This document shows, piece after piece, positions 1 to 64,000 of a stretch of DNA of 64,000 bases; positions within the stretch are counted from its first letter, which is position 1, and every line of letters starts with the position of its first letter. A program made the position numbers and the translations under genes. Below the pieces are notes generated by a model. The model made no database searches, had not been told where the DNA came from, and saw only the letters and a program-made list of their open reading frames with translations. Origin of the DNA: Nitrospiraceae bacterium (GTDB lineage: Bacteria > Nitrospirota > Nitrospiria > Nitrospirales > Nitrospiraceae); the NCBI GenBank assembly GCA_050246315.1, contig JBFWWG010000008.1, positions 1 to 64,000 on the forward strand. Direction: 5' to 3'.

Positions 1-114
1 CTCCGCCATCACAATGCCGCTCCGAAACCGTTCGTCTGGACCAAATCCGCTCAGGACATCCTGGCGAAAGTGCACCGGGCCAGAGTCGCCTTGGATAAGA
101 CAAGAACAGCATGA
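1..114 (+). CDS. IS630-family transposase, C-terminal 37 aa (partial)
   Basis: Manual translation; PKPFVWTKSA motif; TGA at 112-114; too short for the ORF track. Confidence 0.8.
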   Translation, partial: LRHHNAAPKPFVWTKSAQDILAKVHRARVALDKTRTA

Positions 115-127
115 ACCACTACACTAG
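1..127 (+). mobile_element. Right end of an IS630-family insertion sequence (transposase C-terminus plus terminal ...ACACTAG)
   Basis: Frame +1, 1-114, reads LRHHNAAPKPFVWTKSAQDILAKVHRARVALDKTRTA*, matching the IS630-type C-terminal pattern HNxxPKPFxWTKxxxxIL. It is followed by CACTAG (CTAG at 124-127), consistent with a TA-targeting IS end. The element continues off-window. Confidence 0.85.
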
Positions 128-143
128 CAAATACTACTTCTCA

Positions 144-1175
144 CTACCCTGGCCCACTATTCGCGTCTACATAAGCTTCGACAGCTAGCCGATGGCCCGT
201 TCCGTTGGGATGCACATTGTCTTCCGCGGTCACCTGCAGCTTGCGATATGACATTGCCGAATAAGTGTCGACCAAGTCCAAGACTCTAAAACCTCTCTGT
301 TCCGCCTCATGCCTGACCCTCTCATGAATCTGGGCAAATGCATATGTCCTAAAATCCACCAAAAGCGGCCAAATGATGAGATGGACCTCGAATGATTTCG
401 CCAATCGAAGCTCCTGGAGCTTATCGAAACCTGCAGAAACCCGCTGGTAACAATGGTCTTGGTTCCATAGATTGAGATAATAGTTGCTCTCCCCTCTCCC
501 GGTGATCATGCCGACCAGATGTTCGACCCTGCTCTTCACAAAGTAAATGAGCGCCGACGACTTGAGCAATCGCTTAATCCTCGGATCGATACTAATGTCT
601 CCCAAAAGACCAATCTTGGTATCCTTGTCCTGAGTGAACTGTTTGGCCGCATGGAACTCGGAGAAAAAGTCACAATCATTGAGCACAAAATTCACAATCA
701 CCACATCCGGATCATACCCCAGCCCTTCGACCTCCAGGATATGCACCTCCTGCGGGGTATTGAGGCCGCTCATGCCAAGATTGATGACTTCATATCGAGG
801 ACCAAGGCTCTTTTGTAATCGACTCGAGAAGATGTCATCCCCCTCCACTCCGGAACCCTCAGTCACCGAATCCCCAAGGACGACCAGTCGCTTGACTCCG
901 GGGGGCTTCTTTTTTTCATGTTCGCGATCCCTGAATCCTGCACTGTTATAGGATAGAACGACCCTTCCGTCCTGAACTCTTGAGTTTGGGATGAATCGCC
1001 AATTGAGAATGGGGTCGTCCACGAGACGAATATTGCCAATTTGCGATTCCGGCGCGCCCGCATACCCAAGGGATCGCAACGTCGCTTCACCCAAAACGGC
1101 TGACACCGCGAGCGATCCAAACAACAGCATCGCACTCATAAATATATTCGCGGTGTGTCGATACATACCTCTCAT
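144..1175 (-). CDS. SGNH/GDSL hydrolase-family protein with N-terminal membrane anchor
   Basis: Blocks VLGDSVTEG, NLGMSG, VLND and DNVHPN; hydrophobic N-terminus ending LGEATLR. Confidence 0.88.
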   Translation of the reverse strand: MRGMYRHTANIFMSAMLLFGSLAVSAVLGEATLRSLGYAGAPESQIGNIRLVDDPILNWRFIPNSRVQDGRVVLSYNSAGFRDREHEKKKPPGVKRLVVLGDSVTEGSGVEGDDIFSSRLQKSLGPRYEVINLGMSGLNTPQEVHILEVEGLGYDPDVVIVNFVLNDCDFFSEFHAAKQFTQDKDTKIGLLGDISIDPRIKRLLKSSALIYFVKSRVEHLVGMITGRGESNYYLNLWNQDHCYQRVSAGFDKLQELRLAKSFEVHLIIWPLLVDFRTYAFAQIHERVRHEAEQRGFRVLDLVDTYSAMSYRKLQVTAEDNVHPNGTGHRLAVEAYVDANSGPG

Positions 1176-1309
1176 AGTCGTGGGTCAAGCCGCGTGCAGG
1201 AAAGATTGGTGGAGGGAACCACAACCGGATGGCATTCTCGGCCGAGATGGAACCTCGTCCCTATACTCGATGAGATCGGGAACCCTCCCCGCATGCCAAC
1301 CGACCTTAC

Positions 1310-2722
1310 TCAGTTGGGTCTATTGGATTCTTTTTTCTCAGATTCCATTTCCTTTTCCACACAATTTCGCAGAGCTACCGAAAAGGCCACCAGCACCCAG
1401 AATGTGGGATAGTAGAGCGTTGCGACAAAGATGCTGGCTACAAGGTACCCGATGAACGCTCCTTCAATAGCCCGCGCCTGAAAGAGAGCACTCTTCACCC
1501 TATTCCGTTTGCGAACATCCTCCGAACTCTCCATTGTCATAGCGCTGCGTTTTCCTTTCATTGCATATTCCGTAGCAACACGACTAACGAATTGCAAATC
1601 CTTAAAGCTGTTCATCAGCATACCGAGGAAGATCCCAAGGCCCATGAGCCCCAGTTCGGGAAGAAGCGTAAAGTACAAGGAGTGAGCCGCGCGGCCAGCC
1701 AGAGACTTATCTTGCCAGGTTCGATCACCCTGGTACTCCTCGAACGTCCAGGGAAAGTTTCCCTGCCCGACACCAATAATCGGATTGTGAAGAAACATTT
1801 CGAATCCTATACCCCAGGTGTAGAGCCGTGCCGCACCCGTCCCGCCTCCCTCGCTGGTCGCATCGTCAGTGGTGGATTTTATCCTCTCCCAATAGGCATC
1901 AGGCGCGGCCAACGCCATGAACAGGACTACGATCATCCCTAGAAAGATGGGCATCATCTTGTTCGGTGATCTCATCCACCAATAGAGCCCGACTGCGGAC
2001 AGACCGATGAATCCACCTCTGGACATCGTTGCCATCGCGGCAAGCACAAACAGGCACAGGAGACCGATATAAACGGGTCGTGATACCCCGGCTCCCTTAG
2101 AAGACATAAGAAACAATGCGAAGCCGGCCGCCACGTCCATCTGCATGCAGAAGTCGTTTTCATCACCAAGCCATCCGCCAATGCCCCGTCCTCCTGACAG
2201 CACGCCCATAACGGCAAGGAATCCATGTACCCCGAGCCAGATTTTCATGACACGGTTGAACCTCTCCAGGCTATCAACGAACGTGATGATGCCCAGGTAC
2301 AACCCGAATGTGAGGAACATATCTTTCGTTATCATGGCGGCCCAGAAGTTGTTGTTCGCAAGAGGAATATGCACAACCATGACCGCGAACATGATCAGCC
2401 AGAGCTTGGTTTGCTTCTTCGCAAGGTTGAACTTTCCTGCCTGGAGGACTGATATCAGCAAATACCCGTCCAGCAAGGATGCAAACGGAATCATTTTCAA
2501 CCCTGGGACGATCTCCTGAGGTCGACCAAACTCGAAGAGGAGCGCTAGAAGGATGATCGTGAACGGCCCCTTGCCTTTGGCCTCCTGGGCGCCCCGGGCT
2601 TGAACTCCTATTCTGTTTGGAGGGGCCTCAACCGCAACCGTTCGCACTTGATTCCTCACCATGGGGGTGGTCGTTTGTTTCCCAATACATCGGCCCAGTC
2701 CACTTTCGAGCTTCGCAACCAC
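1310..2722 (-). CDS. O-antigen ligase/Wzy_C-family membrane protein (putative exosortase-associated O-glycosylation ligase or polymerase)
   Basis: Many TM helices; GDENDF, TMSRGG, HNPIIGVG.GNF and AAHSLYF motifs. Start uncertain (GTG 2722 or ATG 2662). Confidence 0.85.
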   Translation of the reverse strand: MVAKLESGLGRCIGKQTTTPMVRNQVRTVAVEAPPNRIGVQARGAQEAKGKGPFTIILLALLFEFGRPQEIVPGLKMIPFASLLDGYLLISVLQAGKFNLAKKQTKLWLIMFAVMVVHIPLANNNFWAAMITKDMFLTFGLYLGIITFVDSLERFNRVMKIWLGVHGFLAVMGVLSGGRGIGGWLGDENDFCMQMDVAAGFALFLMSSKGAGVSRPVYIGLLCLFVLAAMATMSRGGFIGLSAVGLYWWMRSPNKMMPIFLGMIVVLFMALAAPDAYWERIKSTTDDATSEGGGTGAARLYTWGIGFEMFLHNPIIGVGQGNFPWTFEEYQGDRTWQDKSLAGRAAHSLYFTLLPELGLMGLGIFLGMLMNSFKDLQFVSRVATEYAMKGKRSAMTMESSEDVRKRNRVKSALFQARAIEGAFIGYLVASIFVATLYYPTFWVLVAFSVALRNCVEKEMESEKKESNRPN

Positions 2723-2742
2723 TCAGGAGCGTCGAGAATCTC

Positions 2743-3489
2743 TCACCCAGACCTCTGAAGCACGGCGATGATATTCGTCCGCAACGACCTCAACGGCCTC
2801 GTCATGAGCAGTTTAATCCACACCAACTCGGGGATAAACAGCGGCGGCAGGGTCTTGAAGATCGCATCGGTGACCGAAAGCTTGAGATCTGCCACGGTGA
2901 ATCCATGCTGACCGGCCAGCTCTTGAATCGTCTTTTCCCGATTCGCCCGGTAGTGTGTGGGGAAAATATCGTGCTCTTCTCGATCTTCCACCAAGGCCAC
3001 CAACGGCGTCTTGATGGCTTCCGGCACCAACATCGACAGCAAGGCCCCATATCCCAACACGTTCGGCGTGTGAAAGATAAAGAGCCCCTTGGGGGACAGC
3101 ACACGCCGGACTTCACCAAACTGGCGGCCCGGATCGTCCAGATGTTCTACCACCATGTTCATGGTTACCAGGTCGAACGCTCCGTCGGGAAACGGCAGCC
3201 TGCCGATGTCGCCCCGAACTTTTCGCCGGATCCGTTGATGGGCCACCAGCGACGGGAGGTCGAAATCCAATCCGGTGAGGGAACGGCAGCGCGTCGTCAG
3301 TTCCTCCTCCCCCTGACTTCTCCAAAACGGCAGCAGCGTATGGCCGCACCCCAAATCCAGCCAGCGAGTGTCCTCCTGCACATGCTGTTTCAGGACCGCC
3401 TCATATACGTGCTGCGAATATTCAAACTCTGGGACAATCAGATCCCTGGCCTTCCAGTACACCTTATACAGGCGATCACGTAAGCTCAT
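2743..3489 (-). CDS. Class I SAM-dependent methyltransferase
   Basis: WLDLGCG motif I; LPFPDGAFDLV; VVEHL; LSPKG. Confidence 0.9.
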   Translation of the reverse strand: MSLRDRLYKVYWKARDLIVPEFEYSQHVYEAVLKQHVQEDTRWLDLGCGHTLLPFWRSQGEEELTTRCRSLTGLDFDLPSLVAHQRIRRKVRGDIGRLPFPDGAFDLVTMNMVVEHLDDPGRQFGEVRRVLSPKGLFIFHTPNVLGYGALLSMLVPEAIKTPLVALVEDREEHDIFPTHYRANREKTIQELAGQHGFTVADLKLSVTDAIFKTLPPLFIPELVWIKLLMTRPLRSLRTNIIAVLQRSG

Positions 3490-3523
3490 CGTACGCTCTT
3501 GCTCCCCTTCCCTGCGACCGCCG

Positions 3524-4651
3524 TCAGGCGACCGGCACGACGCGTGCCGCCCTCCGACTGATCGCCTGCTGGTACAGTATCGAATACTGGTTGGCCATCA
3601 GATCCAGTGTGAACCGTTCCTCCACGATGTGCTGAGCCCGCACTCCAAACGCCTTGGCTTGGGTCTGATCGCGCAACAGCGAGAGCATTGCCTCCGCCAG
3701 CGGCGGCGCCTGCCCCGCCGGAACGAGATAGCCGGTCTGTCCCTCCACCACCAGCTCCGGATTCCCACCCACCCGGGTCACGACGACCGGCTTGCCGGCC
3801 GCCATCGCTTCCAAGAGGGCGATCGACAGCCCTTCAGACAACGAGGGCATGGCAAACACATCCATGATGGCCAGCAGCTTCGGAACATCCTGCCGGAGGC
3901 CGAGGAATCGGACCTTCTCCTCGATCCCGAGGGTCTTGGCCTTTGTTTTCAGCGGCACATCGAGCTCGCCGCGGCCGATAAACAGAAATGTCGTCTTTGG
4001 ACAATCCTTGAGGATTTGGGGGATTGCATCGAGCAGATAGGTATGGCCTTTGACCGGATACAGGTTCCCTACGATCCCGACCACCAGCTCGTCGCCGGCA
4101 AGCCCGAGATCCTTTTTATACTGCGCGGCCTGGGCCGGGTCGGCCTTGGGCGCTTGATCCACACCATTGTAGATAACCTGGATTCGGCCAACCGCCATGC
4201 CGGTTTGTTCGACGACAAATCGCTTCAGATCCTCAGACACGGCGACCATCTTCGCATAGCGGCTCACCCAGCGATAGGCCCACCGGCGCCGGCCCTTCTC
4301 CCAGAAATAGTGCTTTCCGTGGATGGTGGCGACCATCGGCACTCCTGCGATCTTCGCAACCAGCGCCCCATGAACGATCGCATCGAATTCATGAGCCTGG
4401 ATGACATCCACCCGTTCCTGTTTGATCAATCGATAGCAATCCCACATCCACTTCCATTGCATGAACCCGTCGCGGGAGAACACATAGGTCCTCAGTCCCC
4501 GGCTCTCACATTGGTCCTTGAGCCAGCCTGGACGAAAGAGTCCGATCAGCGACCGAAACCGGGTTCGGTCCAGCGAGGCGGCGAGCGCACAGACGATTCG
4601 CTCCGCCCCTCCGGGTCCGCTACTGCTCGAGAGATGCAGTACCGTATGCAT
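3524..4651 (-). CDS. Glycosyltransferase family 4
   Basis: GGAER N-terminus; GNLYPVKG; PSLSEGLSIALLEAMA (EX7E). Confidence 0.92.
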   Translation of the reverse strand: MHTVLHLSSSSGPGGAERIVCALAASLDRTRFRSLIGLFRPGWLKDQCESRGLRTYVFSRDGFMQWKWMWDCYRLIKQERVDVIQAHEFDAIVHGALVAKIAGVPMVATIHGKHYFWEKGRRRWAYRWVSRYAKMVAVSEDLKRFVVEQTGMAVGRIQVIYNGVDQAPKADPAQAAQYKKDLGLAGDELVVGIVGNLYPVKGHTYLLDAIPQILKDCPKTTFLFIGRGELDVPLKTKAKTLGIEEKVRFLGLRQDVPKLLAIMDVFAMPSLSEGLSIALLEAMAAGKPVVVTRVGGNPELVVEGQTGYLVPAGQAPPLAEAMLSLLRDQTQAKAFGVRAQHIVEERFTLDLMANQYSILYQQAISRRAARVVPVA

Positions 4652-4670
4652 ACAGAGTGACCAAAGCCCG

Positions 4671-5330
4671 CTAGTTGACCAGCTTGATCGATGGCGGCAT
4701 GGCCTCCGGATTTGAAGCGGAAGCCTGATTCCGCTCCTCGATCTGCCGGATCATCCGGTCGCACGACTCACGGATCCGCTCGAAGCAGACCTTGAAATCG
4801 TCCAGCGTGCCACTGTAAGGGTCGTCGATATCGAGCGATCCCTTGCCACAGAATTGCCCAAGGACGAAGACCTTGTGCTTCTCCCGAGGATACAACTTTG
4901 CTACTCGGTCCTTCTGAGCGACCTCCATCACCAAGACCAGATCCGATTGCTGCATCAGGTCCTGAAGCAATGGCTTCGTCAAGTGTTGTTCCAGTGAAAG
5001 GCCATGGTGCCGGGCGACGGCTTGAGCCAACACATGGGCTGATTTTCCAGGCGTCGTCTCGATTCCAGCGGATTGGACCGTCAACACATGCCCCCCCTTT
5101 CTGGCCAAATGCAGGAAGTAGGCCTCAGCCAGCGGACTTCGACAGACGTTGCCCTTGCAAACGAATAAGACCGACCGAACCGGATGCGGCAACACCTTGG
5201 TGGCCGTCACCCGTTCATACGCCAAACGGATGAATTTGAGGCGCCGACCGAGATGCGCCGCCACCTCGCGCAGTGCGCGGAAATACATGCCCACACCATG
5301 TTTGACTCCTGCCGACTCCATCTCGCTCAT
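4671..5330 (-). CDS. Low-molecular-weight protein-tyrosine phosphatase (Wzb-like)
   Basis: P-loop CKGNVCRS and DIDDPY. Start placed at 5330 by ATGA overlap with the upstream stop. Confidence 0.88.
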   Translation of the reverse strand: MSEMESAGVKHGVGMYFRALREVAAHLGRRLKFIRLAYERVTATKVLPHPVRSVLFVCKGNVCRSPLAEAYFLHLARKGGHVLTVQSAGIETTPGKSAHVLAQAVARHHGLSLEQHLTKPLLQDLMQQSDLVLVMEVAQKDRVAKLYPREKHKVFVLGQFCGKGSLDIDDPYSGTLDDFKVCFERIRESCDRMIRQIEERNQASASNPEAMPPSIKLVN

Positions 5331-6529
5331 GCCTGTCCTTTCACCAGGTCCCTGACGTACGTGCACAGCTCATATCGTCCCGGACCGGCGTCATCCCACC
5401 GTTCCACTTCGTAATGAAGGTCCTTCTGAAAGAACCGAGCGAATTCCAGCGCGCAGCGCATTCTCGACGGAGACCCCGGCGGCAGGCGCAATGTGTTCTC
5501 GGATTTGAACAATCTGGCCAACAGATGATCGAGATCTCCCAAGAGCCACCGAGATTTCACCCCCGTACGATAACCGGCCGACGGCGCTTCGATCCGATGA
5601 CCACAGATGAGTTGATACAGCATGAGCGGAAAATTCAACCCCGCGTCAACGGCAAGCTGCAGCGACCCCCAGAATCTCCCGTTGACCTCCATGAGACGCG
5701 GGACACCGGTCTCGCGCTCGACTTTGAATTCCACCATCGCGACGCCATGCCAGCCGACGTATTGTAGGAGCCGCATCGCGTGATCGGCCATCGGTTTCGG
5801 CAGTTCGATGCTTTCCCGAAGCACGCTCACGCCGCCAGCCGGCGGCTTTTCGCGCAAGCGCCGATGGGCGAACAAGGCGACGGGCCGCCCCTGATCACAG
5901 AGCGCGAAGATCCCCTGTCCCTCTCCCTCAATGCGTCGTTGTATGAGCGAGGGCCATCTGAGATAGGGAGTCCGGTCGTACACCTGTTCCAACTCTTTTC
6001 GGTTCGCCACATGGTGCACGCTGGTGCTGGTCCAGACACCGTCCACGGGAATGCGGGATCGGCCCGGCTTGACAATCAATGGAAACTTTCCCACACCCTC
6101 CAACGTCGGAGGAAGCCGCCCGTCCTCCACGAAGAGGGTGTCTGGTATGGGTACCCCAAGCTGTTGCGCCAGCCTCATCAGCCGATACTTATCTGACAGC
6201 GTTTCATAGATCGCCGAGGCGGGGCCGGCGATTTTGGTTAGTGTGTCGAATCGGGCTCTGCGCGTCCCGACCAGATGCATCGCCAGATCGGAGATCGGCA
6301 CCACCATCTCGACCTGCTGATCAGTCACCGTCTGCAACAAAGCATCGAGATATCCTTCCGGATCCTTGTAGGGACAAGGATAAGAAAACGCCCGTCGACA
6401 ATAGCGCGACGAGCCGGCCAAGGACCGCTCGGTTTCCGCCCCGACTAGGACGTGGATCTGCTTCCGCCCTAGCGCGCGCGTGACAGCCAGCGCTGCCCGT
6501 TCATTACCGTCTGTCACCAGCACGCACAT
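5327..6529 (-). CDS. ATP-grasp domain protein (putative amino acid/amine ligase)
   Basis: DKYRL, FPLIVKP, GVAMVEFK and MEVNGRFWGS ATP-grasp motifs; ATG 6529 preceded by GGAGGAG RBS. Confidence 0.85.
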   Translation of the reverse strand: MCVLVTDGNERAALAVTRALGRKQIHVLVGAETERSLAGSSRYCRRAFSYPCPYKDPEGYLDALLQTVTDQQVEMVVPISDLAMHLVGTRRARFDTLTKIAGPASAIYETLSDKYRLMRLAQQLGVPIPDTLFVEDGRLPPTLEGVGKFPLIVKPGRSRIPVDGVWTSTSVHHVANRKELEQVYDRTPYLRWPSLIQRRIEGEGQGIFALCDQGRPVALFAHRRLREKPPAGGVSVLRESIELPKPMADHAMRLLQYVGWHGVAMVEFKVERETGVPRLMEVNGRFWGSLQLAVDAGLNFPLMLYQLICGHRIEAPSAGYRTGVKSRWLLGDLDHLLARLFKSENTLRLPPGSPSRMRCALEFARFFQKDLHYEVERWDDAGPGRYELCTYVRDLVKGQA

Positions 6530-6648
6530 TGCTCCTCCACTCCACCCGAGCCTCGAACCCACGTCGCGTCTTTGTCTGATCGAGCATGCCGACGCCGGAG
6601 CGACACCGCACGGGTGTTCGCTCCGCTGACTCCATTCCCGACTCTACC

Positions 6649-7707
6649 TCACCGCACACCGGACAGGGCTAGTGCATAGAGGGCGGGAGACTCGCTGATA
6701 TCGTGGTGGATCGAGATCCGCCTGAGCGCCCACACGTTCGCCGGAGCCTCCCGTTCGAGTCCAGAATCGCACGAGGCCGCGGCTTGATATCCTGCCTCCT
6801 GCACAAGCCGCTGCACCAAATCGTTGTAGTTGCCATTGGGATAACAGAACACGGGGACGGTGGCTGCGCCGCTCTCCTGTAGCTGCTCGTACGACGAACG
6901 CGCTTCCTGCCGCGCTTCCTTTTCCGAGATCTGCGTCATCAACCGGTGCGAACAGGAATGCGATCCGAACGAGATGCCATGCCGGGACATTTCACGCACC
7001 TCCGACCAATTCATCAGGACACGACACTCCGGAACCGTCACGCCCAAGATGTCGCCCACATTCGCGAGTAACCGTTCCAACCGGTCGGCTTCCAGGTCTT
7101 TACAGGCCTCAATGAAGCGATCATGCGCGTCCGGTCCCACCATCCTATCCGGTGGCGCATCCCGTTCCTGCCTCTCCGCCTGCAGGGTTCCGGTGAGAGC
7201 GCGATAGAAGGCATCGCGTCGGTCCGGTTCGCACGACGGGGCGTCGGCCGCCAAGAGGAGATAACCCAACCGCTCCGGCCAAAACCACCGCGATGTGCCG
7301 ACAAAGTCCGTCGGGAGAAAAATGGTGGCGGGCAGACCGTACCGCTTCAATATGGGATAGGCATTTCGATAATTGTCGAGCCAGCCGTCATCGAAGGTGA
7401 TGACACAGGCGGCCCTTTGAGTCTCCCACCGACCGGCCCGCCATCGAGCAAGAAGTTCGGAAAGCGACAGGATCTCGAAGCGCTCTTGCAAGTACCGCAT
7501 GTGCATCTCGAACACATCATCCCGCACATACATGCCGGGCTGTACGATGTTCGTTCTGAGATCTTCCACAGAGAGCACTCGATGGTAGGTCAGGATTGCG
7601 ACGGTCCCCTTATGGCGGGCGCGAGAAACCCCCGACCAGTGGTAGGCTTCCGAGAGCCCTCGCCACACATATCGCTTGAGTTCTGCCGCCCCCACGTGAA
7701 TCCGCAC
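6649..7707 (-). CDS. Polysaccharide deacetylase (CE4/NodB family)
   Basis: ILTYHRV, ITFDDGW, GSHSCSH and FCYPNG motifs. Confidence 0.9.
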   Translation of the reverse strand: MRIHVGAAELKRYVWRGLSEAYHWSGVSRARHKGTVAILTYHRVLSVEDLRTNIVQPGMYVRDDVFEMHMRYLQERFEILSLSELLARWRAGRWETQRAACVITFDDGWLDNYRNAYPILKRYGLPATIFLPTDFVGTSRWFWPERLGYLLLAADAPSCEPDRRDAFYRALTGTLQAERQERDAPPDRMVGPDAHDRFIEACKDLEADRLERLLANVGDILGVTVPECRVLMNWSEVREMSRHGISFGSHSCSHRLMTQISEKEARQEARSSYEQLQESGAATVPVFCYPNGNYNDLVQRLVQEAGYQAAASCDSGLEREAPANVWALRRISIHHDISESPALYALALSGVR

Positions 7708-7757
7708 GCCTCCTTGTTCTGATCATCGCGCTGAGTCTGCCTGATCGCGCCATCCCA

Positions 7758-7910
7758 TCAGAAGAGCGTGTAGATAAACGGTGCCACTGCGGACCCTTGC
7801 GTAAAGACGATCAGACTTCCCAAGAGCACCAGTACGACGATGATCGGCAACAGCCAAAACTTCTTTCGTTCTTTCATGAACGCCCAGAGTTCGCCCAAGA
7901 ATTCGCCCAT
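7758..7910 (-). CDS. DUF5989/SxtK-family small membrane protein (50 aa)
   Basis: Not in the ORF track. Manual translation: MGEFLGELWAFMKERKKFWLLPIIVVLVLLGSLIVFTQGSAVAPFIYTLF*. GGGGAGGGG RBS; directly downstream of the SxtJ gene. Confidence 0.9.
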   Translation of the reverse strand: MGEFLGELWAFMKERKKFWLLPIIVVLVLLGSLIVFTQGSAVAPFIYTLF

Positions 7911-7928
7911 GGTTTCCCCTCCCCTTGG

Positions 7929-8324
7929 TCAGAACATATTCTTCATATGCGATGGCGGCCTCGGCTCCCGGACCACCCGGTACGTATCCATCCCCGGGAC
8001 CAGGGCCCGCCTCATCGGGTCTCGGCCGAGCATTTTCATCACAAGCCCCATCGGCACCACGAGCCCGTAATAGAGAATGCCCAGAATAATCCTGGTGTTA
8101 ATCCACCCCAGCACATGTCCCACCGCCATCCAGCCCTTGTAAAGTGGGGCCAACACCCTGGGGAGGATAAGACCGGCCGGAATCAAGCCAGCGGCCGGAA
8201 TGACCGCCCAGAGTCGAATCGCTTCGCCGCGCCATACCAGGGGCCAGAGGCCGATGACGAGGAACACGCCCCCCACCGTAAGCCCGAAGCTGCGTAGTTG
8301 TTTCACATCCGTCTGTTCGTTCAT
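7929..8324 (-). CDS. SxtJ-family membrane protein
   Basis: LRSFG N-terminus; P.YKGWM..G..LGWINTRIIL; GRDPMRR; C-terminal MKNMF. Confidence 0.88.
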   Translation of the reverse strand: MNEQTDVKQLRSFGLTVGGVFLVIGLWPLVWRGEAIRLWAVIPAAGLIPAGLILPRVLAPLYKGWMAVGHVLGWINTRIILGILYYGLVVPMGLVMKMLGRDPMRRALVPGMDTYRVVREPRPPSHMKNMF

Positions 8325-8351
8325 CGTGCTCTTTCTCCTACGGCAGAATCG

Positions 8352-9488
8352 CTAACGCTTTGAAGGATCCCACGAGAGAATACGATCTCCCCGCAGGTAC
8401 CGGAACCAGGCATCCAGGATCGACACGTTGACCATGACAAAGAACGACGGCAGCCGCAGCATGGCGACCTTCGGCAGCCGTCGAGACCACAGGTAGAGCA
8501 TCGCCAGGCCATAGAACACTCCCTGCGCCCAGAACAAGGTCCGGTACCAGCCTGGATCGAGGGCGAGCAAACCATTCGTGACGAAGGCGACGATTAGGGC
8601 AAACGGCACCGTCCAGCGGCAGAGCTTATGGCTGATCAGTTGCCATGCGAAGAGATGATACTTGAACGGATTCAGCAACGCGAGACTTCGCATGAATACG
8701 GAAATGCCACGCACGACCGTCCGCACCTTCCGCTCATACTCTTTCCGTTCATCCGCCAGATTCTTGTAGTAGCCGACGCTCTCCTCATCGGATACGCCTC
8801 GCAAGCCCCTTTTGACGCTGTTCAACAGGGTATTGAAGTCACTTTGCAGATCCGACGCCCAATCCCGACAGACTTCGCGGCGGGCGGCAAAAAATGACCC
8901 GCTGAGCCCGACCAAACTGTTCACGCTTGTCTCCAGGCGTCGGAGCCACATCTCGTATTGAACATAGGCACCTTCGCCGCTCACCTGCCCGTCTTGATCG
9001 ATGAAACGATCGACGCTGCTGACACAGCCGACGCTGGGATCGGCAAAGTTCTTGACGATAGTCCTGATTCCGTTTGGTGGAAGCAGGGTGGCCACATCTG
9101 AAAACACCAGAATGTCACCTGTCGTCGATTCGACGGCAAACTTCTGAGCCGCCTCTTTGCCGCCCTTGGAGGGCAACCGAACCAGCCGGACGCCGGTGGC
9201 TCGGTACGTTCGGACGATGTCATCAGTTCGATCCGTCGAACAGTCCGAGGCAACCACAATGTCCAAACGTTCCTTCGAGTAGTCCTGCGCCAACGCATTT
9301 TCGATTTTTTCCTGGATTCGTTTCTCTTCGTTGTAAGCCGTAATGATAAAGGCCACCGAGGGCTGAATGGCCTCCTTTTGCACGACCCGTTTTCGAACCG
9401 TACCAAGACTCCATAGCAATAGCGGGTACCCCAGATAGGCGTACCCCACGAATAGGACCGAGAGCCAAAAAAGCCAGGCAGTCATCAT
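8352..9488 (-). CDS. Glycosyltransferase family 2 (membrane-associated)
   Basis: YLGYP N-terminal TM; IITAYNEE; SDCSTDRT; SHKLCRW; C-terminal TM helices. Confidence 0.9.
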   Translation of the reverse strand: MMTAWLFWLSVLFVGYAYLGYPLLLWSLGTVRKRVVQKEAIQPSVAFIITAYNEEKRIQEKIENALAQDYSKERLDIVVASDCSTDRTDDIVRTYRATGVRLVRLPSKGGKEAAQKFAVESTTGDILVFSDVATLLPPNGIRTIVKNFADPSVGCVSSVDRFIDQDGQVSGEGAYVQYEMWLRRLETSVNSLVGLSGSFFAARREVCRDWASDLQSDFNTLLNSVKRGLRGVSDEESVGYYKNLADERKEYERKVRTVVRGISVFMRSLALLNPFKYHLFAWQLISHKLCRWTVPFALIVAFVTNGLLALDPGWYRTLFWAQGVFYGLAMLYLWSRRLPKVAMLRLPSFFVMVNVSILDAWFRYLRGDRILSWDPSKR

Positions 9489-9495
9489 AGCCGAC

Positions 9496-10800
9496 CTAGT
9501 GATGTGAACGTGGCGATGACGCCAACGCCGACTCGCTTCGTGAGGAACCTCTGGCGACCGCTGACGAACGCAAGCCCGACGCGCCGCACTCCACCGCTCG
9601 CCCCCCCGCGCTCGCTTCCCGGAGAACCTCGCAGATCCTGGCTCTATCCGCCTGTGTTACAAACCGGTGGGTCGGAAGCGTGACCAGCCGCGCCACTACC
9701 TCCCTTGCTCCAGGATATTCGCGGCGATCCAGCCGATCCTGTAACTCTGGAATCTGCTGGATGGTGCCGGGATAGGCCGCGCTGATCCCCAGCCCAAGCG
9801 AGGCCGCGCGCGCGCACAGGGTCGACTTGGCCGTAGAGTCGCGGACCAGAATGGGAAGGCGCAGGTAACAGGCTTCCGGAGCCGTCACCACCTGGACCTC
9901 AGGAACCAGAACGGATAAGTCCTGAATGAGCGCTTGAGCCTGCTCGCAGCGGGTTCGGTTGGCTGCCGCCAGCCTCTGACGCCAGCCTGCTAGCGTGCCG
10001 GCCCGTGCCTCGGCCATTCGTGCCACCGGGAAGTCTCGATAGAATCGCGTCTCTCCCAGTCCGAGAAACGGCAATCCAGCCGGCAGCCAATAGAAGGGTG
10101 GGCGAATGAGCACCTCGGTGGCCGCCAACTCGACCAGATTTCCGGCGGCGGTCCATCGCGATTCCCTGGAAAGTTGGTCATAGGATTCCCGGATCGCCGC
10201 CGCGAGGGTTGCCGACCCGGTGACGATCACCCCGCCGCCTCCGCTGGATAGATTCTTGCCGCGACCAAGGCTAAAGAACCCCACGTCTCCGATCGTCCCC
10301 AACCGTTGCCCCCGCCGCATCCCTCCCATCGCCTGGGCTGCATCCTCCACCACCGAAATGCCTCTCGGGCGACACAGAGACCGGACTTGTTCCACATCGG
10401 CCGGCAATCCAAACAAGTGCGTCGGCAGGACACAGAGCGTTTGGTCGTCGAGGAGCCGGGTCAGTTGCTCGTGGTCAAGATCCAATGTGGCCGGATTGAC
10501 ATCACACAATGCGACATCGAGTCCTGCTTTCACCACGGCCGATGGAACCGAGTAGCAGGTATAGGCAGGCATCAGCACCTTGCGACGCGGCGACAACTTC
10601 CGAAGACCGGACAGAATCAGCGCTAATGCCGCCTTGCCGGATGAGACCAGAAACACATGGTCGAGGCCGTATTCGTCGCGCACCTCCCGCTCCAACCGAG
10701 AACGGCAGGAGTCTGTTGAGAGAAGCGCGGCGCACCCGGCGAGGAGCCCTCGAAGCGAAACCGGCGCGGCTGTGGGGGGGAGTGTGGACTGGATCTTCAT
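9496..10800 (-). CDS. DegT/DnrJ/EryC1/StrS-family PLP aminotransferase
   Basis: SSGKAAL, PAYTC, HLFG, VEDAAQA and FSLGRGKN (PLP lysine). Confidence 0.88.
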   Translation of the reverse strand: MKIQSTLPPTAAPVSLRGLLAGCAALLSTDSCRSRLEREVRDEYGLDHVFLVSSGKAALALILSGLRKLSPRRKVLMPAYTCYSVPSAVVKAGLDVALCDVNPATLDLDHEQLTRLLDDQTLCVLPTHLFGLPADVEQVRSLCRPRGISVVEDAAQAMGGMRRGQRLGTIGDVGFFSLGRGKNLSSGGGGVIVTGSATLAAAIRESYDQLSRESRWTAAGNLVELAATEVLIRPPFYWLPAGLPFLGLGETRFYRDFPVARMAEARAGTLAGWRQRLAAANRTRCEQAQALIQDLSVLVPEVQVVTAPEACYLRLPILVRDSTAKSTLCARAASLGLGISAAYPGTIQQIPELQDRLDRREYPGAREVVARLVTLPTHRFVTQADRARICEVLREASAGGRAVECGASGLRSSAVARGSSRSESALASSPRSHH

Positions 10801-11840
10801 GGCAGGTATTTTACAATGTGCGGACCGAGCGCGTTGGCGATGGGCAGGGGCAGATTCCGCCAGAGCGAGATCGCCAGACGATATCGGGGATTGTCGGGGT
10901 TCAACTCCGGCAAGGGCCTGTCATCCTTGAGCCAGTAATACCAATACAATGGGACCGGCTTCGCTCCCCACTGTTCCTTGAAGCGATAGGTTCCACTGTT
11001 CACTGTCGATCGTCCGAAATCAAACACCTTGCAACCTTGCTGGCAGGCATATTCAAGGACCGCGTTGTACAACAGCATATTGGGGGCCAGCCGATCATAC
11101 CGTCGATCCGAGGAAGCCCAGGGAATCTCCATCATGTCCCGAAACGAGTAGACCAATCCTGCCGCCACCACACGCCCCTTCAAAAAAACCGAGCACACAG
11201 CCGTTTCCTTGGGGAACGTCTCCAGGATGGTGCGAAAGAACGCTTTCCCATAGACCGGAGTCCCAAGATCTCGCATGTTGCGCGAGAAGACTCGGAAAAA
11301 CTCCTCCAACAGGTCGGCACCGCCGAACTTCACCGTCATCCCTTCCTTCTGAGGTCGCCGAATCTGGCTCCTCAGCTTGGACGGAAAACTCTTGAAGAGC
11401 ATTTGGAAGTCGCCCGGCAGCGCCAGTCGCATGGAAACCTTGTGCTGCTTACATCGCCATCCGATCGGTAATGGCTGGGCTTGCCTGATTTCCACATGGC
11501 TCGCACCAAGCGCATTCGCTTCCTGCGCAGCGGCCTCCAATAGGCACTCTCTAACCTCCCGATCCGCTGCATCCAACCCACCGTAGTTGAGGAACGGCAT
11601 CGAGACCAGGAAACGGCCGAACAGCCGGCTCGCCAGCGCGACCAGCGGCAACACGCCTCGCACATCCCCGTGCGAATCCCGGGCCATGAGATAGACGGTC
11701 TGATGCCCGCAGGCCTGCTCAACCACCTGTCGCCAGGCGGTCAGGTGATACCCGGTCGCCGTCGAAGACTCAAGCACGTAGCGGTCCCACAAGGCAATCG
11801 CCGGCTGATTCCTGCTCAATCTTTCAACCCGGTATTCCAT
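10797..11840 (-). CDS. FemAB-related GNAT protein, PEP-CTERM/XrtA system-associated
   Basis: SRLFGRFLVSMPFLNYGG, NMRDLGTPV, FDFGRS, FKEQWG and LNPDNPRY motifs. Confidence 0.9.
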   Translation of the reverse strand: MEYRVERLSRNQPAIALWDRYVLESSTATGYHLTAWRQVVEQACGHQTVYLMARDSHGDVRGVLPLVALASRLFGRFLVSMPFLNYGGLDAADREVRECLLEAAAQEANALGASHVEIRQAQPLPIGWRCKQHKVSMRLALPGDFQMLFKSFPSKLRSQIRRPQKEGMTVKFGGADLLEEFFRVFSRNMRDLGTPVYGKAFFRTILETFPKETAVCSVFLKGRVVAAGLVYSFRDMMEIPWASSDRRYDRLAPNMLLYNAVLEYACQQGCKVFDFGRSTVNSGTYRFKEQWGAKPVPLYWYYWLKDDRPLPELNPDNPRYRLAISLWRNLPLPIANALGPHIVKYLP

Positions 11841-11888
11841 CGTGTCTTCAGAGCTTACCTGCTCTGTACCGTACCAACTCGCAAGATT

Positions 11889-13280
11889 TCACCGGCTCTC
11901 TCGGTGCTCTTTCCACACGTCATTTAATACCCCGGCAAGATCCGCAGTCAGACTCCGATAGTTGAATCGATCGAGTTCTTCCTGAGGCGGGGCCGATAAT
12001 ACGCGCCGCCCTTCGAGTACATCGGTGATCACTCCTCGGATCTCATCCACATCGTTTCGGCAGACGAGGCCGAGTCGGTGCCGTTGGACAAGATTGGCGG
12101 TCGCCCCGTCTCCCCCAACTAGAAGCAGCGGGCGTCTCGTCGCAATATACTCATAGATCTTGCCCGGAATTTGAAGCGGGGAATCCGGTTGAATCACCAA
12201 CAAGGCGTCGGCCTCCCGCATCTGTCGGAGACATTCCTGGTACGGCACCGGTGGCTCGCGTATGAGCAGCCCGACTTTTTCCAGCCGTTGCGCGAGTTCT
12301 TCGCATTGCGGCTCAGATACTTCCCACGCCCCGATGAACCTGAGTCGCAGCCGTCCACCGGATAGACGTCCTTCACGATGGAGATCGACGAGGGTCTGAA
12401 AGAGGACCGCTGGGGTGCGCTTTCCATACACCGTTCCGAAATGGCAGAGTTCGAGCTGTGATCCACTTGCTTCGAGCCTTCGCTCGACGTTGCCCACGCC
12501 AGCAAGGTCCGCGCCAAACGAATCCGGATCAAAGCCGTTCGTGATGGTCAACGTCTTGCCGGTCAGGTCAGGATAGTCCTGTTCAAGTTGCACCCGCAGT
12601 TCATGCGTATTGGTCATCACCCTGCTCGCACCGCAGCAGACCGACCGCTCAAGATCGTAGGCCTTGGCGTTAAGATACGATGACCCGAATGAGACATAAG
12701 GATTGCTGGTCCACGGATCGCGGTAATCCACCACGTAAGGGACTCTCCAGTATTGAGCAAGCCGCCTCCCGACCAGATGGCTTGTCCAGGGCCCACCGGT
12801 CGCCCACACCACGTCGGGAATCTCACTCTCCGGCCAATGTCTCGGGAAGGCCGCCGCCGGCGAGAGCCATGGACACTGCGGGTCTGGAAACGCGAATCCC
12901 CAGTCGAGGACCAAATTCTTGAGTTGCTCAAGCCTCTCGCGCCTCGCTGTCGGGCTCCCCTCCCCGGATACCCGGACGGGTTGTCCAACGACCGGCTCAT
13001 CCTTCCCTGCCCACATGACATCCCGCATGCAATCTCGCCAGGCTACCAACCGCCGGAGGGGATTGCCATGGGGGACCACATCGACCTTCACCGAGGCCGG
13101 AAGTTTCTTCATCAATTGGTAATCCACCGGGTGAGGCGGATGCACGGACACAGCATCGGTCGTGAGCACACGCGGCAACCACCCGTAGGACTCGAGATAC
13201 CGACAGAAGGCAAGCGGCCGCATCGCTCCACTGGCGGAGACCGGAGGAAAGTAATAGGCGATGATCAAAACCTTCTTCAT
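11889..13280 (-). CDS. Glycosyltransferase family 4
   Basis: IAYYFPP, DYRDPW, TNGFD and PGKIYEY motifs. Confidence 0.87.
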   Translation of the reverse strand: MKKVLIIAYYFPPVSASGAMRPLAFCRYLESYGWLPRVLTTDAVSVHPPHPVDYQLMKKLPASVKVDVVPHGNPLRRLVAWRDCMRDVMWAGKDEPVVGQPVRVSGEGSPTARRERLEQLKNLVLDWGFAFPDPQCPWLSPAAAFPRHWPESEIPDVVWATGGPWTSHLVGRRLAQYWRVPYVVDYRDPWTSNPYVSFGSSYLNAKAYDLERSVCCGASRVMTNTHELRVQLEQDYPDLTGKTLTITNGFDPDSFGADLAGVGNVERRLEASGSQLELCHFGTVYGKRTPAVLFQTLVDLHREGRLSGGRLRLRFIGAWEVSEPQCEELAQRLEKVGLLIREPPVPYQECLRQMREADALLVIQPDSPLQIPGKIYEYIATRRPLLLVGGDGATANLVQRHRLGLVCRNDVDEIRGVITDVLEGRRVLSAPPQEELDRFNYRSLTADLAGVLNDVWKEHRESR

Positions 13281-13378
13281 TGGCAGGGTCGATCGGCCCC
13301 GATCACCCAGAAGGGCTGTCCTCCTTCCCGGCAGATGGTCAGGTCGGCGGGCCGTGCACTACCTGAAAGCCGTTTCGG

Positions 13379-14629
13379 CTAGACCACGGCAGTCCTTCTC
13401 TGTTTCATCCTGAAGCTTTCGGCCACTGCACCCGCCTGTTCGTCGAGAAGGAGCGCATCTACATAAAACTTGGTTGCCCAATTCAACACTTCAAACCGGC
13501 CGTACTCTCCATTGAAGGGACTCGATCCTTTGATGCCCCCGCGAAGGCCTCCGTTTTCGCTCTCGCAGTTTTGCGAGGCTTTCAGGAACCGGATAAGCTG
13601 CCGGGCCCCTGCGAGGAATTTCTCGTCCCCTTCTTTTAAGAACAGGCGCAGCCAGATTCCGGCCAATTGCGCATTGCCTGTGAGGCAACTCCAAGTCACG
13701 GTTCCCTGCCACTGATGATTCAGCCTCCCCGGCATGCTCCCGTCCTCGCGCACAGCTCCCAACAGCCTCTCGGCGCTGAGCTTGGCGTAATGAAGATAGT
13801 CCGCATGCTTCAGCAATTCCCCCGCTTCCCAAATTCCCTCAATGGCATAACTGATTGTATGCAAGAGCGGCGCAGCGGAATCGGTGAGACAATTGTTGCG
13901 AAACCATCCATTGGTGTTCTGCTGGCTGAGGCTGAATCGGATGTTCCGTTCGCCCGCCTCCACATAACGCGGGTCTCCGCAAGATTGGCCGAGGAGGATC
14001 AACGACCACCCCACGCGCGAATTGTACGTGGTGGAGGTAGGATTGGCGAATTCCGAGTTCCCCTTCAGCCACCCTCCATCCTTCTGTTGAACCGCGAGGA
14101 GGTAGCTGCCTGCTCGCTTGGCCGCATCGAGATACTTGGCCTCTTGCGTTTGCTGGAATGCGGCAACCCAGCCGAGGATAACCTGGCCCGTGTTGAACAC
14201 CGCCGGAGTCGGATGACTATTAAGGACGCCGCCCATGACCGCCCCGTTCGACATCTGGACATCAATTTCCCAGTCCGCCATGGCCAGCGCGCGTGTTCTG
14301 AGGTCAGGATCATGCAGATATCGGCTGACATCAAGAAACGTTGGAATAATGTAGCCGGTTGTCTCCGGATAGGACGGCTGCCATCCCCTCGCGCGGAAGA
14401 ATGGATGCCAGGCTGAGCTGTAGGCCCGTGAAACCCCGCGGTCCGGGGTGGCATCCTGGGCCCGCTTGATCCATTCCACCGCCTCCAGCAGATGAAACCT
14501 GTTGTGCTTCGTCATAACACCGCGTTGTTCCGCCTCTCGGCGCAGTTCTTGATATGCTTCCTGGTTGTAAAACCTGGAAACCTTGACCCGATGTTGAATG
14601 CCCTGAATCACGCGTTGAATCATGGCCAC
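13379..14629 (-). CDS. Uncharacterised (alpha/alpha)-barrel protein with prenyltransferase/squalene-cyclase-like repeats
   Basis: Repeated QxxDGxW-like units (QMSNGA, QQKDGGW, QNTNGWF, REDGSM); SYPETTGY motif. Confidence 0.65.
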   Translation of the reverse strand: MAMIQRVIQGIQHRVKVSRFYNQEAYQELRREAEQRGVMTKHNRFHLLEAVEWIKRAQDATPDRGVSRAYSSAWHPFFRARGWQPSYPETTGYIIPTFLDVSRYLHDPDLRTRALAMADWEIDVQMSNGAVMGGVLNSHPTPAVFNTGQVILGWVAAFQQTQEAKYLDAAKRAGSYLLAVQQKDGGWLKGNSEFANPTSTTYNSRVGWSLILLGQSCGDPRYVEAGERNIRFSLSQQNTNGWFRNNCLTDSAAPLLHTISYAIEGIWEAGELLKHADYLHYAKLSAERLLGAVREDGSMPGRLNHQWQGTVTWSCLTGNAQLAGIWLRLFLKEGDEKFLAGARQLIRFLKASQNCESENGGLRGGIKGSSPFNGEYGRFEVLNWATKFYVDALLLDEQAGAVAESFRMKQRRTAVV

Positions 14630-14639
14630 GAGTTTCCCC

Positions 14640-15635
14640 TCAGGCGGAACGTTTGGTCGACTTCATCACAACCTTTTCCATGACATAACGGAGCGGAATC
14701 GTCGCACCGAACAGTTTCTCGCAGGCAAACGCCGTCGCGTAGTATTTTCTCAACAAGCCGGGGGCATGCTTCTCAAGAATTCCGTTGAGAAAAAAGGCAT
14801 CGAACAGATACTTGTGAAACCCAAATCCCACGCCTCGTCCCTGCAAGCCGCGCATCCGACTCCCTTCCAGCCAGGGCTTGACCTCGAACCAGTGATTGTA
14901 GTTGTCGTAGCTGATTCCCCACTCGGAGAACGGCGAGAGGGATCGAAAGAACAACTTGAACGGGGCGTTAAAGATAGGTTGCAGCTTGGACATCCGGATC
15001 TCCTTCCAGATCGTTTTCAGATTCCAAGTATTGTACAGCTCCAGAATGAGGTCGCCGTTGGCCTTCGTGATTCGACAGAGTTCTCGAACGGCTCGCTCTT
15101 GTTGCTTCAGGTGCTGAATGACTCGGCAACTGATGACCGTACTAAAAAGATTGTCCTTGAACGGCAGATGCTCCAGTTCGCAGCAGACGTGAAAATGGCC
15201 TCGCTTCCGTCGATGCGCGGCCCGGAGGAGGTTGAGCGACGCATCGATTCCAACCGAGACGGTCGCTGGTGGCAGCGTCTCCAGGAACCGGCCGTTTCCA
15301 CAACCAGCATCCAGCAACAGATCGAGCTTGGTCTCATCAAAATAGTAGGTGAGCCCATAGATCTCCGACTCATGATTGTAGATGCCGAAGATCGAGCCAG
15401 CGCCTTCGACATTCGCATCGTACAGATGCGCCTTGTCCTCGGCGTCCCAATACCGCGTGAAAAGCTGTTTCATTTCCGTTTCAACATTACAGGGAAACAG
15501 CACCGGAATCCCGTCGACGATCGGGAAGACGAATGTGCATGCCGCGCACAGGAATGCGGATTCGTCGGCTCGCAACGTCAGATCGCCTTTACATTTGGGA
15601 CAGCACAACATGCCGTAAAACGCCGCTCTATCCAT
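14640..15635 (-). CDS. SAM-dependent methyltransferase with N-terminal Trm112-like zinc domain
   Basis: LCCPKCKG...CAAC...FPIVDGIPVL, then LLDAGCGNG and LPFKD. Confidence 0.85.
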   Translation of the reverse strand: MDRAAFYGMLCCPKCKGDLTLRADESAFLCAACTFVFPIVDGIPVLFPCNVETEMKQLFTRYWDAEDKAHLYDANVEGAGSIFGIYNHESEIYGLTYYFDETKLDLLLDAGCGNGRFLETLPPATVSVGIDASLNLLRAAHRRKRGHFHVCCELEHLPFKDNLFSTVISCRVIQHLKQQERAVRELCRITKANGDLILELYNTWNLKTIWKEIRMSKLQPIFNAPFKLFFRSLSPFSEWGISYDNYNHWFEVKPWLEGSRMRGLQGRGVGFGFHKYLFDAFFLNGILEKHAPGLLRKYYATAFACEKLFGATIPLRYVMEKVVMKSTKRSA

Positions 15636-15734
15636 GGCTTTGCGATCCTCTTTCTCTCAGGTCCGCATTCTGAATCTCTACACACACTGGTTCCTGGTGG
15701 CGCATCCCGATCCCGGCACCGCACACATCGTCCT

Positions 15735-16856
15735 CTATCGCCCCCTGTACTGATCGAGCAGAATCGTAACAATGCGCTCGGCGGCCTGACCATCCCACAG
15801 AGGAGGAGGAACCGGGGGCTGAATGGGGTGATCGAGGACCTTGGTTGCCTCGGACACGATCTTCGCGGGGCTCGCTCCGATCACCCGATTGGTGCCATGC
15901 GTCACGGTCACCGGACGCTCCGTGTTTTCCCTGAGTGTCAGACACGGAATCCCGAGAACCGTCGTTTCCTCCTGTAATCCGCCGGAGTCCGTCAGCACCA
16001 TTCTCGCGTTTGCGACCAAGGCCATAAAGTCGAGATAGCCGATGGGGTCCATGCATCGAATGCCGGCCGGAGGCACGGGTCCGTGACCGAAGTGGAGGCA
16101 GGCATGACGGCGGACCAACGATTTCAGCGCGCCGATCGTTCTGGGATGTACCGGGAAGACGAGCGGGCAACGTTGCGCCACCGTGCAGAGCGCTTCAACG
16201 AGTCCCTCCAGAGTCTTGAGGTCGTCCACGTTGGAGGGTCGATGGAGCGTCACCACCCCATACTGGGCTTTGCTGAGATGAAGCTGCTCCAAAATATCGG
16301 AGCGGGTCCAGAGTCGGCGTGACGATTCGAGCGAGTCGATCATCACATTGCCCACGAAAAAGATCTTCTCCCGCGCAATGCCTTCGGCTTTGAGATTTTT
16401 CTCTCCGCTCTCCTCGGTGACAAACAACAGGTCGGACACCCCATCGGTCACGAGCCGATTGATCTCCTCAGGCATCGACCGATCATAGCTTCTCAGTCCG
16501 GCCTCGACATGAGCCACCTTGATCTTCAGTTTGACCGCCGTCAAGGCGGCGGCCATGGTCGAATTGACATCGCCGACGACAAGGACCAAGTCCGGTCGTT
16601 CGCGTTCCAGCACCGGTTCCAGTCGCTTCATCACCTCCGCCGTTTGCACGGCATGCGTCCCTGACCCGACCTCCAAGGAGACATCGGGGCGCGGAATCTC
16701 CAGATCCTCAAAAAATCGGCCGGCCATACTCGCATCATAATGCTGTCCTGTATGAACCAAGACCGACCGAATTTCCGGACGCTTGCGCATGGCTTTGATG
16801 AGGGGAGCAATTTTCATGAAATTCGGCCGCGCTCCCACCACGCTGACAATCTTCAT
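15735..16856 (-). CDS. wecB: UDP-N-acetylglucosamine 2-epimerase (non-hydrolysing)
   Basis: GARPNFMK, HTGQHYD, HVEAGLRS, PEEINR, TDSGGLQEE and TERP motifs. Confidence 0.95.
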   Translation of the reverse strand: MKIVSVVGARPNFMKIAPLIKAMRKRPEIRSVLVHTGQHYDASMAGRFFEDLEIPRPDVSLEVGSGTHAVQTAEVMKRLEPVLERERPDLVLVVGDVNSTMAAALTAVKLKIKVAHVEAGLRSYDRSMPEEINRLVTDGVSDLLFVTEESGEKNLKAEGIAREKIFFVGNVMIDSLESSRRLWTRSDILEQLHLSKAQYGVVTLHRPSNVDDLKTLEGLVEALCTVAQRCPLVFPVHPRTIGALKSLVRRHACLHFGHGPVPPAGIRCMDPIGYLDFMALVANARMVLTDSGGLQEETTVLGIPCLTLRENTERPVTVTHGTNRVIGASPAKIVSEATKVLDHPIQPPVPPPLWDGQAAERIVTILLDQYRGR

Positions 16857-16902
16857 AGGGTCCTCACACGCATATACATAGAGAACAGTTCGTCACTCCG
16901 GG

Positions 16903-18864
16903 CTAGGCCGGCACGGCCGCCTCGGGATGGCCTCCAGCAATCTCCCGCGGCTCGGCGGTGCGACTCCCGTCGCCCGGACGAACGAATGGCGGTCCTATCA
17001 GATCCGCAATCATCTCAAATTCGGCGAGGTGGAACAGATCGTGGTGGACGTCAATTTCTCCCTGCCGGTGTCGCTCAAGATCCCTCACTACCCTGGGAAC
17101 GTTGTAAATACCACGCTCCCTGACCGACCGGCTGGCCAGCAGGTCCGCCATGGGCTCGTAGAGATCATGGGCAAACCATTTCCGTCCCGCCGTTGGAAAC
17201 CCCATCTTGTCCGGCCGCGCCCGAACCGATTCGGGGATGCGGCCCCGCATGGCCTCGCGCAAGATGAATTTGTTCCAGGGCCCCCGCACCTTCCATTCCG
17301 CCGGGAGGCCGAACAGCAGTGATACCACACGATAGTCGAGGAACGGCAGTCGAGTTTCCACTGAGTGCGCCATTGAATTCCGATCTTCGATCCGGAGATA
17401 CAGCGGAAGCGGGAATTCCGTGACGGCCCGCTTCAACATGCCGTTGAGCCGGTTGAGGCCGCTGGCCCGCTCTCCGCTCGGGAAACATGCCGTCAGGTCC
17501 CCTGTGAACCACGGATGACTCCGAACCTTTTGGTCGTACCGCCTGTCCGACAGGAAGCGATACGGGGAGAGCCCGTGTAGCGCCGTCATCAGGAGACTCA
17601 AGGAGGCGTCCGTGAGGGAATGGAGCGGGCTCCCTCCGTGCACTGCTGCATACGCGCGAACTTGCGCATCCGCGTCGCTGAATCGTCCTCTGCTCAGCAG
17701 TTCGCGCCAGTAGTCGAGAAAGAAGCTAAAGTAGCCGCCGATCGTTTCATCCGCCCCCTGGCCATTCAGTACGACTCGAATGCCATGGCCGGCCACCAGG
17801 TTCATCAGCCGATACCCGACCGCTGCCGTCATCGTGTGGACCGGCTCATCCTGATACCACAGCATGCGGCGGAGGTTTTGCCATAGATCCATCGGATTCG
17901 TCTGAAGTTCTCGTAATTGGGCTTTCGTCTCGGCGAGCGTATCGGCAATGTACTTGGACTCATCAAACTCCTTAGCCATATAACAGAAGGCTTGGAGCGG
18001 TCCTGAGGCCGATTGATTACTTTCGGCGCGTTGCCTCGCCGCAGCACATATAATCGACGTCGAGTCGAGGCCGCCAGACAGACACACCCCGACGGGGACA
18101 TCGCTCCGCATCCGAAGCCGCACCGCGTCTTCGAAGAGGTCGGCAAACGCCGCGGGCGGGTCATGGACATCGACGGACGGCAGCCGATCCAGATCCCAGT
18201 ACGTCCATAATTTCCACCTGCCGCCAAGATCCAGCTCGAAAGCCGACCCTGGAGGAATGGGATCAATCGCGTCATAGAAACTTTCGCTGCGGTCATCCAG
18301 ATGACCTTCGACGAGGAAGCGGGAGGCCGTGGTCCAATTCACGCCCCCACGATACAATCCGGATGCGCGGATCGCCTTGATCTCGGAAGCCAAGAGCACG
18401 TGATCCTTCTGCCGGTGGACGTACAGAGGCTTGACCCCGAAGCGATCACGGGACCCGAACAGACGATGATTGGCCTTATCGTAGATGACGAAGGCCCACA
18501 TCCCGTTCATTTTCGGCAAGCATTCCGCGCCCCACTGACGATAGGCGGTCAGCAAGACCTCGGTATCTCCGGTGGAGCGAAATCGATGTCCGAGATCAGT
18601 CAACTCGTCACGCAGCTCCACGTAATTGAAGATTTCTCCGTTGAACACGAGCACGAACCGTCCATCGCCGCTGACCATGGGCTGATGGCCAGCCGCGGAC
18701 AGATCAAGAATGGCCAATCGACGAAACCCGAGTCCCACAGGACCGTCGAGGAAGTACCCGCCGTCGTCCGGGCCGCGATGAACGAGACTCTGCGTCATGC
18801 GCTCGAGCGCCGCCGCATCGGCGGGTTTTCCAGCCATCCCACACATAATGGCAATGCCGCACAT
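16903..18864 (-). CDS. asnB: Asparagine synthase (glutamine-hydrolysing)-family amidotransferase
   Basis: MCGI N-terminus (start moved to 18864); HRGPD, NGEIFN, RDRFGVKPLY, LSGGLDS and GQGADE motifs. Confidence 0.93.
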   Translation of the reverse strand: MCGIAIMCGMAGKPADAAALERMTQSLVHRGPDDGGYFLDGPVGLGFRRLAILDLSAAGHQPMVSGDGRFVLVFNGEIFNYVELRDELTDLGHRFRSTGDTEVLLTAYRQWGAECLPKMNGMWAFVIYDKANHRLFGSRDRFGVKPLYVHRQKDHVLLASEIKAIRASGLYRGGVNWTTASRFLVEGHLDDRSESFYDAIDPIPPGSAFELDLGGRWKLWTYWDLDRLPSVDVHDPPAAFADLFEDAVRLRMRSDVPVGVCLSGGLDSTSIICAAARQRAESNQSASGPLQAFCYMAKEFDESKYIADTLAETKAQLRELQTNPMDLWQNLRRMLWYQDEPVHTMTAAVGYRLMNLVAGHGIRVVLNGQGADETIGGYFSFFLDYWRELLSRGRFSDADAQVRAYAAVHGGSPLHSLTDASLSLLMTALHGLSPYRFLSDRRYDQKVRSHPWFTGDLTACFPSGERASGLNRLNGMLKRAVTEFPLPLYLRIEDRNSMAHSVETRLPFLDYRVVSLLFGLPAEWKVRGPWNKFILREAMRGRIPESVRARPDKMGFPTAGRKWFAHDLYEPMADLLASRSVRERGIYNVPRVVRDLERHRQGEIDVHHDLFHLAEFEMIADLIGPPFVRPGDGSRTAEPREIAGGHPEAAVPA

Positions 18865-18996
18865 GTCTTCCTTCTTTGTTCCGTCCACCCAGGCTGGAAG
18901 AACGGGCTCGGTTGCCCACCCTCTGGCTCACCGGGATGGGCTTCGTGCCACTCGATCGATCATTCGATCCGGCGCTGAACGGGCGCCCTGCGGACC

Positions 18997-20001
18997 CTAA
19001 GCCACCTGCCGGAAGTACTCGATAGTTTTTCGCAGGCCATCCTCGAGCTCGACCTGAGGCTCCCACCCCAGGAGCAACTTCGCACGTCGGATATCGGGAC
19101 GTCGGACCTTGGGATCATCCGCGGGAAGCGGGCGATGCTCGATCGCGCTCTTGGAACCTGTCAGTCGTAGCACGAGGTCCGCAATGTCTTTCACGGTCAA
19201 CTCCCGTGGATTGCCGATATTGACCGGATCATGGATCGTCTCCGGCAGCGGCTGAGAGGATTTCGTGAGAAAGGTAGACCGATCGGTCCGTTGATCCACC
19301 GTCTTGTCCGAATCCGCCAACAGCAAAGCCGTGATGCCCCTAACAAGGTCATCGGCATAACAAAAACTCCGAGTTTGAGTCCCGTCTCCGAATATGGTCA
19401 GCGGCTTCCCCTGCAGCGCCTGCACGATAAAATTCGAGACGACACGGCCGTCGTTCGGCCGCATCCGGGGACCGTACGTATTGAAGATACGCACGATCCG
19501 GGTATCCAAGCCGTGATAGCGATGGTACGCCATCGTGATGGCTTCCGCGAATCGCTTGGCCTCATCGTATACGCCTCGGGGGCTAATCGGATTGACGTTC
19601 CCCCAGTAGGATTCCGGCTGCGGATTGACCAGCGGATCCCCATAGACCTCGGAGGTGCTCGCAAGCAGCAGCCGTGCCCCTTTTGCCTTCGCCAAGCCGA
19701 GGGCCTTGTGGGTTCCCAACGCTCCCACTTTAAGGGTCGCGATCGGCATTTCCAGATAGTCCTGCGGACTGGCCGGAGAGGCAAAGTGCAGGATCGCATC
19801 CAGCGGGCCATCCACGTGCAGATAATCACAGACATTATACTTAATGAAACTGAATCGAGAATGCCCCATCAGATGCGCAATGTTTTCTGTACGACCCGTA
19901 ATGAGGTTATCCATCGCGACGACCTCGTGCCCCTTGCTAACCAACAGATCGCTCAGATGACTGCCCAAGAACCCGGCTCCGCCGGTAATCAAAATTCGCA
20001 T
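18997..20001 (-). CDS. UDP-glucuronate decarboxylase (UDP-xylose synthase) family SDR
   Basis: [40 protein letters not shown] and [10 protein letters not shown] motifs. Confidence 0.9.
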
Positions 20002-20028
20002 GGTACGTTTCCTCCTCTAGAACAATGA

Positions 20029-21141
20029 CTACGCCGCGCTCGCTGTTGCAGGGACTAGCGCCCGTTCATCCAACTGCCCAAGAAGATGTGCCTTTAGGGA
20101 CCCGGTGAGAATCCGATAGGCGCTGGCGGTCGGGTGACCATCGTAGTAGTACTCCCGGGGATGTTTTTTCCACCTTCTTCGCATCTTCCCAAATGGTCTC
20201 CTTGGTGGAGAGATAGGGAATGTGGTGCGCTTCAAACAGGTTTCGCAGGAAGAGTTCACGCCAATCAGCCGGGTCATCAGAGATCCAGCCTGGATAAAAG
20301 ATGAGAAACAGATGTGGCAGGTTTCGCCGCTTCAGTTCTGCATCCATCGCCAGGATGATTTTCTCATTTATCGCCTTCTTGGCTAGAACCTGCCCTTCCG
20401 TTCCAAGAATGAGCTTTCTGAGTCTGTAGAAGCGACCATCCCGATTCGCCCACATGCGGGCAAGGTACGACACAATTTGAGGAGAATGCTCCTGGAAAAA
20501 GACGGTGGGGCGTTGGTCGACCGGCACTCCCTTCAACACAAGTGCATCGTTCTCAATGTGAAAGAACGGCTTCTGTCCAATTCTGACCGCTAGTGCGCTA
20601 CGATCGAGATCCTGTGTCATGATGCCCACAATGACAAATGGATTCTGATAGTGAGGTCGCTTTCAGCGACCAGACACATCTGATCGACGCCATAGCCCTC
20701 AACACCGTAGTTCAATAGAAAGAATCGCTCGTTCAATTGGGCATCGCTGTTCACAATACCCTGGAAGCAATCTTGCTTATTATCGATTATTGAACACTCC
20801 GCAAAGGAGTCTCCATAGAGAAGAATGGGAATCTTGTTTCCTACCTTGTGCGCATCGTTATGGAGGTAGGTACCTGGAGAAAATGCCCCAATCCACCCCA
20901 ATTGAGGATGAGGCTGTGCCGGGGGTTTGAACCTTCCGCCGAAGAAATAGTACAGCTTCCAGCAATCATCGTCTGAGTCCCATTCGCCATAGAGATCGGG
21001 ATTCCGAAAGCGTTGCATGAATCCCACTTCAGAGAACAGCAGAAGCCGAAATATTGCCTCGCACACTACTGCCGTGCCGACAGAAATAACAAGGATGGAG
21101 CAGGTCCAGAGAAGTAGTCTGCGAGGAAACCGGCTGCGCAT
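20029..21141 (-). pseudogene. Frameshifted SGNH-like membrane-anchored protein (three reading-frame pieces)
   Basis: 20617-21141 has the TM, LYGDSF and NYGVEGYGVDQ; 20066-20629 continues (..QNPFVIVGIMTQDLDRS..); the 20029 frame supplies YYYDGHPT. Shifts lie near 20650-20675 and at the T6 run 20164-20169. Could be an assembly error. Confidence 0.75.
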
Positions 21142-21232
21142 GCCCTACCCTCACGTGCTCAGCAATTTCCATGCACTTGGTTCCAACCCCGCCTGTTCAG
21201 AAGGAGCGATGAGCGCGGACATCCCCATGAGC

Positions 21233-23077
21233 CTAATCGAGCTCGAATTCCTTTTTCCAATCGCTGTCCGCTTCCAACGGTTGCTGATCTGCTTTGTATA
21301 GAATGCAATTCTCCAACACCAATACATCCATCTCCGTGCGCATGAAACATCGATACGCATCCTCGGGTGTACACACGATGGGTTCACCTCGGACATTGAA
21401 GGAGGTATTCACCAACACCGCATAGCCGGTCTTGGCTTCAAAGGCCTTGAGGAGGCGATAATAGCGCGGATTCGTGTCTTCATGGACGGTTTGGACACGC
21501 GCCGAGTAATCGAGATGAGTAATCGCAGGTATGTCCGAGCGAGGGACATTCAACAAATCGATGCCCCACAGCTCCTTGTGGGCCTGCGTCATGGGACAGC
21601 GCCTTCGTTCGAGAACCGGAGCGACGATCAGCATGTAGGGGCTGTCCGCATTTAAATCGAAATAGTCCGCCACCCGCTCTCGCAAGACCGACGGCGCGAA
21701 GGGCCGGAAGGACTCTCGATATTTGATCTTCAGGTTCATCACCGACTGCATCTTCGCACTCCGAGCGTCGCCCAGGATACTCCGTCCACCCAGTGCACGA
21801 GGGCCAAATTCCATCCGCCCCTGTAGCCACCCGACCACCTTCTCCGCCGCCAACTCCTCTGCAACTCGCTCCAGCAACGTGACATCGTCCAGCCGCACAT
21901 ATGGGACACCCTTCTCCTTTAAGAACCGCTCGACCTCCACGTTGGAGAATGCCGGTCCCAGATACGACCCCCGCATCTTGTCTCTTATGCCGTCTGAGAT
22001 TCTCGGCTTGCGCTCAAATTGATGCCAGACACTCAGCGCAGCGCCGAGCGCCCCGCCGGCATCGCCGGCCGCAGGCTGAATCCACAGCCCTTTGAAGGGT
22101 CCTTCCCGGAGAATCCGGCCGTTCCCCACACAGTTCAACGCGACTCCGCCGGCCAAGCACAGATTCTCCACACCGGTCTCTCGATGCAGGGTGCGAGACA
22201 ATCGCAACATGACCTCCTCGGTCACTTCCTGGATCGAGCGCGCCAGATCCATTTCTCGCTGCGTCAACTTGGATTCTGCCTTGCGCGGCGGCCCGCCGAA
22301 GATCTCGTCGAACTTCCGGCCTGTCATTGTAAGACCCGTACAATAGTTGAAGTACTCCATGTTGAGCCGAAAAGTGCCGTCCGGCTTGAGGTCAATGAGG
22401 TGTTCGTAAATCGCCTTCACATACTTAGGCTCACCATACGGCGCCAAGCCCATCACCTTGTACTCGCCGGAGTTGACTTTGAACCCCGTGTAATACGTAA
22501 AGGCTGAATAGAGCAACCCCAATGAATGAGGGAAAGGGATCTCCCAGAGAGGCGTCAAGGTGTTTCCCTGCCCCTTCCAAGCCGATGTTGTGGCCCACTC
22601 TCCCACACCGTCCATGCAGAGGACGATCGCCTCCTCATAGGGCGAGGCAAAAAAGGCCGACGCCGCATGAGATTCGTGATGCTCGGCGAACAATAGAGAC
22701 GGCAACGCTGCCTTCGTCATTCCATTCCCGTGCACCAGAAATTCCTTCACGAGGAGGCTTCGCAGCAGCAGCTTTTCCTTCATCCAGACCGGCATCGCCG
22801 CAAGAAACGACTGCACTCCCTTCGGAGCGAAACCCAAATAGGTTTCCAATAGCCTCTCGAACTTCACAAGCGGCTTGTCGTAGAACACTAAATAGTTCAC
22901 ATCCTTTAATGCTATTCCGCCCGCCTGCAAGCAGTACTCAACCGCTCGATGCGGAAACCCCGGGTCATGCTTCTTGCGTGTGAACCGCTCCTCTTGGGCT
23001 GCCGCCACGATATTTCCATCTTGAACCAGCGCCGCCGCACTGTCATGGTAGTAGGCTGATATACCAAGAATATTCAT
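21233..23077 (-). CDS. O-carbamoyltransferase (NodU/CmcH/TobZ/SxtI family)
   Basis: ILGISAYYHDSAA, EERFTRKKH, HHESHAASAF, DGVGE, GGVALNC, EFGPRALG, KYRESFRPFAP and NTSFNVRGEP motifs. Confidence 0.95.
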   Translation of the reverse strand: MNILGISAYYHDSAAALVQDGNIVAAAQEERFTRKKHDPGFPHRAVEYCLQAGGIALKDVNYLVFYDKPLVKFERLLETYLGFAPKGVQSFLAAMPVWMKEKLLLRSLLVKEFLVHGNGMTKAALPSLLFAEHHESHAASAFFASPYEEAIVLCMDGVGEWATTSAWKGQGNTLTPLWEIPFPHSLGLLYSAFTYYTGFKVNSGEYKVMGLAPYGEPKYVKAIYEHLIDLKPDGTFRLNMEYFNYCTGLTMTGRKFDEIFGGPPRKAESKLTQREMDLARSIQEVTEEVMLRLSRTLHRETGVENLCLAGGVALNCVGNGRILREGPFKGLWIQPAAGDAGGALGAALSVWHQFERKPRISDGIRDKMRGSYLGPAFSNVEVERFLKEKGVPYVRLDDVTLLERVAEELAAEKVVGWLQGRMEFGPRALGGRSILGDARSAKMQSVMNLKIKYRESFRPFAPSVLRERVADYFDLNADSPYMLIVAPVLERRRCPMTQAHKELWGIDLLNVPRSDIPAITHLDYSARVQTVHEDTNPRYYRLLKAFEAKTGYAVLVNTSFNVRGEPIVCTPEDAYRCFMRTEMDVLVLENCILYKADQQPLEADSDWKKEFELD

Positions 23078-23143
23078 TGCTCACCTTTCCTATCTGGCAT
23101 GGAGGCATCCCGACAACCTACCGGACCTTTCCCTGACGAGGCG

Positions 23144-24313
23144 TCATGCCCTTCCAGAGCAGATGCGCTGAAATAGTTCCTCATAGCGAAGAATCAGATT
23201 ACGATAATCATATCGGTTTTCGACAGATTGCATTCCGTTCTTCCCCAACCGTGCACGCAGTTCCTGATCCAGGAGAAGCCGTCTGATACCTTCCGATAGC
23301 GCTTCACTATCATCCGATCCAACCAAGAGGCCTGTGTCTCCGTCCCTGATGAACTCCGGAATTCCGCCTACTCTCGTCGCCACAACCGCCTTGCCGAGAG
23401 CCATCGCCTCAAGCAAAACTATGCCAAACGGTTCGGAGCGCGAGGGCAACACAAAAAACTCGCAATACTGAAACCACATTGGAATCTCACGGGCCGGCAC
23501 CTCGCCGACAAACCCTACGTGCTGGTCGATTTCCAGATCGGTAGCCATGGCCCTCAATCTCTGTTCCTCGGGGCCATCGCCGACGACGAGAAAGCAATGG
23601 CCGTCCAGTCCCGGTTTTAGACGAGAGATCGCCTTCAGGAGGATGTCGATGCCCTTACGCTCGTACAGCTTGGCGACGGTCAGGATATACGGGCGTTGCT
23701 GAAGGATATCCTGACGACCTACGGCCATGGCCCGCTCTCGGATCGCCTCACACTCGACTCCATAAGGCAGATAGGACCCCGTTGTCATCGCGTGACCGAA
23801 CACCCGCTCCGCCTGTTTGAGGAGACTCGAGGAATGAGCCAACACCCAATCGCTTTGCCGTACGAGGGTCCGAACCACCGCTTGTTCCAACTTTGACAGC
23901 AGATGCAGTGAGAGGACGTCATCCCCGTGCAGCCCGACCAAGAGCTTGAATCGACTCCAACGCCGCAGGAGAATGAAATACATCATGTACGGGAGCGGAT
24001 ATTCTGCACAGACCAGATCTATGCGCTGCTGCTTGAGAAACCGTGCCAACCTGAAGAGGGTCGGAATAAAAAACAGCCCCGTGGCCAATATTCCCCAGAG
24101 CGGCGCTTCCGGAAACCATGGTCCTCTCATATAGAATTCGTAGACCTTGTCGTCGCGATTCATGGGACATCGAACGATGGCATCGGATTCGCCGGGCCGC
24201 AGGACGATTACATGATGTCCCCGTCGCCCCAGAAAGTGCCGTAGGTCTTCGAGATAGGTGGCCACGCCGCCGGTCTGTGGTGTAAAGAATGGTGTGACGA
24301 GCAGGATATTCAT
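23144..24313 (-). CDS. Glycosyltransferase family 4
   Basis: GGVA; KLYERKG; PSRSEPFGIVLLEAMA. Confidence 0.92.
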   Translation of the reverse strand: MNILLVTPFFTPQTGGVATYLEDLRHFLGRRGHHVIVLRPGESDAIVRCPMNRDDKVYEFYMRGPWFPEAPLWGILATGLFFIPTLFRLARFLKQQRIDLVCAEYPLPYMMYFILLRRWSRFKLLVGLHGDDVLSLHLLSKLEQAVVRTLVRQSDWVLAHSSSLLKQAERVFGHAMTTGSYLPYGVECEAIRERAMAVGRQDILQQRPYILTVAKLYERKGIDILLKAISRLKPGLDGHCFLVVGDGPEEQRLRAMATDLEIDQHVGFVGEVPAREIPMWFQYCEFFVLPSRSEPFGIVLLEAMALGKAVVATRVGGIPEFIRDGDTGLLVGSDDSEALSEGIRRLLLDQELRARLGKNGMQSVENRYDYRNLILRYEELFQRICSGRA

Positions 24314-24386
24314 GAGAACTGACTATCGATCGGAGACGTGATGGACCAGCCTGTCAATGACCGTTGACACCTTTATTTTCACACGG

Positions 24387-25532
24387 TTACGACGCCTCGT
24401 CGCATCTGGCATTCAGGAGCGATACCCGGCGTCGCATCAAGGCCGCATCTTGATTCCGATCGCCCACGTTGCCACCGTTTTTGGAGTCAATGTAATAGAT
24501 GAAAAACTCATTTCCCGGCAGGTGAGGGTCCTTACCCATCCCGACGAACGTGGCGTAGATTTGCTCCCCCTCGTCCCCGATCAGTTTTCGGATCGGCGTC
24601 CATTTGAGTCCGTCCGTGGATTCGCTCCAATACAGATCGGAATTGGGAAATGGCTCTCCCAAGAGGATCGCCATGTACTTTCTGGCACACGTGTTAAATA
24701 CGACATCGCTTGGCATAAAAGAATCGTTAACCTGATCATGTTCAACTAAGGCGGAGGATTTCCCCCCAAGTCCCGGCTCCCCCCATGTTCCGCGATAATA
24801 CTTTATCCAAGGCGATGTCTGGTGTCGGATCACCGCCGCGTCAATCACCTCGGAAATTTTCGCTCGCGCCACCGCCAAATTCGCACGCTTGTAGCTCCCT
24901 CCGTCATCGATCAGATCAGCAAAATAGAGATAGAAGTATTCGCCCGCGAGCGCATAGGTTCCCCACCCCACATCCCAGGTTCCTCCCTTTTCAAAGTATG
25001 GGGCGGAGACCGGCGTGTGGGGTCGTACGATCGGTCCCAAGTCATCCCAGGAGATGCCTCCGTCCTTCGAAAACGCCAAGCCCAGCTCACTGAAGAACGG
25101 AATATACCCCGGCGGAAAAGTCCAGATCTCCGCATGATAGAAGAGTAACAGAATTCCCGTATCGGGATCTTTGTATATGCGTCCCCCTGCCGCATAAGGA
25201 TAGCCGTGCTTGATACCCGCAATCTCCTGAACTTGTACTCCCTTGGCTACCGGATTTTCCAGACTCCCTACCGTACGTATCGGCGTGCCCGGCCCCGCAG
25301 CAATAAACGAATAGGCATCTCCCTCGCGCATGATTCCTATAGTTCCATCCGGCCAAGAGTATGGCTTGTCTTTGGTTGCAAGAACGACTTCAGCCGGACC
25401 GACTCGCACCACATGGTCACCAGGACCTGGTTCGAGAGTGGCTTTTCCAACCTGCAGCGTCTCCGACGTACAGCCATGGAAACACACCGCGATAACCAAT
25501 AGACCACGCAGGCGATCCACCGTCTTGGTCAT
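24387..25532 (-). CDS. Putative lipoprotein with Asp-box/BNR repeats (beta-propeller glycoside-hydrolase-like)
   Basis: Lipobox-like FHGC after a hydrophobic stretch; SKDGGISW and STDGLKW Asp-boxes; WPDG and YHAE motifs. Start uncertain (25532-25598). Confidence 0.6.
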   Translation of the reverse strand: MTKTVDRLRGLLVIAVCFHGCTSETLQVGKATLEPGPGDHVVRVGPAEVVLATKDKPYSWPDGTIGIMREGDAYSFIAAGPGTPIRTVGSLENPVAKGVQVQEIAGIKHGYPYAAGGRIYKDPDTGILLLFYHAEIWTFPPGYIPFFSELGLAFSKDGGISWDDLGPIVRPHTPVSAPYFEKGGTWDVGWGTYALAGEYFYLYFADLIDDGGSYKRANLAVARAKISEVIDAAVIRHQTSPWIKYYRGTWGEPGLGGKSSALVEHDQVNDSFMPSDVVFNTCARKYMAILLGEPFPNSDLYWSESTDGLKWTPIRKLIGDEGEQIYATFVGMGKDPHLPGNEFFIYYIDSKNGGNVGDRNQDAALMRRRVSLLNARCDEAS

Positions 25533-25598
25533 CCGGTGACTCACGTTTCGAATTTCCCTCTTCATCCGGCTTCCGATGTCCGTAATCTCACATGGCAA

Positions 25599-26930
25599 TC
25601 AGGCTTGGACCTTTCGCTGCTCACGACTCTGCCGGCATAACTGCAGTAAGGTGTCCTGCCAGCGCTCCATCATGCGATCCAGACTGAACTCGCGCAAGGC
25701 TATGGTCTGTCCCCGCTCGGCAACCTGCCGAAGCGTCCCGGGTTGATCAAGCAACGATTCCAGTTTTTTCGCTAACCCTAGGGAGTCACCTTTGGAAATG
25801 ACGGGTAAGTCAGCCAGGTTGGCGATTTCGATTGCGCCCCCGCTCCCCGTCGTGATCACGGCACAGCCTGCGAGCATGGCTTCCACCATCACCAGTGGAA
25901 GCCCTTCTTCCCTGGTACTAAGGAAGACCAGCAGGTCATTCTTCCGATAGATATCTGGCATTCGATCATGGTCCACCTTCCCAAGAAAGGTGACCTGCTT
26001 GCTCACCCCCAACTCTTCAGTCCGCTGAACCACGCGCTCGTAATAGGAACGATAGGCCCCATCCGTAGACCCGGCCACCGACAGTCTCACCCTGAGCCGA
26101 GACGCTGGATCCATTTGTCCCAGCGCTTCAACAGCGGTATGCAACCCTCGATCCGCAGTCAATTGTCCTGCGAACAACACCCGTACCACATCAGAGATTG
26201 GAGCCTTTTCCGCAATGGGACAATAGAACCGTTCGGCCGGTACACCACCAAACTGAACCTGAGACTGAGCAAAGTCCAAGCCACCTTCCCGATACAGTGT
26301 TCTCAAATAGTCGCTCACAAAACAGACGAGAGTGGGGCGGTTAGGAAATTCTCTGGTCGGCAGTCTCTCCCTTTCCACACGAGCCTCAAACCATCTGGTC
26401 ATCCGGCTCAGCAACGGACGGATCATCGGCGGACCCCACGAGCCGTCCCATACTTGCTTCCAGAACCGTGAGGCCTTCTCGCCTCCTGCACCGTACTCAT
26501 CTATCATCCACGGATACTCGATCCAATGAACATCAGGAATGCCCCATCGCTCCGGCAAGGGTAACAGCAACTTGGAGATGCCGTTCATATTCCACCAGTT
26601 GATCACATCCGGGCGAAACTCGGACAGAGCTTGTACAAAACGACGAGCATCGGCGAGTTCTCTCTTTACCTGAAAGACCACCCATGGTCGGAAAGGTTGC
26701 TGAGGCCCAAACGCATCGTTGTGTAGCCAGCGATCCACACGCACCCCTCCGATCATTTCGGTGGTCTGTTGATACCGTGTACCGAATCCCACGGGGAGAC
26801 CATACACGGATGTCAGCACACGAACCTCGTGGCCGGCTCGCTGAAGCGCCTCGGCCACCTGACCACAACGGACTTCATATCCGCCATGATAGAAGGGAGG
26901 ATAGAGATTGCTGACCATCAGGATCTTCAT
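25599..26930 (-). CDS. Glycosyltransferase family 4
   Basis: SNLYPP...GGYE; STREEGLPLVMVEAM. Confidence 0.9.
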   Translation of the reverse strand: MKILMVSNLYPPFYHGGYEVRCGQVAEALQRAGHEVRVLTSVYGLPVGFGTRYQQTTEMIGGVRVDRWLHNDAFGPQQPFRPWVVFQVKRELADARRFVQALSEFRPDVINWWNMNGISKLLLPLPERWGIPDVHWIEYPWMIDEYGAGGEKASRFWKQVWDGSWGPPMIRPLLSRMTRWFEARVERERLPTREFPNRPTLVCFVSDYLRTLYREGGLDFAQSQVQFGGVPAERFYCPIAEKAPISDVVRVLFAGQLTADRGLHTAVEALGQMDPASRLRVRLSVAGSTDGAYRSYYERVVQRTEELGVSKQVTFLGKVDHDRMPDIYRKNDLLVFLSTREEGLPLVMVEAMLAGCAVITTGSGGAIEIANLADLPVISKGDSLGLAKKLESLLDQPGTLRQVAERGQTIALREFSLDRMMERWQDTLLQLCRQSREQRKVQA

Positions 26931-26976
26931 GCTGAGCTCAAGAGACCGAAATAAATCGTTTGCCCTTCCTCGCGCG

Positions 26977-28215
26977 TTACGCCAAAATGACGTCGGAGAC
27001 TCGTGTCATGACCTGCTCAATATCAAAGTGTTCGTGGACCCAGCGCCTGGCTTCTTCCCCCATTCTCCGGCGCTCCTCTCCATGAACCAGCAGATACCCG
27101 ATAGCCTGATAGAGGTCATCCACTGATCCGGATTGGAACAGCAGGCCGGTCCGGCCATGAGAGACGATCTCTCCCGTTCCGCCCACATCGGATGCGATAC
27201 AGGGCACCCCCATGGCCATAGCCTCGGCCAGCGACAGGGGTAATCCCTCGTTCTCAGAGGACAAGACCATCACGTCGGCCATTCCGAGATACGGCCTGAC
27301 ATCATCCACATGGCCCACAAACGTCACCAACCCCTCGAGGTTCAATCTCGACGCCTGTGCGCGCAACTCCCTCTCTTTGGGCCCTGAGCCGAGAATGAAA
27401 CAACGCCAATCGCCATAGGATCGCGAAAGGAGCGAGAGCGCATCCAATAGGATGTCGATTCGCTTCACCTGGGACAGCCTGGCCACACACACGATCGTGA
27501 AACAATCTCGGGCGGAGTCACGCGTCCCTTGGAGCCCCACTGCACCATTTCCGGACGTGAAGTACCGGAGATCGGCCCCGTTGTGTATGGTGAGGGTTCG
27601 GTGCTCTGGATACCCGTACTCTGTGGTAAGGCGGTGGCGCAGCGCCTCGCTGACACAAATCGTGGCATGCGTGAGCTGTCCTTGTAGTCGTTTGGCCAGC
27701 ATGAATCTTGTGCGCCACCCCACGACTTCCTTAATTCGAGTCATGACGCTCTTCCCTCCTCCTGCCGCCGGAGCCGGGTCCCACATCAATTGCTCTATAC
27801 AAACGAGTCGCTTGGCGCTTGACATCCTCGCCGCGACATAGGCTGAAAGCGGAAAGAGATGTGGAATCCCCTTTGCGAACACAATCACATCTGGCCGATG
27901 GCGAGTAAAGAGAAGCCAGAATCTGGCGAACTTGGCCCATTTGATCCTGGCGTGCATGACCACGCGCACATGCGAGTAGCAGCTGAGAAATCGACTATAA
28001 CAATCCTCGGCTAGACAAACGATGATGCAGTGAGCTCGGCCTTCCAGCCGGCGGACAAGTTCTACGAGATGCTTCTCTGTTCCTCCGTACTCAGGTGTCT
28101 GGCTTAGAAAAAAGACCACGGGAAGCGGCCGGAGAGGACGCACGGCAGCCCGGAATGCTTCCTTCGATTCGTCAAGGTTCGCACGAGTGTCGCTTTCGGC
28201 AGGGGACACGACCAT
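26977..28215 (-). CDS. Glycosyltransferase family 4
   Basis: GGTEKH; ARLSQVK; SENEGLPLSLAEAMA. Confidence 0.9.
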   Translation of the reverse strand: MVVSPAESDTRANLDESKEAFRAAVRPLRPLPVVFFLSQTPEYGGTEKHLVELVRRLEGRAHCIIVCLAEDCYSRFLSCYSHVRVVMHARIKWAKFARFWLLFTRHRPDVIVFAKGIPHLFPLSAYVAARMSSAKRLVCIEQLMWDPAPAAGGGKSVMTRIKEVVGWRTRFMLAKRLQGQLTHATICVSEALRHRLTTEYGYPEHRTLTIHNGADLRYFTSGNGAVGLQGTRDSARDCFTIVCVARLSQVKRIDILLDALSLLSRSYGDWRCFILGSGPKERELRAQASRLNLEGLVTFVGHVDDVRPYLGMADVMVLSSENEGLPLSLAEAMAMGVPCIASDVGGTGEIVSHGRTGLLFQSGSVDDLYQAIGYLLVHGEERRRMGEEARRWVHEHFDIEQVMTRVSDVILA

Positions 28216-28219
28216 GAGC

Positions 28220-29500
28220 CTAGTCCCCTGCTCTCGTCAACGTCTGGACGATGCGGTCGGTCGCTTTGTCCCAAGAAAACCATTCTGCGGCGAGTATTCG
28301 CGAACCTTCTCGCAAGCGTTCTCGGAGGCTCCTGTCCTCTATCAATCGACCCAGGGCCGCAGCCATGGCGTCCGGATCCTTGGGAGGGCACAGCAAGACA
28401 TTGTGCTGGTCAATAAACTGTTCGTCCAGCGTGGCGCCTTTGGTCGCCACGATGGGCAATCCATGCGCGGCACAGGCCGCGAAGGAGCTGTTGTTCATTG
28501 CAACTCCGAGCTCGTGCGCAAAGGCATTGGCGTCAACCGCATAGAGGTAGCGCGAGGCCTCGTCGCTGTTGGTTTCATATTCCCCCGTCCAGATCACTTG
28601 CTGGTCGATTCCCAATTCCTTCGGGAGTTGGCGCATCTCCTCTGCGAATCGAGGCCTCCCCGGAAATTCGCGAGCGATGACCCCTCCGACCAGTACCAGC
28701 CGAGCCTGGGGAAATCGTCGGCTGACCCGATGAAACGCATGGATGACCGTTTCGATGCCTTTGGGAGGATAAATAAATCCGAAGTACACGATGGCAAAAT
28801 CCAAGGGCGACAACCCCAACTTCGCCCGTGTTGCCGTACGGGTCTCATCATCCGCCTTGGCGGCCATGGTTAGCAACGGCGGAGGCGGCACCAGCACACT
28901 CTTTTTCTCGATGTTGGAATAATGATCGGCCAGCATCGCACAATGCCCATGACTCATGACGACGATGCGATCGCTATCCCGCAAGAGCGTCCCGAACTCG
29001 TAGGATGAGTCCATCGGAGAAGCCCAGGCTTGAACCAGTTTTCGCACCACCCGACTCAGTGGTGAGAAGCGGCCGGGATTGCTTCCGCTTGGATAGGCCA
29101 ACATGCTAGCGAACGGTTTCCCTCTGATAATCAACCGGCAGATCGTCGCCGCAAAGGTGATCATCGGATGCTCGTGATAAACCCAACCGATATAGAACAA
29201 CAACACTGCGTCCGGACGAGCGCGCTTGAGGAACCGCACCAACCGCGGCAGATCCTTCCAGGACCAGTCCCGCATGATCGGATGGACGGCAAACGGCGTT
29301 TCCTGCGTCCATTGATTGGTCTGGCTGGTCAAGACGTGTACTTCAATCCCCTGTTTCGCCAGGTAATGGCATTGATGGTAGGCATGATCGGCCTCCCCGG
29401 CCCTCATGGGAGGAAAAGCAGCGCTGATGAATACGAGCTTCAATGGCGCTACCCTTTTTCTCTGGTTCTCGTGTACGTGGTGCTCATACCGACTCCCCAT
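28220..29500 (-). CDS. Glycosyltransferase family 4 (atypical EX7E region)
   Basis: FPPMRAGEADH; FGFIYPPKGIE; AHGLPIVAT; FSW C-terminus. Confidence 0.82.
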   Translation of the reverse strand: MGSRYEHHVHENQRKRVAPLKLVFISAAFPPMRAGEADHAYHQCHYLAKQGIEVHVLTSQTNQWTQETPFAVHPIMRDWSWKDLPRLVRFLKRARPDAVLLFYIGWVYHEHPMITFAATICRLIIRGKPFASMLAYPSGSNPGRFSPLSRVVRKLVQAWASPMDSSYEFGTLLRDSDRIVVMSHGHCAMLADHYSNIEKKSVLVPPPPLLTMAAKADDETRTATRAKLGLSPLDFAIVYFGFIYPPKGIETVIHAFHRVSRRFPQARLVLVGGVIAREFPGRPRFAEEMRQLPKELGIDQQVIWTGEYETNSDEASRYLYAVDANAFAHELGVAMNNSSFAACAAHGLPIVATKGATLDEQFIDQHNVLLCPPKDPDAMAAALGRLIEDRSLRERLREGSRILAAEWFSWDKATDRIVQTLTRAGD

Positions 29501-29517
29501 CGACGAAACGGCTTGTA

Positions 29518-30483
29518 CTAAACCCTACCCTGAGCCTGGAGTTGTTCACGGATCCACTTGTAGGTCTCGGTCAGCCCTTCCTCCAGACTCACTCGCGGTT
29601 CCCACCCCAAGGTCTGCTTCATCAACGTGAGATCGGCATTCCGCCCCCGGACACCCTGCGGCTTGGTCAGATCATGTCGCTTCCTGATTCGCTTTCCCGC
29701 AATCTCCGCCACCATTTCCACCAGTTGGTTGATACTCACCAACCGATCCTGCCCGAGATTGAGTGGGTCGTGGAAGTCCGACTGCATCAATCGATAGATG
29801 CCCTCCACACAGTCCTCCACATAACAGTATGATCGTGTCTGATGCCCGTCCCCCCACACTTCGATCTCGTCATCCGGTTTTGCCACGGCAATTTTTCGAC
29901 ATATGGCAGCCGGAGATTTCTCCCGCCCCCCTTCATATGTACCCAAGGGTCCAAAGATATTGTGAAACCGGAGCACATACGTTTTCAGTCCGTAATCCTC
30001 CCAGTAGTGGCGGCACTGACGTTCGGTAAACAATTTTTCCCATCCGTACCCGTCCTCTGCATCCGCGGGATACGCATCGGCCTCCTTCAAGGGCGTCACA
30101 TCGGGAGAATTCTGTTTGTATCCGGGATAAATACAGGCGGAGGAAGTGAACAGAAACTTGCTTGCCCCCTGGACCCGAGCCGCCTCCAACATGTGCATGT
30201 TGATGAGCACGCTGTTGTGCATGATCTGGGCCTTGTGGGACTCGATAAATCCGATTCCACCCATGTCCGCCGCCAAATTGTAGACCTCATCGATCCCACG
30301 CACCGCTTGCAGGCACTCTGCCCAGCGTCGGAGATCCAACAGCTCGAATTCATCGCCCGCCGTCTGTTCATACTCCGGAAGTTTGATGTCGACTCCGCGC
30401 ACCCAATATCGCTTCGCCTTCAAATACTTCACCAAATGGTGCCCGATAAACCCGCCCGCCCCTGTGACCAATACCTTCTTCAT
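29518..30483 (-). CDS. NAD-dependent epimerase, GDP-mannose 3',5'-epimerase-like
   Basis: GAGGFIG, LAADMGG.GFI, SSACIYP, YGWEK, RFHNIFGP.GT..GGREK and GVRGRN motifs. Confidence 0.88.
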   Translation of the reverse strand: MKKVLVTGAGGFIGHHLVKYLKAKRYWVRGVDIKLPEYEQTAGDEFELLDLRRWAECLQAVRGIDEVYNLAADMGGIGFIESHKAQIMHNSVLINMHMLEAARVQGASKFLFTSSACIYPGYKQNSPDVTPLKEADAYPADAEDGYGWEKLFTERQCRHYWEDYGLKTYVLRFHNIFGPLGTYEGGREKSPAAICRKIAVAKPDDEIEVWGDGHQTRSYCYVEDCVEGIYRLMQSDFHDPLNLGQDRLVSINQLVEMVAEIAGKRIRKRHDLTKPQGVRGRNADLTLMKQTLGWEPRVSLEEGLTETYKWIREQLQAQGRV

Positions 30484-30879
30484 ATGTTGTTCCTCCTCAA
30501 TTCACCCTTCGCCCTGACATGCATTTTCTCATTTCGACACTTCAGCGCTCCTCTCGTCCGAGCCATCATACTCGGCAGGCCATAGCGCCGCAATCGCTCC
30601 TCACTTGATGAGGGCTCTGTTGGTTGGACGACATATGCCGGATCCTCTACCCGTATCGGCACTCAGTAGAAGTTTGGACATTCATGGTAACATCGTCGCC
30701 ACGGACCCGCCAGGATTTCATAATGACCCCGTTCCGTGCATAAGACGATGAGGATGGATCTCACCACCCGAACAGTATCGCAGGATATGGCACCGAGAGC
30801 CATTTTCCAACCCACCACTTTGAGTAGCCCGCAGTCTGGCAAGCGGCTCACGATCCTAACTCGCGCTCGTCCCGCAGCA

Positions 30880-31590
30880 CCCCCACCGCCTGTAACCAGC
30901 AATTGTTGAACACCCTCAGGCGCACGGTGACTTCCAATTTCCGGATCATTGAACAACCCGGACGAGCCACCAGCACCAACGCACCTGCGCAAATCCTGAT
31001 GGGGGATACCGGCCTCCCGCAAGATCTTGAACTCGATCACCACCCTCCCCCCGAAGGTAGGGGAACTCCATGTCGGTCGAAAAATACCCGATCACCGTGA
31101 CCGCGCCACCTGCGGCGACCACTTTCACGCACTCTTCGAACAGCTTCCGATTGACCCGTCCCATCGCAAGCTCGGACACCTCTGCCCTGTCCTATTCATG
31201 ATCGGGTTCCGCGACGTGAGCAGCCTGAAGACCCAGGAGAAGCGGCGGCTGCAGCCCATGGTCAAATCAAGCAATTCGTCGAACGCCAGGTAGGTCAGTT
31301 GCATTTCGACTTTCCGCAACAAGGCCTGATAAGAGACGGTGGCTCCAACCCGAGACCCGACTCGACCTTCTCGATCCGCAAAGGCTCCCGAACAGGCGAT
31401 GGAGCCAACCGCAACCATCCTGACGCTGTCGAGAAAGCTCATCGGGAAGACGGACCACCATGGCTTCCCTCCCGGCGATACAGACTCAACATCAATATCA
31501 GCGCGAACAACTCCATCGCGTACAGCCCGACTGTCACTTTCCATTCACCTGACTATTCCGGCACTGACTCTCTGCGACCATTCAAACTTC
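30880..31590 (-). pseudogene. Decayed, internally deleted paralog of the adjacent SGNH-like gene 31617-33038
   Basis: Pieces in different frames align by eye to the neighbour: LMLSLYRREG/KPWWSVF vs VLMLYRLSYKPTWFEF; SWVFRLLTSRNP...EVSELAMGRVN vs SYLFRLATSRYP...EVSDETMRQVN; IGSHRAPEG vs VGSHYAPEG. Boundaries are approximate. Confidence 0.72.
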
Positions 31591-31616
31591 ATAACTCTTT
31601 CGTCTGACTCCAGCGG

Positions 31617-33038
31617 TCAGGATGGATGTGGGACTTTTCCGATTTCTGGCACTCGATCGGCTGATGATAGGGCTCGTTGCACCCTAGGAAACACACAATC
31701 GGCAATAGCCTGCTCTCCCTCTGGAGCATAGTGGCTCCCCACCGCTCTGAATCGTCGTGCTGACTGGACCGCTCCCAGACAGGGGGTCGCATCAAGAAAA
31801 TCGATGGCCAGCTTGCGCAGGAGTCTAGGGCTATAGGGCTCCGTCCGTGGGGTCTTGTAGTCACTCTTCATCGGCATATACAGAATTAAGTAAGATGTTT
31901 TATGTATCGCGGTCTTCTCGATGAAGGCTTTGATGATGGCCTCGTTGACCTGCCGCATCGTTTCGTCCGAGACCTCGGCCCTCGGGACACCATAGAGCGG
32001 ATAACGACTCGTCGCGAGTCTGAACAGATACGAGTGGTAGAGCAGATTCCAGCCTGGCTGCTCCCATTGCCACGGAAGATACCAGCGATCGTAGCCGACG
32101 AACGGGAGATCATAGATCGACCGATATTGATAGATATCTCTAGGATGCATGAGCGGAACATTCAAGAGCTCAAGATGGCCGTTCTTGACCACAAAACGAG
32201 GAGCTGCCCATGGGCAGGTCTCCCAATTTAGCATCATGAGGAAGCAATAGATCCCCATGCCGCGTTCTGGAGCACCATCGGTAAAGCTCAGCACGACCAG
32301 ATCCGGTTGCCACACCGTCACATCCCGCTCATAGCGCAGATACATTTGTCCGAGACTGTAGCCGGGAACCGCAAAGTTCAACACCCGACAAGACGGTCCG
32401 AGCCGTTCTTGAAGGTATGCTCCCCATGTCTCCTCAAACGTTCCCTGCCAGCCAAAGGTGAACGAATCGCCCAGGAGCGCCACACGACAGGAAATGCGTT
32501 CCTTCAAATATTCGATCCCCCGAGTTGGGCTACGCACCCCCTCCTGACTGCTATGCCACAATCCATCCTTGCTTATTTGATTGCGACCCACCGTCCAACC
32601 CAACATTGAATCCCCGACAAAGTAGTCGGGAGTCACATCGAAGACATCCAACGTCCGATTGTATCGCTGAGTCACATACCCCCATCCCCGCGGAAGCAAC
32701 AACATTGTCCCCAGTTCTTGTCCCCATGGCTTTTGCACCGTGGCCCATCGGAGTCCTATCTCGCCAACCATTCCGGCGCAGGCGATGACCAACACCGGAA
32801 TTATAACGGCTCGAACCGCGTTCTGATGTTCATCCTGGCGAATCTTGCGGTACTCAGCAATGAACTTTCTCGCCGTCAACGGAACGCCTACAAACGCACA
32901 CAGGAACACCGCACCGGGAAGGCTGACCAGGAACTCGAACCACGTCGGTTTGTACGAGAGGCGGTAAAGCATTAAGACCGACACTGCCACACAGACGACC
33001 CACAACATCATCACAACGAGGAGACGGAGGTGGATCAT
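31617..33038 (-). CDS. SGNH-like protein with three N-terminal TM helices
   Basis: LLGDSFTFG; LNFAVPGYS..Q; C-terminal GSHY. Confidence 0.8.
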   Translation of the reverse strand: MIHLRLLVVMMLWVVCVAVSVLMLYRLSYKPTWFEFLVSLPGAVFLCAFVGVPLTARKFIAEYRKIRQDEHQNAVRAVIIPVLVIACAGMVGEIGLRWATVQKPWGQELGTMLLLPRGWGYVTQRYNRTLDVFDVTPDYFVGDSMLGWTVGRNQISKDGLWHSSQEGVRSPTRGIEYLKERISCRVALLGDSFTFGWQGTFEETWGAYLQERLGPSCRVLNFAVPGYSLGQMYLRYERDVTVWQPDLVVLSFTDGAPERGMGIYCFLMMLNWETCPWAAPRFVVKNGHLELLNVPLMHPRDIYQYRSIYDLPFVGYDRWYLPWQWEQPGWNLLYHSYLFRLATSRYPLYGVPRAEVSDETMRQVNEAIIKAFIEKTAIHKTSYLILYMPMKSDYKTPRTEPYSPRLLRKLAIDFLDATPCLGAVQSARRFRAVGSHYAPEGEQAIADCVFPRVQRALSSADRVPEIGKVPHPS

Positions 33039-33134
33039 GCCGGAAGCTACTCACACCCGTGGGTCGGCCATGCCCAGTACGCGCCTACCATGTCGCATGA
33101 GAGGCTTCATGAGGAGCAAACCAGAATCACCCCA

Positions 33135-34397
33135 TTACCCCGTCAGCTCATGATAGAGCTCTTCATAGCGCCGAGCTTGCGCAAGGAGAGGGTAGTCGGT
33201 CAGAGCCGTCTCTCTCGCCTGCCGAGACATTCGATGGAGAGCAGCCGGTTCATTCAAGAGCGCAGCCATGGCGTCGCGCAAGCCCCCAATGTCGCCGGGG
33301 TCGACGAGAACTCCCGTCAAGCCGGGACGGACCATATCCCGAATCCCGCCAACATCGAATCCGAGAACCGGAATGCCACAGGCCATTGCTTCGAGGACGG
33401 TATTGGGAAGATTATCCTGAAGGGAAGGGATTACGAACAAGTCTGCAGCGCTATAGGCGAGCGAGAGGAACCGGTCATTTCCCACGTAGCTGAGGTGGGA
33501 CCCTCGCATCTCCGCTGGAAGCCGAGGCGGATTGTGTCCGACCGACAATAGCCACAGGCGATCCACCTGGCGAGAACATTCTTTGAGCGCCTCCTGCAGC
33601 AACGAGAACCCCTTGCGCCGGTTATCGACCATCTCAGCCAAAAACAGTATCACGTGAACATCCTGGGGAATGCCCAATACGTCGCGGGCTGCTGAACGGT
33701 CGCGCGGCGCAAAATACTCGAGATTAATCCCATAGGGAATCGTTTCGACACGGAATCGTGCGAAGATCGGGCTCTGTTTCACCACCTGCCCCAACCACCG
33801 ACTCGGTGTCACCAGGCACAATTTCTTCGGATCGATTCGGTCAAAGATCGTCCGTTTCCGATCCCACACCTGACCCGCTAGATCGTCCGGATCCTCAGAC
33901 CCGAGTTGAGGGCACGCCCCGCATCGCTGCGCAAATCGTCCACAACCCAAATCGTAGTGACACCCGCCCGTCAGGGCGTTCATATCATGCAGAGTCCAGA
34001 CGATCACGGTACGCCTCGATACCGCCTCGATGACCTGTTCATAATCGAGATATGCCGCCACCCAATGGAGATTCAGCACCTCACACGGCGGGATCTGATC
34101 AAGTAACGCCGCCCCGTAGGGTGTTCGATCCTCGCTGAACAGTTCGAAGCCAGGCGGGCGACTCGTTGCATAGGGCGTCGCGCTTCGGACAATCGCCTTG
34201 CGACGAGTCCATCGCCGCCATCGGCTGGGCAGATCCATCGGGATCACAAACTCGCTCACCGTCGGGTCCTGGCCGACTTTGCTTTTCACCAACATTGAGG
34301 AGTCCTGTCCGATTCGCAACAATCCCTGGTGAAGGCGGTACGCAGAGAGAGCCGCCCCTCCCTTCAGATCGTAGGTGCTCAAATGAACTACTCTCAT
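33135..34397 (-). CDS. Glycosyltransferase family 4 (WcaC-like)
   Basis: GGAA..AYRLH, WTLHDM...GGCHY, C..CPQL and PSLQDNLPNTVLEAMACG motifs. Confidence 0.9.
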   Translation of the reverse strand: MRVVHLSTYDLKGGAALSAYRLHQGLLRIGQDSSMLVKSKVGQDPTVSEFVIPMDLPSRWRRWTRRKAIVRSATPYATSRPPGFELFSEDRTPYGAALLDQIPPCEVLNLHWVAAYLDYEQVIEAVSRRTVIVWTLHDMNALTGGCHYDLGCGRFAQRCGACPQLGSEDPDDLAGQVWDRKRTIFDRIDPKKLCLVTPSRWLGQVVKQSPIFARFRVETIPYGINLEYFAPRDRSAARDVLGIPQDVHVILFLAEMVDNRRKGFSLLQEALKECSRQVDRLWLLSVGHNPPRLPAEMRGSHLSYVGNDRFLSLAYSAADLFVIPSLQDNLPNTVLEAMACGIPVLGFDVGGIRDMVRPGLTGVLVDPGDIGGLRDAMAALLNEPAALHRMSRQARETALTDYPLLAQARRYEELYHELTG

Positions 34398-34442
34398 ACA
34401 ACTGGATTCCCTGAACTCAGCGCCCGTAGCCTAATGGCCCTG

Positions 34443-35426
34443 TCAATGTACCTTGCGGCCGACCGAGAGGATCCGTTTCAGCATGAAGATGAGTTTGGCC
34501 CGTACGCCATACCAAAGTGCCGATCCGACGAGCTTGTAGTACTCAGGAATGTACGGAAGGACAAACGCCCCTCGGACCCACTGAAAGAATGGAACGCGCT
34601 CTCGGTACATTCCATCCCATCGCTCGAGATAGGTCTGCCACCCTAGACGGGCCAGATGCGGCTTGAGCACCCGCCACTGCGCGGGCTCCCGAAGGGCATA
34701 TCGGAGAACCGCAGGATCCTCGTCCAGGAATTTCAGGTAAATGCACGTATCTTGGGCCAAGCTATCCACTTTGAGGGACCAGCCGAAACTCACATCGCTG
34801 TAGCGCCAGCGAAAGCTGCATCGTTGGCTGATCGCGACGGACCCCCTCAGACATAACTTGATTAAAATCGCATCGTCAGTGTGCGTTCCGCCTGGGATCT
34901 CGGGATGCCCGCCGTCTTCCCTGATGTAGGACGTCCTCCCGAGCACGGTGGAGTAGCTTTCGAAACCATAATTCGTCCACGATCGGATGAACTCCGGTCC
35001 CGTCATGAACTCCGGCACGCGGTCGGACGACACTCGTAACAACCGGCCGGCTGCATCCACAACCTCTTCCTTCGCAAGCGCGACCGCCACCTCCGGATGC
35101 GACTCCAAGATTCGGACCAGATCCGAGACGTAGTTCGGGCTGAGCATATCGTCATAGTCGAGAAACGCGAAATAGTCTCCGGTCGCGGCTGCAATGAGTT
35201 GATTGTAGTGAGTCGGCAATGGAACTGTTCGAGGATTTTGTCTGAATCGATAGGAACGCGGGTACCATTTCTCCGCCAAGTCATTGACTTGCGTCCCGTT
35301 TTCGCCGTTGTCAGATACGATCAGCTCGATGTTCGTATAGTCTTGTGCGGCCACCGATTGTAGCGCATCCACGAGATAGTCGAGGCGCTTGTAGACCGGC
35401 AAGGCTATCGTGACAACCTTATTCAT
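34443..35426 (-). CDS. Glycosyltransferase family 2
   Basis: VTIALPVY; AQDYTNIELIVSDN; GDYFAFLDYDD (DxD). Confidence 0.9.
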   Translation of the reverse strand: MNKVVTIALPVYKRLDYLVDALQSVAAQDYTNIELIVSDNGENGTQVNDLAEKWYPRSYRFRQNPRTVPLPTHYNQLIAAATGDYFAFLDYDDMLSPNYVSDLVRILESHPEVAVALAKEEVVDAAGRLLRVSSDRVPEFMTGPEFIRSWTNYGFESYSTVLGRTSYIREDGGHPEIPGGTHTDDAILIKLCLRGSVAISQRCSFRWRYSDVSFGWSLKVDSLAQDTCIYLKFLDEDPAVLRYALREPAQWRVLKPHLARLGWQTYLERWDGMYRERVPFFQWVRGAFVLPYIPEYYKLVGSALWYGVRAKLIFMLKRILSVGRKVH

Positions 35427-35532
35427 CCGGATCCTGCTCCACCCCCATAGTTCCCACGTGTCACATCACGCCCATCGTGCACAATCGGGAGAGTCTCGAC
35501 GGATACCCGCCCAGCGCCTGCCGAGTCCTCCG

Positions 35533-36456
35533 TCACCTCGCCCCGGCAACGGATGGAAGGACCGTCAGGTCCACAGACGGATGAGGATTGATCCCTCGCA
35601 CGGCCTCTAGATAGCGATTCTGGAGGGCCCCCAAAATGGGTGCCTTTTCCGGCAACGGCATCCCTTCAATGGACGACGCCAGAGCGACTTCGTGCAATGT
35701 CCCGCAGACGCCGATCTCGTCGGCTATCAGGAGCTCGGTCCGATCAATCGGACGATGGACGAACACGATGCCCATGGAATGGGCCATGGTTTCCAATATG
35801 TCCAAGGTGATGCTCTCCAATGCTCCCTCCGACGGTGGGGGGGTGTAGACAGTGCCGTCCCGCACCATCATCAAGCACGACGCTGTGGCTTCAGCCACAC
35901 GACCAGATGCATTCAAGAGCACCATATCATCGTAGCCCTGCGGGCGTCCCTCGATGCGTGCAAGCCGGGAAACCTGATAGTTGCTGCTGGTCTTGATGCG
36001 GGCCGGAAGCGCGATGTCGCTGCTGCGCCGCCACGTGCTGACGCCCAGCTTCACCGACTCAGGATTTTTCTTGTCTTGATGATACGCGGTCAGGACGAGA
36101 TCGGCCTTTGTATGCTCACCCCAATGCCCTTCGGTCACGAACAGAGTGGTGCGAGCCCACATGTCCCGCTCGGGCCTCGCAAGAGCACCAAGCAACGCAT
36201 CGATAGCCTCATAATATTGCTCGAACGTCGCGGACCAGGGCACATGAAGGAGGCGGGCCGATCGGCACAGGCGATCATAATGTCGCCGCATGTGAACGAT
36301 TTTGAACCGTCCGTCCGGTTGCCAATACCCCTTGAGCCCTTCGAATACGTTCAGCCCCCGGGTGACAGCCTCGCAGCCGATATGTAAGGTGGCCTGGTCC
36401 CAGGGCACCAATCTTCCGTTCATATACGCAAGGTCTGGTCGTTGCAACTGAGCCAC
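35533..36456 (-). CDS. Class IV (branched-chain amino acid-type) PLP aminotransferase
   Basis: VFEGLKGY, HYDRLCRSA, RIKTSSNY (PLP Lys) and LESIT motifs; GTG start at 36456 after AAGGAGG RBS. Confidence 0.87.
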   Translation of the reverse strand: MAQLQRPDLAYMNGRLVPWDQATLHIGCEAVTRGLNVFEGLKGYWQPDGRFKIVHMRRHYDRLCRSARLLHVPWSATFEQYYEAIDALLGALARPERDMWARTTLFVTEGHWGEHTKADLVLTAYHQDKKNPESVKLGVSTWRRSSDIALPARIKTSSNYQVSRLARIEGRPQGYDDMVLLNASGRVAEATASCLMMVRDGTVYTPPPSEGALESITLDILETMAHSMGIVFVHRPIDRTELLIADEIGVCGTLHEVALASSIEGMPLPEKAPILGALQNRYLEAVRGINPHPSVDLTVLPSVAGAR

Positions 36457-36468
36457 ATTCGCCTCCTT

Positions 36469-36492
36469 GTTACGTACACTGTTACGTACACT
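36469..36492. repeat. Perfect 12-bp tandem duplication (GTTACGTACACT x2)
   Basis: Seen directly, just upstream of the aminotransferase RBS. Confidence 0.9.
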
Positions 36493-36511
36493 CACATCAC
36501 TGAGAGCGGAA

Positions 36512-37354
36512 CTACCGATAGGTGCGCACAGCCTTTCTGAGATCCCCCGGTGTCCCTATATCGAGATAGGTCCCGCGCGGGAACGTGACACTCTCGACGG
36601 AGAGTCCCTGTCTCACGGCCGCCTTGATGACCGCGCCAACCGGTACGTCTCCCTGGGCGTCCATCTTGCCAGAGGTCACTAGCCCCATCTCTCGCAGGCC
36701 GAGGCCGGACGACAGCGCCTCATGTAAGAATTCTGTAAACGTCGATCTCCAGACTGCACAGACCCAGGCATATCGGAGGGACGTCCGCCGGGGCTTCAGC
36801 CAGAGTCCCCGTACCCTTCCCTCCTGATCCGCCTCGACCATGTCCATCGCTCGACAGTCATGGGCGGGGAACAATCCCAATACAAGGTCGCAGCGTCGTC
36901 GCATCAGATGATTCAACAACCGACAAAAGCTGTCCAGAGGCTGGAAGATGATATCCGGAAAGCCGAATGCAACGATCTTCCCAGAGATAAAGGGATACGC
37001 TCGATTAACGCTGTCGGGTGGGCCACTGGAATCACGAATGACGACATAGGCCAAATCCATGTCGACCGAACGGCCGTCCGCGAAGTACTGCGGGATGTCC
37101 CACTTCCCTTCCCGAATGACCACATAGGCCTTCCTGATCCCGGCCAACCGAAACGCCTTGAGGAGGTACTGGCTCACCACCTTCGGACCAGGAGGCTGAC
37201 TCCTGTCCGGTTCCATGAATCCGACCGGAAATAGCTCCTTGCTGCACGGTAGGAGGCCGAGCCTCCGTGAACGGCCGGCAGCCGGCACCACACCCACCAC
37301 CTCCACGTCCGCTCCGAATTCTTCCGCACCACGCGCGCAAGATTTACGTACCAT
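36512..37354 (-). CDS. Sugar-1-phosphate nucleotidyltransferase (dTDP-glucose pyrophosphorylase-like)
   Basis: GVVPAAGRSRRL..PCSKEL; GFPDI; YLDIGTP. Confidence 0.82.
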   Translation of the reverse strand: MVRKSCARGAEEFGADVEVVGVVPAAGRSRRLGLLPCSKELFPVGFMEPDRSQPPGPKVVSQYLLKAFRLAGIRKAYVVIREGKWDIPQYFADGRSVDMDLAYVVIRDSSGPPDSVNRAYPFISGKIVAFGFPDIIFQPLDSFCRLLNHLMRRRCDLVLGLFPAHDCRAMDMVEADQEGRVRGLWLKPRRTSLRYAWVCAVWRSTFTEFLHEALSSGLGLREMGLVTSGKMDAQGDVPVGAVIKAAVRQGLSVESVTFPRGTYLDIGTPGDLRKAVRTYR

Positions 37355-38288
37355 TGGATGAATCGGGACTGGGCTGACGATAAATCAGTTCGCCTTCGGT
37401 ACCGGTGCCATCATCGTAGAGGGCCACCAGTTCGTCGGGAATGCGTGACAAGTCGCTCCCCCGCAGATAGTCCCGCATTGTGGTCCCTGTGCATTCCTCA
37501 TCCACCTTTGGCGCACCACGTCTTGTTGCGACGTCGTCCAGGTGCACCACACGAAAATCCAGGCTGAAGCGGGTTCTGCCGGAGGTATTTGGCACGCTGG
37601 AGTGCATCTGTGCGCCCGAGAACAGAATCATTCCGCCCGGCGGCACGATCAGACGGATCTGCGGGTCGAGATCAAGGGGTTGTAAAGGTTTCGGCAAGGG
37701 ACGCGGATCTTCCTTGAGCAACTGCCCCACATGATCACCTCGGTACTTCTGATTCCAGAGATAGTAGTTGTATCCCTTCGAACTGTTCTTTACGGCACGA
37801 TTCCAATATCGCGGGTGGAACGCCATTGCATTATCGGATCGAATGCCAAAGATCGGAATCCACCAGTTGATCTGGCACGGTGGAGCCGAGTACCAAGTGT
37901 CCCGATGCGGGTGCCAGGCGTAGGCGATGCCCGTTGTCAGGTAATTGTCGCTGGTCGAACTCCGCATTTTTGGCACATCAAAGTAGGTCTTATCGAGATT
38001 GCAACCGAGATCCTGGAGTATAGCCCGAAGATGACCCTTTGACTCGGGGTGATGAATGAACGCGGGCTTGAGCTTCACCAGGATCTGAGCATATTCCTCG
38101 ACCGGCATGTCGAACTGCGCCGTTTCGGGGTCGCGCCCGCCGAACGCCTCATTGATCATTCTACGTGCAAATTCGACGAACGCCAGCGAACTCTTCGTTG
38201 GCGAATAGGCAAACAGTTGCCCGTCGAACAACGCACGTCGCCGCTCATCATCCGTCAACTGGGCGTCATAGTACACCGTGTTGTTCAT
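37344..38288 (-). CDS. Putative Fe(II)/2-oxoglutarate dioxygenase (PhyH-like)
   Basis: HPHRDTWY (HxD), distal His (QMHSS) and RFSLDFR (RxS); ATG 38288 with GAGGTG RBS. Confidence 0.65.
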   Translation of the reverse strand: MNNTVYYDAQLTDDERRRALFDGQLFAYSPTKSSLAFVEFARRMINEAFGGRDPETAQFDMPVEEYAQILVKLKPAFIHHPESKGHLRAILQDLGCNLDKTYFDVPKMRSSTSDNYLTTGIAYAWHPHRDTWYSAPPCQINWWIPIFGIRSDNAMAFHPRYWNRAVKNSSKGYNYYLWNQKYRGDHVGQLLKEDPRPLPKPLQPLDLDPQIRLIVPPGGMILFSGAQMHSSVPNTSGRTRFSLDFRVVHLDDVATRRGAPKVDEECTGTTMRDYLRGSDLSRIPDELVALYDDGTGTEGELIYRQPSPDSSNGT

Positions 38289-38394
38289 CGTGCACCTCAA
38301 CCCGCTGGATAAAGGTTCTTCTGTCCAGTCACCGCCGACCTGGTACCCCAACTCACGAGTTCCAACCGTTGGACATGCCGAACATGTCGTGCTC

Positions 38395-40014
38395 TTAGAG
38401 CGTCCCTTGCTTAAATGCGGCCACCAGGTGTTCGGCCGTCCGGGTTGCCAAAGCTGCGATGGTCAGCGAGGGATTCGCCCCAGCTCCGGTGACAAAGACG
38501 CTCCCGTCCGCGATATAAAGGTTGGAAACATCGTGCGTTCGCCCCAAAGGATTCACCACCGACGTTCGAGGATCCTTCCCCATCCGGCATCCGCCCATAT
38601 AGTGGGCCGAGGTCCCAGGCTTGTGATCCTCCGGCTCGAAAATCTCCTCCGCTCCTGCCGCGTGGAACAGTTCGACCAGGGATCGAGTGAACGCCGTAAT
38701 CATCTTGCGGTCATTATCACGATGCTCGCTCGTAATATGCGGGACCGGTACACCGCGGTGGTCCTTTTGATCCGAACTCAGCGTCACGCGGTTCCGTTCA
38801 TCGGGTAACTGCTCGCCACAGGCCGAAAGCTCGAAGCTATGCCCGACCAGCGCGCGCATCCTTGCCTTGTGCGCGCTCCCCCACCCAGGACTGTTCATGG
38901 CCACTGCCTGCGGCCAGGACCAGTCTTGGTTGATCATGATCTGCCACCCACGAGCAAAGTCCTGTCGCGGGTTCGTTTCATAGAAGTCCTGCATGTAGCC
39001 CCCGCCGGGAGGTCCCATCCACGGCTCCAGCGGCTCTCGGAATCGCGCAGTCACGGCGGTGGATAGGTGCTCCATGAAAAACTTCCCGACCATGCCGCTG
39101 GAATTGGCCAGCCCATTGGGGAACCGTCCTGACGTACTCAGGAGCAGCAGTCGAGGGGTCTCCACCGCATTGCCGGCCATGACAACAGCCTGTGCGGTGA
39201 TCTCCTGCTCCTTTCCCGTTGGATCAAAATAGATTACGCCCTTTGCTTTTCCATCCGACCCGATCCGGATCTCCCGCGCCAAACTCTCCGGTCGGATCTC
39301 GACGCGTCCCGTCGCTTCGGCTTTCGGTACGTATGTGACATCCATACTGGATTTTGCCCGGATACGGCATCCGTATCCGCAAACACCCGCCCGTATGCAG
39401 GCAGGACGTCCGCCCCAGGGCCGTGTGGGGATTGCAAGCGGGATCTGCACCCAATGCCACCCCAGCTTCGCCGCACCCCGCTGTATCAAACGGCTCGCAC
39501 AACTGAGTTCGTGCGGCGGATTGGGGAACGGCTTGCTCCGTGGAGGATCGAAAGGATTGGCTTCTGTGCCGACCGGGCCGCTCACCCCAAGTTCGTGCTC
39601 GACCCGTGTGTAGTACGGCTCCAGATCCGCATAAGTAATCGGCCAGTCTTCTCCTACCCCATCTCGGCTCTTCACCTGGAAGTCGGATTCATGGAAGCGT
39701 GGGACTTGAGCTTGGTATGCCAGTGTCGATCCTCCGACACCCTTTGCCCTGGTGAAGACAAACCCCTCGGACCCGCCGGCGCCGTATAGATTCTGGCGAG
39801 AATCTTTCGGCTCAAAGAACATCTTGGTGGCTTTTTTGACGAAGTCCTGCTGATCGGTTGCATAGTGAAGCACGGGATCATACCGCGGGCCTGCCTCAAG
39901 CACTACGACTCTGAGACCGGCTTCTCCCAGCTCCTTGGCAACAACCGCACCTCCGGCTCCACAGCCGATTACCACGACATCAGCCTTCGCCTTTTCGATC
40001 CTGAGATTGGCCAT
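38395..40014 (-). CDS. GMC-family FAD oxidoreductase (large subunit)
   Basis: GCGAGG FAD motif; KGVGGST; C...C..GC Fe-S motif; ETPRLLL; HYMGGCRMG; NPSLTI. Confidence 0.92.
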   Translation of the reverse strand: MANLRIEKAKADVVVIGCGAGGAVVAKELGEAGLRVVVLEAGPRYDPVLHYATDQQDFVKKATKMFFEPKDSRQNLYGAGGSEGFVFTRAKGVGGSTLAYQAQVPRFHESDFQVKSRDGVGEDWPITYADLEPYYTRVEHELGVSGPVGTEANPFDPPRSKPFPNPPHELSCASRLIQRGAAKLGWHWVQIPLAIPTRPWGGRPACIRAGVCGYGCRIRAKSSMDVTYVPKAEATGRVEIRPESLAREIRIGSDGKAKGVIYFDPTGKEQEITAQAVVMAGNAVETPRLLLLSTSGRFPNGLANSSGMVGKFFMEHLSTAVTARFREPLEPWMGPPGGGYMQDFYETNPRQDFARGWQIMINQDWSWPQAVAMNSPGWGSAHKARMRALVGHSFELSACGEQLPDERNRVTLSSDQKDHRGVPVPHITSEHRDNDRKMITAFTRSLVELFHAAGAEEIFEPEDHKPGTSAHYMGGCRMGKDPRTSVVNPLGRTHDVSNLYIADGSVFVTGAGANPSLTIAALATRTAEHLVAAFKQGTL

Positions 40015-40026
40015 CAATCTTGCCTG

Positions 40027-40758
40027 CTAAGCCTCTGGTATGCAGGAATGGCCACGGCCCGCATAGCCAAATGGAAACGGCGGACCTGAATAACCAAGCC
40101 ACTCCCACGCGATCGGCGTGGAGTAAAAGGCTTCCGCAGTGTCTCGAACTACTTGATCGACCAATATCAGGGCTGGATCACTAACCCCGGCGAGTTGCCG
40201 GTAATAGAGATGCTGCAATTTCCATTGTACTTTCCCTGAGAAGGTGGTCGGCGGAACCTGCGGCCAAAGTCTGGCATAGGCCAACTCCAAAAAAGTAAAT
40301 AGTTCTCGCTGCTTATCATGTGATAGTTCAATAAATGCTTGACCATGTCTTTTCTGAGCCAGCCCATTGATTGCCTGCAGCCCCTCGGCATATCGTCGCC
40401 GTACGGGCTCGGCATGGAGGGTCGATTGTTGAATCTGCTGTGCGACCCCAGCCTCCCTTGCGCCGGGCCCCTGCTCGTCGGAAGGAATAATCACGGCTGT
40501 CAGTGCCTCTAACGTGCGGAATTCGTCGGAGGACAAACAGCGTCCATCCGCGCAGGTCGCAGTCGACACAACGGTATCCGAAGCCTCAGCATATCCCGTG
40601 TATTGACCGCCTCCGTCGCGCCCCCCTTGCGTTGCCAGATCGAGCCAGGTCTGACCGAAAGCGATCGCAGCCCCGGTGGCCAGCAGACGGCCTACGAACC
40701 TTCGTCGAGAAATACCCCGGTTCCGCCTCCGTATGAAGTGAACATCTCGCATGCCCAT
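40027..40758 (-). CDS. Gluconate 2-dehydrogenase subunit 3-family protein (Tat-exported small subunit)
   Basis: SRRRFV twin-arginine signal; IIPSD..PGA.EAGV; FYS.P..W..LGY.GP. Confidence 0.82.
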   Translation of the reverse strand: MGMRDVHFIRRRNRGISRRRFVGRLLATGAAIAFGQTWLDLATQGGRDGGGQYTGYAEASDTVVSTATCADGRCLSSDEFRTLEALTAVIIPSDEQGPGAREAGVAQQIQQSTLHAEPVRRRYAEGLQAINGLAQKRHGQAFIELSHDKQRELFTFLELAYARLWPQVPPTTFSGKVQWKLQHLYYRQLAGVSDPALILVDQVVRDTAEAFYSTPIAWEWLGYSGPPFPFGYAGRGHSCIPEA

Positions 40759-40787
40759 CAGATTGCCGCCAAGTGTGCCGTCGAGCT

Positions 40788-42119
40788 TTAGGATTTTGGC
40801 TGCGTCCCCGGTTCAACCTGTTCTTGGAGCAGGCCGCAGGCCACCAACGCTTCGGCCGCTCGCTGTACCTCCTCAAACGACACATCCGCCCGCTCGGCAA
40901 TGTCCAATAGCGAATGGCGACCATCTGACAGGTTCAGCACCCATAAGATCACCAACTCTCGACTTTGCCTTTCCTGCTGTCCTGCGATGGCACGATAGAG
41001 CCCTCGGCGACCGAGTTGGGGCTCACATTTTGGATTTTGGTTCACATAGGTGCGATCCTGTTCCAGGAGGTCGAACACGGTCAAGCAATGCGAATAGGAT
41101 CTCGCCAGGGCGTCCGGCTTCACAAAATCCATGTCATCTGCCGAGGTATGATACTCGGGATATTCACCGTGGGGTGTCCTCATGAAACATCCGACCGGCA
41201 GGTCGAAGCCCGGAGAACAATATTGTCGCTCATCATAACCGTACGGGAAGAAATCGATAACGCTGTACGGCTCCCTTGAATGCTTCAAGATATGCTCCAT
41301 GGCCCGATCGATTTCTGCACGGCCCCGGCGACTTCGCTTGTACGTCACGCGATCTCCCGCGCCTATGCCGGTCAACACCAATCCATGCCGGATCCGCGAC
41401 ACCGCTTGTTCGTTGCGGGCCAGCCACGTGATCGACCCGATCGTCCCGGGAATGAACACAAAGCGATACGAGTATCGCGGCACACGACGCAGCAGTGTTT
41501 CGGCAAGGAATGTGGCCACCGCAATACCGGAAAGGTTGTCATTACAAAGCGAAGGATGGCAGATATGGCAGGACACCAGGACTTCCTGACTCGTCTCTCC
41601 GGCCAGGTAGCATTCTCCATAAGTGAGCGTACCCGGAACCAGAGTGGAATCGATGCAAATTTCATATTCTTCGTCCGACAATTGTGACAGTTGCTTGTGA
41701 GTGAGACAGAACCCCCAGTTCTTCTTGTAGTAGGAAGTACGATATGGAATCCATTCCGGATGTTCAGCACAGGTGAAGAGATGTGGCCGGAGGTCCGCCA
41801 AGCGCATTGTGGCTCGAACCGGTGCGCTATAGCTCATCACGTGCAGATTGGAGGCTTGGAAATCGACAATCCGTTTCCCATGACGATTCTTGATGAAGGC
41901 GTCCGTAATATTCCATTCAAGGGGTACGGACCAGTCGAAGACACGGGTACCGCTAGGCACTTCATGGAGTACAAGCGGAATCCGTGCCTGCAACGCACGC
42001 AGCGTTGTGCGAACCCCTTCTCCGGTAATGCTCCGACAGATCGGATAGAGCTCGCGAATGAGGTCATGCATGCCGGCTCCCAATCGACTCATGTCGCCAT
42101 GATGCTCCATGTCTGCCAT
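40788..42119 (-). CDS. DUF4910-family protein (peptidase-like fold with C-terminal winged helix)
   Basis: LYPICRSITGEG, NLHVMSYS, PYRTSYY, HICHPSLCNDNLSG, DERQY and EYHTSAD motifs. Confidence 0.88.
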   Translation of the reverse strand: MADMEHHGDMSRLGAGMHDLIRELYPICRSITGEGVRTTLRALQARIPLVLHEVPSGTRVFDWSVPLEWNITDAFIKNRHGKRIVDFQASNLHVMSYSAPVRATMRLADLRPHLFTCAEHPEWIPYRTSYYKKNWGFCLTHKQLSQLSDEEYEICIDSTLVPGTLTYGECYLAGETSQEVLVSCHICHPSLCNDNLSGIAVATFLAETLLRRVPRYSYRFVFIPGTIGSITWLARNEQAVSRIRHGLVLTGIGAGDRVTYKRSRRGRAEIDRAMEHILKHSREPYSVIDFFPYGYDERQYCSPGFDLPVGCFMRTPHGEYPEYHTSADDMDFVKPDALARSYSHCLTVFDLLEQDRTYVNQNPKCEPQLGRRGLYRAIAGQQERQSRELVILWVLNLSDGRHSLLDIAERADVSFEEVQRAAEALVACGLLQEQVEPGTQPKS

Positions 42120-42143
42120 GAATCCCTTTTGGCCTAATACCGA

Positions 42144-43649
42144 CTAGATCCTTGCCTGGTCCGGCTCGAGCTTCATCTTGTCGAGAACCTGAAGAACGGC
42201 CTCCGCGACAATACGATTTCCAATCACATTGTAGTGCGTCGGAAGCCTGAAGGGGAACAGCGCCAGGGGATCATCCTCTGCGGCGAAAACGGGGTGCATA
42301 TCTACAACTGGTATCTCAAGCGACCTCACAATGGCCAATACGTCTTCGCGATTGGGCTGTCCACCAATCTCCGGAACATAGCGCTCATACCGAGGGAGGT
42401 AGACAAAGACAAGTCGCCCTCCCCAGTCGGTCACGCTTTGCCGGGCTTTTGCCAATATGGCTCGAAAGAGCTCGAGTTCCGCTTTTCCTACCGAGGGCTG
42501 ATATGGTGCCGACCTCACCTTCTCCGTCTGGGTTGTGGCGGCAACTAATGAACTTTGGACCAAATCCCATACATAGGACAGCTTGAGGGTGCGGGCCCAC
42601 TCCAGACCATGCTGTCTCGGATGTACGAATCGATCCGAGAAAGAGGCCAGTTTGGCCCTGAAACTGCGTGCTTGCATGGCCCCGTCGATATGCGTCATCA
42701 AGGCCTGATCGATCTCCGACTGCTTCTTCACCAAACCCTGAACGAAGTCGTTTTCTAGATAATGCTGCATGACCGTCTGCCGCTCTCTCATCATGTCGTA
42801 GAGATCATTACCTTCGAAATAGGACCAGATCACGATCTGGGGACGCAGGGTTGAAAGATATTCCTTGATGGCGGCAATTTGCACCAACGGACCCACACCG
42901 TCATTTCCCAAATTGAGGGTTGCCGGGTAGCGCCGGCGGATCAGCGCGGTGTAACTCTCATCCATTCGGACACAAGCACCGTGTACGAAGGAATCCCCCA
43001 CCACGGCGATTTGAATTCTAGGTTGGCTCCACATCTGCCTCGGATTGGCAAATCCATGCTCGTCGCTGTCATACAGGACATACTCCCCGTTCTCGTTGCA
43101 GTAGACCGTCAGCTTATTCGCAACACCTCCAATTGGAAGCATCTCCCTACCATCCATGTGAATGAGAGATTCTCGGTACTTCGTGGGGAACGGTCCGGAG
43201 TAGTGCGTCCACCATTCCCGGAGAACGACGCGCGGGGCGATGGACGGCCAGGCATCGAGGCCTTGGCTCCGTAGGTCTGTGAGGATCTCCAGCCGACTGC
43301 GCGTGTCAAACGGCACCCCGAGACTCCTGGCGACCTTGGCTCGATCCTGCCGCTCTTCACCGGATTGAAACGACACCCACCGCGTGGGAGGATCCAGATT
43401 GGTCGACGCATCGGCAAAAGCTAGGACCAAATTGAAGATGTAGCACGTCAACACCGTTGCGACCCATGCAAAGGCCGCATTGATTCGCCACTCAGCATTC
43501 AACCTGGCCATCACCATCAAGGCAACGGCCATGGCGACTGGCAAGGCATACTTGATGTCCCATCCGTGAACCACGACCAAATAGCCGGCCACGAAAATGC
43601 ACAGCAAACCGCTCGCTCTCAACACTAGGGCTGCGATGCTAGCGATCAT
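42144..43649 (-). CDS. SGNH/GDSL-family protein with three N-terminal TM helices
   Basis: VVGDSFVHG, NLGNDG, FEGND and PTHYN..GN. Confidence 0.82.
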   Translation of the reverse strand: MIASIAALVLRASGLLCIFVAGYLVVVHGWDIKYALPVAMAVALMVMARLNAEWRINAAFAWVATVLTCYIFNLVLAFADASTNLDPPTRWVSFQSGEERQDRAKVARSLGVPFDTRSRLEILTDLRSQGLDAWPSIAPRVVLREWWTHYSGPFPTKYRESLIHMDGREMLPIGGVANKLTVYCNENGEYVLYDSDEHGFANPRQMWSQPRIQIAVVGDSFVHGACVRMDESYTALIRRRYPATLNLGNDGVGPLVQIAAIKEYLSTLRPQIVIWSYFEGNDLYDMMRERQTVMQHYLENDFVQGLVKKQSEIDQALMTHIDGAMQARSFRAKLASFSDRFVHPRQHGLEWARTLKLSYVWDLVQSSLVAATTQTEKVRSAPYQPSVGKAELELFRAILAKARQSVTDWGGRLVFVYLPRYERYVPEIGGQPNREDVLAIVRSLEIPVVDMHPVFAAEDDPLALFPFRLPTHYNVIGNRIVAEAVLQVLDKMKLEPDQARI

Positions 43650-43724
43650 GATGACGCCACGCTCTGCTGAACGGAAGGAACGGACAACGACACGCGGATG
43701 TGATGCGCGGGAGCACCTCTATCC

Positions 43725-44264
43725 TCAACATGACAATGGTCGGTAGTCAGAATAACTCTGATCACGTGAGGAAATGATACGCACGGCCAGCGGCCATTGA
43801 ATGTCGAAAATCGGATCGTTCCACCTCACCCCTCGAGCGGACTCCGGCTCGTAAAATGCTGACATCAAGTACGACACCTCCGTATGGTCTTCCATCGTTT
43901 GAAACCCATGCGCCAATCCCTCGGGGATAAAGAGCATCTTCCCCTCGCGAGACGAGAGTTCGATTCCTAGATACTTTAGATAGGTCGGAGACTCAGGGCG
44001 CAGATCGACTATCACATCATACAGACTGCCGGATGTGCATCGCACCAATTTGCTCTCTCCGTGCGGTGCTGTTTGGTAATGTAACCCGCGTAACGTCCCC
44101 GCACGATGATTACTCGAAACATTGCCCTGAACCCATACCACTTTCAGTCCGTGAGCCTCGAACTCTCGTTGGCACCACACCCGTGAAAACAATCCTCGCT
44201 CATCCTGTATCGGTTCAGCCTCAATAACATAGACTCCCTTCAACTCAGTTTCTCGAAAGATCAT
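43725..44264 (-). CDS. rfbC: dTDP-4-dehydrorhamnose 3,5-epimerase family
   Basis: DERGLF, GTLRGLHYQ, KLVRC, DLRPES, GLAHGF and WND motifs; start 44264 by ATGA overlap. Confidence 0.92.
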   Translation of the reverse strand: MIFRETELKGVYVIEAEPIQDERGLFSRVWCQREFEAHGLKVVWVQGNVSSNHRAGTLRGLHYQTAPHGESKLVRCTSGSLYDVIVDLRPESPTYLKYLGIELSSREGKMLFIPEGLAHGFQTMEDHTEVSYLMSAFYEPESARGVRWNDPIFDIQWPLAVRIISSRDQSYSDYRPLSC

Positions 44265-45496
44265 GCATACACCTTCACCTCCGGGATCGGGACCACGAAC
44301 GATCCGCCCCACTCGCGGATATACGCCATCTGCTGCATGACTTCATCCCTCAGATTCCACGGCAGAATGAGTACATAGTCAGGACGGGTTTCGCGAATTC
44401 TATCAGGAGCATAAATCGGAAGTCGCACCCCAGGCAGGTAGTGTCCTTGCTTGTAAGGACTTCGATCCACCGTATAGTCAAGCAGATCCATGCGCACACC
44501 ACAATAGTTGAGCAACGTATTCCCCTTGGCTGGGGCTCCATAGCCCACGACTCGCTGTTTCCTTTCTTTGGCGGCGATGAGAAACGCCAACAACTTGCGC
44601 TTTGTTTCTTCGACTTGCGGACCAAATGAAAGGTAGTGACTCAATCGGCCAAACCCCTCCGCCTCCTCACGTGCCTTCAACGCTCCCGCTCGTGAGGACA
44701 CCGGCTTCGATCCGTCTTCAGCATGACAAGCGTAGATGCGAAGCGACCCGCCATGCGTGGGCAATTCCTCCACATCGAACAGCCTCATCCCATGGCGGAC
44801 GAAGACCTGTTCCACGGCAAGGAAGGAGAAATAGGAAAAATGCTCGTGATAGATCGTATCGAATTGGTTGTATCTCATCAGTTGAAACAGATGGGGGAAC
44901 TCCATCGTGACCAATCCCGTCGGCCGCAGGAGCGTTTTGAGGCCCTTCACGAAATCGTTAAGGTCAGGAACATGGGCTAGGACATTGTTGCCGATGATCA
45001 GATCCGCAGCCCATCCCTCTTCCCAAAGTTCAGCCGCAGTCTTCTCGCCGAAGAAGGCTACTCGGGTTTCAACGCCTTTCTTCCTGGCCGCCTCCGCAAC
45101 ATTGGCCGCGGGCTCGATCCCGAGCGCCGGAATGCCTCGTCCGACGAAGTTCTGCAATAGGTATCCGTCATTGCTCGCGATTTCCACGACCTTCGTTCGT
45201 TGGTCGAATTGAAACCGTTCCACGATCATCTCAACATATGTTCGGGCATGATCGAGCCATGAATCGGAGAAGGACGAAAAGTACGCGTAGTCAGAAAACA
45301 TATCATCCGGGGTCGAGAACTGTTCCAACTGAACAAGGAAACACTCTCCGCACACGTACGCGTGCAGTGGATAGAACGGCTCCATTTGATGAAGATGGTC
45401 CGATCTGATATAGGAATTTGCCAGGGGAGACATACCCAGATCAACGAACGTGTGCTTCAATGGAGCCGCGCACGCTCGGCACCGTGAGCCTCCCAT
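44261..45496 (-). CDS. NDP-hexose C-methyltransferase (zinc-binding, class I SAM)
   Basis: CRAC...DLGMSPLAN, EIASNDG, NNVLAH, FDTIYHEH and YGAPAKGNT motifs. Confidence 0.9.
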   Translation of the reverse strand: MGGSRCRACAAPLKHTFVDLGMSPLANSYIRSDHLHQMEPFYPLHAYVCGECFLVQLEQFSTPDDMFSDYAYFSSFSDSWLDHARTYVEMIVERFQFDQRTKVVEIASNDGYLLQNFVGRGIPALGIEPAANVAEAARKKGVETRVAFFGEKTAAELWEEGWAADLIIGNNVLAHVPDLNDFVKGLKTLLRPTGLVTMEFPHLFQLMRYNQFDTIYHEHFSYFSFLAVEQVFVRHGMRLFDVEELPTHGGSLRIYACHAEDGSKPVSSRAGALKAREEAEGFGRLSHYLSFGPQVEETKRKLLAFLIAAKERKQRVVGYGAPAKGNTLLNYCGVRMDLLDYTVDRSPYKQGHYLPGVRLPIYAPDRIRETRPDYVLILPWNLRDEVMQQMAYIREWGGSFVVPIPEVKVYA

Positions 45497-45551
45497 GTCC
45501 ACCTCTCCTTTCCCAGTCAGGTCCCGAACAATCTCTGACAGTTACCTGTGC

Positions 45552-45569
45552 CTTATCTCTCTTATCTCT
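45552..45569. repeat. 9-bp tandem duplication (CTTATCTCT x2) spanning the SDR stop codon
   Basis: Seen directly. Confidence 0.6.
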
Positions 45570-46626
45570 CTTGTGCGATTCGGTCAGACCATTCCAGGTT
45601 GCTGGTCAGATGCCTGCTCTCCCTTAACCGCTGCAATGTGACAAGCCGCATGAATTCGCCGGTTCGGAAATCAGCGTCCTGGAAGCTCATCCCCTGAAGA
45701 CCATCTCGTAGGTCCATTACCGCATTCTGAAGATCCACTACGGGCAGAAAACCCTGCGCCAGCTTGGTGAACTTATCGAAATTGACGCGATAGGAGCGTT
45801 TATCGGGTTGCGCGTTCTTGTTAACGGTCACCTCAACATTCGGCACAAGCCTCGCGACAGCATCCGCCAAGTCCTTCACTTGGTAGTTCCAAGTCTCAGT
45901 CCCCACATTGAGGATGAGATAGGCTCCTCCATCACGAGAATCGCGCTGCACAGCCCAATCAATGGCTCGAGCCATATCAGTCACATGGATGAGCGGGCGC
46001 CAGGGAGTCCCGTCACTTAAAATATTGATACGGCCAGACACCAACGCTCCGGCGACGAAATCATTCAATACCAGATCCAATCGCAAACGCTCGCTCATTC
46101 CGCATGCCGTTGAAAACCGGAGGCAGGTCACGACAAACGTCTCCGAAGAGAGGGCAGCTAGGTCTCGCTCGGTCCACACTTTTGACTTTGCGTAGGCCGT
46201 CAGCGGATTCAGCGCATCCTCCTCTCGACGAGGCCCCCCTTCGGCAAACCCATAGACGCTGCAACTTGATGCGAATACGAATGCCTTCACTCCCGCCTGT
46301 TTCGCTTTCCTCGCAAGATTGATGCTGGCCCGGTAGTTGATGTCGAGGGTCACCTCTTCGAAATGAGCGCCCATGGGATCATTGGAAATGGCGCACAGAT
46401 GAACGACGGCGTCGGTCCCACGTAACATTTCCTCAGGAACATGCCTGATATCAGCAAAATATTGCACATCCACTCGAGTTTCGGGAAAGCGCGGCACTCC
46501 TGTCAGACAGTGGGCGAAGTAGCCCATGTCATATCCCACCAATTCTATTCCTGGGTGAGAATCCCTCAACCGGCGCAGTACTGCCGGCCCAACATATCCC
46601 ATGTTCCCTGTGACAACGATCTTCAT
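45562..46626 (-). CDS. NAD-dependent epimerase/dehydratase (extended SDR)
   Basis: TGNMGYVG, AISNDP, ASSCSVYG, YAKSK and RLDLVLN motifs. Confidence 0.9.
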   Translation of the reverse strand: MKIVVTGNMGYVGPAVLRRLRDSHPGIELVGYDMGYFAHCLTGVPRFPETRVDVQYFADIRHVPEEMLRGTDAVVHLCAISNDPMGAHFEEVTLDINYRASINLARKAKQAGVKAFVFASSCSVYGFAEGGPRREEDALNPLTAYAKSKVWTERDLAALSSETFVVTCLRFSTACGMSERLRLDLVLNDFVAGALVSGRINILSDGTPWRPLIHVTDMARAIDWAVQRDSRDGGAYLILNVGTETWNYQVKDLADAVARLVPNVEVTVNKNAQPDKRSYRVNFDKFTKLAQGFLPVVDLQNAVMDLRDGLQGMSFQDADFRTGEFMRLVTLQRLRESRHLTSNLEWSDRIAQER

Positions 46627-46636
46627 GCGCACCCCC

Positions 46637-47833
46637 TTAGCTTACGACCGCACGGATTCGTTCACATACGTAGTCAGAAAATGGAAGTCCGCATGTAAAG
46701 GCAGGTGAAACAGCATTCAAGACATGCATTGAGCGTGCATCACCCTCCAACACAAAATCCATTTCGAGTTTGCGCGTCTTGATATCAACCAGTTGTGCGC
46801 GAATCCCCGGTTTGCCCCAGTCCTGGAAATGCTTGGAGGTGACTCCTTCGGCGAGTTGGCTGGCAAGTGCGACCATCCTGGTCTTGGAATACTTTGCCAT
46901 CTCTCGGATGGCAAGCGTTTTGAAATCGAAATTTGATCGGCCGAGCAGACTCAACCCTCTCGCCGCCACTTCAATGAATTCACTCCACTGGAAATTGGCC
47001 GTGCCTCCGTAGTGTTCTCGCCAGAATCCTGGAATAGCGGTTGGACCGATCTTGACCTTCCCATTTGCCGCTACGGTGAAATGCACGCCAAGGAAGGGGT
47101 TATTGAGATTCGGAACCGGATAAATGTTAGTACGGATCGACCCGGGAGGTTCATTGGAATACAGGTAGAGTCCTTTGAAAGGTAAAATCCGAAATCGGGA
47201 GGAGAAGCCAAATCCACGCGCGATCTGGTCTGCATACAGGCCAGCCGCATTGACTATATAGCCGGCTTCACGGACCCCTTGCGTGGTCACCACCCGCCCG
47301 TTGGATGTATTAAGATATCGGACCCCGCAGTGGAGTTGCACCCCTTCATCGACCGCATCCTTTTTCATCGCCTGCATGACGAGTATTGGATCGATCGTAG
47401 CAGTCGCGGGAGAGAATAATGCCCTTTCGCAGGTCTTTACCCTGGGTTCGATAGCTCGGGCCTCCTTCTCTGAAATGTTTTCAAGAGGAATCCCGTTCGC
47501 TCGACCTCTTCGAAGTAGCTCATCAAGGCCTGTGTGGTCGTTCCGATCCTTGGCCACCACCAGCTTCCCGCATTTGTTCAGCGGAATCCCTTTTGCCTCA
47601 CAGTACTCCGTCAAGAGCCGATTTCCTCTCCAGGATAATTTCGCCTTCAAGCTGTCTGGAGAATAATAGAAGCCCGCATGCAACACCCCGCTATTGCGGC
47701 CGCTCGCATGTAATCCGCAGTCAGGTTCTTTTTCTATCAGATGGACGGACTCGCTGGGAAACATCCGCTTGAGGCCACGCGCGATGTTCAAACCGATGAC
47801 CCCACCGCCGATCACGAGAAAATCCGAGCGCAC
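46637..47833 (-). CDS. lhgO: L-2-hydroxyglutarate oxidase-family FAD oxidoreductase
   Basis: GGGVIG, ASGRNSGVLHAG.YY..DSLKA, PFLGVHFT, GIRAQ and NAVSPAFT motifs; start GTG 47833. Confidence 0.88.
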   Translation of the reverse strand: MRSDFLVIGGGVIGLNIARGLKRMFPSESVHLIEKEPDCGLHASGRNSGVLHAGFYYSPDSLKAKLSWRGNRLLTEYCEAKGIPLNKCGKLVVAKDRNDHTGLDELLRRGRANGIPLENISEKEARAIEPRVKTCERALFSPATATIDPILVMQAMKKDAVDEGVQLHCGVRYLNTSNGRVVTTQGVREAGYIVNAAGLYADQIARGFGFSSRFRILPFKGLYLYSNEPPGSIRTNIYPVPNLNNPFLGVHFTVAANGKVKIGPTAIPGFWREHYGGTANFQWSEFIEVAARGLSLLGRSNFDFKTLAIREMAKYSKTRMVALASQLAEGVTSKHFQDWGKPGIRAQLVDIKTRKLEMDFVLEGDARSMHVLNAVSPAFTCGLPFSDYVCERIRAVVS

Positions 47834-47837
47834 GGTC

Positions 47838-48623
47838 TCACCACATCTTCCACGGCGCCGTAGATGACTGCCATAGCTCTTCCAGATAGGACTTTTCACG
47901 CAAGGTATCCATGCACGACCAGAATCGATCGTGGCGATAACCCATCAGTTGCCCTTCCCGTGTCAACCTTTCAAGTGGCTCCCGCTCCCAGCTCATACCA
48001 TCACCCTCAACATAATCGATCACTCGAGGATTGAGGATATAAAATCCTCCGTTGATCCATCCCTCCCCGGCATTTGGTTTTTCCTTGAACTCCAAGATCT
48101 GGTCGCGAATACGATCATCGTCGAAAATCATTCTTCCGAATCGTGCCGGCGTTCGAACTGATGTCACGGTTGCGAGCTTGCCATGCGCTTGGTGAAACTT
48201 AATCGAATCCTGGATATCAATATCGGCCACCCCATCCCCATAGGTGAAGAGAAAATACTCCTCCCCATCCAACCATTTCTTCAGGCGTTTCAGACGTCCT
48301 CCCGTTTGGGTATGCAGTCCTGTATCGACAAGATGAACTTTCCAATCCTCGTGCTGTCTGCCGTCGTGGATCGTTGTTTTCCCGGATTCCAGATCGACGG
48401 AGATATCCTTGTTAAACGCATAAAAGTTCATGAAGTACTCTTTGATCATTTCACCTTTATAGCCCAACGCGACGATGAACTCCTTGATGCCGTGGGTCGC
48501 GTAGATCTTCATGATGTGCCATAAGATAGGCTTCCCACCGATTTCGATCATCGGCTTCGGACGAAGATGCGTCTCTTCTGAGAGTCGAGTCCCCATCCCT
48601 CCAGCCAAAATCACGGCTTTCAT
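47838..48623 (-). CDS. rfbF: Glucose-1-phosphate cytidylyltransferase
   Basis: LAGGMGTRLSEET..PKPM, TGGRLKR, TYGDG, WINGGF, MDTLR and APWK motifs. Confidence 0.94.
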   Translation of the reverse strand: MKAVILAGGMGTRLSEETHLRPKPMIEIGGKPILWHIMKIYATHGIKEFIVALGYKGEMIKEYFMNFYAFNKDISVDLESGKTTIHDGRQHEDWKVHLVDTGLHTQTGGRLKRLKKWLDGEEYFLFTYGDGVADIDIQDSIKFHQAHGKLATVTSVRTPARFGRMIFDDDRIRDQILEFKEKPNAGEGWINGGFYILNPRVIDYVEGDGMSWEREPLERLTREGQLMGYRHDRFWSCMDTLREKSYLEELWQSSTAPWKMW

Positions 48624-48708
48624 TGGTGCGCCTCCCTTCTTGCCCTTCTCGTATGGTTGCTAGGCGAACCCCTGACGTCAAGGTCAATTTCTTGATGAAT
48701 TCTGTGGT

Positions 48709-49611
48709 TCAGCCGGACGCCGCATGAAAGTGTTCGTTGTCATGACAATCGATGGAGGATGAAAGCCGATACGCATCGGGATTCCCATACATCGGATGGT
48801 CAAACACGTGGAGACTATACATTGTGTCGATCCACCACCACCTGAACTGTGGCGGCACAAAATATGTCAACCCCTTGATCGTGGATAACTTCCTCGTCTG
48901 GTGGCTCGCATTGAACTCGGAAATGGCAAGGAGTTCAGCTCCAAATTCGGTCACGTCCTTGCCAATTGCGCTGCGGAAAGAACAAGGCATCCGTGGAATT
49001 AGGCGCGAGTGATCTGCCTGTAACAGTCCCATGGCATCCTTCGTCGAGCTGTACATACCAGTATCAAACCCCACGAAGGCGAGTGGCGATGGCGCTCCCC
49101 CTAGAAAGGCTGGCACGGTATCCTTCAGCAGCCCGATACTCAGGTTCGCGTGTCTCAAACGCTGCCTCAGTTGATCGACATCGCACGGATAATAACCCTC
49201 CGCCCATTTGTATGGCATATCCCGGTAATCTTGAGGTTTTGGGATACCGACACCTGTGTCGAACCCATACACGTCTATTCTGATATCCGCGAGCGCTTCA
49301 CAGATTTCTGCCACACGCTGCATGGCCAACAGGCCTGCACCTCCCGCCACGCCGATCTCCGCCACAGTTACCCTATTCAATCCGAGAACTTTCCCTAGAG
49401 CCGCGCCTTGAAGCACACCCAACACATAATGCGGCCGTTTGGTTGCTATGGGATCCTTCATCACTCTGAGCATGGTCGCGAATAACCACGTATAACTGTT
49501 GTCGAATGGAATCGGCGGCGCATCCGGCGGCGCCGCTGGTTCGGTCTCACCCTCCTCCAACCAACCCTTCGCGCTTCTCAAAAGTGACTTGACGAGCCCT
49601 TTTACACCCAT
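48709..49611 (-). CDS. Hypothetical protein, TylF/MycF-like methyltransferase fold
   Basis: EIGVAGG, YGFDTG.G.P, G..KDTVP and FD..MYSST motifs. Confidence 0.6.
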   Translation of the reverse strand: MGVKGLVKSLLRSAKGWLEEGETEPAAPPDAPPIPFDNSYTWLFATMLRVMKDPIATKRPHYVLGVLQGAALGKVLGLNRVTVAEIGVAGGAGLLAMQRVAEICEALADIRIDVYGFDTGVGIPKPQDYRDMPYKWAEGYYPCDVDQLRQRLRHANLSIGLLKDTVPAFLGGAPSPLAFVGFDTGMYSSTKDAMGLLQADHSRLIPRMPCSFRSAIGKDVTEFGAELLAISEFNASHQTRKLSTIKGLTYFVPPQFRWWWIDTMYSLHVFDHPMYGNPDAYRLSSSIDCHDNEHFHAASG

Positions 49612-49684
49612 CCCTCTCCTCCTTGCCCATCGCCGACGTACATTCCCTTGTGGGTCGGCCTTGCTATGCTAGAGAGTGCTATCA

Positions 49685-50971
49685 TCACGATGGCGGACTG
49701 TATCGAGTGGTCCACTTCAAGAGTGGCCTGACCACTCCCAACATCTCACCCAGGAAATCCCCTCTGGCCGAATCCCCATGCATGCCGTCAACCACCTGGA
49801 ATGCGATGGCCTCCTCAACATAGAACTGTATGTGGTGGGGATCCAACGAGATACAAGCTGGACTGACAAAAAATGAACCCTCCGACAACAGATTCCCTGG
49901 GATGTAGCCCGTGCTGACATAGCGTCCGACTGATCGCGGGCGGCCTCGCCAGTCGGGGTCCAGATCGAAGGATTCAAACACATGAACCCCTTCCTGATTC
50001 ACGAGCACGAAGCAGGGAGTTAGTGCGATGTTAGACCTCAACACCTCAAATTCCACTTCAATCGAAAAGGCTTGCCTGATATCAATTGTTTCGACGACTT
50101 TCCCATCAAGGTTCTTCACCCGCACCGCGCAAAGGCACGCCGTCCCATCGCCAGGTGCCTGAGCAGGGTCGTCCCATTCCTTTTCTGCTTTAGAACTGAA
50201 GTTGGCATGGAGGTAGGTACCAACAACCTGTGCAGCCGGACCATCGGCGACGAGACTTCCCTTATCTAAGAGCAAAGCGCGATGGCACAAGCGGGTGATC
50301 GCTTGCATGTTATGCGAAACAAAAATAACTGTACGCCCGTCCTCGCCAATCTGATGCATTTTATCGAGACATTTCTTTTGAAATTGCTGATCCCCTACGG
50401 CCAATACTTCATCAACGATCAGAATCTCGGGTTCTAAATGGGCTCCCACAGCGAACGCCAATCTTACGTACATGCCGCTGGAATACCGCTTGACCGGTGT
50501 GTCGATGTATTTCTCAATCCCCGCAAATGCGATGATTTCATCGAGCTTTCTCGTGATCTCCGATTTGCTCATACCAAGTATGCTGCCACTAAGATAAATA
50601 TTATCGCGGCCCGTCAGATCAGGATGGAATCCAGTCCCCACTTCTAGAAGCGTGCCTACTCGTCCGAATATTTCAGCTCTCCCGGATGTTGGGTCAGTGA
50701 TACGAGACAGGATCTTAAGCAGTGTACTCTTGCCAGCACCATTGCGCCCGATGATTCCGACAACGTCCCCTCTTGCAATCTCAAAGGAAACATCCTTTAA
50801 AGACCATACATCCTCCCGCTGGTAATGCAGCTTGTGACTGCGTCGTCTAAATGGGATCAACCGCCGGGCACCTTCTGCGAGACGACTGGCAAGGGATAGC
50901 TCGGCACGGTGGCCCACCGTGATTGAATACCGCTTACCAAGCCGTTCTGCCTTGACAGCAATGTTTGCCAT
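49685..50971 (-). CDS. wzt: Polysaccharide ABC transporter ATP-binding subunit with C-terminal carbohydrate-binding domain
   Basis: GRNGAGKST Walker A; YSSGM signature; IVDEVLAVGD; VSH; about 170-aa C-terminal Wzt-C-like extension. Confidence 0.93.
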   Translation of the reverse strand: MANIAVKAERLGKRYSITVGHRAELSLASRLAEGARRLIPFRRRSHKLHYQREDVWSLKDVSFEIARGDVVGIIGRNGAGKSTLLKILSRITDPTSGRAEIFGRVGTLLEVGTGFHPDLTGRDNIYLSGSILGMSKSEITRKLDEIIAFAGIEKYIDTPVKRYSSGMYVRLAFAVGAHLEPEILIVDEVLAVGDQQFQKKCLDKMHQIGEDGRTVIFVSHNMQAITRLCHRALLLDKGSLVADGPAAQVVGTYLHANFSSKAEKEWDDPAQAPGDGTACLCAVRVKNLDGKVVETIDIRQAFSIEVEFEVLRSNIALTPCFVLVNQEGVHVFESFDLDPDWRGRPRSVGRYVSTGYIPGNLLSEGSFFVSPACISLDPHHIQFYVEEAIAFQVVDGMHGDSARGDFLGEMLGVVRPLLKWTTRYSPPS

Positions 50972-51126
50972 CTCAGGTCCTGGCAGTCCATGCCCAAATT
51001 CGGCTTGCCACCGTGATCAAGGCCCACTTCATCCGAACATCACCAGTGCGCATCGAGCCCAGCCGTATACGCGATTTGTTCCAAACCGTACCAGCCTTGG
51101 GCAGATCGATAATTGCCGCGGTTATG

Positions 51127-51972
51127 CTAGATAACGTCAGCAAAGGTTCGTTCCACACGATTAAAATATGCAATGGCGCACAAGAGCACGACCACGATGG
51201 TACTCACATTCGCCATCAGCACCCCCGGGTCCGGTGGGTTTGTTCCAAGCAATGCCCAGCGAAACCCATCGATCACCCCGACCATCGGATTGACCAATTC
51301 ATATAACGTTCGCCACACCTCCGGAATGAGGCTGGACGGATAAACCACCGGGGACGCAAACATCCACAACTGAGTGATAAGCGGGACTGCCGCGCCGACG
51401 TCTCTATACCGCACATACAGGGCGGATAGCCAAAGACTAACCGCCAGAGAAGTGCCGACAGTTAACAGCATGAATACCGGGACGAGGAATATAGCCCAAG
51501 TAGGGGAGACCCCAAACCACGCCATGAGAATCAACAACAAAACAAAGGCGATAGCAAAATCAAGGAGTCCGCCCAACGTAGCAGAAAGCGGCACCACAAT
51601 CCGAGGAAAGTACACTTTCGTAATTAGATTCGATTCTGCCACAACACTAAAGCCGCTTCGATCCAGGCTCTTCGCAAGATAGCTCCATGGAACTAGCGCT
51701 GAGTATGCGAAAAGAGGATACGGCAGCCCATCCGATGGCATATTCGCAAGTCGCCCGAACACGAGTGTGTATACAACCATCATGACGAGTGGTTGGAGAA
51801 CAGCCCAGGCTAACCCGATCGCTGTCTGGGCGTACCGAGCCTTCAAATCACGCCATGCGAGAAAATAGAGGAGTTCCCGATACTTCCAAAGAGACACGAT
51901 CCCGAAGGTCAGCGCTCGCCTACTGGATTCGATGATTACAGTGGGCACCGGCATTGTCTCGATCTTTTGCAT
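51127..51972 (-). CDS. wzm: Polysaccharide ABC transporter permease
   Basis: RDLKARY.Q..G..W..LQP, KVYFPR, YRDV, SPVVYP and NPM motifs. Confidence 0.93.
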   Translation of the reverse strand: MQKIETMPVPTVIIESSRRALTFGIVSLWKYRELLYFLAWRDLKARYAQTAIGLAWAVLQPLVMMVVYTLVFGRLANMPSDGLPYPLFAYSALVPWSYLAKSLDRSGFSVVAESNLITKVYFPRIVVPLSATLGGLLDFAIAFVLLLILMAWFGVSPTWAIFLVPVFMLLTVGTSLAVSLWLSALYVRYRDVGAAVPLITQLWMFASPVVYPSSLIPEVWRTLYELVNPMVGVIDGFRWALLGTNPPDPGVLMANVSTIVVVLLCAIAYFNRVERTFADVI

Positions 51973-53210
51973 AGAGCAGCCCCTTTATACTTTGGACACA
52001 GTTGCAGCGCCCTGCGTCGAAATTGCCACACATTTGCGAAACGAATGAATCACTCTAGCAGGCACAGCTAAGGAAGGTCTGATCAATTCAAAATTCTAGG
52101 CCGCGATCAGCCAGATTCCCCGTCTTTGGTACACCTACCAATCGAATTTGGGAATTATTCAGACCTTCCCTAATCAAGGGCGTATCGCTTCAGGATAGCT
52201 CTGAAGGTCAGCATGTCCGCGCAGCAGTTTGTCTCGCGAGCATCTTCGTTTACGAGGGATGAGGTACCGGCCCATTCTCGGATGGGTCATTCTCTCATAA
52301 CGGCTGCGCTCCAATGGGACCTGCGCTCCCGCTCGTTCTGGCCCCAGCAACTCTACCCTGATCTCAGCGTCGAAATCTGCGAGCGGCTAATTATGCATTC
52401 CAGGCGCTGACGCGCAGCCTTAAGAGGTATCGAGCCGGGATTCTAAACCCGGAAGCCTACCGCGTACTGACACACGCTGCCTACTGTCGACTGCCACTCA
52501 CTTCGCACTAGGAAACTGGCTGTTCAGCTATCAACTTCCTTACTCAAGGAAGCCGCTCGAAACCGTCGCAGACGGTCACCTACCTGGGCGCCTGCAATCG
52601 AAGACATGATGGTGGTTCGTCACAAGATTCAAAAACAAACACGATACGCTACAAAGCATGTCTAGAAAAATAACGCCTGAAGCGGCAGGTTCTCTCACTG
52701 ATAACCGGGCATCTCTTATTCAAAAATACAACAGTAGCTTCCATTCCTCGCAAAAGACCGTCTGAACAGGGACGATTTGTCCTCTCATGAAAGCTGTGGG
52801 CAGGAGTGCACCACATCTGCCGGATACCCGTGCAGGGCGTACATCGATGAGAACTTGTCACTCAATTACTGGAATCATATCGATCGGAACCACTCACCAT
52901 ACGATTCAGTCATCTGCGACGGTGCGAAGATCTATATCTCAGGTAGAACTAGTGCATAGGTACACAGACACGATTGTTCATGCAGTGAGTCCCGAATATG
53001 CCATAGCTGATCATTCAACTGTTAACATTAGGTATTACAATGTAACCATGCAACCTTGCACTAAGCGCATTGAGACCATTCTTTCATGGTGTGGCTCCCT
53101 CTGATCACATACCACAACTTGGAGAGGGAGAATCGTCCCTTATCCAACCTCAGAAGCAATTGCCGCAGAGTCGCCAAGAATCGGCTGCGTGTGTGAGCGG
53201 CATGAAGATG

Positions 53211-54176
53211 TCACTGAACTGCACCTAAACTTGGCAGCGCATCTTTGGCCCGCCATACCCCAAATCTGCCACACTCCTTCTCGGCCTCCGTCCTCGAACC
53301 CTCTCCTTTCGCTGCACACGCATAGATCTCACGCACCGGGGTGATAACTTCCTTGATCGGGGCAAATGCAAAGTCGGTTAGCAATCTTGAGAGGCGTTCC
53401 TGGGTTCGATGCAGATTAGTATAGTGTCTAAACCGAGACAGACAGGAACCCTCCATGCGAGGTTGATCGGGGTCAACCTCCCAGGGGTGGAAATATGTCA
53501 CAAGTGGAGCATTTGTTACCTCTGCCTTTCGAAATAGGGCTCTAAACAACCCATACGGGAAAATCCTAAAATATCCCCCTCCACCTATGGGGATTCTCAC
53601 CCCACAGATACTAACCGTTGAAGGTGGGATTTCCCAGATAATTCCGGATTCCGTCCTGACCTGGTGCGCCATACTAGGCGCATTGGGTATGCCATATCGA
53701 TCATGAACGATCGGGACTATACTGGTGTCGTAGGCATAACCTTCCTCGGAAAGAATTGATAGTGCCCAAAGGCTATCTTTGGTAATCGAGAAACTCGGAG
53801 CTCTGTACCCGCAGACAAGCTGCCCCGTTAGAGATTCAAGAATGGCCTTCGTCTTTCGGACATCTTCTCTGAATCTTTGAGGGTTCTGGGAGGTAACAAG
53901 CTCATGAGAATATCCATGGGACGCAATCTCATGACCACCAGAAAAAATTCTCCGAACAAGCCTAGGACAGCGTTCCGCTACCCAACCCAGGATAAAGAAG
54001 GTCGCTCTCACTCCTCTACATTCGATGAGCTCCAAAATCTTATCCGTGTTCCTCTCAACTCGGCTCTCATAATGACCCCAATTTTGTCTTCGCAGCGGTG
54101 CCTCGAATGCTGACACCTGGAAATGCTCCTCGACATCGAACGATAGGCAGTGCACAGCCCCACATTCATTCGTCAT
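53211..54176 (-). CDS. XrtA/PEP-CTERM-system polysaccharide deacetylase (DUF3473)
   Basis: SFDVEEHFQVSAF, HEIASHG, GYRAPSFSI, GGGYFR, YFHPWEVDP and FRHY motifs. Confidence 0.92.
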   Translation of the reverse strand: MTNECGAVHCLSFDVEEHFQVSAFEAPLRRQNWGHYESRVERNTDKILELIECRGVRATFFILGWVAERCPRLVRRIFSGGHEIASHGYSHELVTSQNPQRFREDVRKTKAILESLTGQLVCGYRAPSFSITKDSLWALSILSEEGYAYDTSIVPIVHDRYGIPNAPSMAHQVRTESGIIWEIPPSTVSICGVRIPIGGGGYFRIFPYGLFRALFRKAEVTNAPLVTYFHPWEVDPDQPRMEGSCLSRFRHYTNLHRTQERLSRLLTDFAFAPIKEVITPVREIYACAAKGEGSRTEAEKECGRFGVWRAKDALPSLGAVQ

Positions 54177-54192
54177 ACGAAATAATATCTCT

Positions 54193-55260
54193 TTATCGAG
54201 CCCCTTCCCCGAAAACCACAACTTTTACCGTTCCAGCAAGTATGCGCAGATCCAGCATCAGGGAAAGATTCTTCACATAGTACAAGTCATACTGAAGTTT
54301 GACATGAGAATCCTCGGCGGAAGCACCGTATCGAAATTGTGTTTGAGCCCAGCCTGTGATTCCCGGTCGCACGGTATGGCGCAAATCATAATAGGGAATC
54401 ACGTTTCTGAGATCCTGAACAAACACGGGACGTTCTGGTCGAGGACCCACAAGACTCATCTCCCCTCTCAAAACATTGACGAGCTGTGGCACCTCATCGA
54501 GCCGCCACTTTCTCAAGAATCTTCCGACGCGCGAGATTCTAGGATCCATCTCTGACGCCCATCTTGCCCCATGTTTTTCAGCATCCTGAGACATCGAGCG
54601 AAACTTCCAGATCATGTACGGCTGCCCTCTCAACCCAACACGCATCTGCCGATAAAAAATGGGACCTGGAGAGTCTATTCGGATGAGCACCCCCAACAGG
54701 ACCATCAATGGCAGCAGCACGATTAGACCTAGTATCCCGACCGCAACATCCGTTGAGCGCTTCAAGGCCATGGTGATAACACGCCGCTTGAAGCCCGTTG
54801 AGAAGATCAGCGTGCTCGGCTTCAGGAGGTCAATGGAAAGCCGCCCTGATTCTTCCTCGTACAGATGATGCCCATCGACGATATCCAGCCCCATCGCCTT
54901 CATATCAAGAAGGGTTTGTACCGGCAATACCGCTCGTCGATCTTCGAGACACACTGCGATCGTGTCGATCTGAAATCGTTCAGCAACCTCAAAGAGTTGA
55001 TCGAACGTCCCAATCACACGGAGTTCAGCTAAGGATTCCCCTACGTGTCTCTGGTCTTTGGCCAGAAAACCTATCACCTCAGTGAACCAAGTTCCTCGTG
55101 AGAGCAAAACTTGACACAGGTCTTTGGCAAGCTGACCCACACCGAGAATCAACACGCGTCGCTTCACAACGGGCCAGCGAAAAGGGAGGGAGAGATACGA
55201 GTGTGAAAGTTCAGGCGAAACGATCTCTAGTCCCTGATCTGACTTACTTGAGTTGCTCAT
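54193..55260 (-). CDS. Priming polyprenyl-phosphate sugar phosphotransferase (PEP-CTERM-associated type)
   Basis: KFRSM, DPRIS.VG..LRK.RLDE.PQ, MSLVGPRPE, PGITGWAQ and KLQYDLYY motifs; start 55260. Confidence 0.93.
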   Translation of the reverse strand: MSNSSKSDQGLEIVSPELSHSYLSLPFRWPVVKRRVLILGVGQLAKDLCQVLLSRGTWFTEVIGFLAKDQRHVGESLAELRVIGTFDQLFEVAERFQIDTIAVCLEDRRAVLPVQTLLDMKAMGLDIVDGHHLYEEESGRLSIDLLKPSTLIFSTGFKRRVITMALKRSTDVAVGILGLIVLLPLMVLLGVLIRIDSPGPIFYRQMRVGLRGQPYMIWKFRSMSQDAEKHGARWASEMDPRISRVGRFLRKWRLDEVPQLVNVLRGEMSLVGPRPERPVFVQDLRNVIPYYDLRHTVRPGITGWAQTQFRYGASAEDSHVKLQYDLYYVKNLSLMLDLRILAGTVKVVVFGEGAR

Positions 55261-57583
55261 GCGGTGCTTCGTGATAGTACATCTGTTGCATGTAATACGG
55301 CGTGTCCTGTACCTCAACTCCGTTTAGCACGATCGCTAATGGATTTTGCTCTCCGATTGTCTTTAGCGCCTTCTGCACCGCATCCCGTCCGGTAGCCCCT
55401 GCTCGAATCACCAGGGTGACTAGGTCAGCCATACTAGCGAGTACATTCATGTCCGCTAGTGGTAAGATCGGCGGCGCATCAACAATAATGTATTCAAATC
55501 GTGACCTTAAGCTGGCCAGGAGTTCCGCTAGCTGCTGCATTTTTGACAAGGCCGGGGGCCCGTCAACAACTGCGCCGGAGGGAAGAATCCAGAGTCCAAG
55601 CCCTTCCTGAAATCTAAGGCACTCTTCAAGTGAATTTTCACCATGCAGGAGTTCGACGAGTCCCGGCTGCGCATCTGTCCCAACATAGACATGTTGCATA
55701 GGCCTCTTCAGGTCACAGTCCACAAGGACGGTCTTTTTGTCAAGGTCACGCGCAAGGATATAGGCCAGATTGAGAGACGTGCAAGACTTACCCTCTCCCA
55801 TAAGCGCGCTGGTAACCACGATGACGGTCGTCTTCCTTTCACCAACCATCAACTCTAGACGAGTCGCGGCCACCCGAAACTGCTCTGCAACAAGCGATCT
55901 CGGACGCCACATCGTAACCAATTCGAGACCGGGTGAGGTCCGACTGCCCGTCAACGAGTCTCCCTTTGTTCTCCCATTCTTGGCCTCACCCTCCGGTTTG
56001 TAATGAGGCAACAGCGGCCGCGCTGTGCCTTGAGGCAACAGGGGCTGATTTTTACGTTGACGAAGCACTCCGCCCACCTGCTCAACGGTTCCTCCCAGGG
56101 CGCTCTCGTACGTAGGAATCGAAACAAGAACCGGAAGACCCAATACCAGCTCCACCTCATCCGCCGATGAAAATCCCCTTCTCAACAGCTCTAGCCCGAT
56201 TGCGCCCCCGATCCCCATCGCGCATCCGATTCCAAGCCCTCCTAGCATGATCATAAGAATGTTGGGTGTTTCAGGAAGGACAGGGAGATTGGCAGGATCA
56301 ATAATGGTGAATTGAGTACCCTTATGTCGCCTTTCAAGATTCCCCGCGATTCCAGCATGCAACTGCTTTTCCAACAAGGCCTGAAAATTCTTCTGCAGGT
56401 TTTCGTAGTCTCGCTCCAAAGCCATCAACTTCTGCTTATGAATCGGGGCTCGATCAAGCCTCACTTGATAGCGTTGAATCTCTGATGCGATGCGCAATTC
56501 CCTGGTCTTCGCCATCTCGATTTGCTCAAGCAACTCGTCCCGTTGTCGCAACAGGTCCGCATGATGTTGGTCGAGGATCTTCCCTTTTCCCTTTTTCTTC
56601 CCAGGCGATTCGGGCTTCCCCTCCTCCCCTTCGGGCAGCTGTCCAACATATTCCTCAGTCGTCATGGACTTCAGTTTCCGGATTTCTTCTTTAATTTGGA
56701 CAATATCTGGATAGGTCTCCTTATAGACAGCAGTCAAACCGACGAGGCTTCTCTCCAATTCTTTGATCCTGGCCAAGCGGAGGTCTCGAATACGTCTCGG
56801 ACCTGCCTCCTCACCATCCTGTTCCTCATAGTCCCGTATGCTCTTCTCCAATGAGCCCAATCGAAGTGCAAAGCTCTTGACCATTTCACGCTGTGAAACC
56901 TGCTCAGCCTCAAGTCGATCTACTGCACGGAGATTTCCCTCCATCTGTTCAGGTAATTCTCCCAAATTAGTCTTCTTGAATTCCGCAATAGCTTTTTCCC
57001 TAGCTTCTAGCTGCACCGTGAGCGCATCGAGTTCTTGCTGCAGGAATTCCGTAGATGTTTCAGCAATCTCTTCCTTATTACGGGAATTCTCTTCGATAAA
57101 TAGGTCGGCCAATCGAGCTGTCACATCTCTGGCGACCTTTGGATTCTGGTCAGAAAAAGATAGATTCAAAAAAGATCGGTCTTTTGAGAGCTCAATTTTG
57201 ATCAACCCTCTCATGCCCTTGACAACCCCGTCCTCAGACATCGCTGTCGCAGCGGTCTTGTCATATCCATGTAGATGAAGCTCATGAGCAACCTGAGTCA
57301 GAAACTTACGGCTGAGGAGAATTTGACGCATCGCGGTTACCCGCTCGTTCAGAGCAGCCACCTTATCAGGAGACGAGCCTTCGTTCGCTGAATCCACTCC
57401 TCGCACATGAAGCACCTTCGGCTCCTCCACCAGCATCAGAGTCGTGGACCGGTAACTCTTGGGGAGATACAAGCAGAGCACCCAGGCAATACCTGAACAT
57501 ATCACCACTGACCCCAAAATCAGCCACTTATGACTTGCAATTGCCCTTAAATAGTCCTGTGGGGTCAGCAAGCGGGCATTCAT
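55244..57583 (-). CDS. wzc: Polysaccharide co-polymerase fused to tyrosine autokinase (Wzc-like)
   Basis: Two TMs flanking a coiled coil; EQFR, SALMGEGKS Walker A, VDCDLKRP and IIVDAPP motifs; C-terminal Tyr cluster YYMQQMYY. Confidence 0.9.
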   Translation of the reverse strand: MNARLLTPQDYLRAIASHKWLILGSVVICSGIAWVLCLYLPKSYRSTTLMLVEEPKVLHVRGVDSANEGSSPDKVAALNERVTAMRQILLSRKFLTQVAHELHLHGYDKTAATAMSEDGVVKGMRGLIKIELSKDRSFLNLSFSDQNPKVARDVTARLADLFIEENSRNKEEIAETSTEFLQQELDALTVQLEAREKAIAEFKKTNLGELPEQMEGNLRAVDRLEAEQVSQREMVKSFALRLGSLEKSIRDYEEQDGEEAGPRRIRDLRLARIKELERSLVGLTAVYKETYPDIVQIKEEIRKLKSMTTEEYVGQLPEGEEGKPESPGKKKGKGKILDQHHADLLRQRDELLEQIEMAKTRELRIASEIQRYQVRLDRAPIHKQKLMALERDYENLQKNFQALLEKQLHAGIAGNLERRHKGTQFTIIDPANLPVLPETPNILMIMLGGLGIGCAMGIGGAIGLELLRRGFSSADEVELVLGLPVLVSIPTYESALGGTVEQVGGVLRQRKNQPLLPQGTARPLLPHYKPEGEAKNGRTKGDSLTGSRTSPGLELVTMWRPRSLVAEQFRVAATRLELMVGERKTTVIVVTSALMGEGKSCTSLNLAYILARDLDKKTVLVDCDLKRPMQHVYVGTDAQPGLVELLHGENSLEECLRFQEGLGLWILPSGAVVDGPPALSKMQQLAELLASLRSRFEYIIVDAPPILPLADMNVLASMADLVTLVIRAGATGRDAVQKALKTIGEQNPLAIVLNGVEVQDTPYYMQQMYYHEAPHEQLK

Positions 57584-59157
57584 TTTTCTCCTCCGCCACT
57601 TCCTCCGGGAGCCGATTGGGAGCCACTTCCTTGCGATCCGCCGGAGCTGCCAGATCCCGCATCCTGAAATGCGCCACTCCTAAAAAAACTTCTAGCGGGA
57701 GTAAAGACGTAGGAGAGCGAGATCATGATCATCTGTTTGGAGAACGCGAATAGTCCCTGCTCTGAAATAGCCACTGGACTTCGGTCCGCAAAATTCAGCC
57801 ACGTGTGAGTAAGAGCCGCCCTGAACGAGGGGGTAAACAAGTAGTTTAGCGAGGAAGTCGTTCCATATGTGTCGAACGCAAAGGTGATTGCCTGCTGAGT
57901 TCCGACGCTTCGGGCAAAGTTTAGTCCCATCTGCAAGGTCATTCTATCTAAGACCCCTACCTGAGCCTGAGCACCCACGACATGACTTTCCATCGGACCA
58001 GACTGCGCGACAAAACTTGGAAAGACTGAATAGTTGTAACTCATCGTAATTGCGTATTGGCCGGGTCTGAATGACCCTCCTTGGCCGACATTCCAAGGCA
58101 CGGGAGGCAGACCACCAAACAACCCACTACCAAATGAAGCTCCGTAGGGCCCGATGTCCCGAAGGGTGGAGGCAAAGGAACTCCACGTAATGATCGCGCT
58201 GGCCGTCGGAGCAATTGCGGCACTGGTAGTGGTGGGGTTACCACTGCTCACATCGGTGAAACCAGGAATGAGCTGAGCGCCGCCGCCGAGGCTGCTTGTG
58301 AGCTGCCTGGTCCATGTCCGAGACCAGGTAACAGTTGCTGTATGAAGATTAAAGTTGCCAACTGTAGGCTGTTCGAACAGTGAATAAGAATAGTTTGTGG
58401 TCAGCGAATCTCTTTGAGAGAGTCGCGTGCTGAGTCCAACCTGTCCAAGATAACTGTTCGTATCATACAATTGATTTTGAGCACCTGGACTTGATACGCC
58501 AAATTGCCCGCCAAAGCTCAGATGAGAATAGGAACCGCTTAATTGAAGGTCGGTGCGAGGTGTCAACGCATAAGCAGTATTGAGCGTTGCCGTATAGGTA
58601 GTAATTCGCACTCGGTTCGTGACTTGTCCGCTGTCGAACGGACCCAAGGTACCCATCGTGCCCGTGGTTCCGAACCCTACTCCGGCAAAACCTACCCCGC
58701 CAGCCCCAAAAGCGGTGGCGCTCGGTGTGAATTGATAGCTTCCATACACATTCAATGCTCTTACTCGAGGAGACATCCGCTTTCCCAACTGAAGAAGGTC
58801 CATCATGGCCGACGCATTAAACCCGGCATAATCAAGCTGGGGATTGTTCACATATTTGGCAAACACTCCAGCAAAACTTAACGAGCCGTTGAAGGATCGC
58901 CCCGTATGAGCCAACAGGAGCTGAGGATTCGCAAGGGTTACAAAATCTTCCGGCTTCAGCCCAGGGGCGAGACGGTCCGTGGGGGCATAATACACGTTCG
59001 TGTCGTACGTTTCGCTGACCGAAATGAGAGGGATCACACGCGTCTCTCCATACGCGCTGCTTACCCCCATCACCGTGGCCAAGACCACCGAGCACCGAAT
59101 GACGATTATCCAACCAGCCCCCCTCCAGGCTAGGCTACGGAACCACAATGACATCAC
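57580..59157 (-). CDS. Outer-membrane beta-barrel of polysaccharide export (EpsX/WzpB-type partner)
   Basis: Signal peptide; P.ISVSETYDTNV start motif; many amphipathic beta strands; located between OPX and Wzc. Confidence 0.72.
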   Translation of the reverse strand: MMSLWFRSLAWRGAGWIIVIRCSVVLATVMGVSSAYGETRVIPLISVSETYDTNVYYAPTDRLAPGLKPEDFVTLANPQLLLAHTGRSFNGSLSFAGVFAKYVNNPQLDYAGFNASAMMDLLQLGKRMSPRVRALNVYGSYQFTPSATAFGAGGVGFAGVGFGTTGTMGTLGPFDSGQVTNRVRITTYTATLNTAYALTPRTDLQLSGSYSHLSFGGQFGVSSPGAQNQLYDTNSYLGQVGLSTRLSQRDSLTTNYSYSLFEQPTVGNFNLHTATVTWSRTWTRQLTSSLGGGAQLIPGFTDVSSGNPTTTSAAIAPTASAIITWSSFASTLRDIGPYGASFGSGLFGGLPPVPWNVGQGGSFRPGQYAITMSYNYSVFPSFVAQSGPMESHVVGAQAQVGVLDRMTLQMGLNFARSVGTQQAITFAFDTYGTTSSLNYLFTPSFRAALTHTWLNFADRSPVAISEQGLFAFSKQMIMISLSYVFTPARSFFRSGAFQDAGSGSSGGSQGSGSQSAPGGSGGGEK

Positions 59158-59800
59158 CAGCCTTGAGTATGAAATTCGCCTCTAGGTTTTTCCCGAGCAC
59201 GATATCCTCATAAGGAACAGGAAATTGGATTTGCTTCGGTTCTCCGTGACCATTTGTGACCATTCGGAGCACATGCATCTTGTTTCTCGATGCAAACGTG
59301 GTGAAGCCTCCAGCATAGGAGATGCCTTGAAGCACAGTCGCGAAAGACTTCAGCGTGTATTTCCCGGGCTTGGACACTTCTCCAAGCACATAAATGTAAT
59401 AGCTATTGATTTCTTTCACTTGAACCGAAACCGTCGGGCTAGCAATGTATTCGGCTAGCCCGTCTGCAATGCGTTTTGATAGGGCCTGTGCGGTCATTCC
59501 TGCAGCCTGGACATCTCCGATCAGCGGCAGCGAAATCTTCCCATCGGGCCGCACAATCACTTCCTTGGACAATTCCTGATTGCGCCAAACATTTACGATC
59601 AGTACATCTTCAGGTCCGATGAGGAACTCCGTTGGGGTAGCTCCTTTCAATGGGTATTCAACCTGGGTACCCGAGCAGCCGCCCAGCACAAGGACGCACA
59701 CCAGCAGACTGAGCTGGACAAGCGGCCAGTCGAGTCTCACATCGAGCCCAGGAGACGCTCGAAGACCACCAAATTGTCTCATCGCTACCACTTGCATCAC
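59135..59800 (-). CDS. Short polysaccharide export OPX (Wza-like) lipoprotein
   Basis: LGGC lipobox; IGPEDVL.V.VW, VRPDGKISLPLIG, GEVSKPG and GDVIVVP motifs. Confidence 0.9.
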   Translation of the reverse strand: MMQVVAMRQFGGLRASPGLDVRLDWPLVQLSLLVCVLVLGGCSGTQVEYPLKGATPTEFLIGPEDVLIVNVWRNQELSKEVIVRPDGKISLPLIGDVQAAGMTAQALSKRIADGLAEYIASPTVSVQVKEINSYYIYVLGEVSKPGKYTLKSFATVLQGISYAGGFTTFASRNKMHVLRMVTNGHGEPKQIQFPVPYEDIVLGKNLEANFILKAGDVIVVP

Positions 59801-59862
59801 CTTCGTTCTTGCTCCTTAAGGGTTGCGCGCACAAGATCTCCTTGAAACTAGGGGATACCGGA

Positions 59863-60561
59863 TCAACGGCTTGGCAGCACGACCATCGTTTCCGAAGGTA
59901 CAACGATCAAATCGCCTGGCCTGAGCTCGATATTCTGATTCGACCCATCCCGAATCACCATGTCGTCGTAGCTCGCCTTTATTTTTGTCAGACCTTCGGC
60001 ATCCTTACCATATCGAAAAACGACAATCTTATTGCGTGCAGCAACTTGTGTGAAACCTCCCGCAACCGTAATCGCCTGCAACAACGTCAACTTGCTAGTC
60101 AGCGGATACTTCCCTGGCTTATTCACCTCGCCCAGAACATAAATTTGATAGCTCTTCACTTCTTTAACCAAGATCGAAACAGTGGGATTCTCCATGTAGG
60201 CTCTGAGACGAGAAGAAATCTCATCGGTTAGCTGTGACGGTGTCTTGCCCACCGCCGAAACATCGCCAACCAGCGGCAATGAAATTCTTCCGTCAGGTCT
60301 TACCTGGACCTGCTTCGAGAGATCATTGTTCTTCCACACGGCGATTTCCAAAACATCTTCGGGCCCCAAGATATACTCGGGGGTTACTATCAATTGAGAA
60401 TTTTCGGCTGCGGCACTCATCAGCCGCACCTTCGTATCTGCTTGGCTCACTGCGGGAATGACAGGCCCTCCAGCTTGAGCAGGTCCTCCAGCTTGAGAAT
60501 GAGCCAAGTCACAAAACACTGCTAGCAAGAAGAGGATCAAACTGCTTGTCAATAGCCTCAT
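59863..60561 (-). CDS. Short polysaccharide export OPX (Wza-like) protein
   Basis: Signal peptide; YILGPEDVL, VRPDGRISLPLVG, GEVNKPG and PGDLIVVP motifs; start 60561. Confidence 0.9.
   Translation of the reverse strand: MRLLTSSLILFLLAVFCDLAHSQAGGPAQAGGPVIPAVSQADTKVRLMSAAAENSQLIVTPEYILGPEDVLEIAVWKNNDLSKQVQVRPDGRISLPLVGDVSAVGKTPSQLTDEISSRLRAYMENPTVSILVKEVKSYQIYVLGEVNKPGKYPLTSKLTLLQAITVAGGFTQVAARNKIVVFRYGKDAEGLTKIKASYDDMVIRDGSNQNIELRPGDLIVVPSETMVVLPSR
60462..60497. repeat. In-frame 18-bp tandem duplication (one mismatch) in the OPX N-terminal linker
   Basis: CAGGCCCTCCAGCTTGAG / CAGGTCCTCCAGCTTGAG; encodes the repeated QAGGP unit. Confidence 0.8.
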
Positions 60562-60738
60562 TTCATCCCCCACGTCATTACTACCCCCATCATGCTCTCG
60601 GTCCTTCGCCCGCACCGAAAGGCCTTCCTAGATAGATAATCCGACAAATTGCAGCCATATCCCCTTTGTTCCCGTATCATCCATGCTGAAGACAACTGAG
60701 GCTGGATGGCTTCTTCAGTGAGCGAAGCACTCAATGAA

Positions 60739-61089
60739 TCAGAAAATAAACTTCAGCCCCACAAAATAGGCACCATTGCCGGCCGACTTACTAAAAGGCA
60801 GTCGGCGTGTCCAGCGAACCTCAGCTAGTGTAGGTGTTTCAGCATTCGTGATAGGGGTAGGGACGTAGACTTTAAGAACCTGGTCCAAGAGGGGCTCCCG
60901 ATCCATGAGAACGAGCATGCCCCCTGAGCTGATATTAAGTGAGAGGGCCCTACCCTGAAGAACAAGCGCCTCACGGGGAAGGTCGAGTGGTGCCGTGAGT
61001 TCATACGGAATGGGTCTTAGGAGGGCAACCCGCTCGCTGTGGTCCCTGTTGTTATCCTCAATCGTCCAATCCCAATCTCCAGCAGCCAC
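60739..61089 (-). CDS. Stand-alone PilZ-domain protein
   Basis: NISSGGM (D/NxSxxG), AEVRW and YFVGLKF motifs; AAGGGAG RBS. Confidence 0.8.
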   Translation of the reverse strand: MAAGDWDWTIEDNNRDHSERVALLRPIPYELTAPLDLPREALVLQGRALSLNISSGGMLVLMDREPLLDQVLKVYVPTPITNAETPTLAEVRWTRRLPFSKSAGNGAYFVGLKFIF

Positions 61090-61170
61090 CTCAATTACTC
61101 CCTTTCATTTACTTCCTTCCATTCCTTCTCGCGCTCCAAATTTGGCTTTACAGTGAAACGTGGAATCTTA

Positions 61171-61187
61171 TGCAAAATATGTGCGAA
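61171..61187 (-). promoter_or_regulatory. Candidate sigma-54 (-24/-12)-like promoter for the PilZ/EPS operon
   Basis: Minus strand TTCGCACATATTTTGCA vs consensus TGGCAC-N5-TTGCA. One mismatch falls in the normally invariant GG. About 80 bp upstream of the PilZ gene. Confidence 0.4.
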
Positions 61188-61550
61188 GAAAGACAAATTA
61201 TTCCTAAAGATGGAACGAAAAAAGATTGAGATGCATGATGACACGTGAACGATCACAAGTTATTGAATGCAAATGTATATTGCATTAAATTTCCCACAAC
61301 TCGATGAACTGCTGGCACAGATCGCGGAAATCCTCGAGCGGTAACAAACTAATGGCGACACTATGAATTTGAGGCAAATTTGTACAATAACCTATATGTA
61401 TACCGTTCCATACGAAAGTAGCAAGTTGACTACCTCGAAAGTGTTAGATACTATTTCCATTGACGGTGGCAATGCAATGCTTGGTGTCCGTTCAGAATTT
61501 AGAATAGAGCCGAACTTACCCATTTCGACCACGAAAGTAAACAAATAGCC

Positions 61551-62174
61551 ATGTCGCCTGAGGATTATCAGAATAACGCTACATCTCAACCTCAGATCGA
61601 TGCAATAACCGAGCAGCGGGCTGGCCCCGGAATAATCGTTCTGTCCTCATCAATGCAATTACTCCACATGAACCGCCAAGCCTCAGAGCTTTGCCGGAAG
61701 ATAAACGATGCAGAACATGGGAAGCAGAACAGCAAGCAGGCGCAGGGCGTACTTCCATCAGCGCTCACGGAACTGTCCTCTGAAATCATTAAAGCACTGA
61801 CGGTTCGCACTGAAGCCAAAGACTGGGAACAGTTTGAAGTAAAGCGCGTAGCCGGAAATTCCGAGCAACCGATTCTGCTTCGGGGGTTTGGGTTGCCCGA
61901 TCGAGGCGGCATTTCCAGCGCCCGACTTGTTATCACCATGGAGGAGATTGGTCGCCGGCAACAATTTAGTACGGACCAGGCGAAAGAACGGTTCCAATTG
62001 ACCAACAGAGAGCACGCCGTAGTTGAGCATTTAGCAAAAGGCTGGACGAACAAAGAAATCGCCAATGCTCTGAACATAACGGAGCAAACAGTTAAGGAAC
62101 ATATCAAACATATTATGCGTAAGACGAATTCCACCACTCGCACCGGCATCCTTGCCCAAGTTTTCCGCTCATAA
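61551..62174 (+). CDS. LuxR-family HTH transcriptional regulator without a receiver domain
   Basis: LTNRE..V...LAKGWTNKEIA..LNITEQTVKEH...IMRK; N-terminal PAS-like segment. Confidence 0.9.
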   Translation: MSPEDYQNNATSQPQIDAITEQRAGPGIIVLSSSMQLLHMNRQASELCRKINDAEHGKQNSKQAQGVLPSALTELSSEIIKALTVRTEAKDWEQFEVKRVAGNSEQPILLRGFGLPDRGGISSARLVITMEEIGRRQQFSTDQAKERFQLTNREHAVVEHLAKGWTNKEIANALNITEQTVKEHIKHIMRKTNSTTRTGILAQVFRS

Positions 62175-62326
62175 CATCTTCGTCGTCTCTGATAGATCAC
62201 ACCTGTTGTTTAAACGCATCAGTTGTTACTGATCTGCCCAGTGCGAACTGGTCGCCCCTTGGCTGCATTTTCAATGGCTTGAGAGTGTGCTTCGGTGGCC
62301 TGTACTTTGCTCATCATTATCTTCAT

Positions 62327-62845
62327 ATGGCTCCCAATTCGAAATGGATACAGTGTGTCTTCTTGGTCGCGCTGGGTGTGGTCATTTCCGGGTGTCAGTC
62401 CGACGCAGGCTCCATTCATCGATCAAATTTTGGCGAGATCTGGAAAACCTACCAGGCATGTCGGTCGGCCGATAAAACGGAAGAGGTCATCATGCATGCC
62501 AGAACCGTGGAAAATATGGTCGTGCTTAGGAGTCCGCGGATACTGACTGCCGATCCTGATCGAATCTCACAGGGAACGTTGACGAAACTCGTCCATCCTC
62601 TTAAGACCAGACTGGCCGTTGATCCGCAAGCCATGAACGCAGATTGCCTTCTCCACGCGGGACAAGTTGCCTATCGACAAGGACAGATTATCCTTGCGCA
62701 GGACATGTTTGGCCGAATCTTACGAGGCGCTCAAGAGCCTGAGCTTCGCTATTATGTCGAATCGGCACGGCTGGGACTGCTTAGAATCGATCAGGAATTC
62801 CAGGCCACAGCCGAGAAGATCCCACCGACTGCTCTGCCTAACTAA
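62327..62845 (+). CDS. Hypothetical lipoprotein
   Basis: Hydrophobic signal with VISGC lipobox; helical TPR-like C-terminus; ATG 62327. Confidence 0.6.
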   Translation: MAPNSKWIQCVFLVALGVVISGCQSDAGSIHRSNFGEIWKTYQACRSADKTEEVIMHARTVENMVVLRSPRILTADPDRISQGTLTKLVHPLKTRLAVDPQAMNADCLLHAGQVAYRQGQIILAQDMFGRILRGAQEPELRYYVESARLGLLRIDQEFQATAEKIPPTALPN

Positions 62846-64000
62846 TTCATAGACCCACTTCTTCGCTCATCGCCTGCTCCTGGATCTGGGCAAAGTATTT
62901 TGTAAAGTTCCTCATACTGTTGAGCGGCTCCAGTCCACCCAACCTGCACCTGCATGCAGGCATCAATCAGTCTCTCCCATTCCGACTCTCGGTAAAGACC
63001 GAGTGCCCTTTTCAGCGAGCGCATGAAGGCTTCCGGAGTCGGGTCGTCGAACACAAAACCTGTCGGTGCGTGGGAGGCATCTCCGGGATATCCTATCACG
63101 GTGTCAGCCAACCCTCCTGTTTTCCTCACGATCGGCACGGTCCCATATCGCAAGCTAGAGAGCTGGGTCAACCCGCAAGGTTCATATCGCGAAGGAACCA
63201 AGAAAATATCGGCACCGGCCTGAATGCGATGAGCCAACCCTTCGTCAAAACCCAGTCGGACCCGAACGTGAGTTGGGTACGCCTTCTCCAAGTCCTTCAG
63301 CCGGCGCTCCAACAGATGGTCACCGGTTCCCAGCACCACCATCTGGAAATCGATCGTGCCCATGCTTTCCAGTGCATCGGCCACCAGATCGATCCCTTTC
63401 TGCTCCACAAGCCTGGATACAACCCCGATCAACGGACTCTCGTCCACCGGTAACTGCATCGTCTCCTGCAAGGTCGATTTGCACAGTCGCTTCCCTGAAC
63501 GGTCACGCGCGGAGTATCGCGCGGGCAAGCACGGATCTTGTGAAGGATCCCACAGCTCGATATCGATCCCGTTCGTGATACCGATGAGACGATCGTGACG
63601 TTCCCGTAGCACGCCATCCAGCCCAAATCCCAGTTCCGGTAGTTGAATCTCCCGAGCGTAGGTCGGGCTCACGGTCGTGAGCCAGTCGGATGCGACAATG
63701 CCGCCCTTCAGCAGGTTGACGGATCCATAAAACTCGAGCCATGCCGGACTGAACCATTCAGGAGGCAATCCCATCCTCGGATATTCCGACCCAGGGAAAA
63801 TCCCCTGATAGCCGAGATTGTGAATGGTGAGAATGTTTCGAACCCCCTTCAGCATAGCCGGCCGGCCCTCATTTGCGCGTAGGTATAGGGGAACCAATGC
63901 TGCTTGCCAATCGTGCACATGAATTATGTCCGGCATCCATCCTGAAGACTTGGCGGAGGCCATCAGCCATTCCACCGTCGCTCTCGAGAAAAACGCGAAC
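62842..64000 (-). CDS. glgA: Glycogen synthase (5' end off-window)
   Basis: HVHDWQ, TIHNLGYQG, TVSPTYA, SRLVEQKG, PSRYEPCGLTQ and TGGLADTV motifs. Confidence 0.93.
   Translation of the reverse strand, partial: FAFFSRATVEWLMASAKSSGWMPDIIHVHDWQAALVPLYLRANEGRPAMLKGVRNILTIHNLGYQGIFPGSEYPRMGLPPEWFSPAWLEFYGSVNLLKGGIVASDWLTTVSPTYAREIQLPELGFGLDGVLRERHDRLIGITNGIDIELWDPSQDPCLPARYSARDRSGKRLCKSTLQETMQLPVDESPLIGVVSRLVEQKGIDLVADALESMGTIDFQMVVLGTGDHLLERRLKDLEKAYPTHVRVRLGFDEGLAHRIQAGADIFLVPSRYEPCGLTQLSSLRYGTVPIVRKTGGLADTVIGYPGDASHAPTGFVFDDPTPEAFMRSLKRALGLYRESEWERLIDACMQVQVGWTGAAQQYEELYKILCPDPGAGDERRSGSMN

Follow-up and report, generated by a model that had tools for sequence, protein, structure and literature searches.

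O-carbamoyltransferases of the NodU/CmcH/TobZ type are soluble enzymes which require ATP and carbamoyl phosphate. For acylation outside the cytoplasm two routes have been described, one pairing an MBOAT with an SGNH protein and the other relying on an AT3-SGNH protein, and both proceed via an acyl-tyrosine intermediate (PMC12148441). According to the same source, experiments have demonstrated that FXYXXF acts as acyl-tyrosine shuttle in DltX and PatA-type MBOATs, from which the acyl group is passed to the SGNH serine (PMC12148441). As the known carbamoyltransferases are soluble and ATP-dependent, delivery of O-carbamoyl groups to exported glycans is unexplained by the MBOAT and AT3 routes.

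In the saxitoxin cluster sxtI, sxtJ, sxtK and sxtL lie in a row and encode a carbamoyltransferase, SxtJ, the 54-aa SxtK and a GDSL protein; the cluster description lists the function of SxtJ and SxtK as 'unknown' and has them acting 'in conjunction' with SxtI (PMC2679770). In a 2026 preprint their role alongside SxtI is still hypothesised. The acceptor of the saxitoxin system is a small alkaloid and not a polymer, and SxtL has been proposed there as a decarbamoylase. TobZ, NovN, GdmN and Pseudomonas WapO have the same two-domain enzyme but no SxtJ/SxtK partners. The initial annotation of the locus studied here had recognized the same quartet as sxtI-J-K-L; membership of SxtK in DUF5989 is putative and is based on its size, its position and the Pfam name of its neighbour.

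The microprotein, SxtJ and the carbamoyltransferase

The window, by which we mean the whole stretch of 64,000 nucleotides that was analysed, contains a giant minus-strand polysaccharide cluster; the host genome is Nitrospira-like, 100% complete and 4.4 Mb in size. A Pfam scan covering 59 window ORFs, together with translations and tblastn, located every element named in the initial annotation where it had been placed. The DUF5989 (SxtK-like) microprotein of 50 aa (7758..7910, minus strand) matched PF19451 with an E-value of 6e-28 (97.1 bits, the curated cut-off being 27; profile positions 2-49 of 49). It is laid out as a basic amphipathic N-terminal segment, a single TM segment and a 14-residue tail, GSAVAPFIYTLF-COOH, which includes the FxYxxF motif and ends on translation in the hexapeptide FIYTLF.

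The comparison covered 80 retrieved loci, drawn from many phyla, together with 151 Nitrospirota genomes (45 DUF5989-positive and 106 without). The C-terminal hexapeptide F[IV]Y[TA][LIV]F was present in 80/80 loci, and among 236 database proteins the motif lay at the exact C-terminus in 187, the remaining 49 being mostly read-through tails or truncations. On alignment of 83 sequences, two of these at 35-40% identity, the invariant residues were Y47, F50, P44, L20 and P22, with the tail as the best conserved part of the protein; identity across phyla was 61-92%. The tyrosine upon which the initial annotation had built its proposal was thus retained in all 83 sequences, and the outward-facing C-terminus it assumed agrees with the distribution of charge, since every sequence carried three or more Lys plus Arg residues on the N-terminal flank and no more than one in the tail. 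From this positive-inside bias the tail is predicted to be extracytoplasmic. It is slim and uncharged, is 14 residues long in 81/83 sequences and places Tyr47 11 residues past the TM segment. When all stop-to-stop frames of at least 30 aa in the host genome were counted, only two of 84,539 ended in FxYxxF, one of them being the DUF5989 peptide. The family comprises 3,687 clusters at 50% identity (E up to 0.001) and is found mainly in diderm phyla.

As judged from sequence, these data support the view that DUF5989 is built like an acyl shuttle of the DltX type, in that its single TM segment is followed by a tail which is predicted to be external and in which FxYxxF is invariant. The likeness to DltX with the MBOAT DltB and the SGNH protein DltD, as that system is described in PMC12148441, extends to the size of the one-TM microprotein (about 50 aa), to the C-terminal FXYXXF, whose tyrosine is invariant and whose position in DUF5989 is predicted to be extracytoplasmic, and to a membrane-anchored SGNH protein as putative partner. 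In contrast to the DltX system of teichoic-acid D-alanylation, the DUF5989 module is without an MBOAT and without a carrier protein, its donor enzyme would be a soluble ATP-dependent carbamoyltransferase, its membrane partner is the 3-TM protein SxtJ, and the group moved would be carbamoyl instead of an aminoacyl ester. With respect to sequence relationship, hmmscan of DUF5989 at E-values up to 10 returned PF19451 alone and not DltX (PF12459), although very weak matches may be lost to the filters of HMMER, and a DUF5989 profile search of PDB chains did not find DltX.

Upstream of DUF5989, with 18 nt between its stop codon and the DUF5989 start, lies the gene for an SxtJ-family small membrane protein of 131 aa (7929..8324, minus strand; PF19588, E 1.7e-18, 67.6 bits where the curated cut-off is 24.4, profile positions 1-99 of 99), and both small genes are preceded by purine-rich ribosome-binding sites. 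SxtJ has three hydrophobic segments followed by a long basic C-terminal tail, assigned to the cytoplasm, with conserved D102 and Y115. In the family alignment W65 was the sole invariant residue and no His was conserved, His70 included. The suggestion that SxtJ and the peptide together form a membrane conduit was not upheld by a protein of this kind, and among the window ORFs examined no polytopic protein of unknown family was found.

The NodU/CmcH/TobZ-type O-carbamoyltransferase (614 aa; 21233..23077, minus strand) lies 13 kb from SxtJ-DUF5989 and is the one true carbamoyltransferase copy in the host genome. Its Kae1-like N domain (PF02543, Carbam_trans_N; E 8e-113, 378 bits) and YrdC-like C domain (PF16861, Carbam_trans_C; E 8e-74, 247 bits) align full-length to NovN (E 4e-99), GdmN and TobZ, and it is without a TM segment. 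A 21-residue insertion at residues ~493-513 is absent from these three solved homologues; the insertion motif LFGIxKLNVPRS, which TobZ, NovN and GdmN lack, is present in nearly all module-type carbamoyltransferases.

Conservation of the module and its candidate SGNH partners

SxtJ was present in 74/80 loci and the carbamoyltransferase in 71/80. Across the 151 Nitrospirota genomes DUF5989 and SxtJ occurred together in 42, DUF5989 alone in three and SxtJ alone in two, while a carbamoyltransferase accompanied DUF5989 in 43/45 genomes, both exceptions being at contig ends. No other donor-activating enzyme was found to be conserved across the 80 loci. These gene counts support DUF5989, SxtJ and the carbamoyltransferase as a conserved module.

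The window holds three intact and two broken genes for membrane-anchored SGNH proteins, all on the minus strand. The intact proteins each have a GDS block, with 1, 3 and 3 N-terminal hydrophobic segments, respectively. The first (144..1175; 343 aa, one N-terminal TM anchor; PF13472, E 1e-15) is a GDSL family match with Ser103 and His322 intact, and belongs to the family which most often flanks the carbamoyltransferase-SxtJ-DUF5989 block elsewhere. In an alignment of 18 sequences of this family R82, G101, S103, P156, D167 and H322 were invariant and N166 was at least 90% conserved, such that the block I Ser, block III Asn/Asp and block V His are all present. An AF2 model of this protein (pLDDT 85) was closest to CgnD (8a2n, E 1.7e-11, TM 0.56-0.64); the next match had an E-value of 1.5e-7, and the structural matches after CgnD were ordinary GDSL esterases. 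CgnD is a slow peptide hydrolase according to PMC10070186, and in the crocagin cluster, too, an SGNH protein and a carbamoyltransferase (CgnI) are found together. CgnD is however soluble and cleaves a leader peptide, while the SGNH proteins of the window are TM-anchored and sit in a polysaccharide cluster.

The second intact protein (31617..33038; 473 aa, three N-terminal TM segments, GDSL matches, profile hit E 4e-238) has related copies in the genome and is a paralogue of the SGNH gene adjoining a second DUF5989 copy of the host genome, on contig C5, where the two genes are convergent. The third (42144..43649; 501 aa, three N-terminal TM segments) is SGNH/AlgX-like, with a weak PF16822 ALGX match (E 3e-5, short of the curated threshold). 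The gene that immediately follows the carbamoyltransferase on its downstream side (20029..21141) is a broken SGNH gene, recognized by tblastn and by profile matches for its N-terminal half and middle. Its three frames hold the N-terminal half with the GDS block (20617-21141), the middle (20066-20629) and the block-V DGHP (20029-20277), and as read in the assembly it is a single gene with at least two frameshifts, of which assembly error may be the source. A degraded paralogue remnant (30906..31582) consists of four tblastn fragments which match the paralogue at C9:96903 with E-values of 2e-21 to 9e-8 and large internal gaps.

An SGNH gene directly flanked the block in 36/80 loci, and in 30 of the 56 loci with full flanks (1.8 kb or more on each side); in the other 26 the neighbours were unrelated housekeeping or sugar genes. 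With about 12 SGNH-like frames in the 4.4 Mb host genome, adjacency by chance would be expected at about 1% or less. In three cases (L066, L075 and G125) the SGNH gene was inserted between SxtJ and DUF5989, and in two loci (L012 and L024) DUF5989 and SGNH were present while the carbamoyltransferase and SxtJ were absent from the DNA covered. SGNH proteins of the window type were found in 40/45 DUF5989-positive Nitrospirota genomes, the family being absent from five, versus 8/106 of the others, and three of these eight were contig-edge cases. As far as gene content can tell, a strong linkage of DUF5989 to membrane-anchored SGNH genes is supported.

No MBOAT or AT3 gene was detected in the 59 window ORFs scanned, as the initial annotation had reported for the window, and this extends to the whole host genome, which at 100% completeness contains none of either and at least six membrane-anchored SGNH genes. 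An MBOAT was thus not waiting just beyond the window, nor does one obligately accompany DUF5989, as 31/45 DUF5989-positive Nitrospirota genomes and 30/50 of the genomes holding fetched loci were without MBOAT. Co-occurrence of DUF5989 with SxtJ, carbamoyltransferase and SGNH, which the initial annotation had suggested measuring against that with MBOAT, was seen in Nitrospirota, and independence of the DUF5989 module from MBOAT is supported by these gene inventories. An MBOAT was encoded in 5/80 loci (L008, L036, L048, L053 and L081), each with its own tyrosine tail ending in FIYFDF, FLYFQF or FIYFQF. These tails align in register with DUF5989 over the TM segment and tail, although weakly (hhalign P 0.0024, probability 12%). 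The arrangement resembles PatA/PatB-type pairs in its hexapeptide (F[IL]YF[DQ]F in the locus MBOATs) and in its layout, with a short linker joining the TM segment to the motif, but there the tyrosine tail is fused to the MBOAT, whereas DUF5989 is a separate gene. The MBOATs of the 14 remaining DUF5989-positive genomes and of these five loci could be real partners of some SGNH genes.

Possible roles of the tyrosine tail

DUF5989 may act as a free-standing DltX-like tyrosine shuttle which hands carbamoyl groups to SGNH transferases within a four-part module, and we favour this reading tentatively. The cytoplasmic carbamoyltransferase would form carbamoyl-AMP from ATP and carbamoyl phosphate, and the carbamoyl group would then be placed on the invariant Tyr47, with SxtJ as docking or guide partner. 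The O-carbamoyl-tyrosine tail would be offered in the periplasm to the active-site serine of a membrane-anchored SGNH protein, by which the group would be moved onto hydroxyls of the exported polysaccharide. As to how the group might cross the membrane, the 14-residue tail could, in one geometry, reach back toward the enzyme through an assembly of SxtJ and DUF5989. Of the trans-membrane carbamoyl relay put forward in the initial annotation, the sequence data support the shuttle architecture, the module, its link to SGNH genes and its independence of MBOAT; they lend no support to a conduit made of SxtJ and the peptide. With slightly greater reserve, we consider it possible that carbamoyltransferase, SxtJ, DUF5989 and SGNH constitute a third class of trans-envelope group-transfer machine, MBOAT- and AT3-independent, in which the ATP-driven carbamoyltransferase loads the tyrosine-tailed microprotein and the resulting O-carbamoyl-tyrosine feeds periplasmic SGNH carbamoyl-transferases. 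We found no published proposal of a carbamoyl-shuttle reading for DUF5989 in the literature.

The tyrosine tail suggests a way in which extracellular sugars could receive carbamoyl groups although the customary membrane acyltransferase is lacking, and the shuttle motif makes of the large families DUF5989 and SxtJ a directly testable hypothesis. If the shuttle reading is true, SxtJ and SxtK would acquire the function they have been without since the saxitoxin cluster was described, the adjoining GDSL protein would be the last transferase and not a decarbamoylase, and it would become clear why genomes such as that of the host keep numerous membrane-anchored SGNH genes while having neither MBOAT nor AT3. 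Its reach would then be thousands of bacterial lineages, marine Pelagibacteraceae included.

Several observations count against a shuttle, namely that no membrane path is evident, that SGNH genes are lacking beside 26 full-flank blocks and the SGNH family from five genomes, that DUF5989 has no detectable sequence relation to DltX, that one of its paralogues is linked to a polyferredoxin, that the SGNH fold is CgnD-like, and that in the window the carbamoyltransferase is distant from SxtJ-DUF5989 and the SGNH gene adjoining it is broken. Carbamoyl-serine adducts of serine hydrolases are also usually slow to turn over. SxtJ and DUF5989 might instead tether or regulate the enzyme, holding or activating it at the inner face such that lipid-linked sugars are carbamoylated before export, with the SGNH proteins as independent esterases or acetyl-handling enzymes common in polysaccharide clusters. 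A soluble enzyme dependent on ATP and carbamoyl phosphate would suit such a role, as would the basic tail of SxtJ with its conserved D102 and Y115, the 21-residue insertion of the module-type enzyme, which could be a docking site, the failure to find a conduit-like protein in the window, and the blocks without an SGNH neighbour. Pseudomonas WapO has moreover been assigned to LPS-core carbamoylation, and the cluster gene table in PMC8005017 shows it without an SxtJ/SxtK-like neighbour. We nevertheless judge a tether less likely, as it has no need of the predicted periplasmic tail, which is the most conserved part of DUF5989, and leaves aside an exact FxYxxF match that is rare by chance, the near confinement of window-type SGNH genes to DUF5989 genomes and their position inside the module in several loci. 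It also fails to say what would supply the membrane-anchored SGNH proteins of a host genome that lacks both MBOAT and AT3.

Two further explanations are far less probable. The match of the SGNH model to CgnD raises the possibility that the DUF5989 peptide is itself the substrate, given that the crocagin cluster combines the carbamoyltransferase CgnI with a precursor, CgnA, whose core contains a tyrosine (PMC10070186). This is very improbable for a TM-anchored peptide which, unlike RiPP precursors, is so similar across phyla and whose gene is found either within polysaccharide clusters or among housekeeping genes; around DUF5989 in the window and loci there were no genes resembling CgnB/CgnE or CgnC. 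We regard it as similarly remote that the tail serves a different chemistry, whether by carrying some other acyl group supplied by a different donor or by acting in redox or radical reactions, with the carbamoyltransferase as one context of several. The near-constant company of that enzyme in the FIYTLF group speaks against it, as does the lack of another conserved donor-activating enzyme. The two loci with DUF5989 and SGNH alone would fit a different chemistry, and so would a divergent paralogue group ending AIYSxF (motif form AxYxxF, Tyr in 31/31 members), which in two genera follows a membrane polyferredoxin rather than a carbamoyltransferase, such that its tail may serve other chemistry. 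A 43-aa FLYALF microprotein in locus L053, behind the MBOAT and three SGNH genes, would likewise fit.

Gene content of the polysaccharide cluster

The 64-kb window is occupied almost wholly by a single minus-strand polysaccharide cluster encoding glycosyltransferases, sugar-nucleotide enzymes, a Wzy-like protein, a Wzm/Wzt ABC exporter, Wzc- and Wza-like proteins and an initiating transferase, and the closest relatives of its contig are Nitrospira MAGs. Every element named in the initial annotation was located within it. The DUF5989 gene (7758-7910, minus strand) encodes a 50-aa microprotein with the C-terminus FIYTLF, and SxtJ (7929-8324, minus strand) lies 18 nt upstream, both with good ribosome-binding sites. 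A two-domain carbamoyltransferase is encoded at 21233-23077 (minus strand), and three SGNH proteins are encoded at 144-1175, with one N-terminal hydrophobic segment, and at 31617-33038 and 42144-43649, with three each. The two broken SGNH copies were also confirmed as real: directly 3' of the carbamoyltransferase an SGNH gene at 20029-21141 occupies three different frames in the assembled sequence (20617-21141, 20066-20629 and 20029-20277), and a more decayed remnant is found at 30906-31582. The complete genome (30 contigs, 100% complete) holds one SxtJ, one true carbamoyltransferase and two DUF5989 genes.

Several further features of the cluster were observed. G+C content is 0.53 at 20001-22000, covering the broken SGNH copy along with the 3' portion of the carbamoyltransferase gene, versus 0.56-0.59 on either side. 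Genes flanking SxtJ-DUF5989 (5327-6562 and 9496-11840) encode ATP-grasp, DegT-type aminotransferase and FemAB-like GNAT proteins, and a polysaccharide deacetylase is encoded at 6649-7707; these neighbors hint at a polymer with an amino-acid-decorated amino sugar; the order GT2-SxtJ-DUF5989-deacetylase is common to the window and one fetched locus (L008). Midway through the sugar cluster, 38395-42119 encodes a combination unusual for such a locus: a GMC oxidoreductase, a protein resembling gluconate-2-dehydrogenase subunit 3, and an M28-like protein (DUF4910/DUF2172) that has a winged-helix domain. The Wzm/Wzt ABC exporter, a Wzc-like kinase, two Wza-like Poly_export genes and a Wzy_C-type protein occur together (49685-51972, 55244-60615 and 1310-2722), and no Wzx-type flippase was detected among the window ORFs scanned.

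Conservation and predicted topology of the tyrosine tail

A search of 1.84 billion cluster representatives gave 3,687 DUF5989 matches at E <=0.001. Eighty loci holding homologues were fetched, spanning Nitrospirota, Alpha-, Beta-, Gamma- and 'Delta'-proteobacteria, Cyanobacteria, Acidobacteriota, Elusimicrobia, Rokubacteria, Acidimicrobiia and Pelagibacteraceae, with identity to the window peptide of 64-92% by best tblastn segment or 61-92% over the full alignment. All 80 peptides end in FxYxxF, as FIYTLF (60), FIYTIF (15), FIYALF (2), FVYTIF, FIYTVF or FVYTLF (one each). Among 236 database proteins, a set drawn partly from a search for longer proteins and so enriched in read-through and truncated forms, the motif was the exact C-terminus in 187, internal in 31 with apparent read-through tails after it, and absent in 18, many of them truncated or frameshifted. 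Within the genome itself just 2 of 84,539 frames have a C-terminal FxYxxF.

An alignment of 83 sequences, among them the second copy of this genome and the 43-aa relative in locus L053, was used to assess individual positions. Invariant residues were L20, P22, P44, Y47 and F50, and the best-conserved stretch was the tail, G39-S-A-x-A-P-F-I-Y-T-x-F50. The tail is 14 residues long, with the tyrosine 11 residues beyond the hydrophobic core, in 81 of the 83. Because Lys and Arg are concentrated in the N-terminal flank (at least 3, mean 4.5) and scarce in the tail (one or none, mean 0.08) in every sequence, the positive-inside rule predicts a cytoplasmic N-terminus and a periplasmic tyrosine tail. 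Conservation of the tyrosine and a C-terminus outside the cytoplasm were both called for by the initial annotation; the former is borne out by Y47 in 83 of 83 sequences, and the latter agrees with the topology predicted from this charge bias.

The motif has an experimental precedent. FXYXXF has been described as the 'acyl shuttle' of DltX and PatA-type MBOATs, in which an invariant tyrosine at an extracytoplasmic C-terminus passes the acyl group from the MBOAT to the active-site serine of an SGNH protein (DltD, PatB), and a synthetic acetyl-FIYANF peptide is a working donor for PatB (PMC12148441). The same paper describes other pathways as having no DltX-like microprotein (PMC12148441). The five MBOATs found in the fetched loci end in FLYFQF, FIYFQF or FIYFDF, resembling the DUF5989 tail, and their last TM segment and tail align in register with DUF5989 with a weak score (hhalign P 0.0024, probability 12%). 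No link to DltX was found via Pfam, and a PDB-chain profile search did not find DltX and gave chance TM matches only. The likeness to DltX and MBOAT tails is therefore one of architecture and motif and not demonstrable homology.

Companions of DUF5989: carbamoyltransferase, SxtJ and SGNH proteins

With phmmer, SxtJ was found in 74 and the carbamoyltransferase in 71 of the 80 loci, in the order carbamoyltransferase-SxtJ-DUF5989 or SxtJ-DUF5989-carbamoyltransferase. In three of the six loci with no SxtJ match (L032, L038 and L077) the peptide lies no more than ~100 bases from the start of the available DNA. Unbiased clustering of all neighboring ORFs revealed, antisense artefacts aside, no other family in more than 14 of the 80 loci. 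The same block was surveyed across 151 evenly sampled Nitrospirota genomes of 90% completeness or better; 45 had DUF5989 above the cut-off, 44 had SxtJ and 60 had Carbam_trans_C. DUF5989 and SxtJ occurred together in 42 genomes, DUF5989 only in 3 and SxtJ only in 2, both of the latter being contig-end cases. A carbamoyltransferase was present in 43 of the 45 DUF5989 genomes, the peptide being at a contig end in the two exceptions, and without DUF5989 in 17 of the 151. The enzyme is 13 kb from SxtJ-DUF5989 in the window, and this split layout is repeated at 8-9 kb in other Nitrospira genera. Apparent fusions of DUF5989 with SxtJ or Carbam_trans_C look from their sequences like read-through or frameshifted calls of adjoining genes, and were counted solely as evidence of gene adjacency.

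The module enzymes carry a conserved 21-residue insertion, R.PM[TS]..[EQ]..LFGI[ED]KLNVPRS, immediately ahead of the ITHVD motif (residues ~493-513 of the window enzyme, in the YrdC-like domain). NovN and GdmN lack it, as a gap on residue-by-residue reading, and in TobZ the matched span is ~28 residues shorter over this region. With a few frameshifted enzymes left out of the scoring, it was present in nearly all block enzymes and absent from the second copy in L014 and from L021 and L028. The insertion may be a docking site for membrane partners. That SxtJ is dispensable where the enzyme has no insertion was considered for L021 and L028 and rejected, both carrying weak SxtJ-like ORFs (E 1e-5 to 1e-3).

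The three hydrophobic segments and strongly basic C-terminal tail of SxtJ suggest an N-out, C-in orientation. W65 is its sole invariant residue (F13, G14, L58, P91, D102 and Y115 reach 90% conservation or more) and the histidine at position 70 is not conserved, so nothing like the catalytic His of MBOATs is present. An AF2 model of a read-through SxtJ~DUF5989 protein (P0040, alignment A4), judged by its confidence scores, had pLDDT 84 and pTM 0.56, with SxtJ residues 10-80 as three long helices (pLDDT >90) and the tail, 180-189, below 50. A complex prediction of SGNH protein, SxtJ and DUF5989, run for this target set alone, scored 0.01 against a mark of 0.32, a value that speaks neither for nor against their association, and an ESM Atlas search gave no lead for SxtJ. 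The idea that the larger SGNH proteins carry a fused SxtJ as their 3-TM N-terminal domain was rejected (hhalign probability 0.1-0.3%).

SGNH-like ORFs were detected by iterated profile search in 44 of the 80 loci. The block has such an ORF no more than 600 bp away in 36 of the 80, or in 30 of the 56 whose flanks extend at least 1.8 kb each way, and in L066, L075 and the Nitrospirota genome G125 the SGNH gene stands between SxtJ and DUF5989; given just ~12 SGNH-like frames in the window's own genome, such adjacency would be expected by chance at ~1% or less. The 26 full-flank loci with no adjoining SGNH gene have unrelated neighbors, which in Pelagibacteraceae are TPP enzymes and M23 peptidases and in the other loci glycosyltransferases and dehydrogenases. 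A profile of the 343-aa SGNH family of window gene 144-1175 (E <=1e-15) matched 48 of the 151 Nitrospirota genomes, namely 40 of the 45 with DUF5989 versus 8 of the 106 without, the genomes being related and not independent; three of these eight are contig-edge cases holding the enzyme or SxtJ. By taxonomic family, both occurred in 11, SGNH alone in 2, DUF5989 alone as one sub-threshold hit only, and neither in 10. In at least 20 of the 45 genomes, with coordinates compared by eye, the two lie within 5 kb. The family keeps Ser103, Asp167 and His322, has an invariant Arg82 and bears an N-terminal TM anchor. The model of the 144-1175 product (pLDDT 85) had as its best PDB match CgnD of the crocagin pathway (E 1.7e-11), followed by ordinary GDSL esterases from E 1.5e-7. 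CgnD is described as a slow leader-peptide hydrolase whose cluster also encodes a carbamoyltransferase (PMC10070186), a second, independent pairing of the two protein types.

The absence of MBOAT and AT3 genes, noted initially for the window, extends to all 30 contigs of the genome. Nor is an MBOAT an obligate companion of DUF5989, 31 of the 45 DUF5989-positive Nitrospirota genomes (at least 90% complete) having none. The same was true of 30 of the 50 genomes holding the fetched loci, of unknown completeness and including several 5-6 Mb assemblies, and of 35 of the 48 with the 343-aa-type SGNH protein. By jackhmmer, 5 of the 80 loci have an MBOAT within 10 kb, in every case one that itself carries a Tyr tail, and one locus has an AT3-SGNH fusion.

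Reading of the tyrosine tail and its alternatives

The initial annotation had cast SxtJ and the peptide as an MBOAT substitute relaying carbamoyl groups to SGNH serines. Tentatively, a tyrosine shuttle for carbamoyl groups is the most economical explanation of DUF5989. It is favored by the invariant FxYxxF tail, predicted to be periplasmic, on a microprotein; by the near-obligate company of SxtJ and a carbamoyl-activating enzyme; by the strong link to a membrane-anchored SGNH protein with intact catalytic residues; by the absence of MBOAT and AT3 genes; and by the experimental precedent for the exact motif. This reading does not itself account for the membrane crossing; a hypothetical route is that the tyrosine bends back into an assembly of SxtJ and DUF5989 in the direction of the enzyme, for which 11 extended residues (~37 Å) could be long enough.

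SxtJ and DUF5989 might instead be a mere tether or regulator of the carbamoyltransferase, which we regard as rather unlikely. The substrate of the crocagin cluster is a precursor peptide, CgnA, with a tyrosine in its core (PMC10070186); that DUF5989 is likewise a RiPP-like substrate seems very improbable. Equally hard to credit is a Tyr tail serving different chemistry, for which a DUF5989 paralogue behind a membrane polyferredoxin in two genera speaks. In the saxitoxin cluster sxtJ and sxtK are given as 'unknown' and said to act with SxtI, with sxtL (GDSL) as a proposed decarbamoylase (PMC2679770), and joint SxtJ/SxtK/SxtI action was still called hypothesised in a June 2026 preprint. With respect to carbamoyl shuttling by DUF5989, searches of a literature library found no mention of 'DUF5989', no paper placing 'acyl shuttle' alongside 'carbamoyltransferase', and nothing relevant except WapO on O-carbamoyl polysaccharide with a carbamoyltransferase and SGNH protein.

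The second DUF5989 copy of the genome, on another contig (C5; region L006:8552-11704), belongs to a 59-aa subgroup whose 31 members all end in AIYS[IV]F or AIYAIF. This copy, with the C-terminus AIYSIF, stands behind the gene for a 449-aa membrane polyferredoxin (Fer4_5 plus a dicluster) on the same strand, and a 488-aa SGNH gene converges on it. A second genus (L087) shows the same pairing with a polyferredoxin but has a radical-SAM gene where the SGNH gene would be; of five loci examined for the paralogue, three have an adjoining SGNH gene. When the surroundings (3 kb) of the genome's 12 SGNH-like frames were searched for hidden Tyr-tailed micro-ORFs, only this copy was found. At L053:9112-9243 (minus strand) a 43-aa single-TM micro-ORF ending in FLYALF lies downstream of three SGNH genes and an MBOAT that itself ends in FIYFDF, and is divergent from the SxtJ-DUF5989-carbamoyltransferase block.
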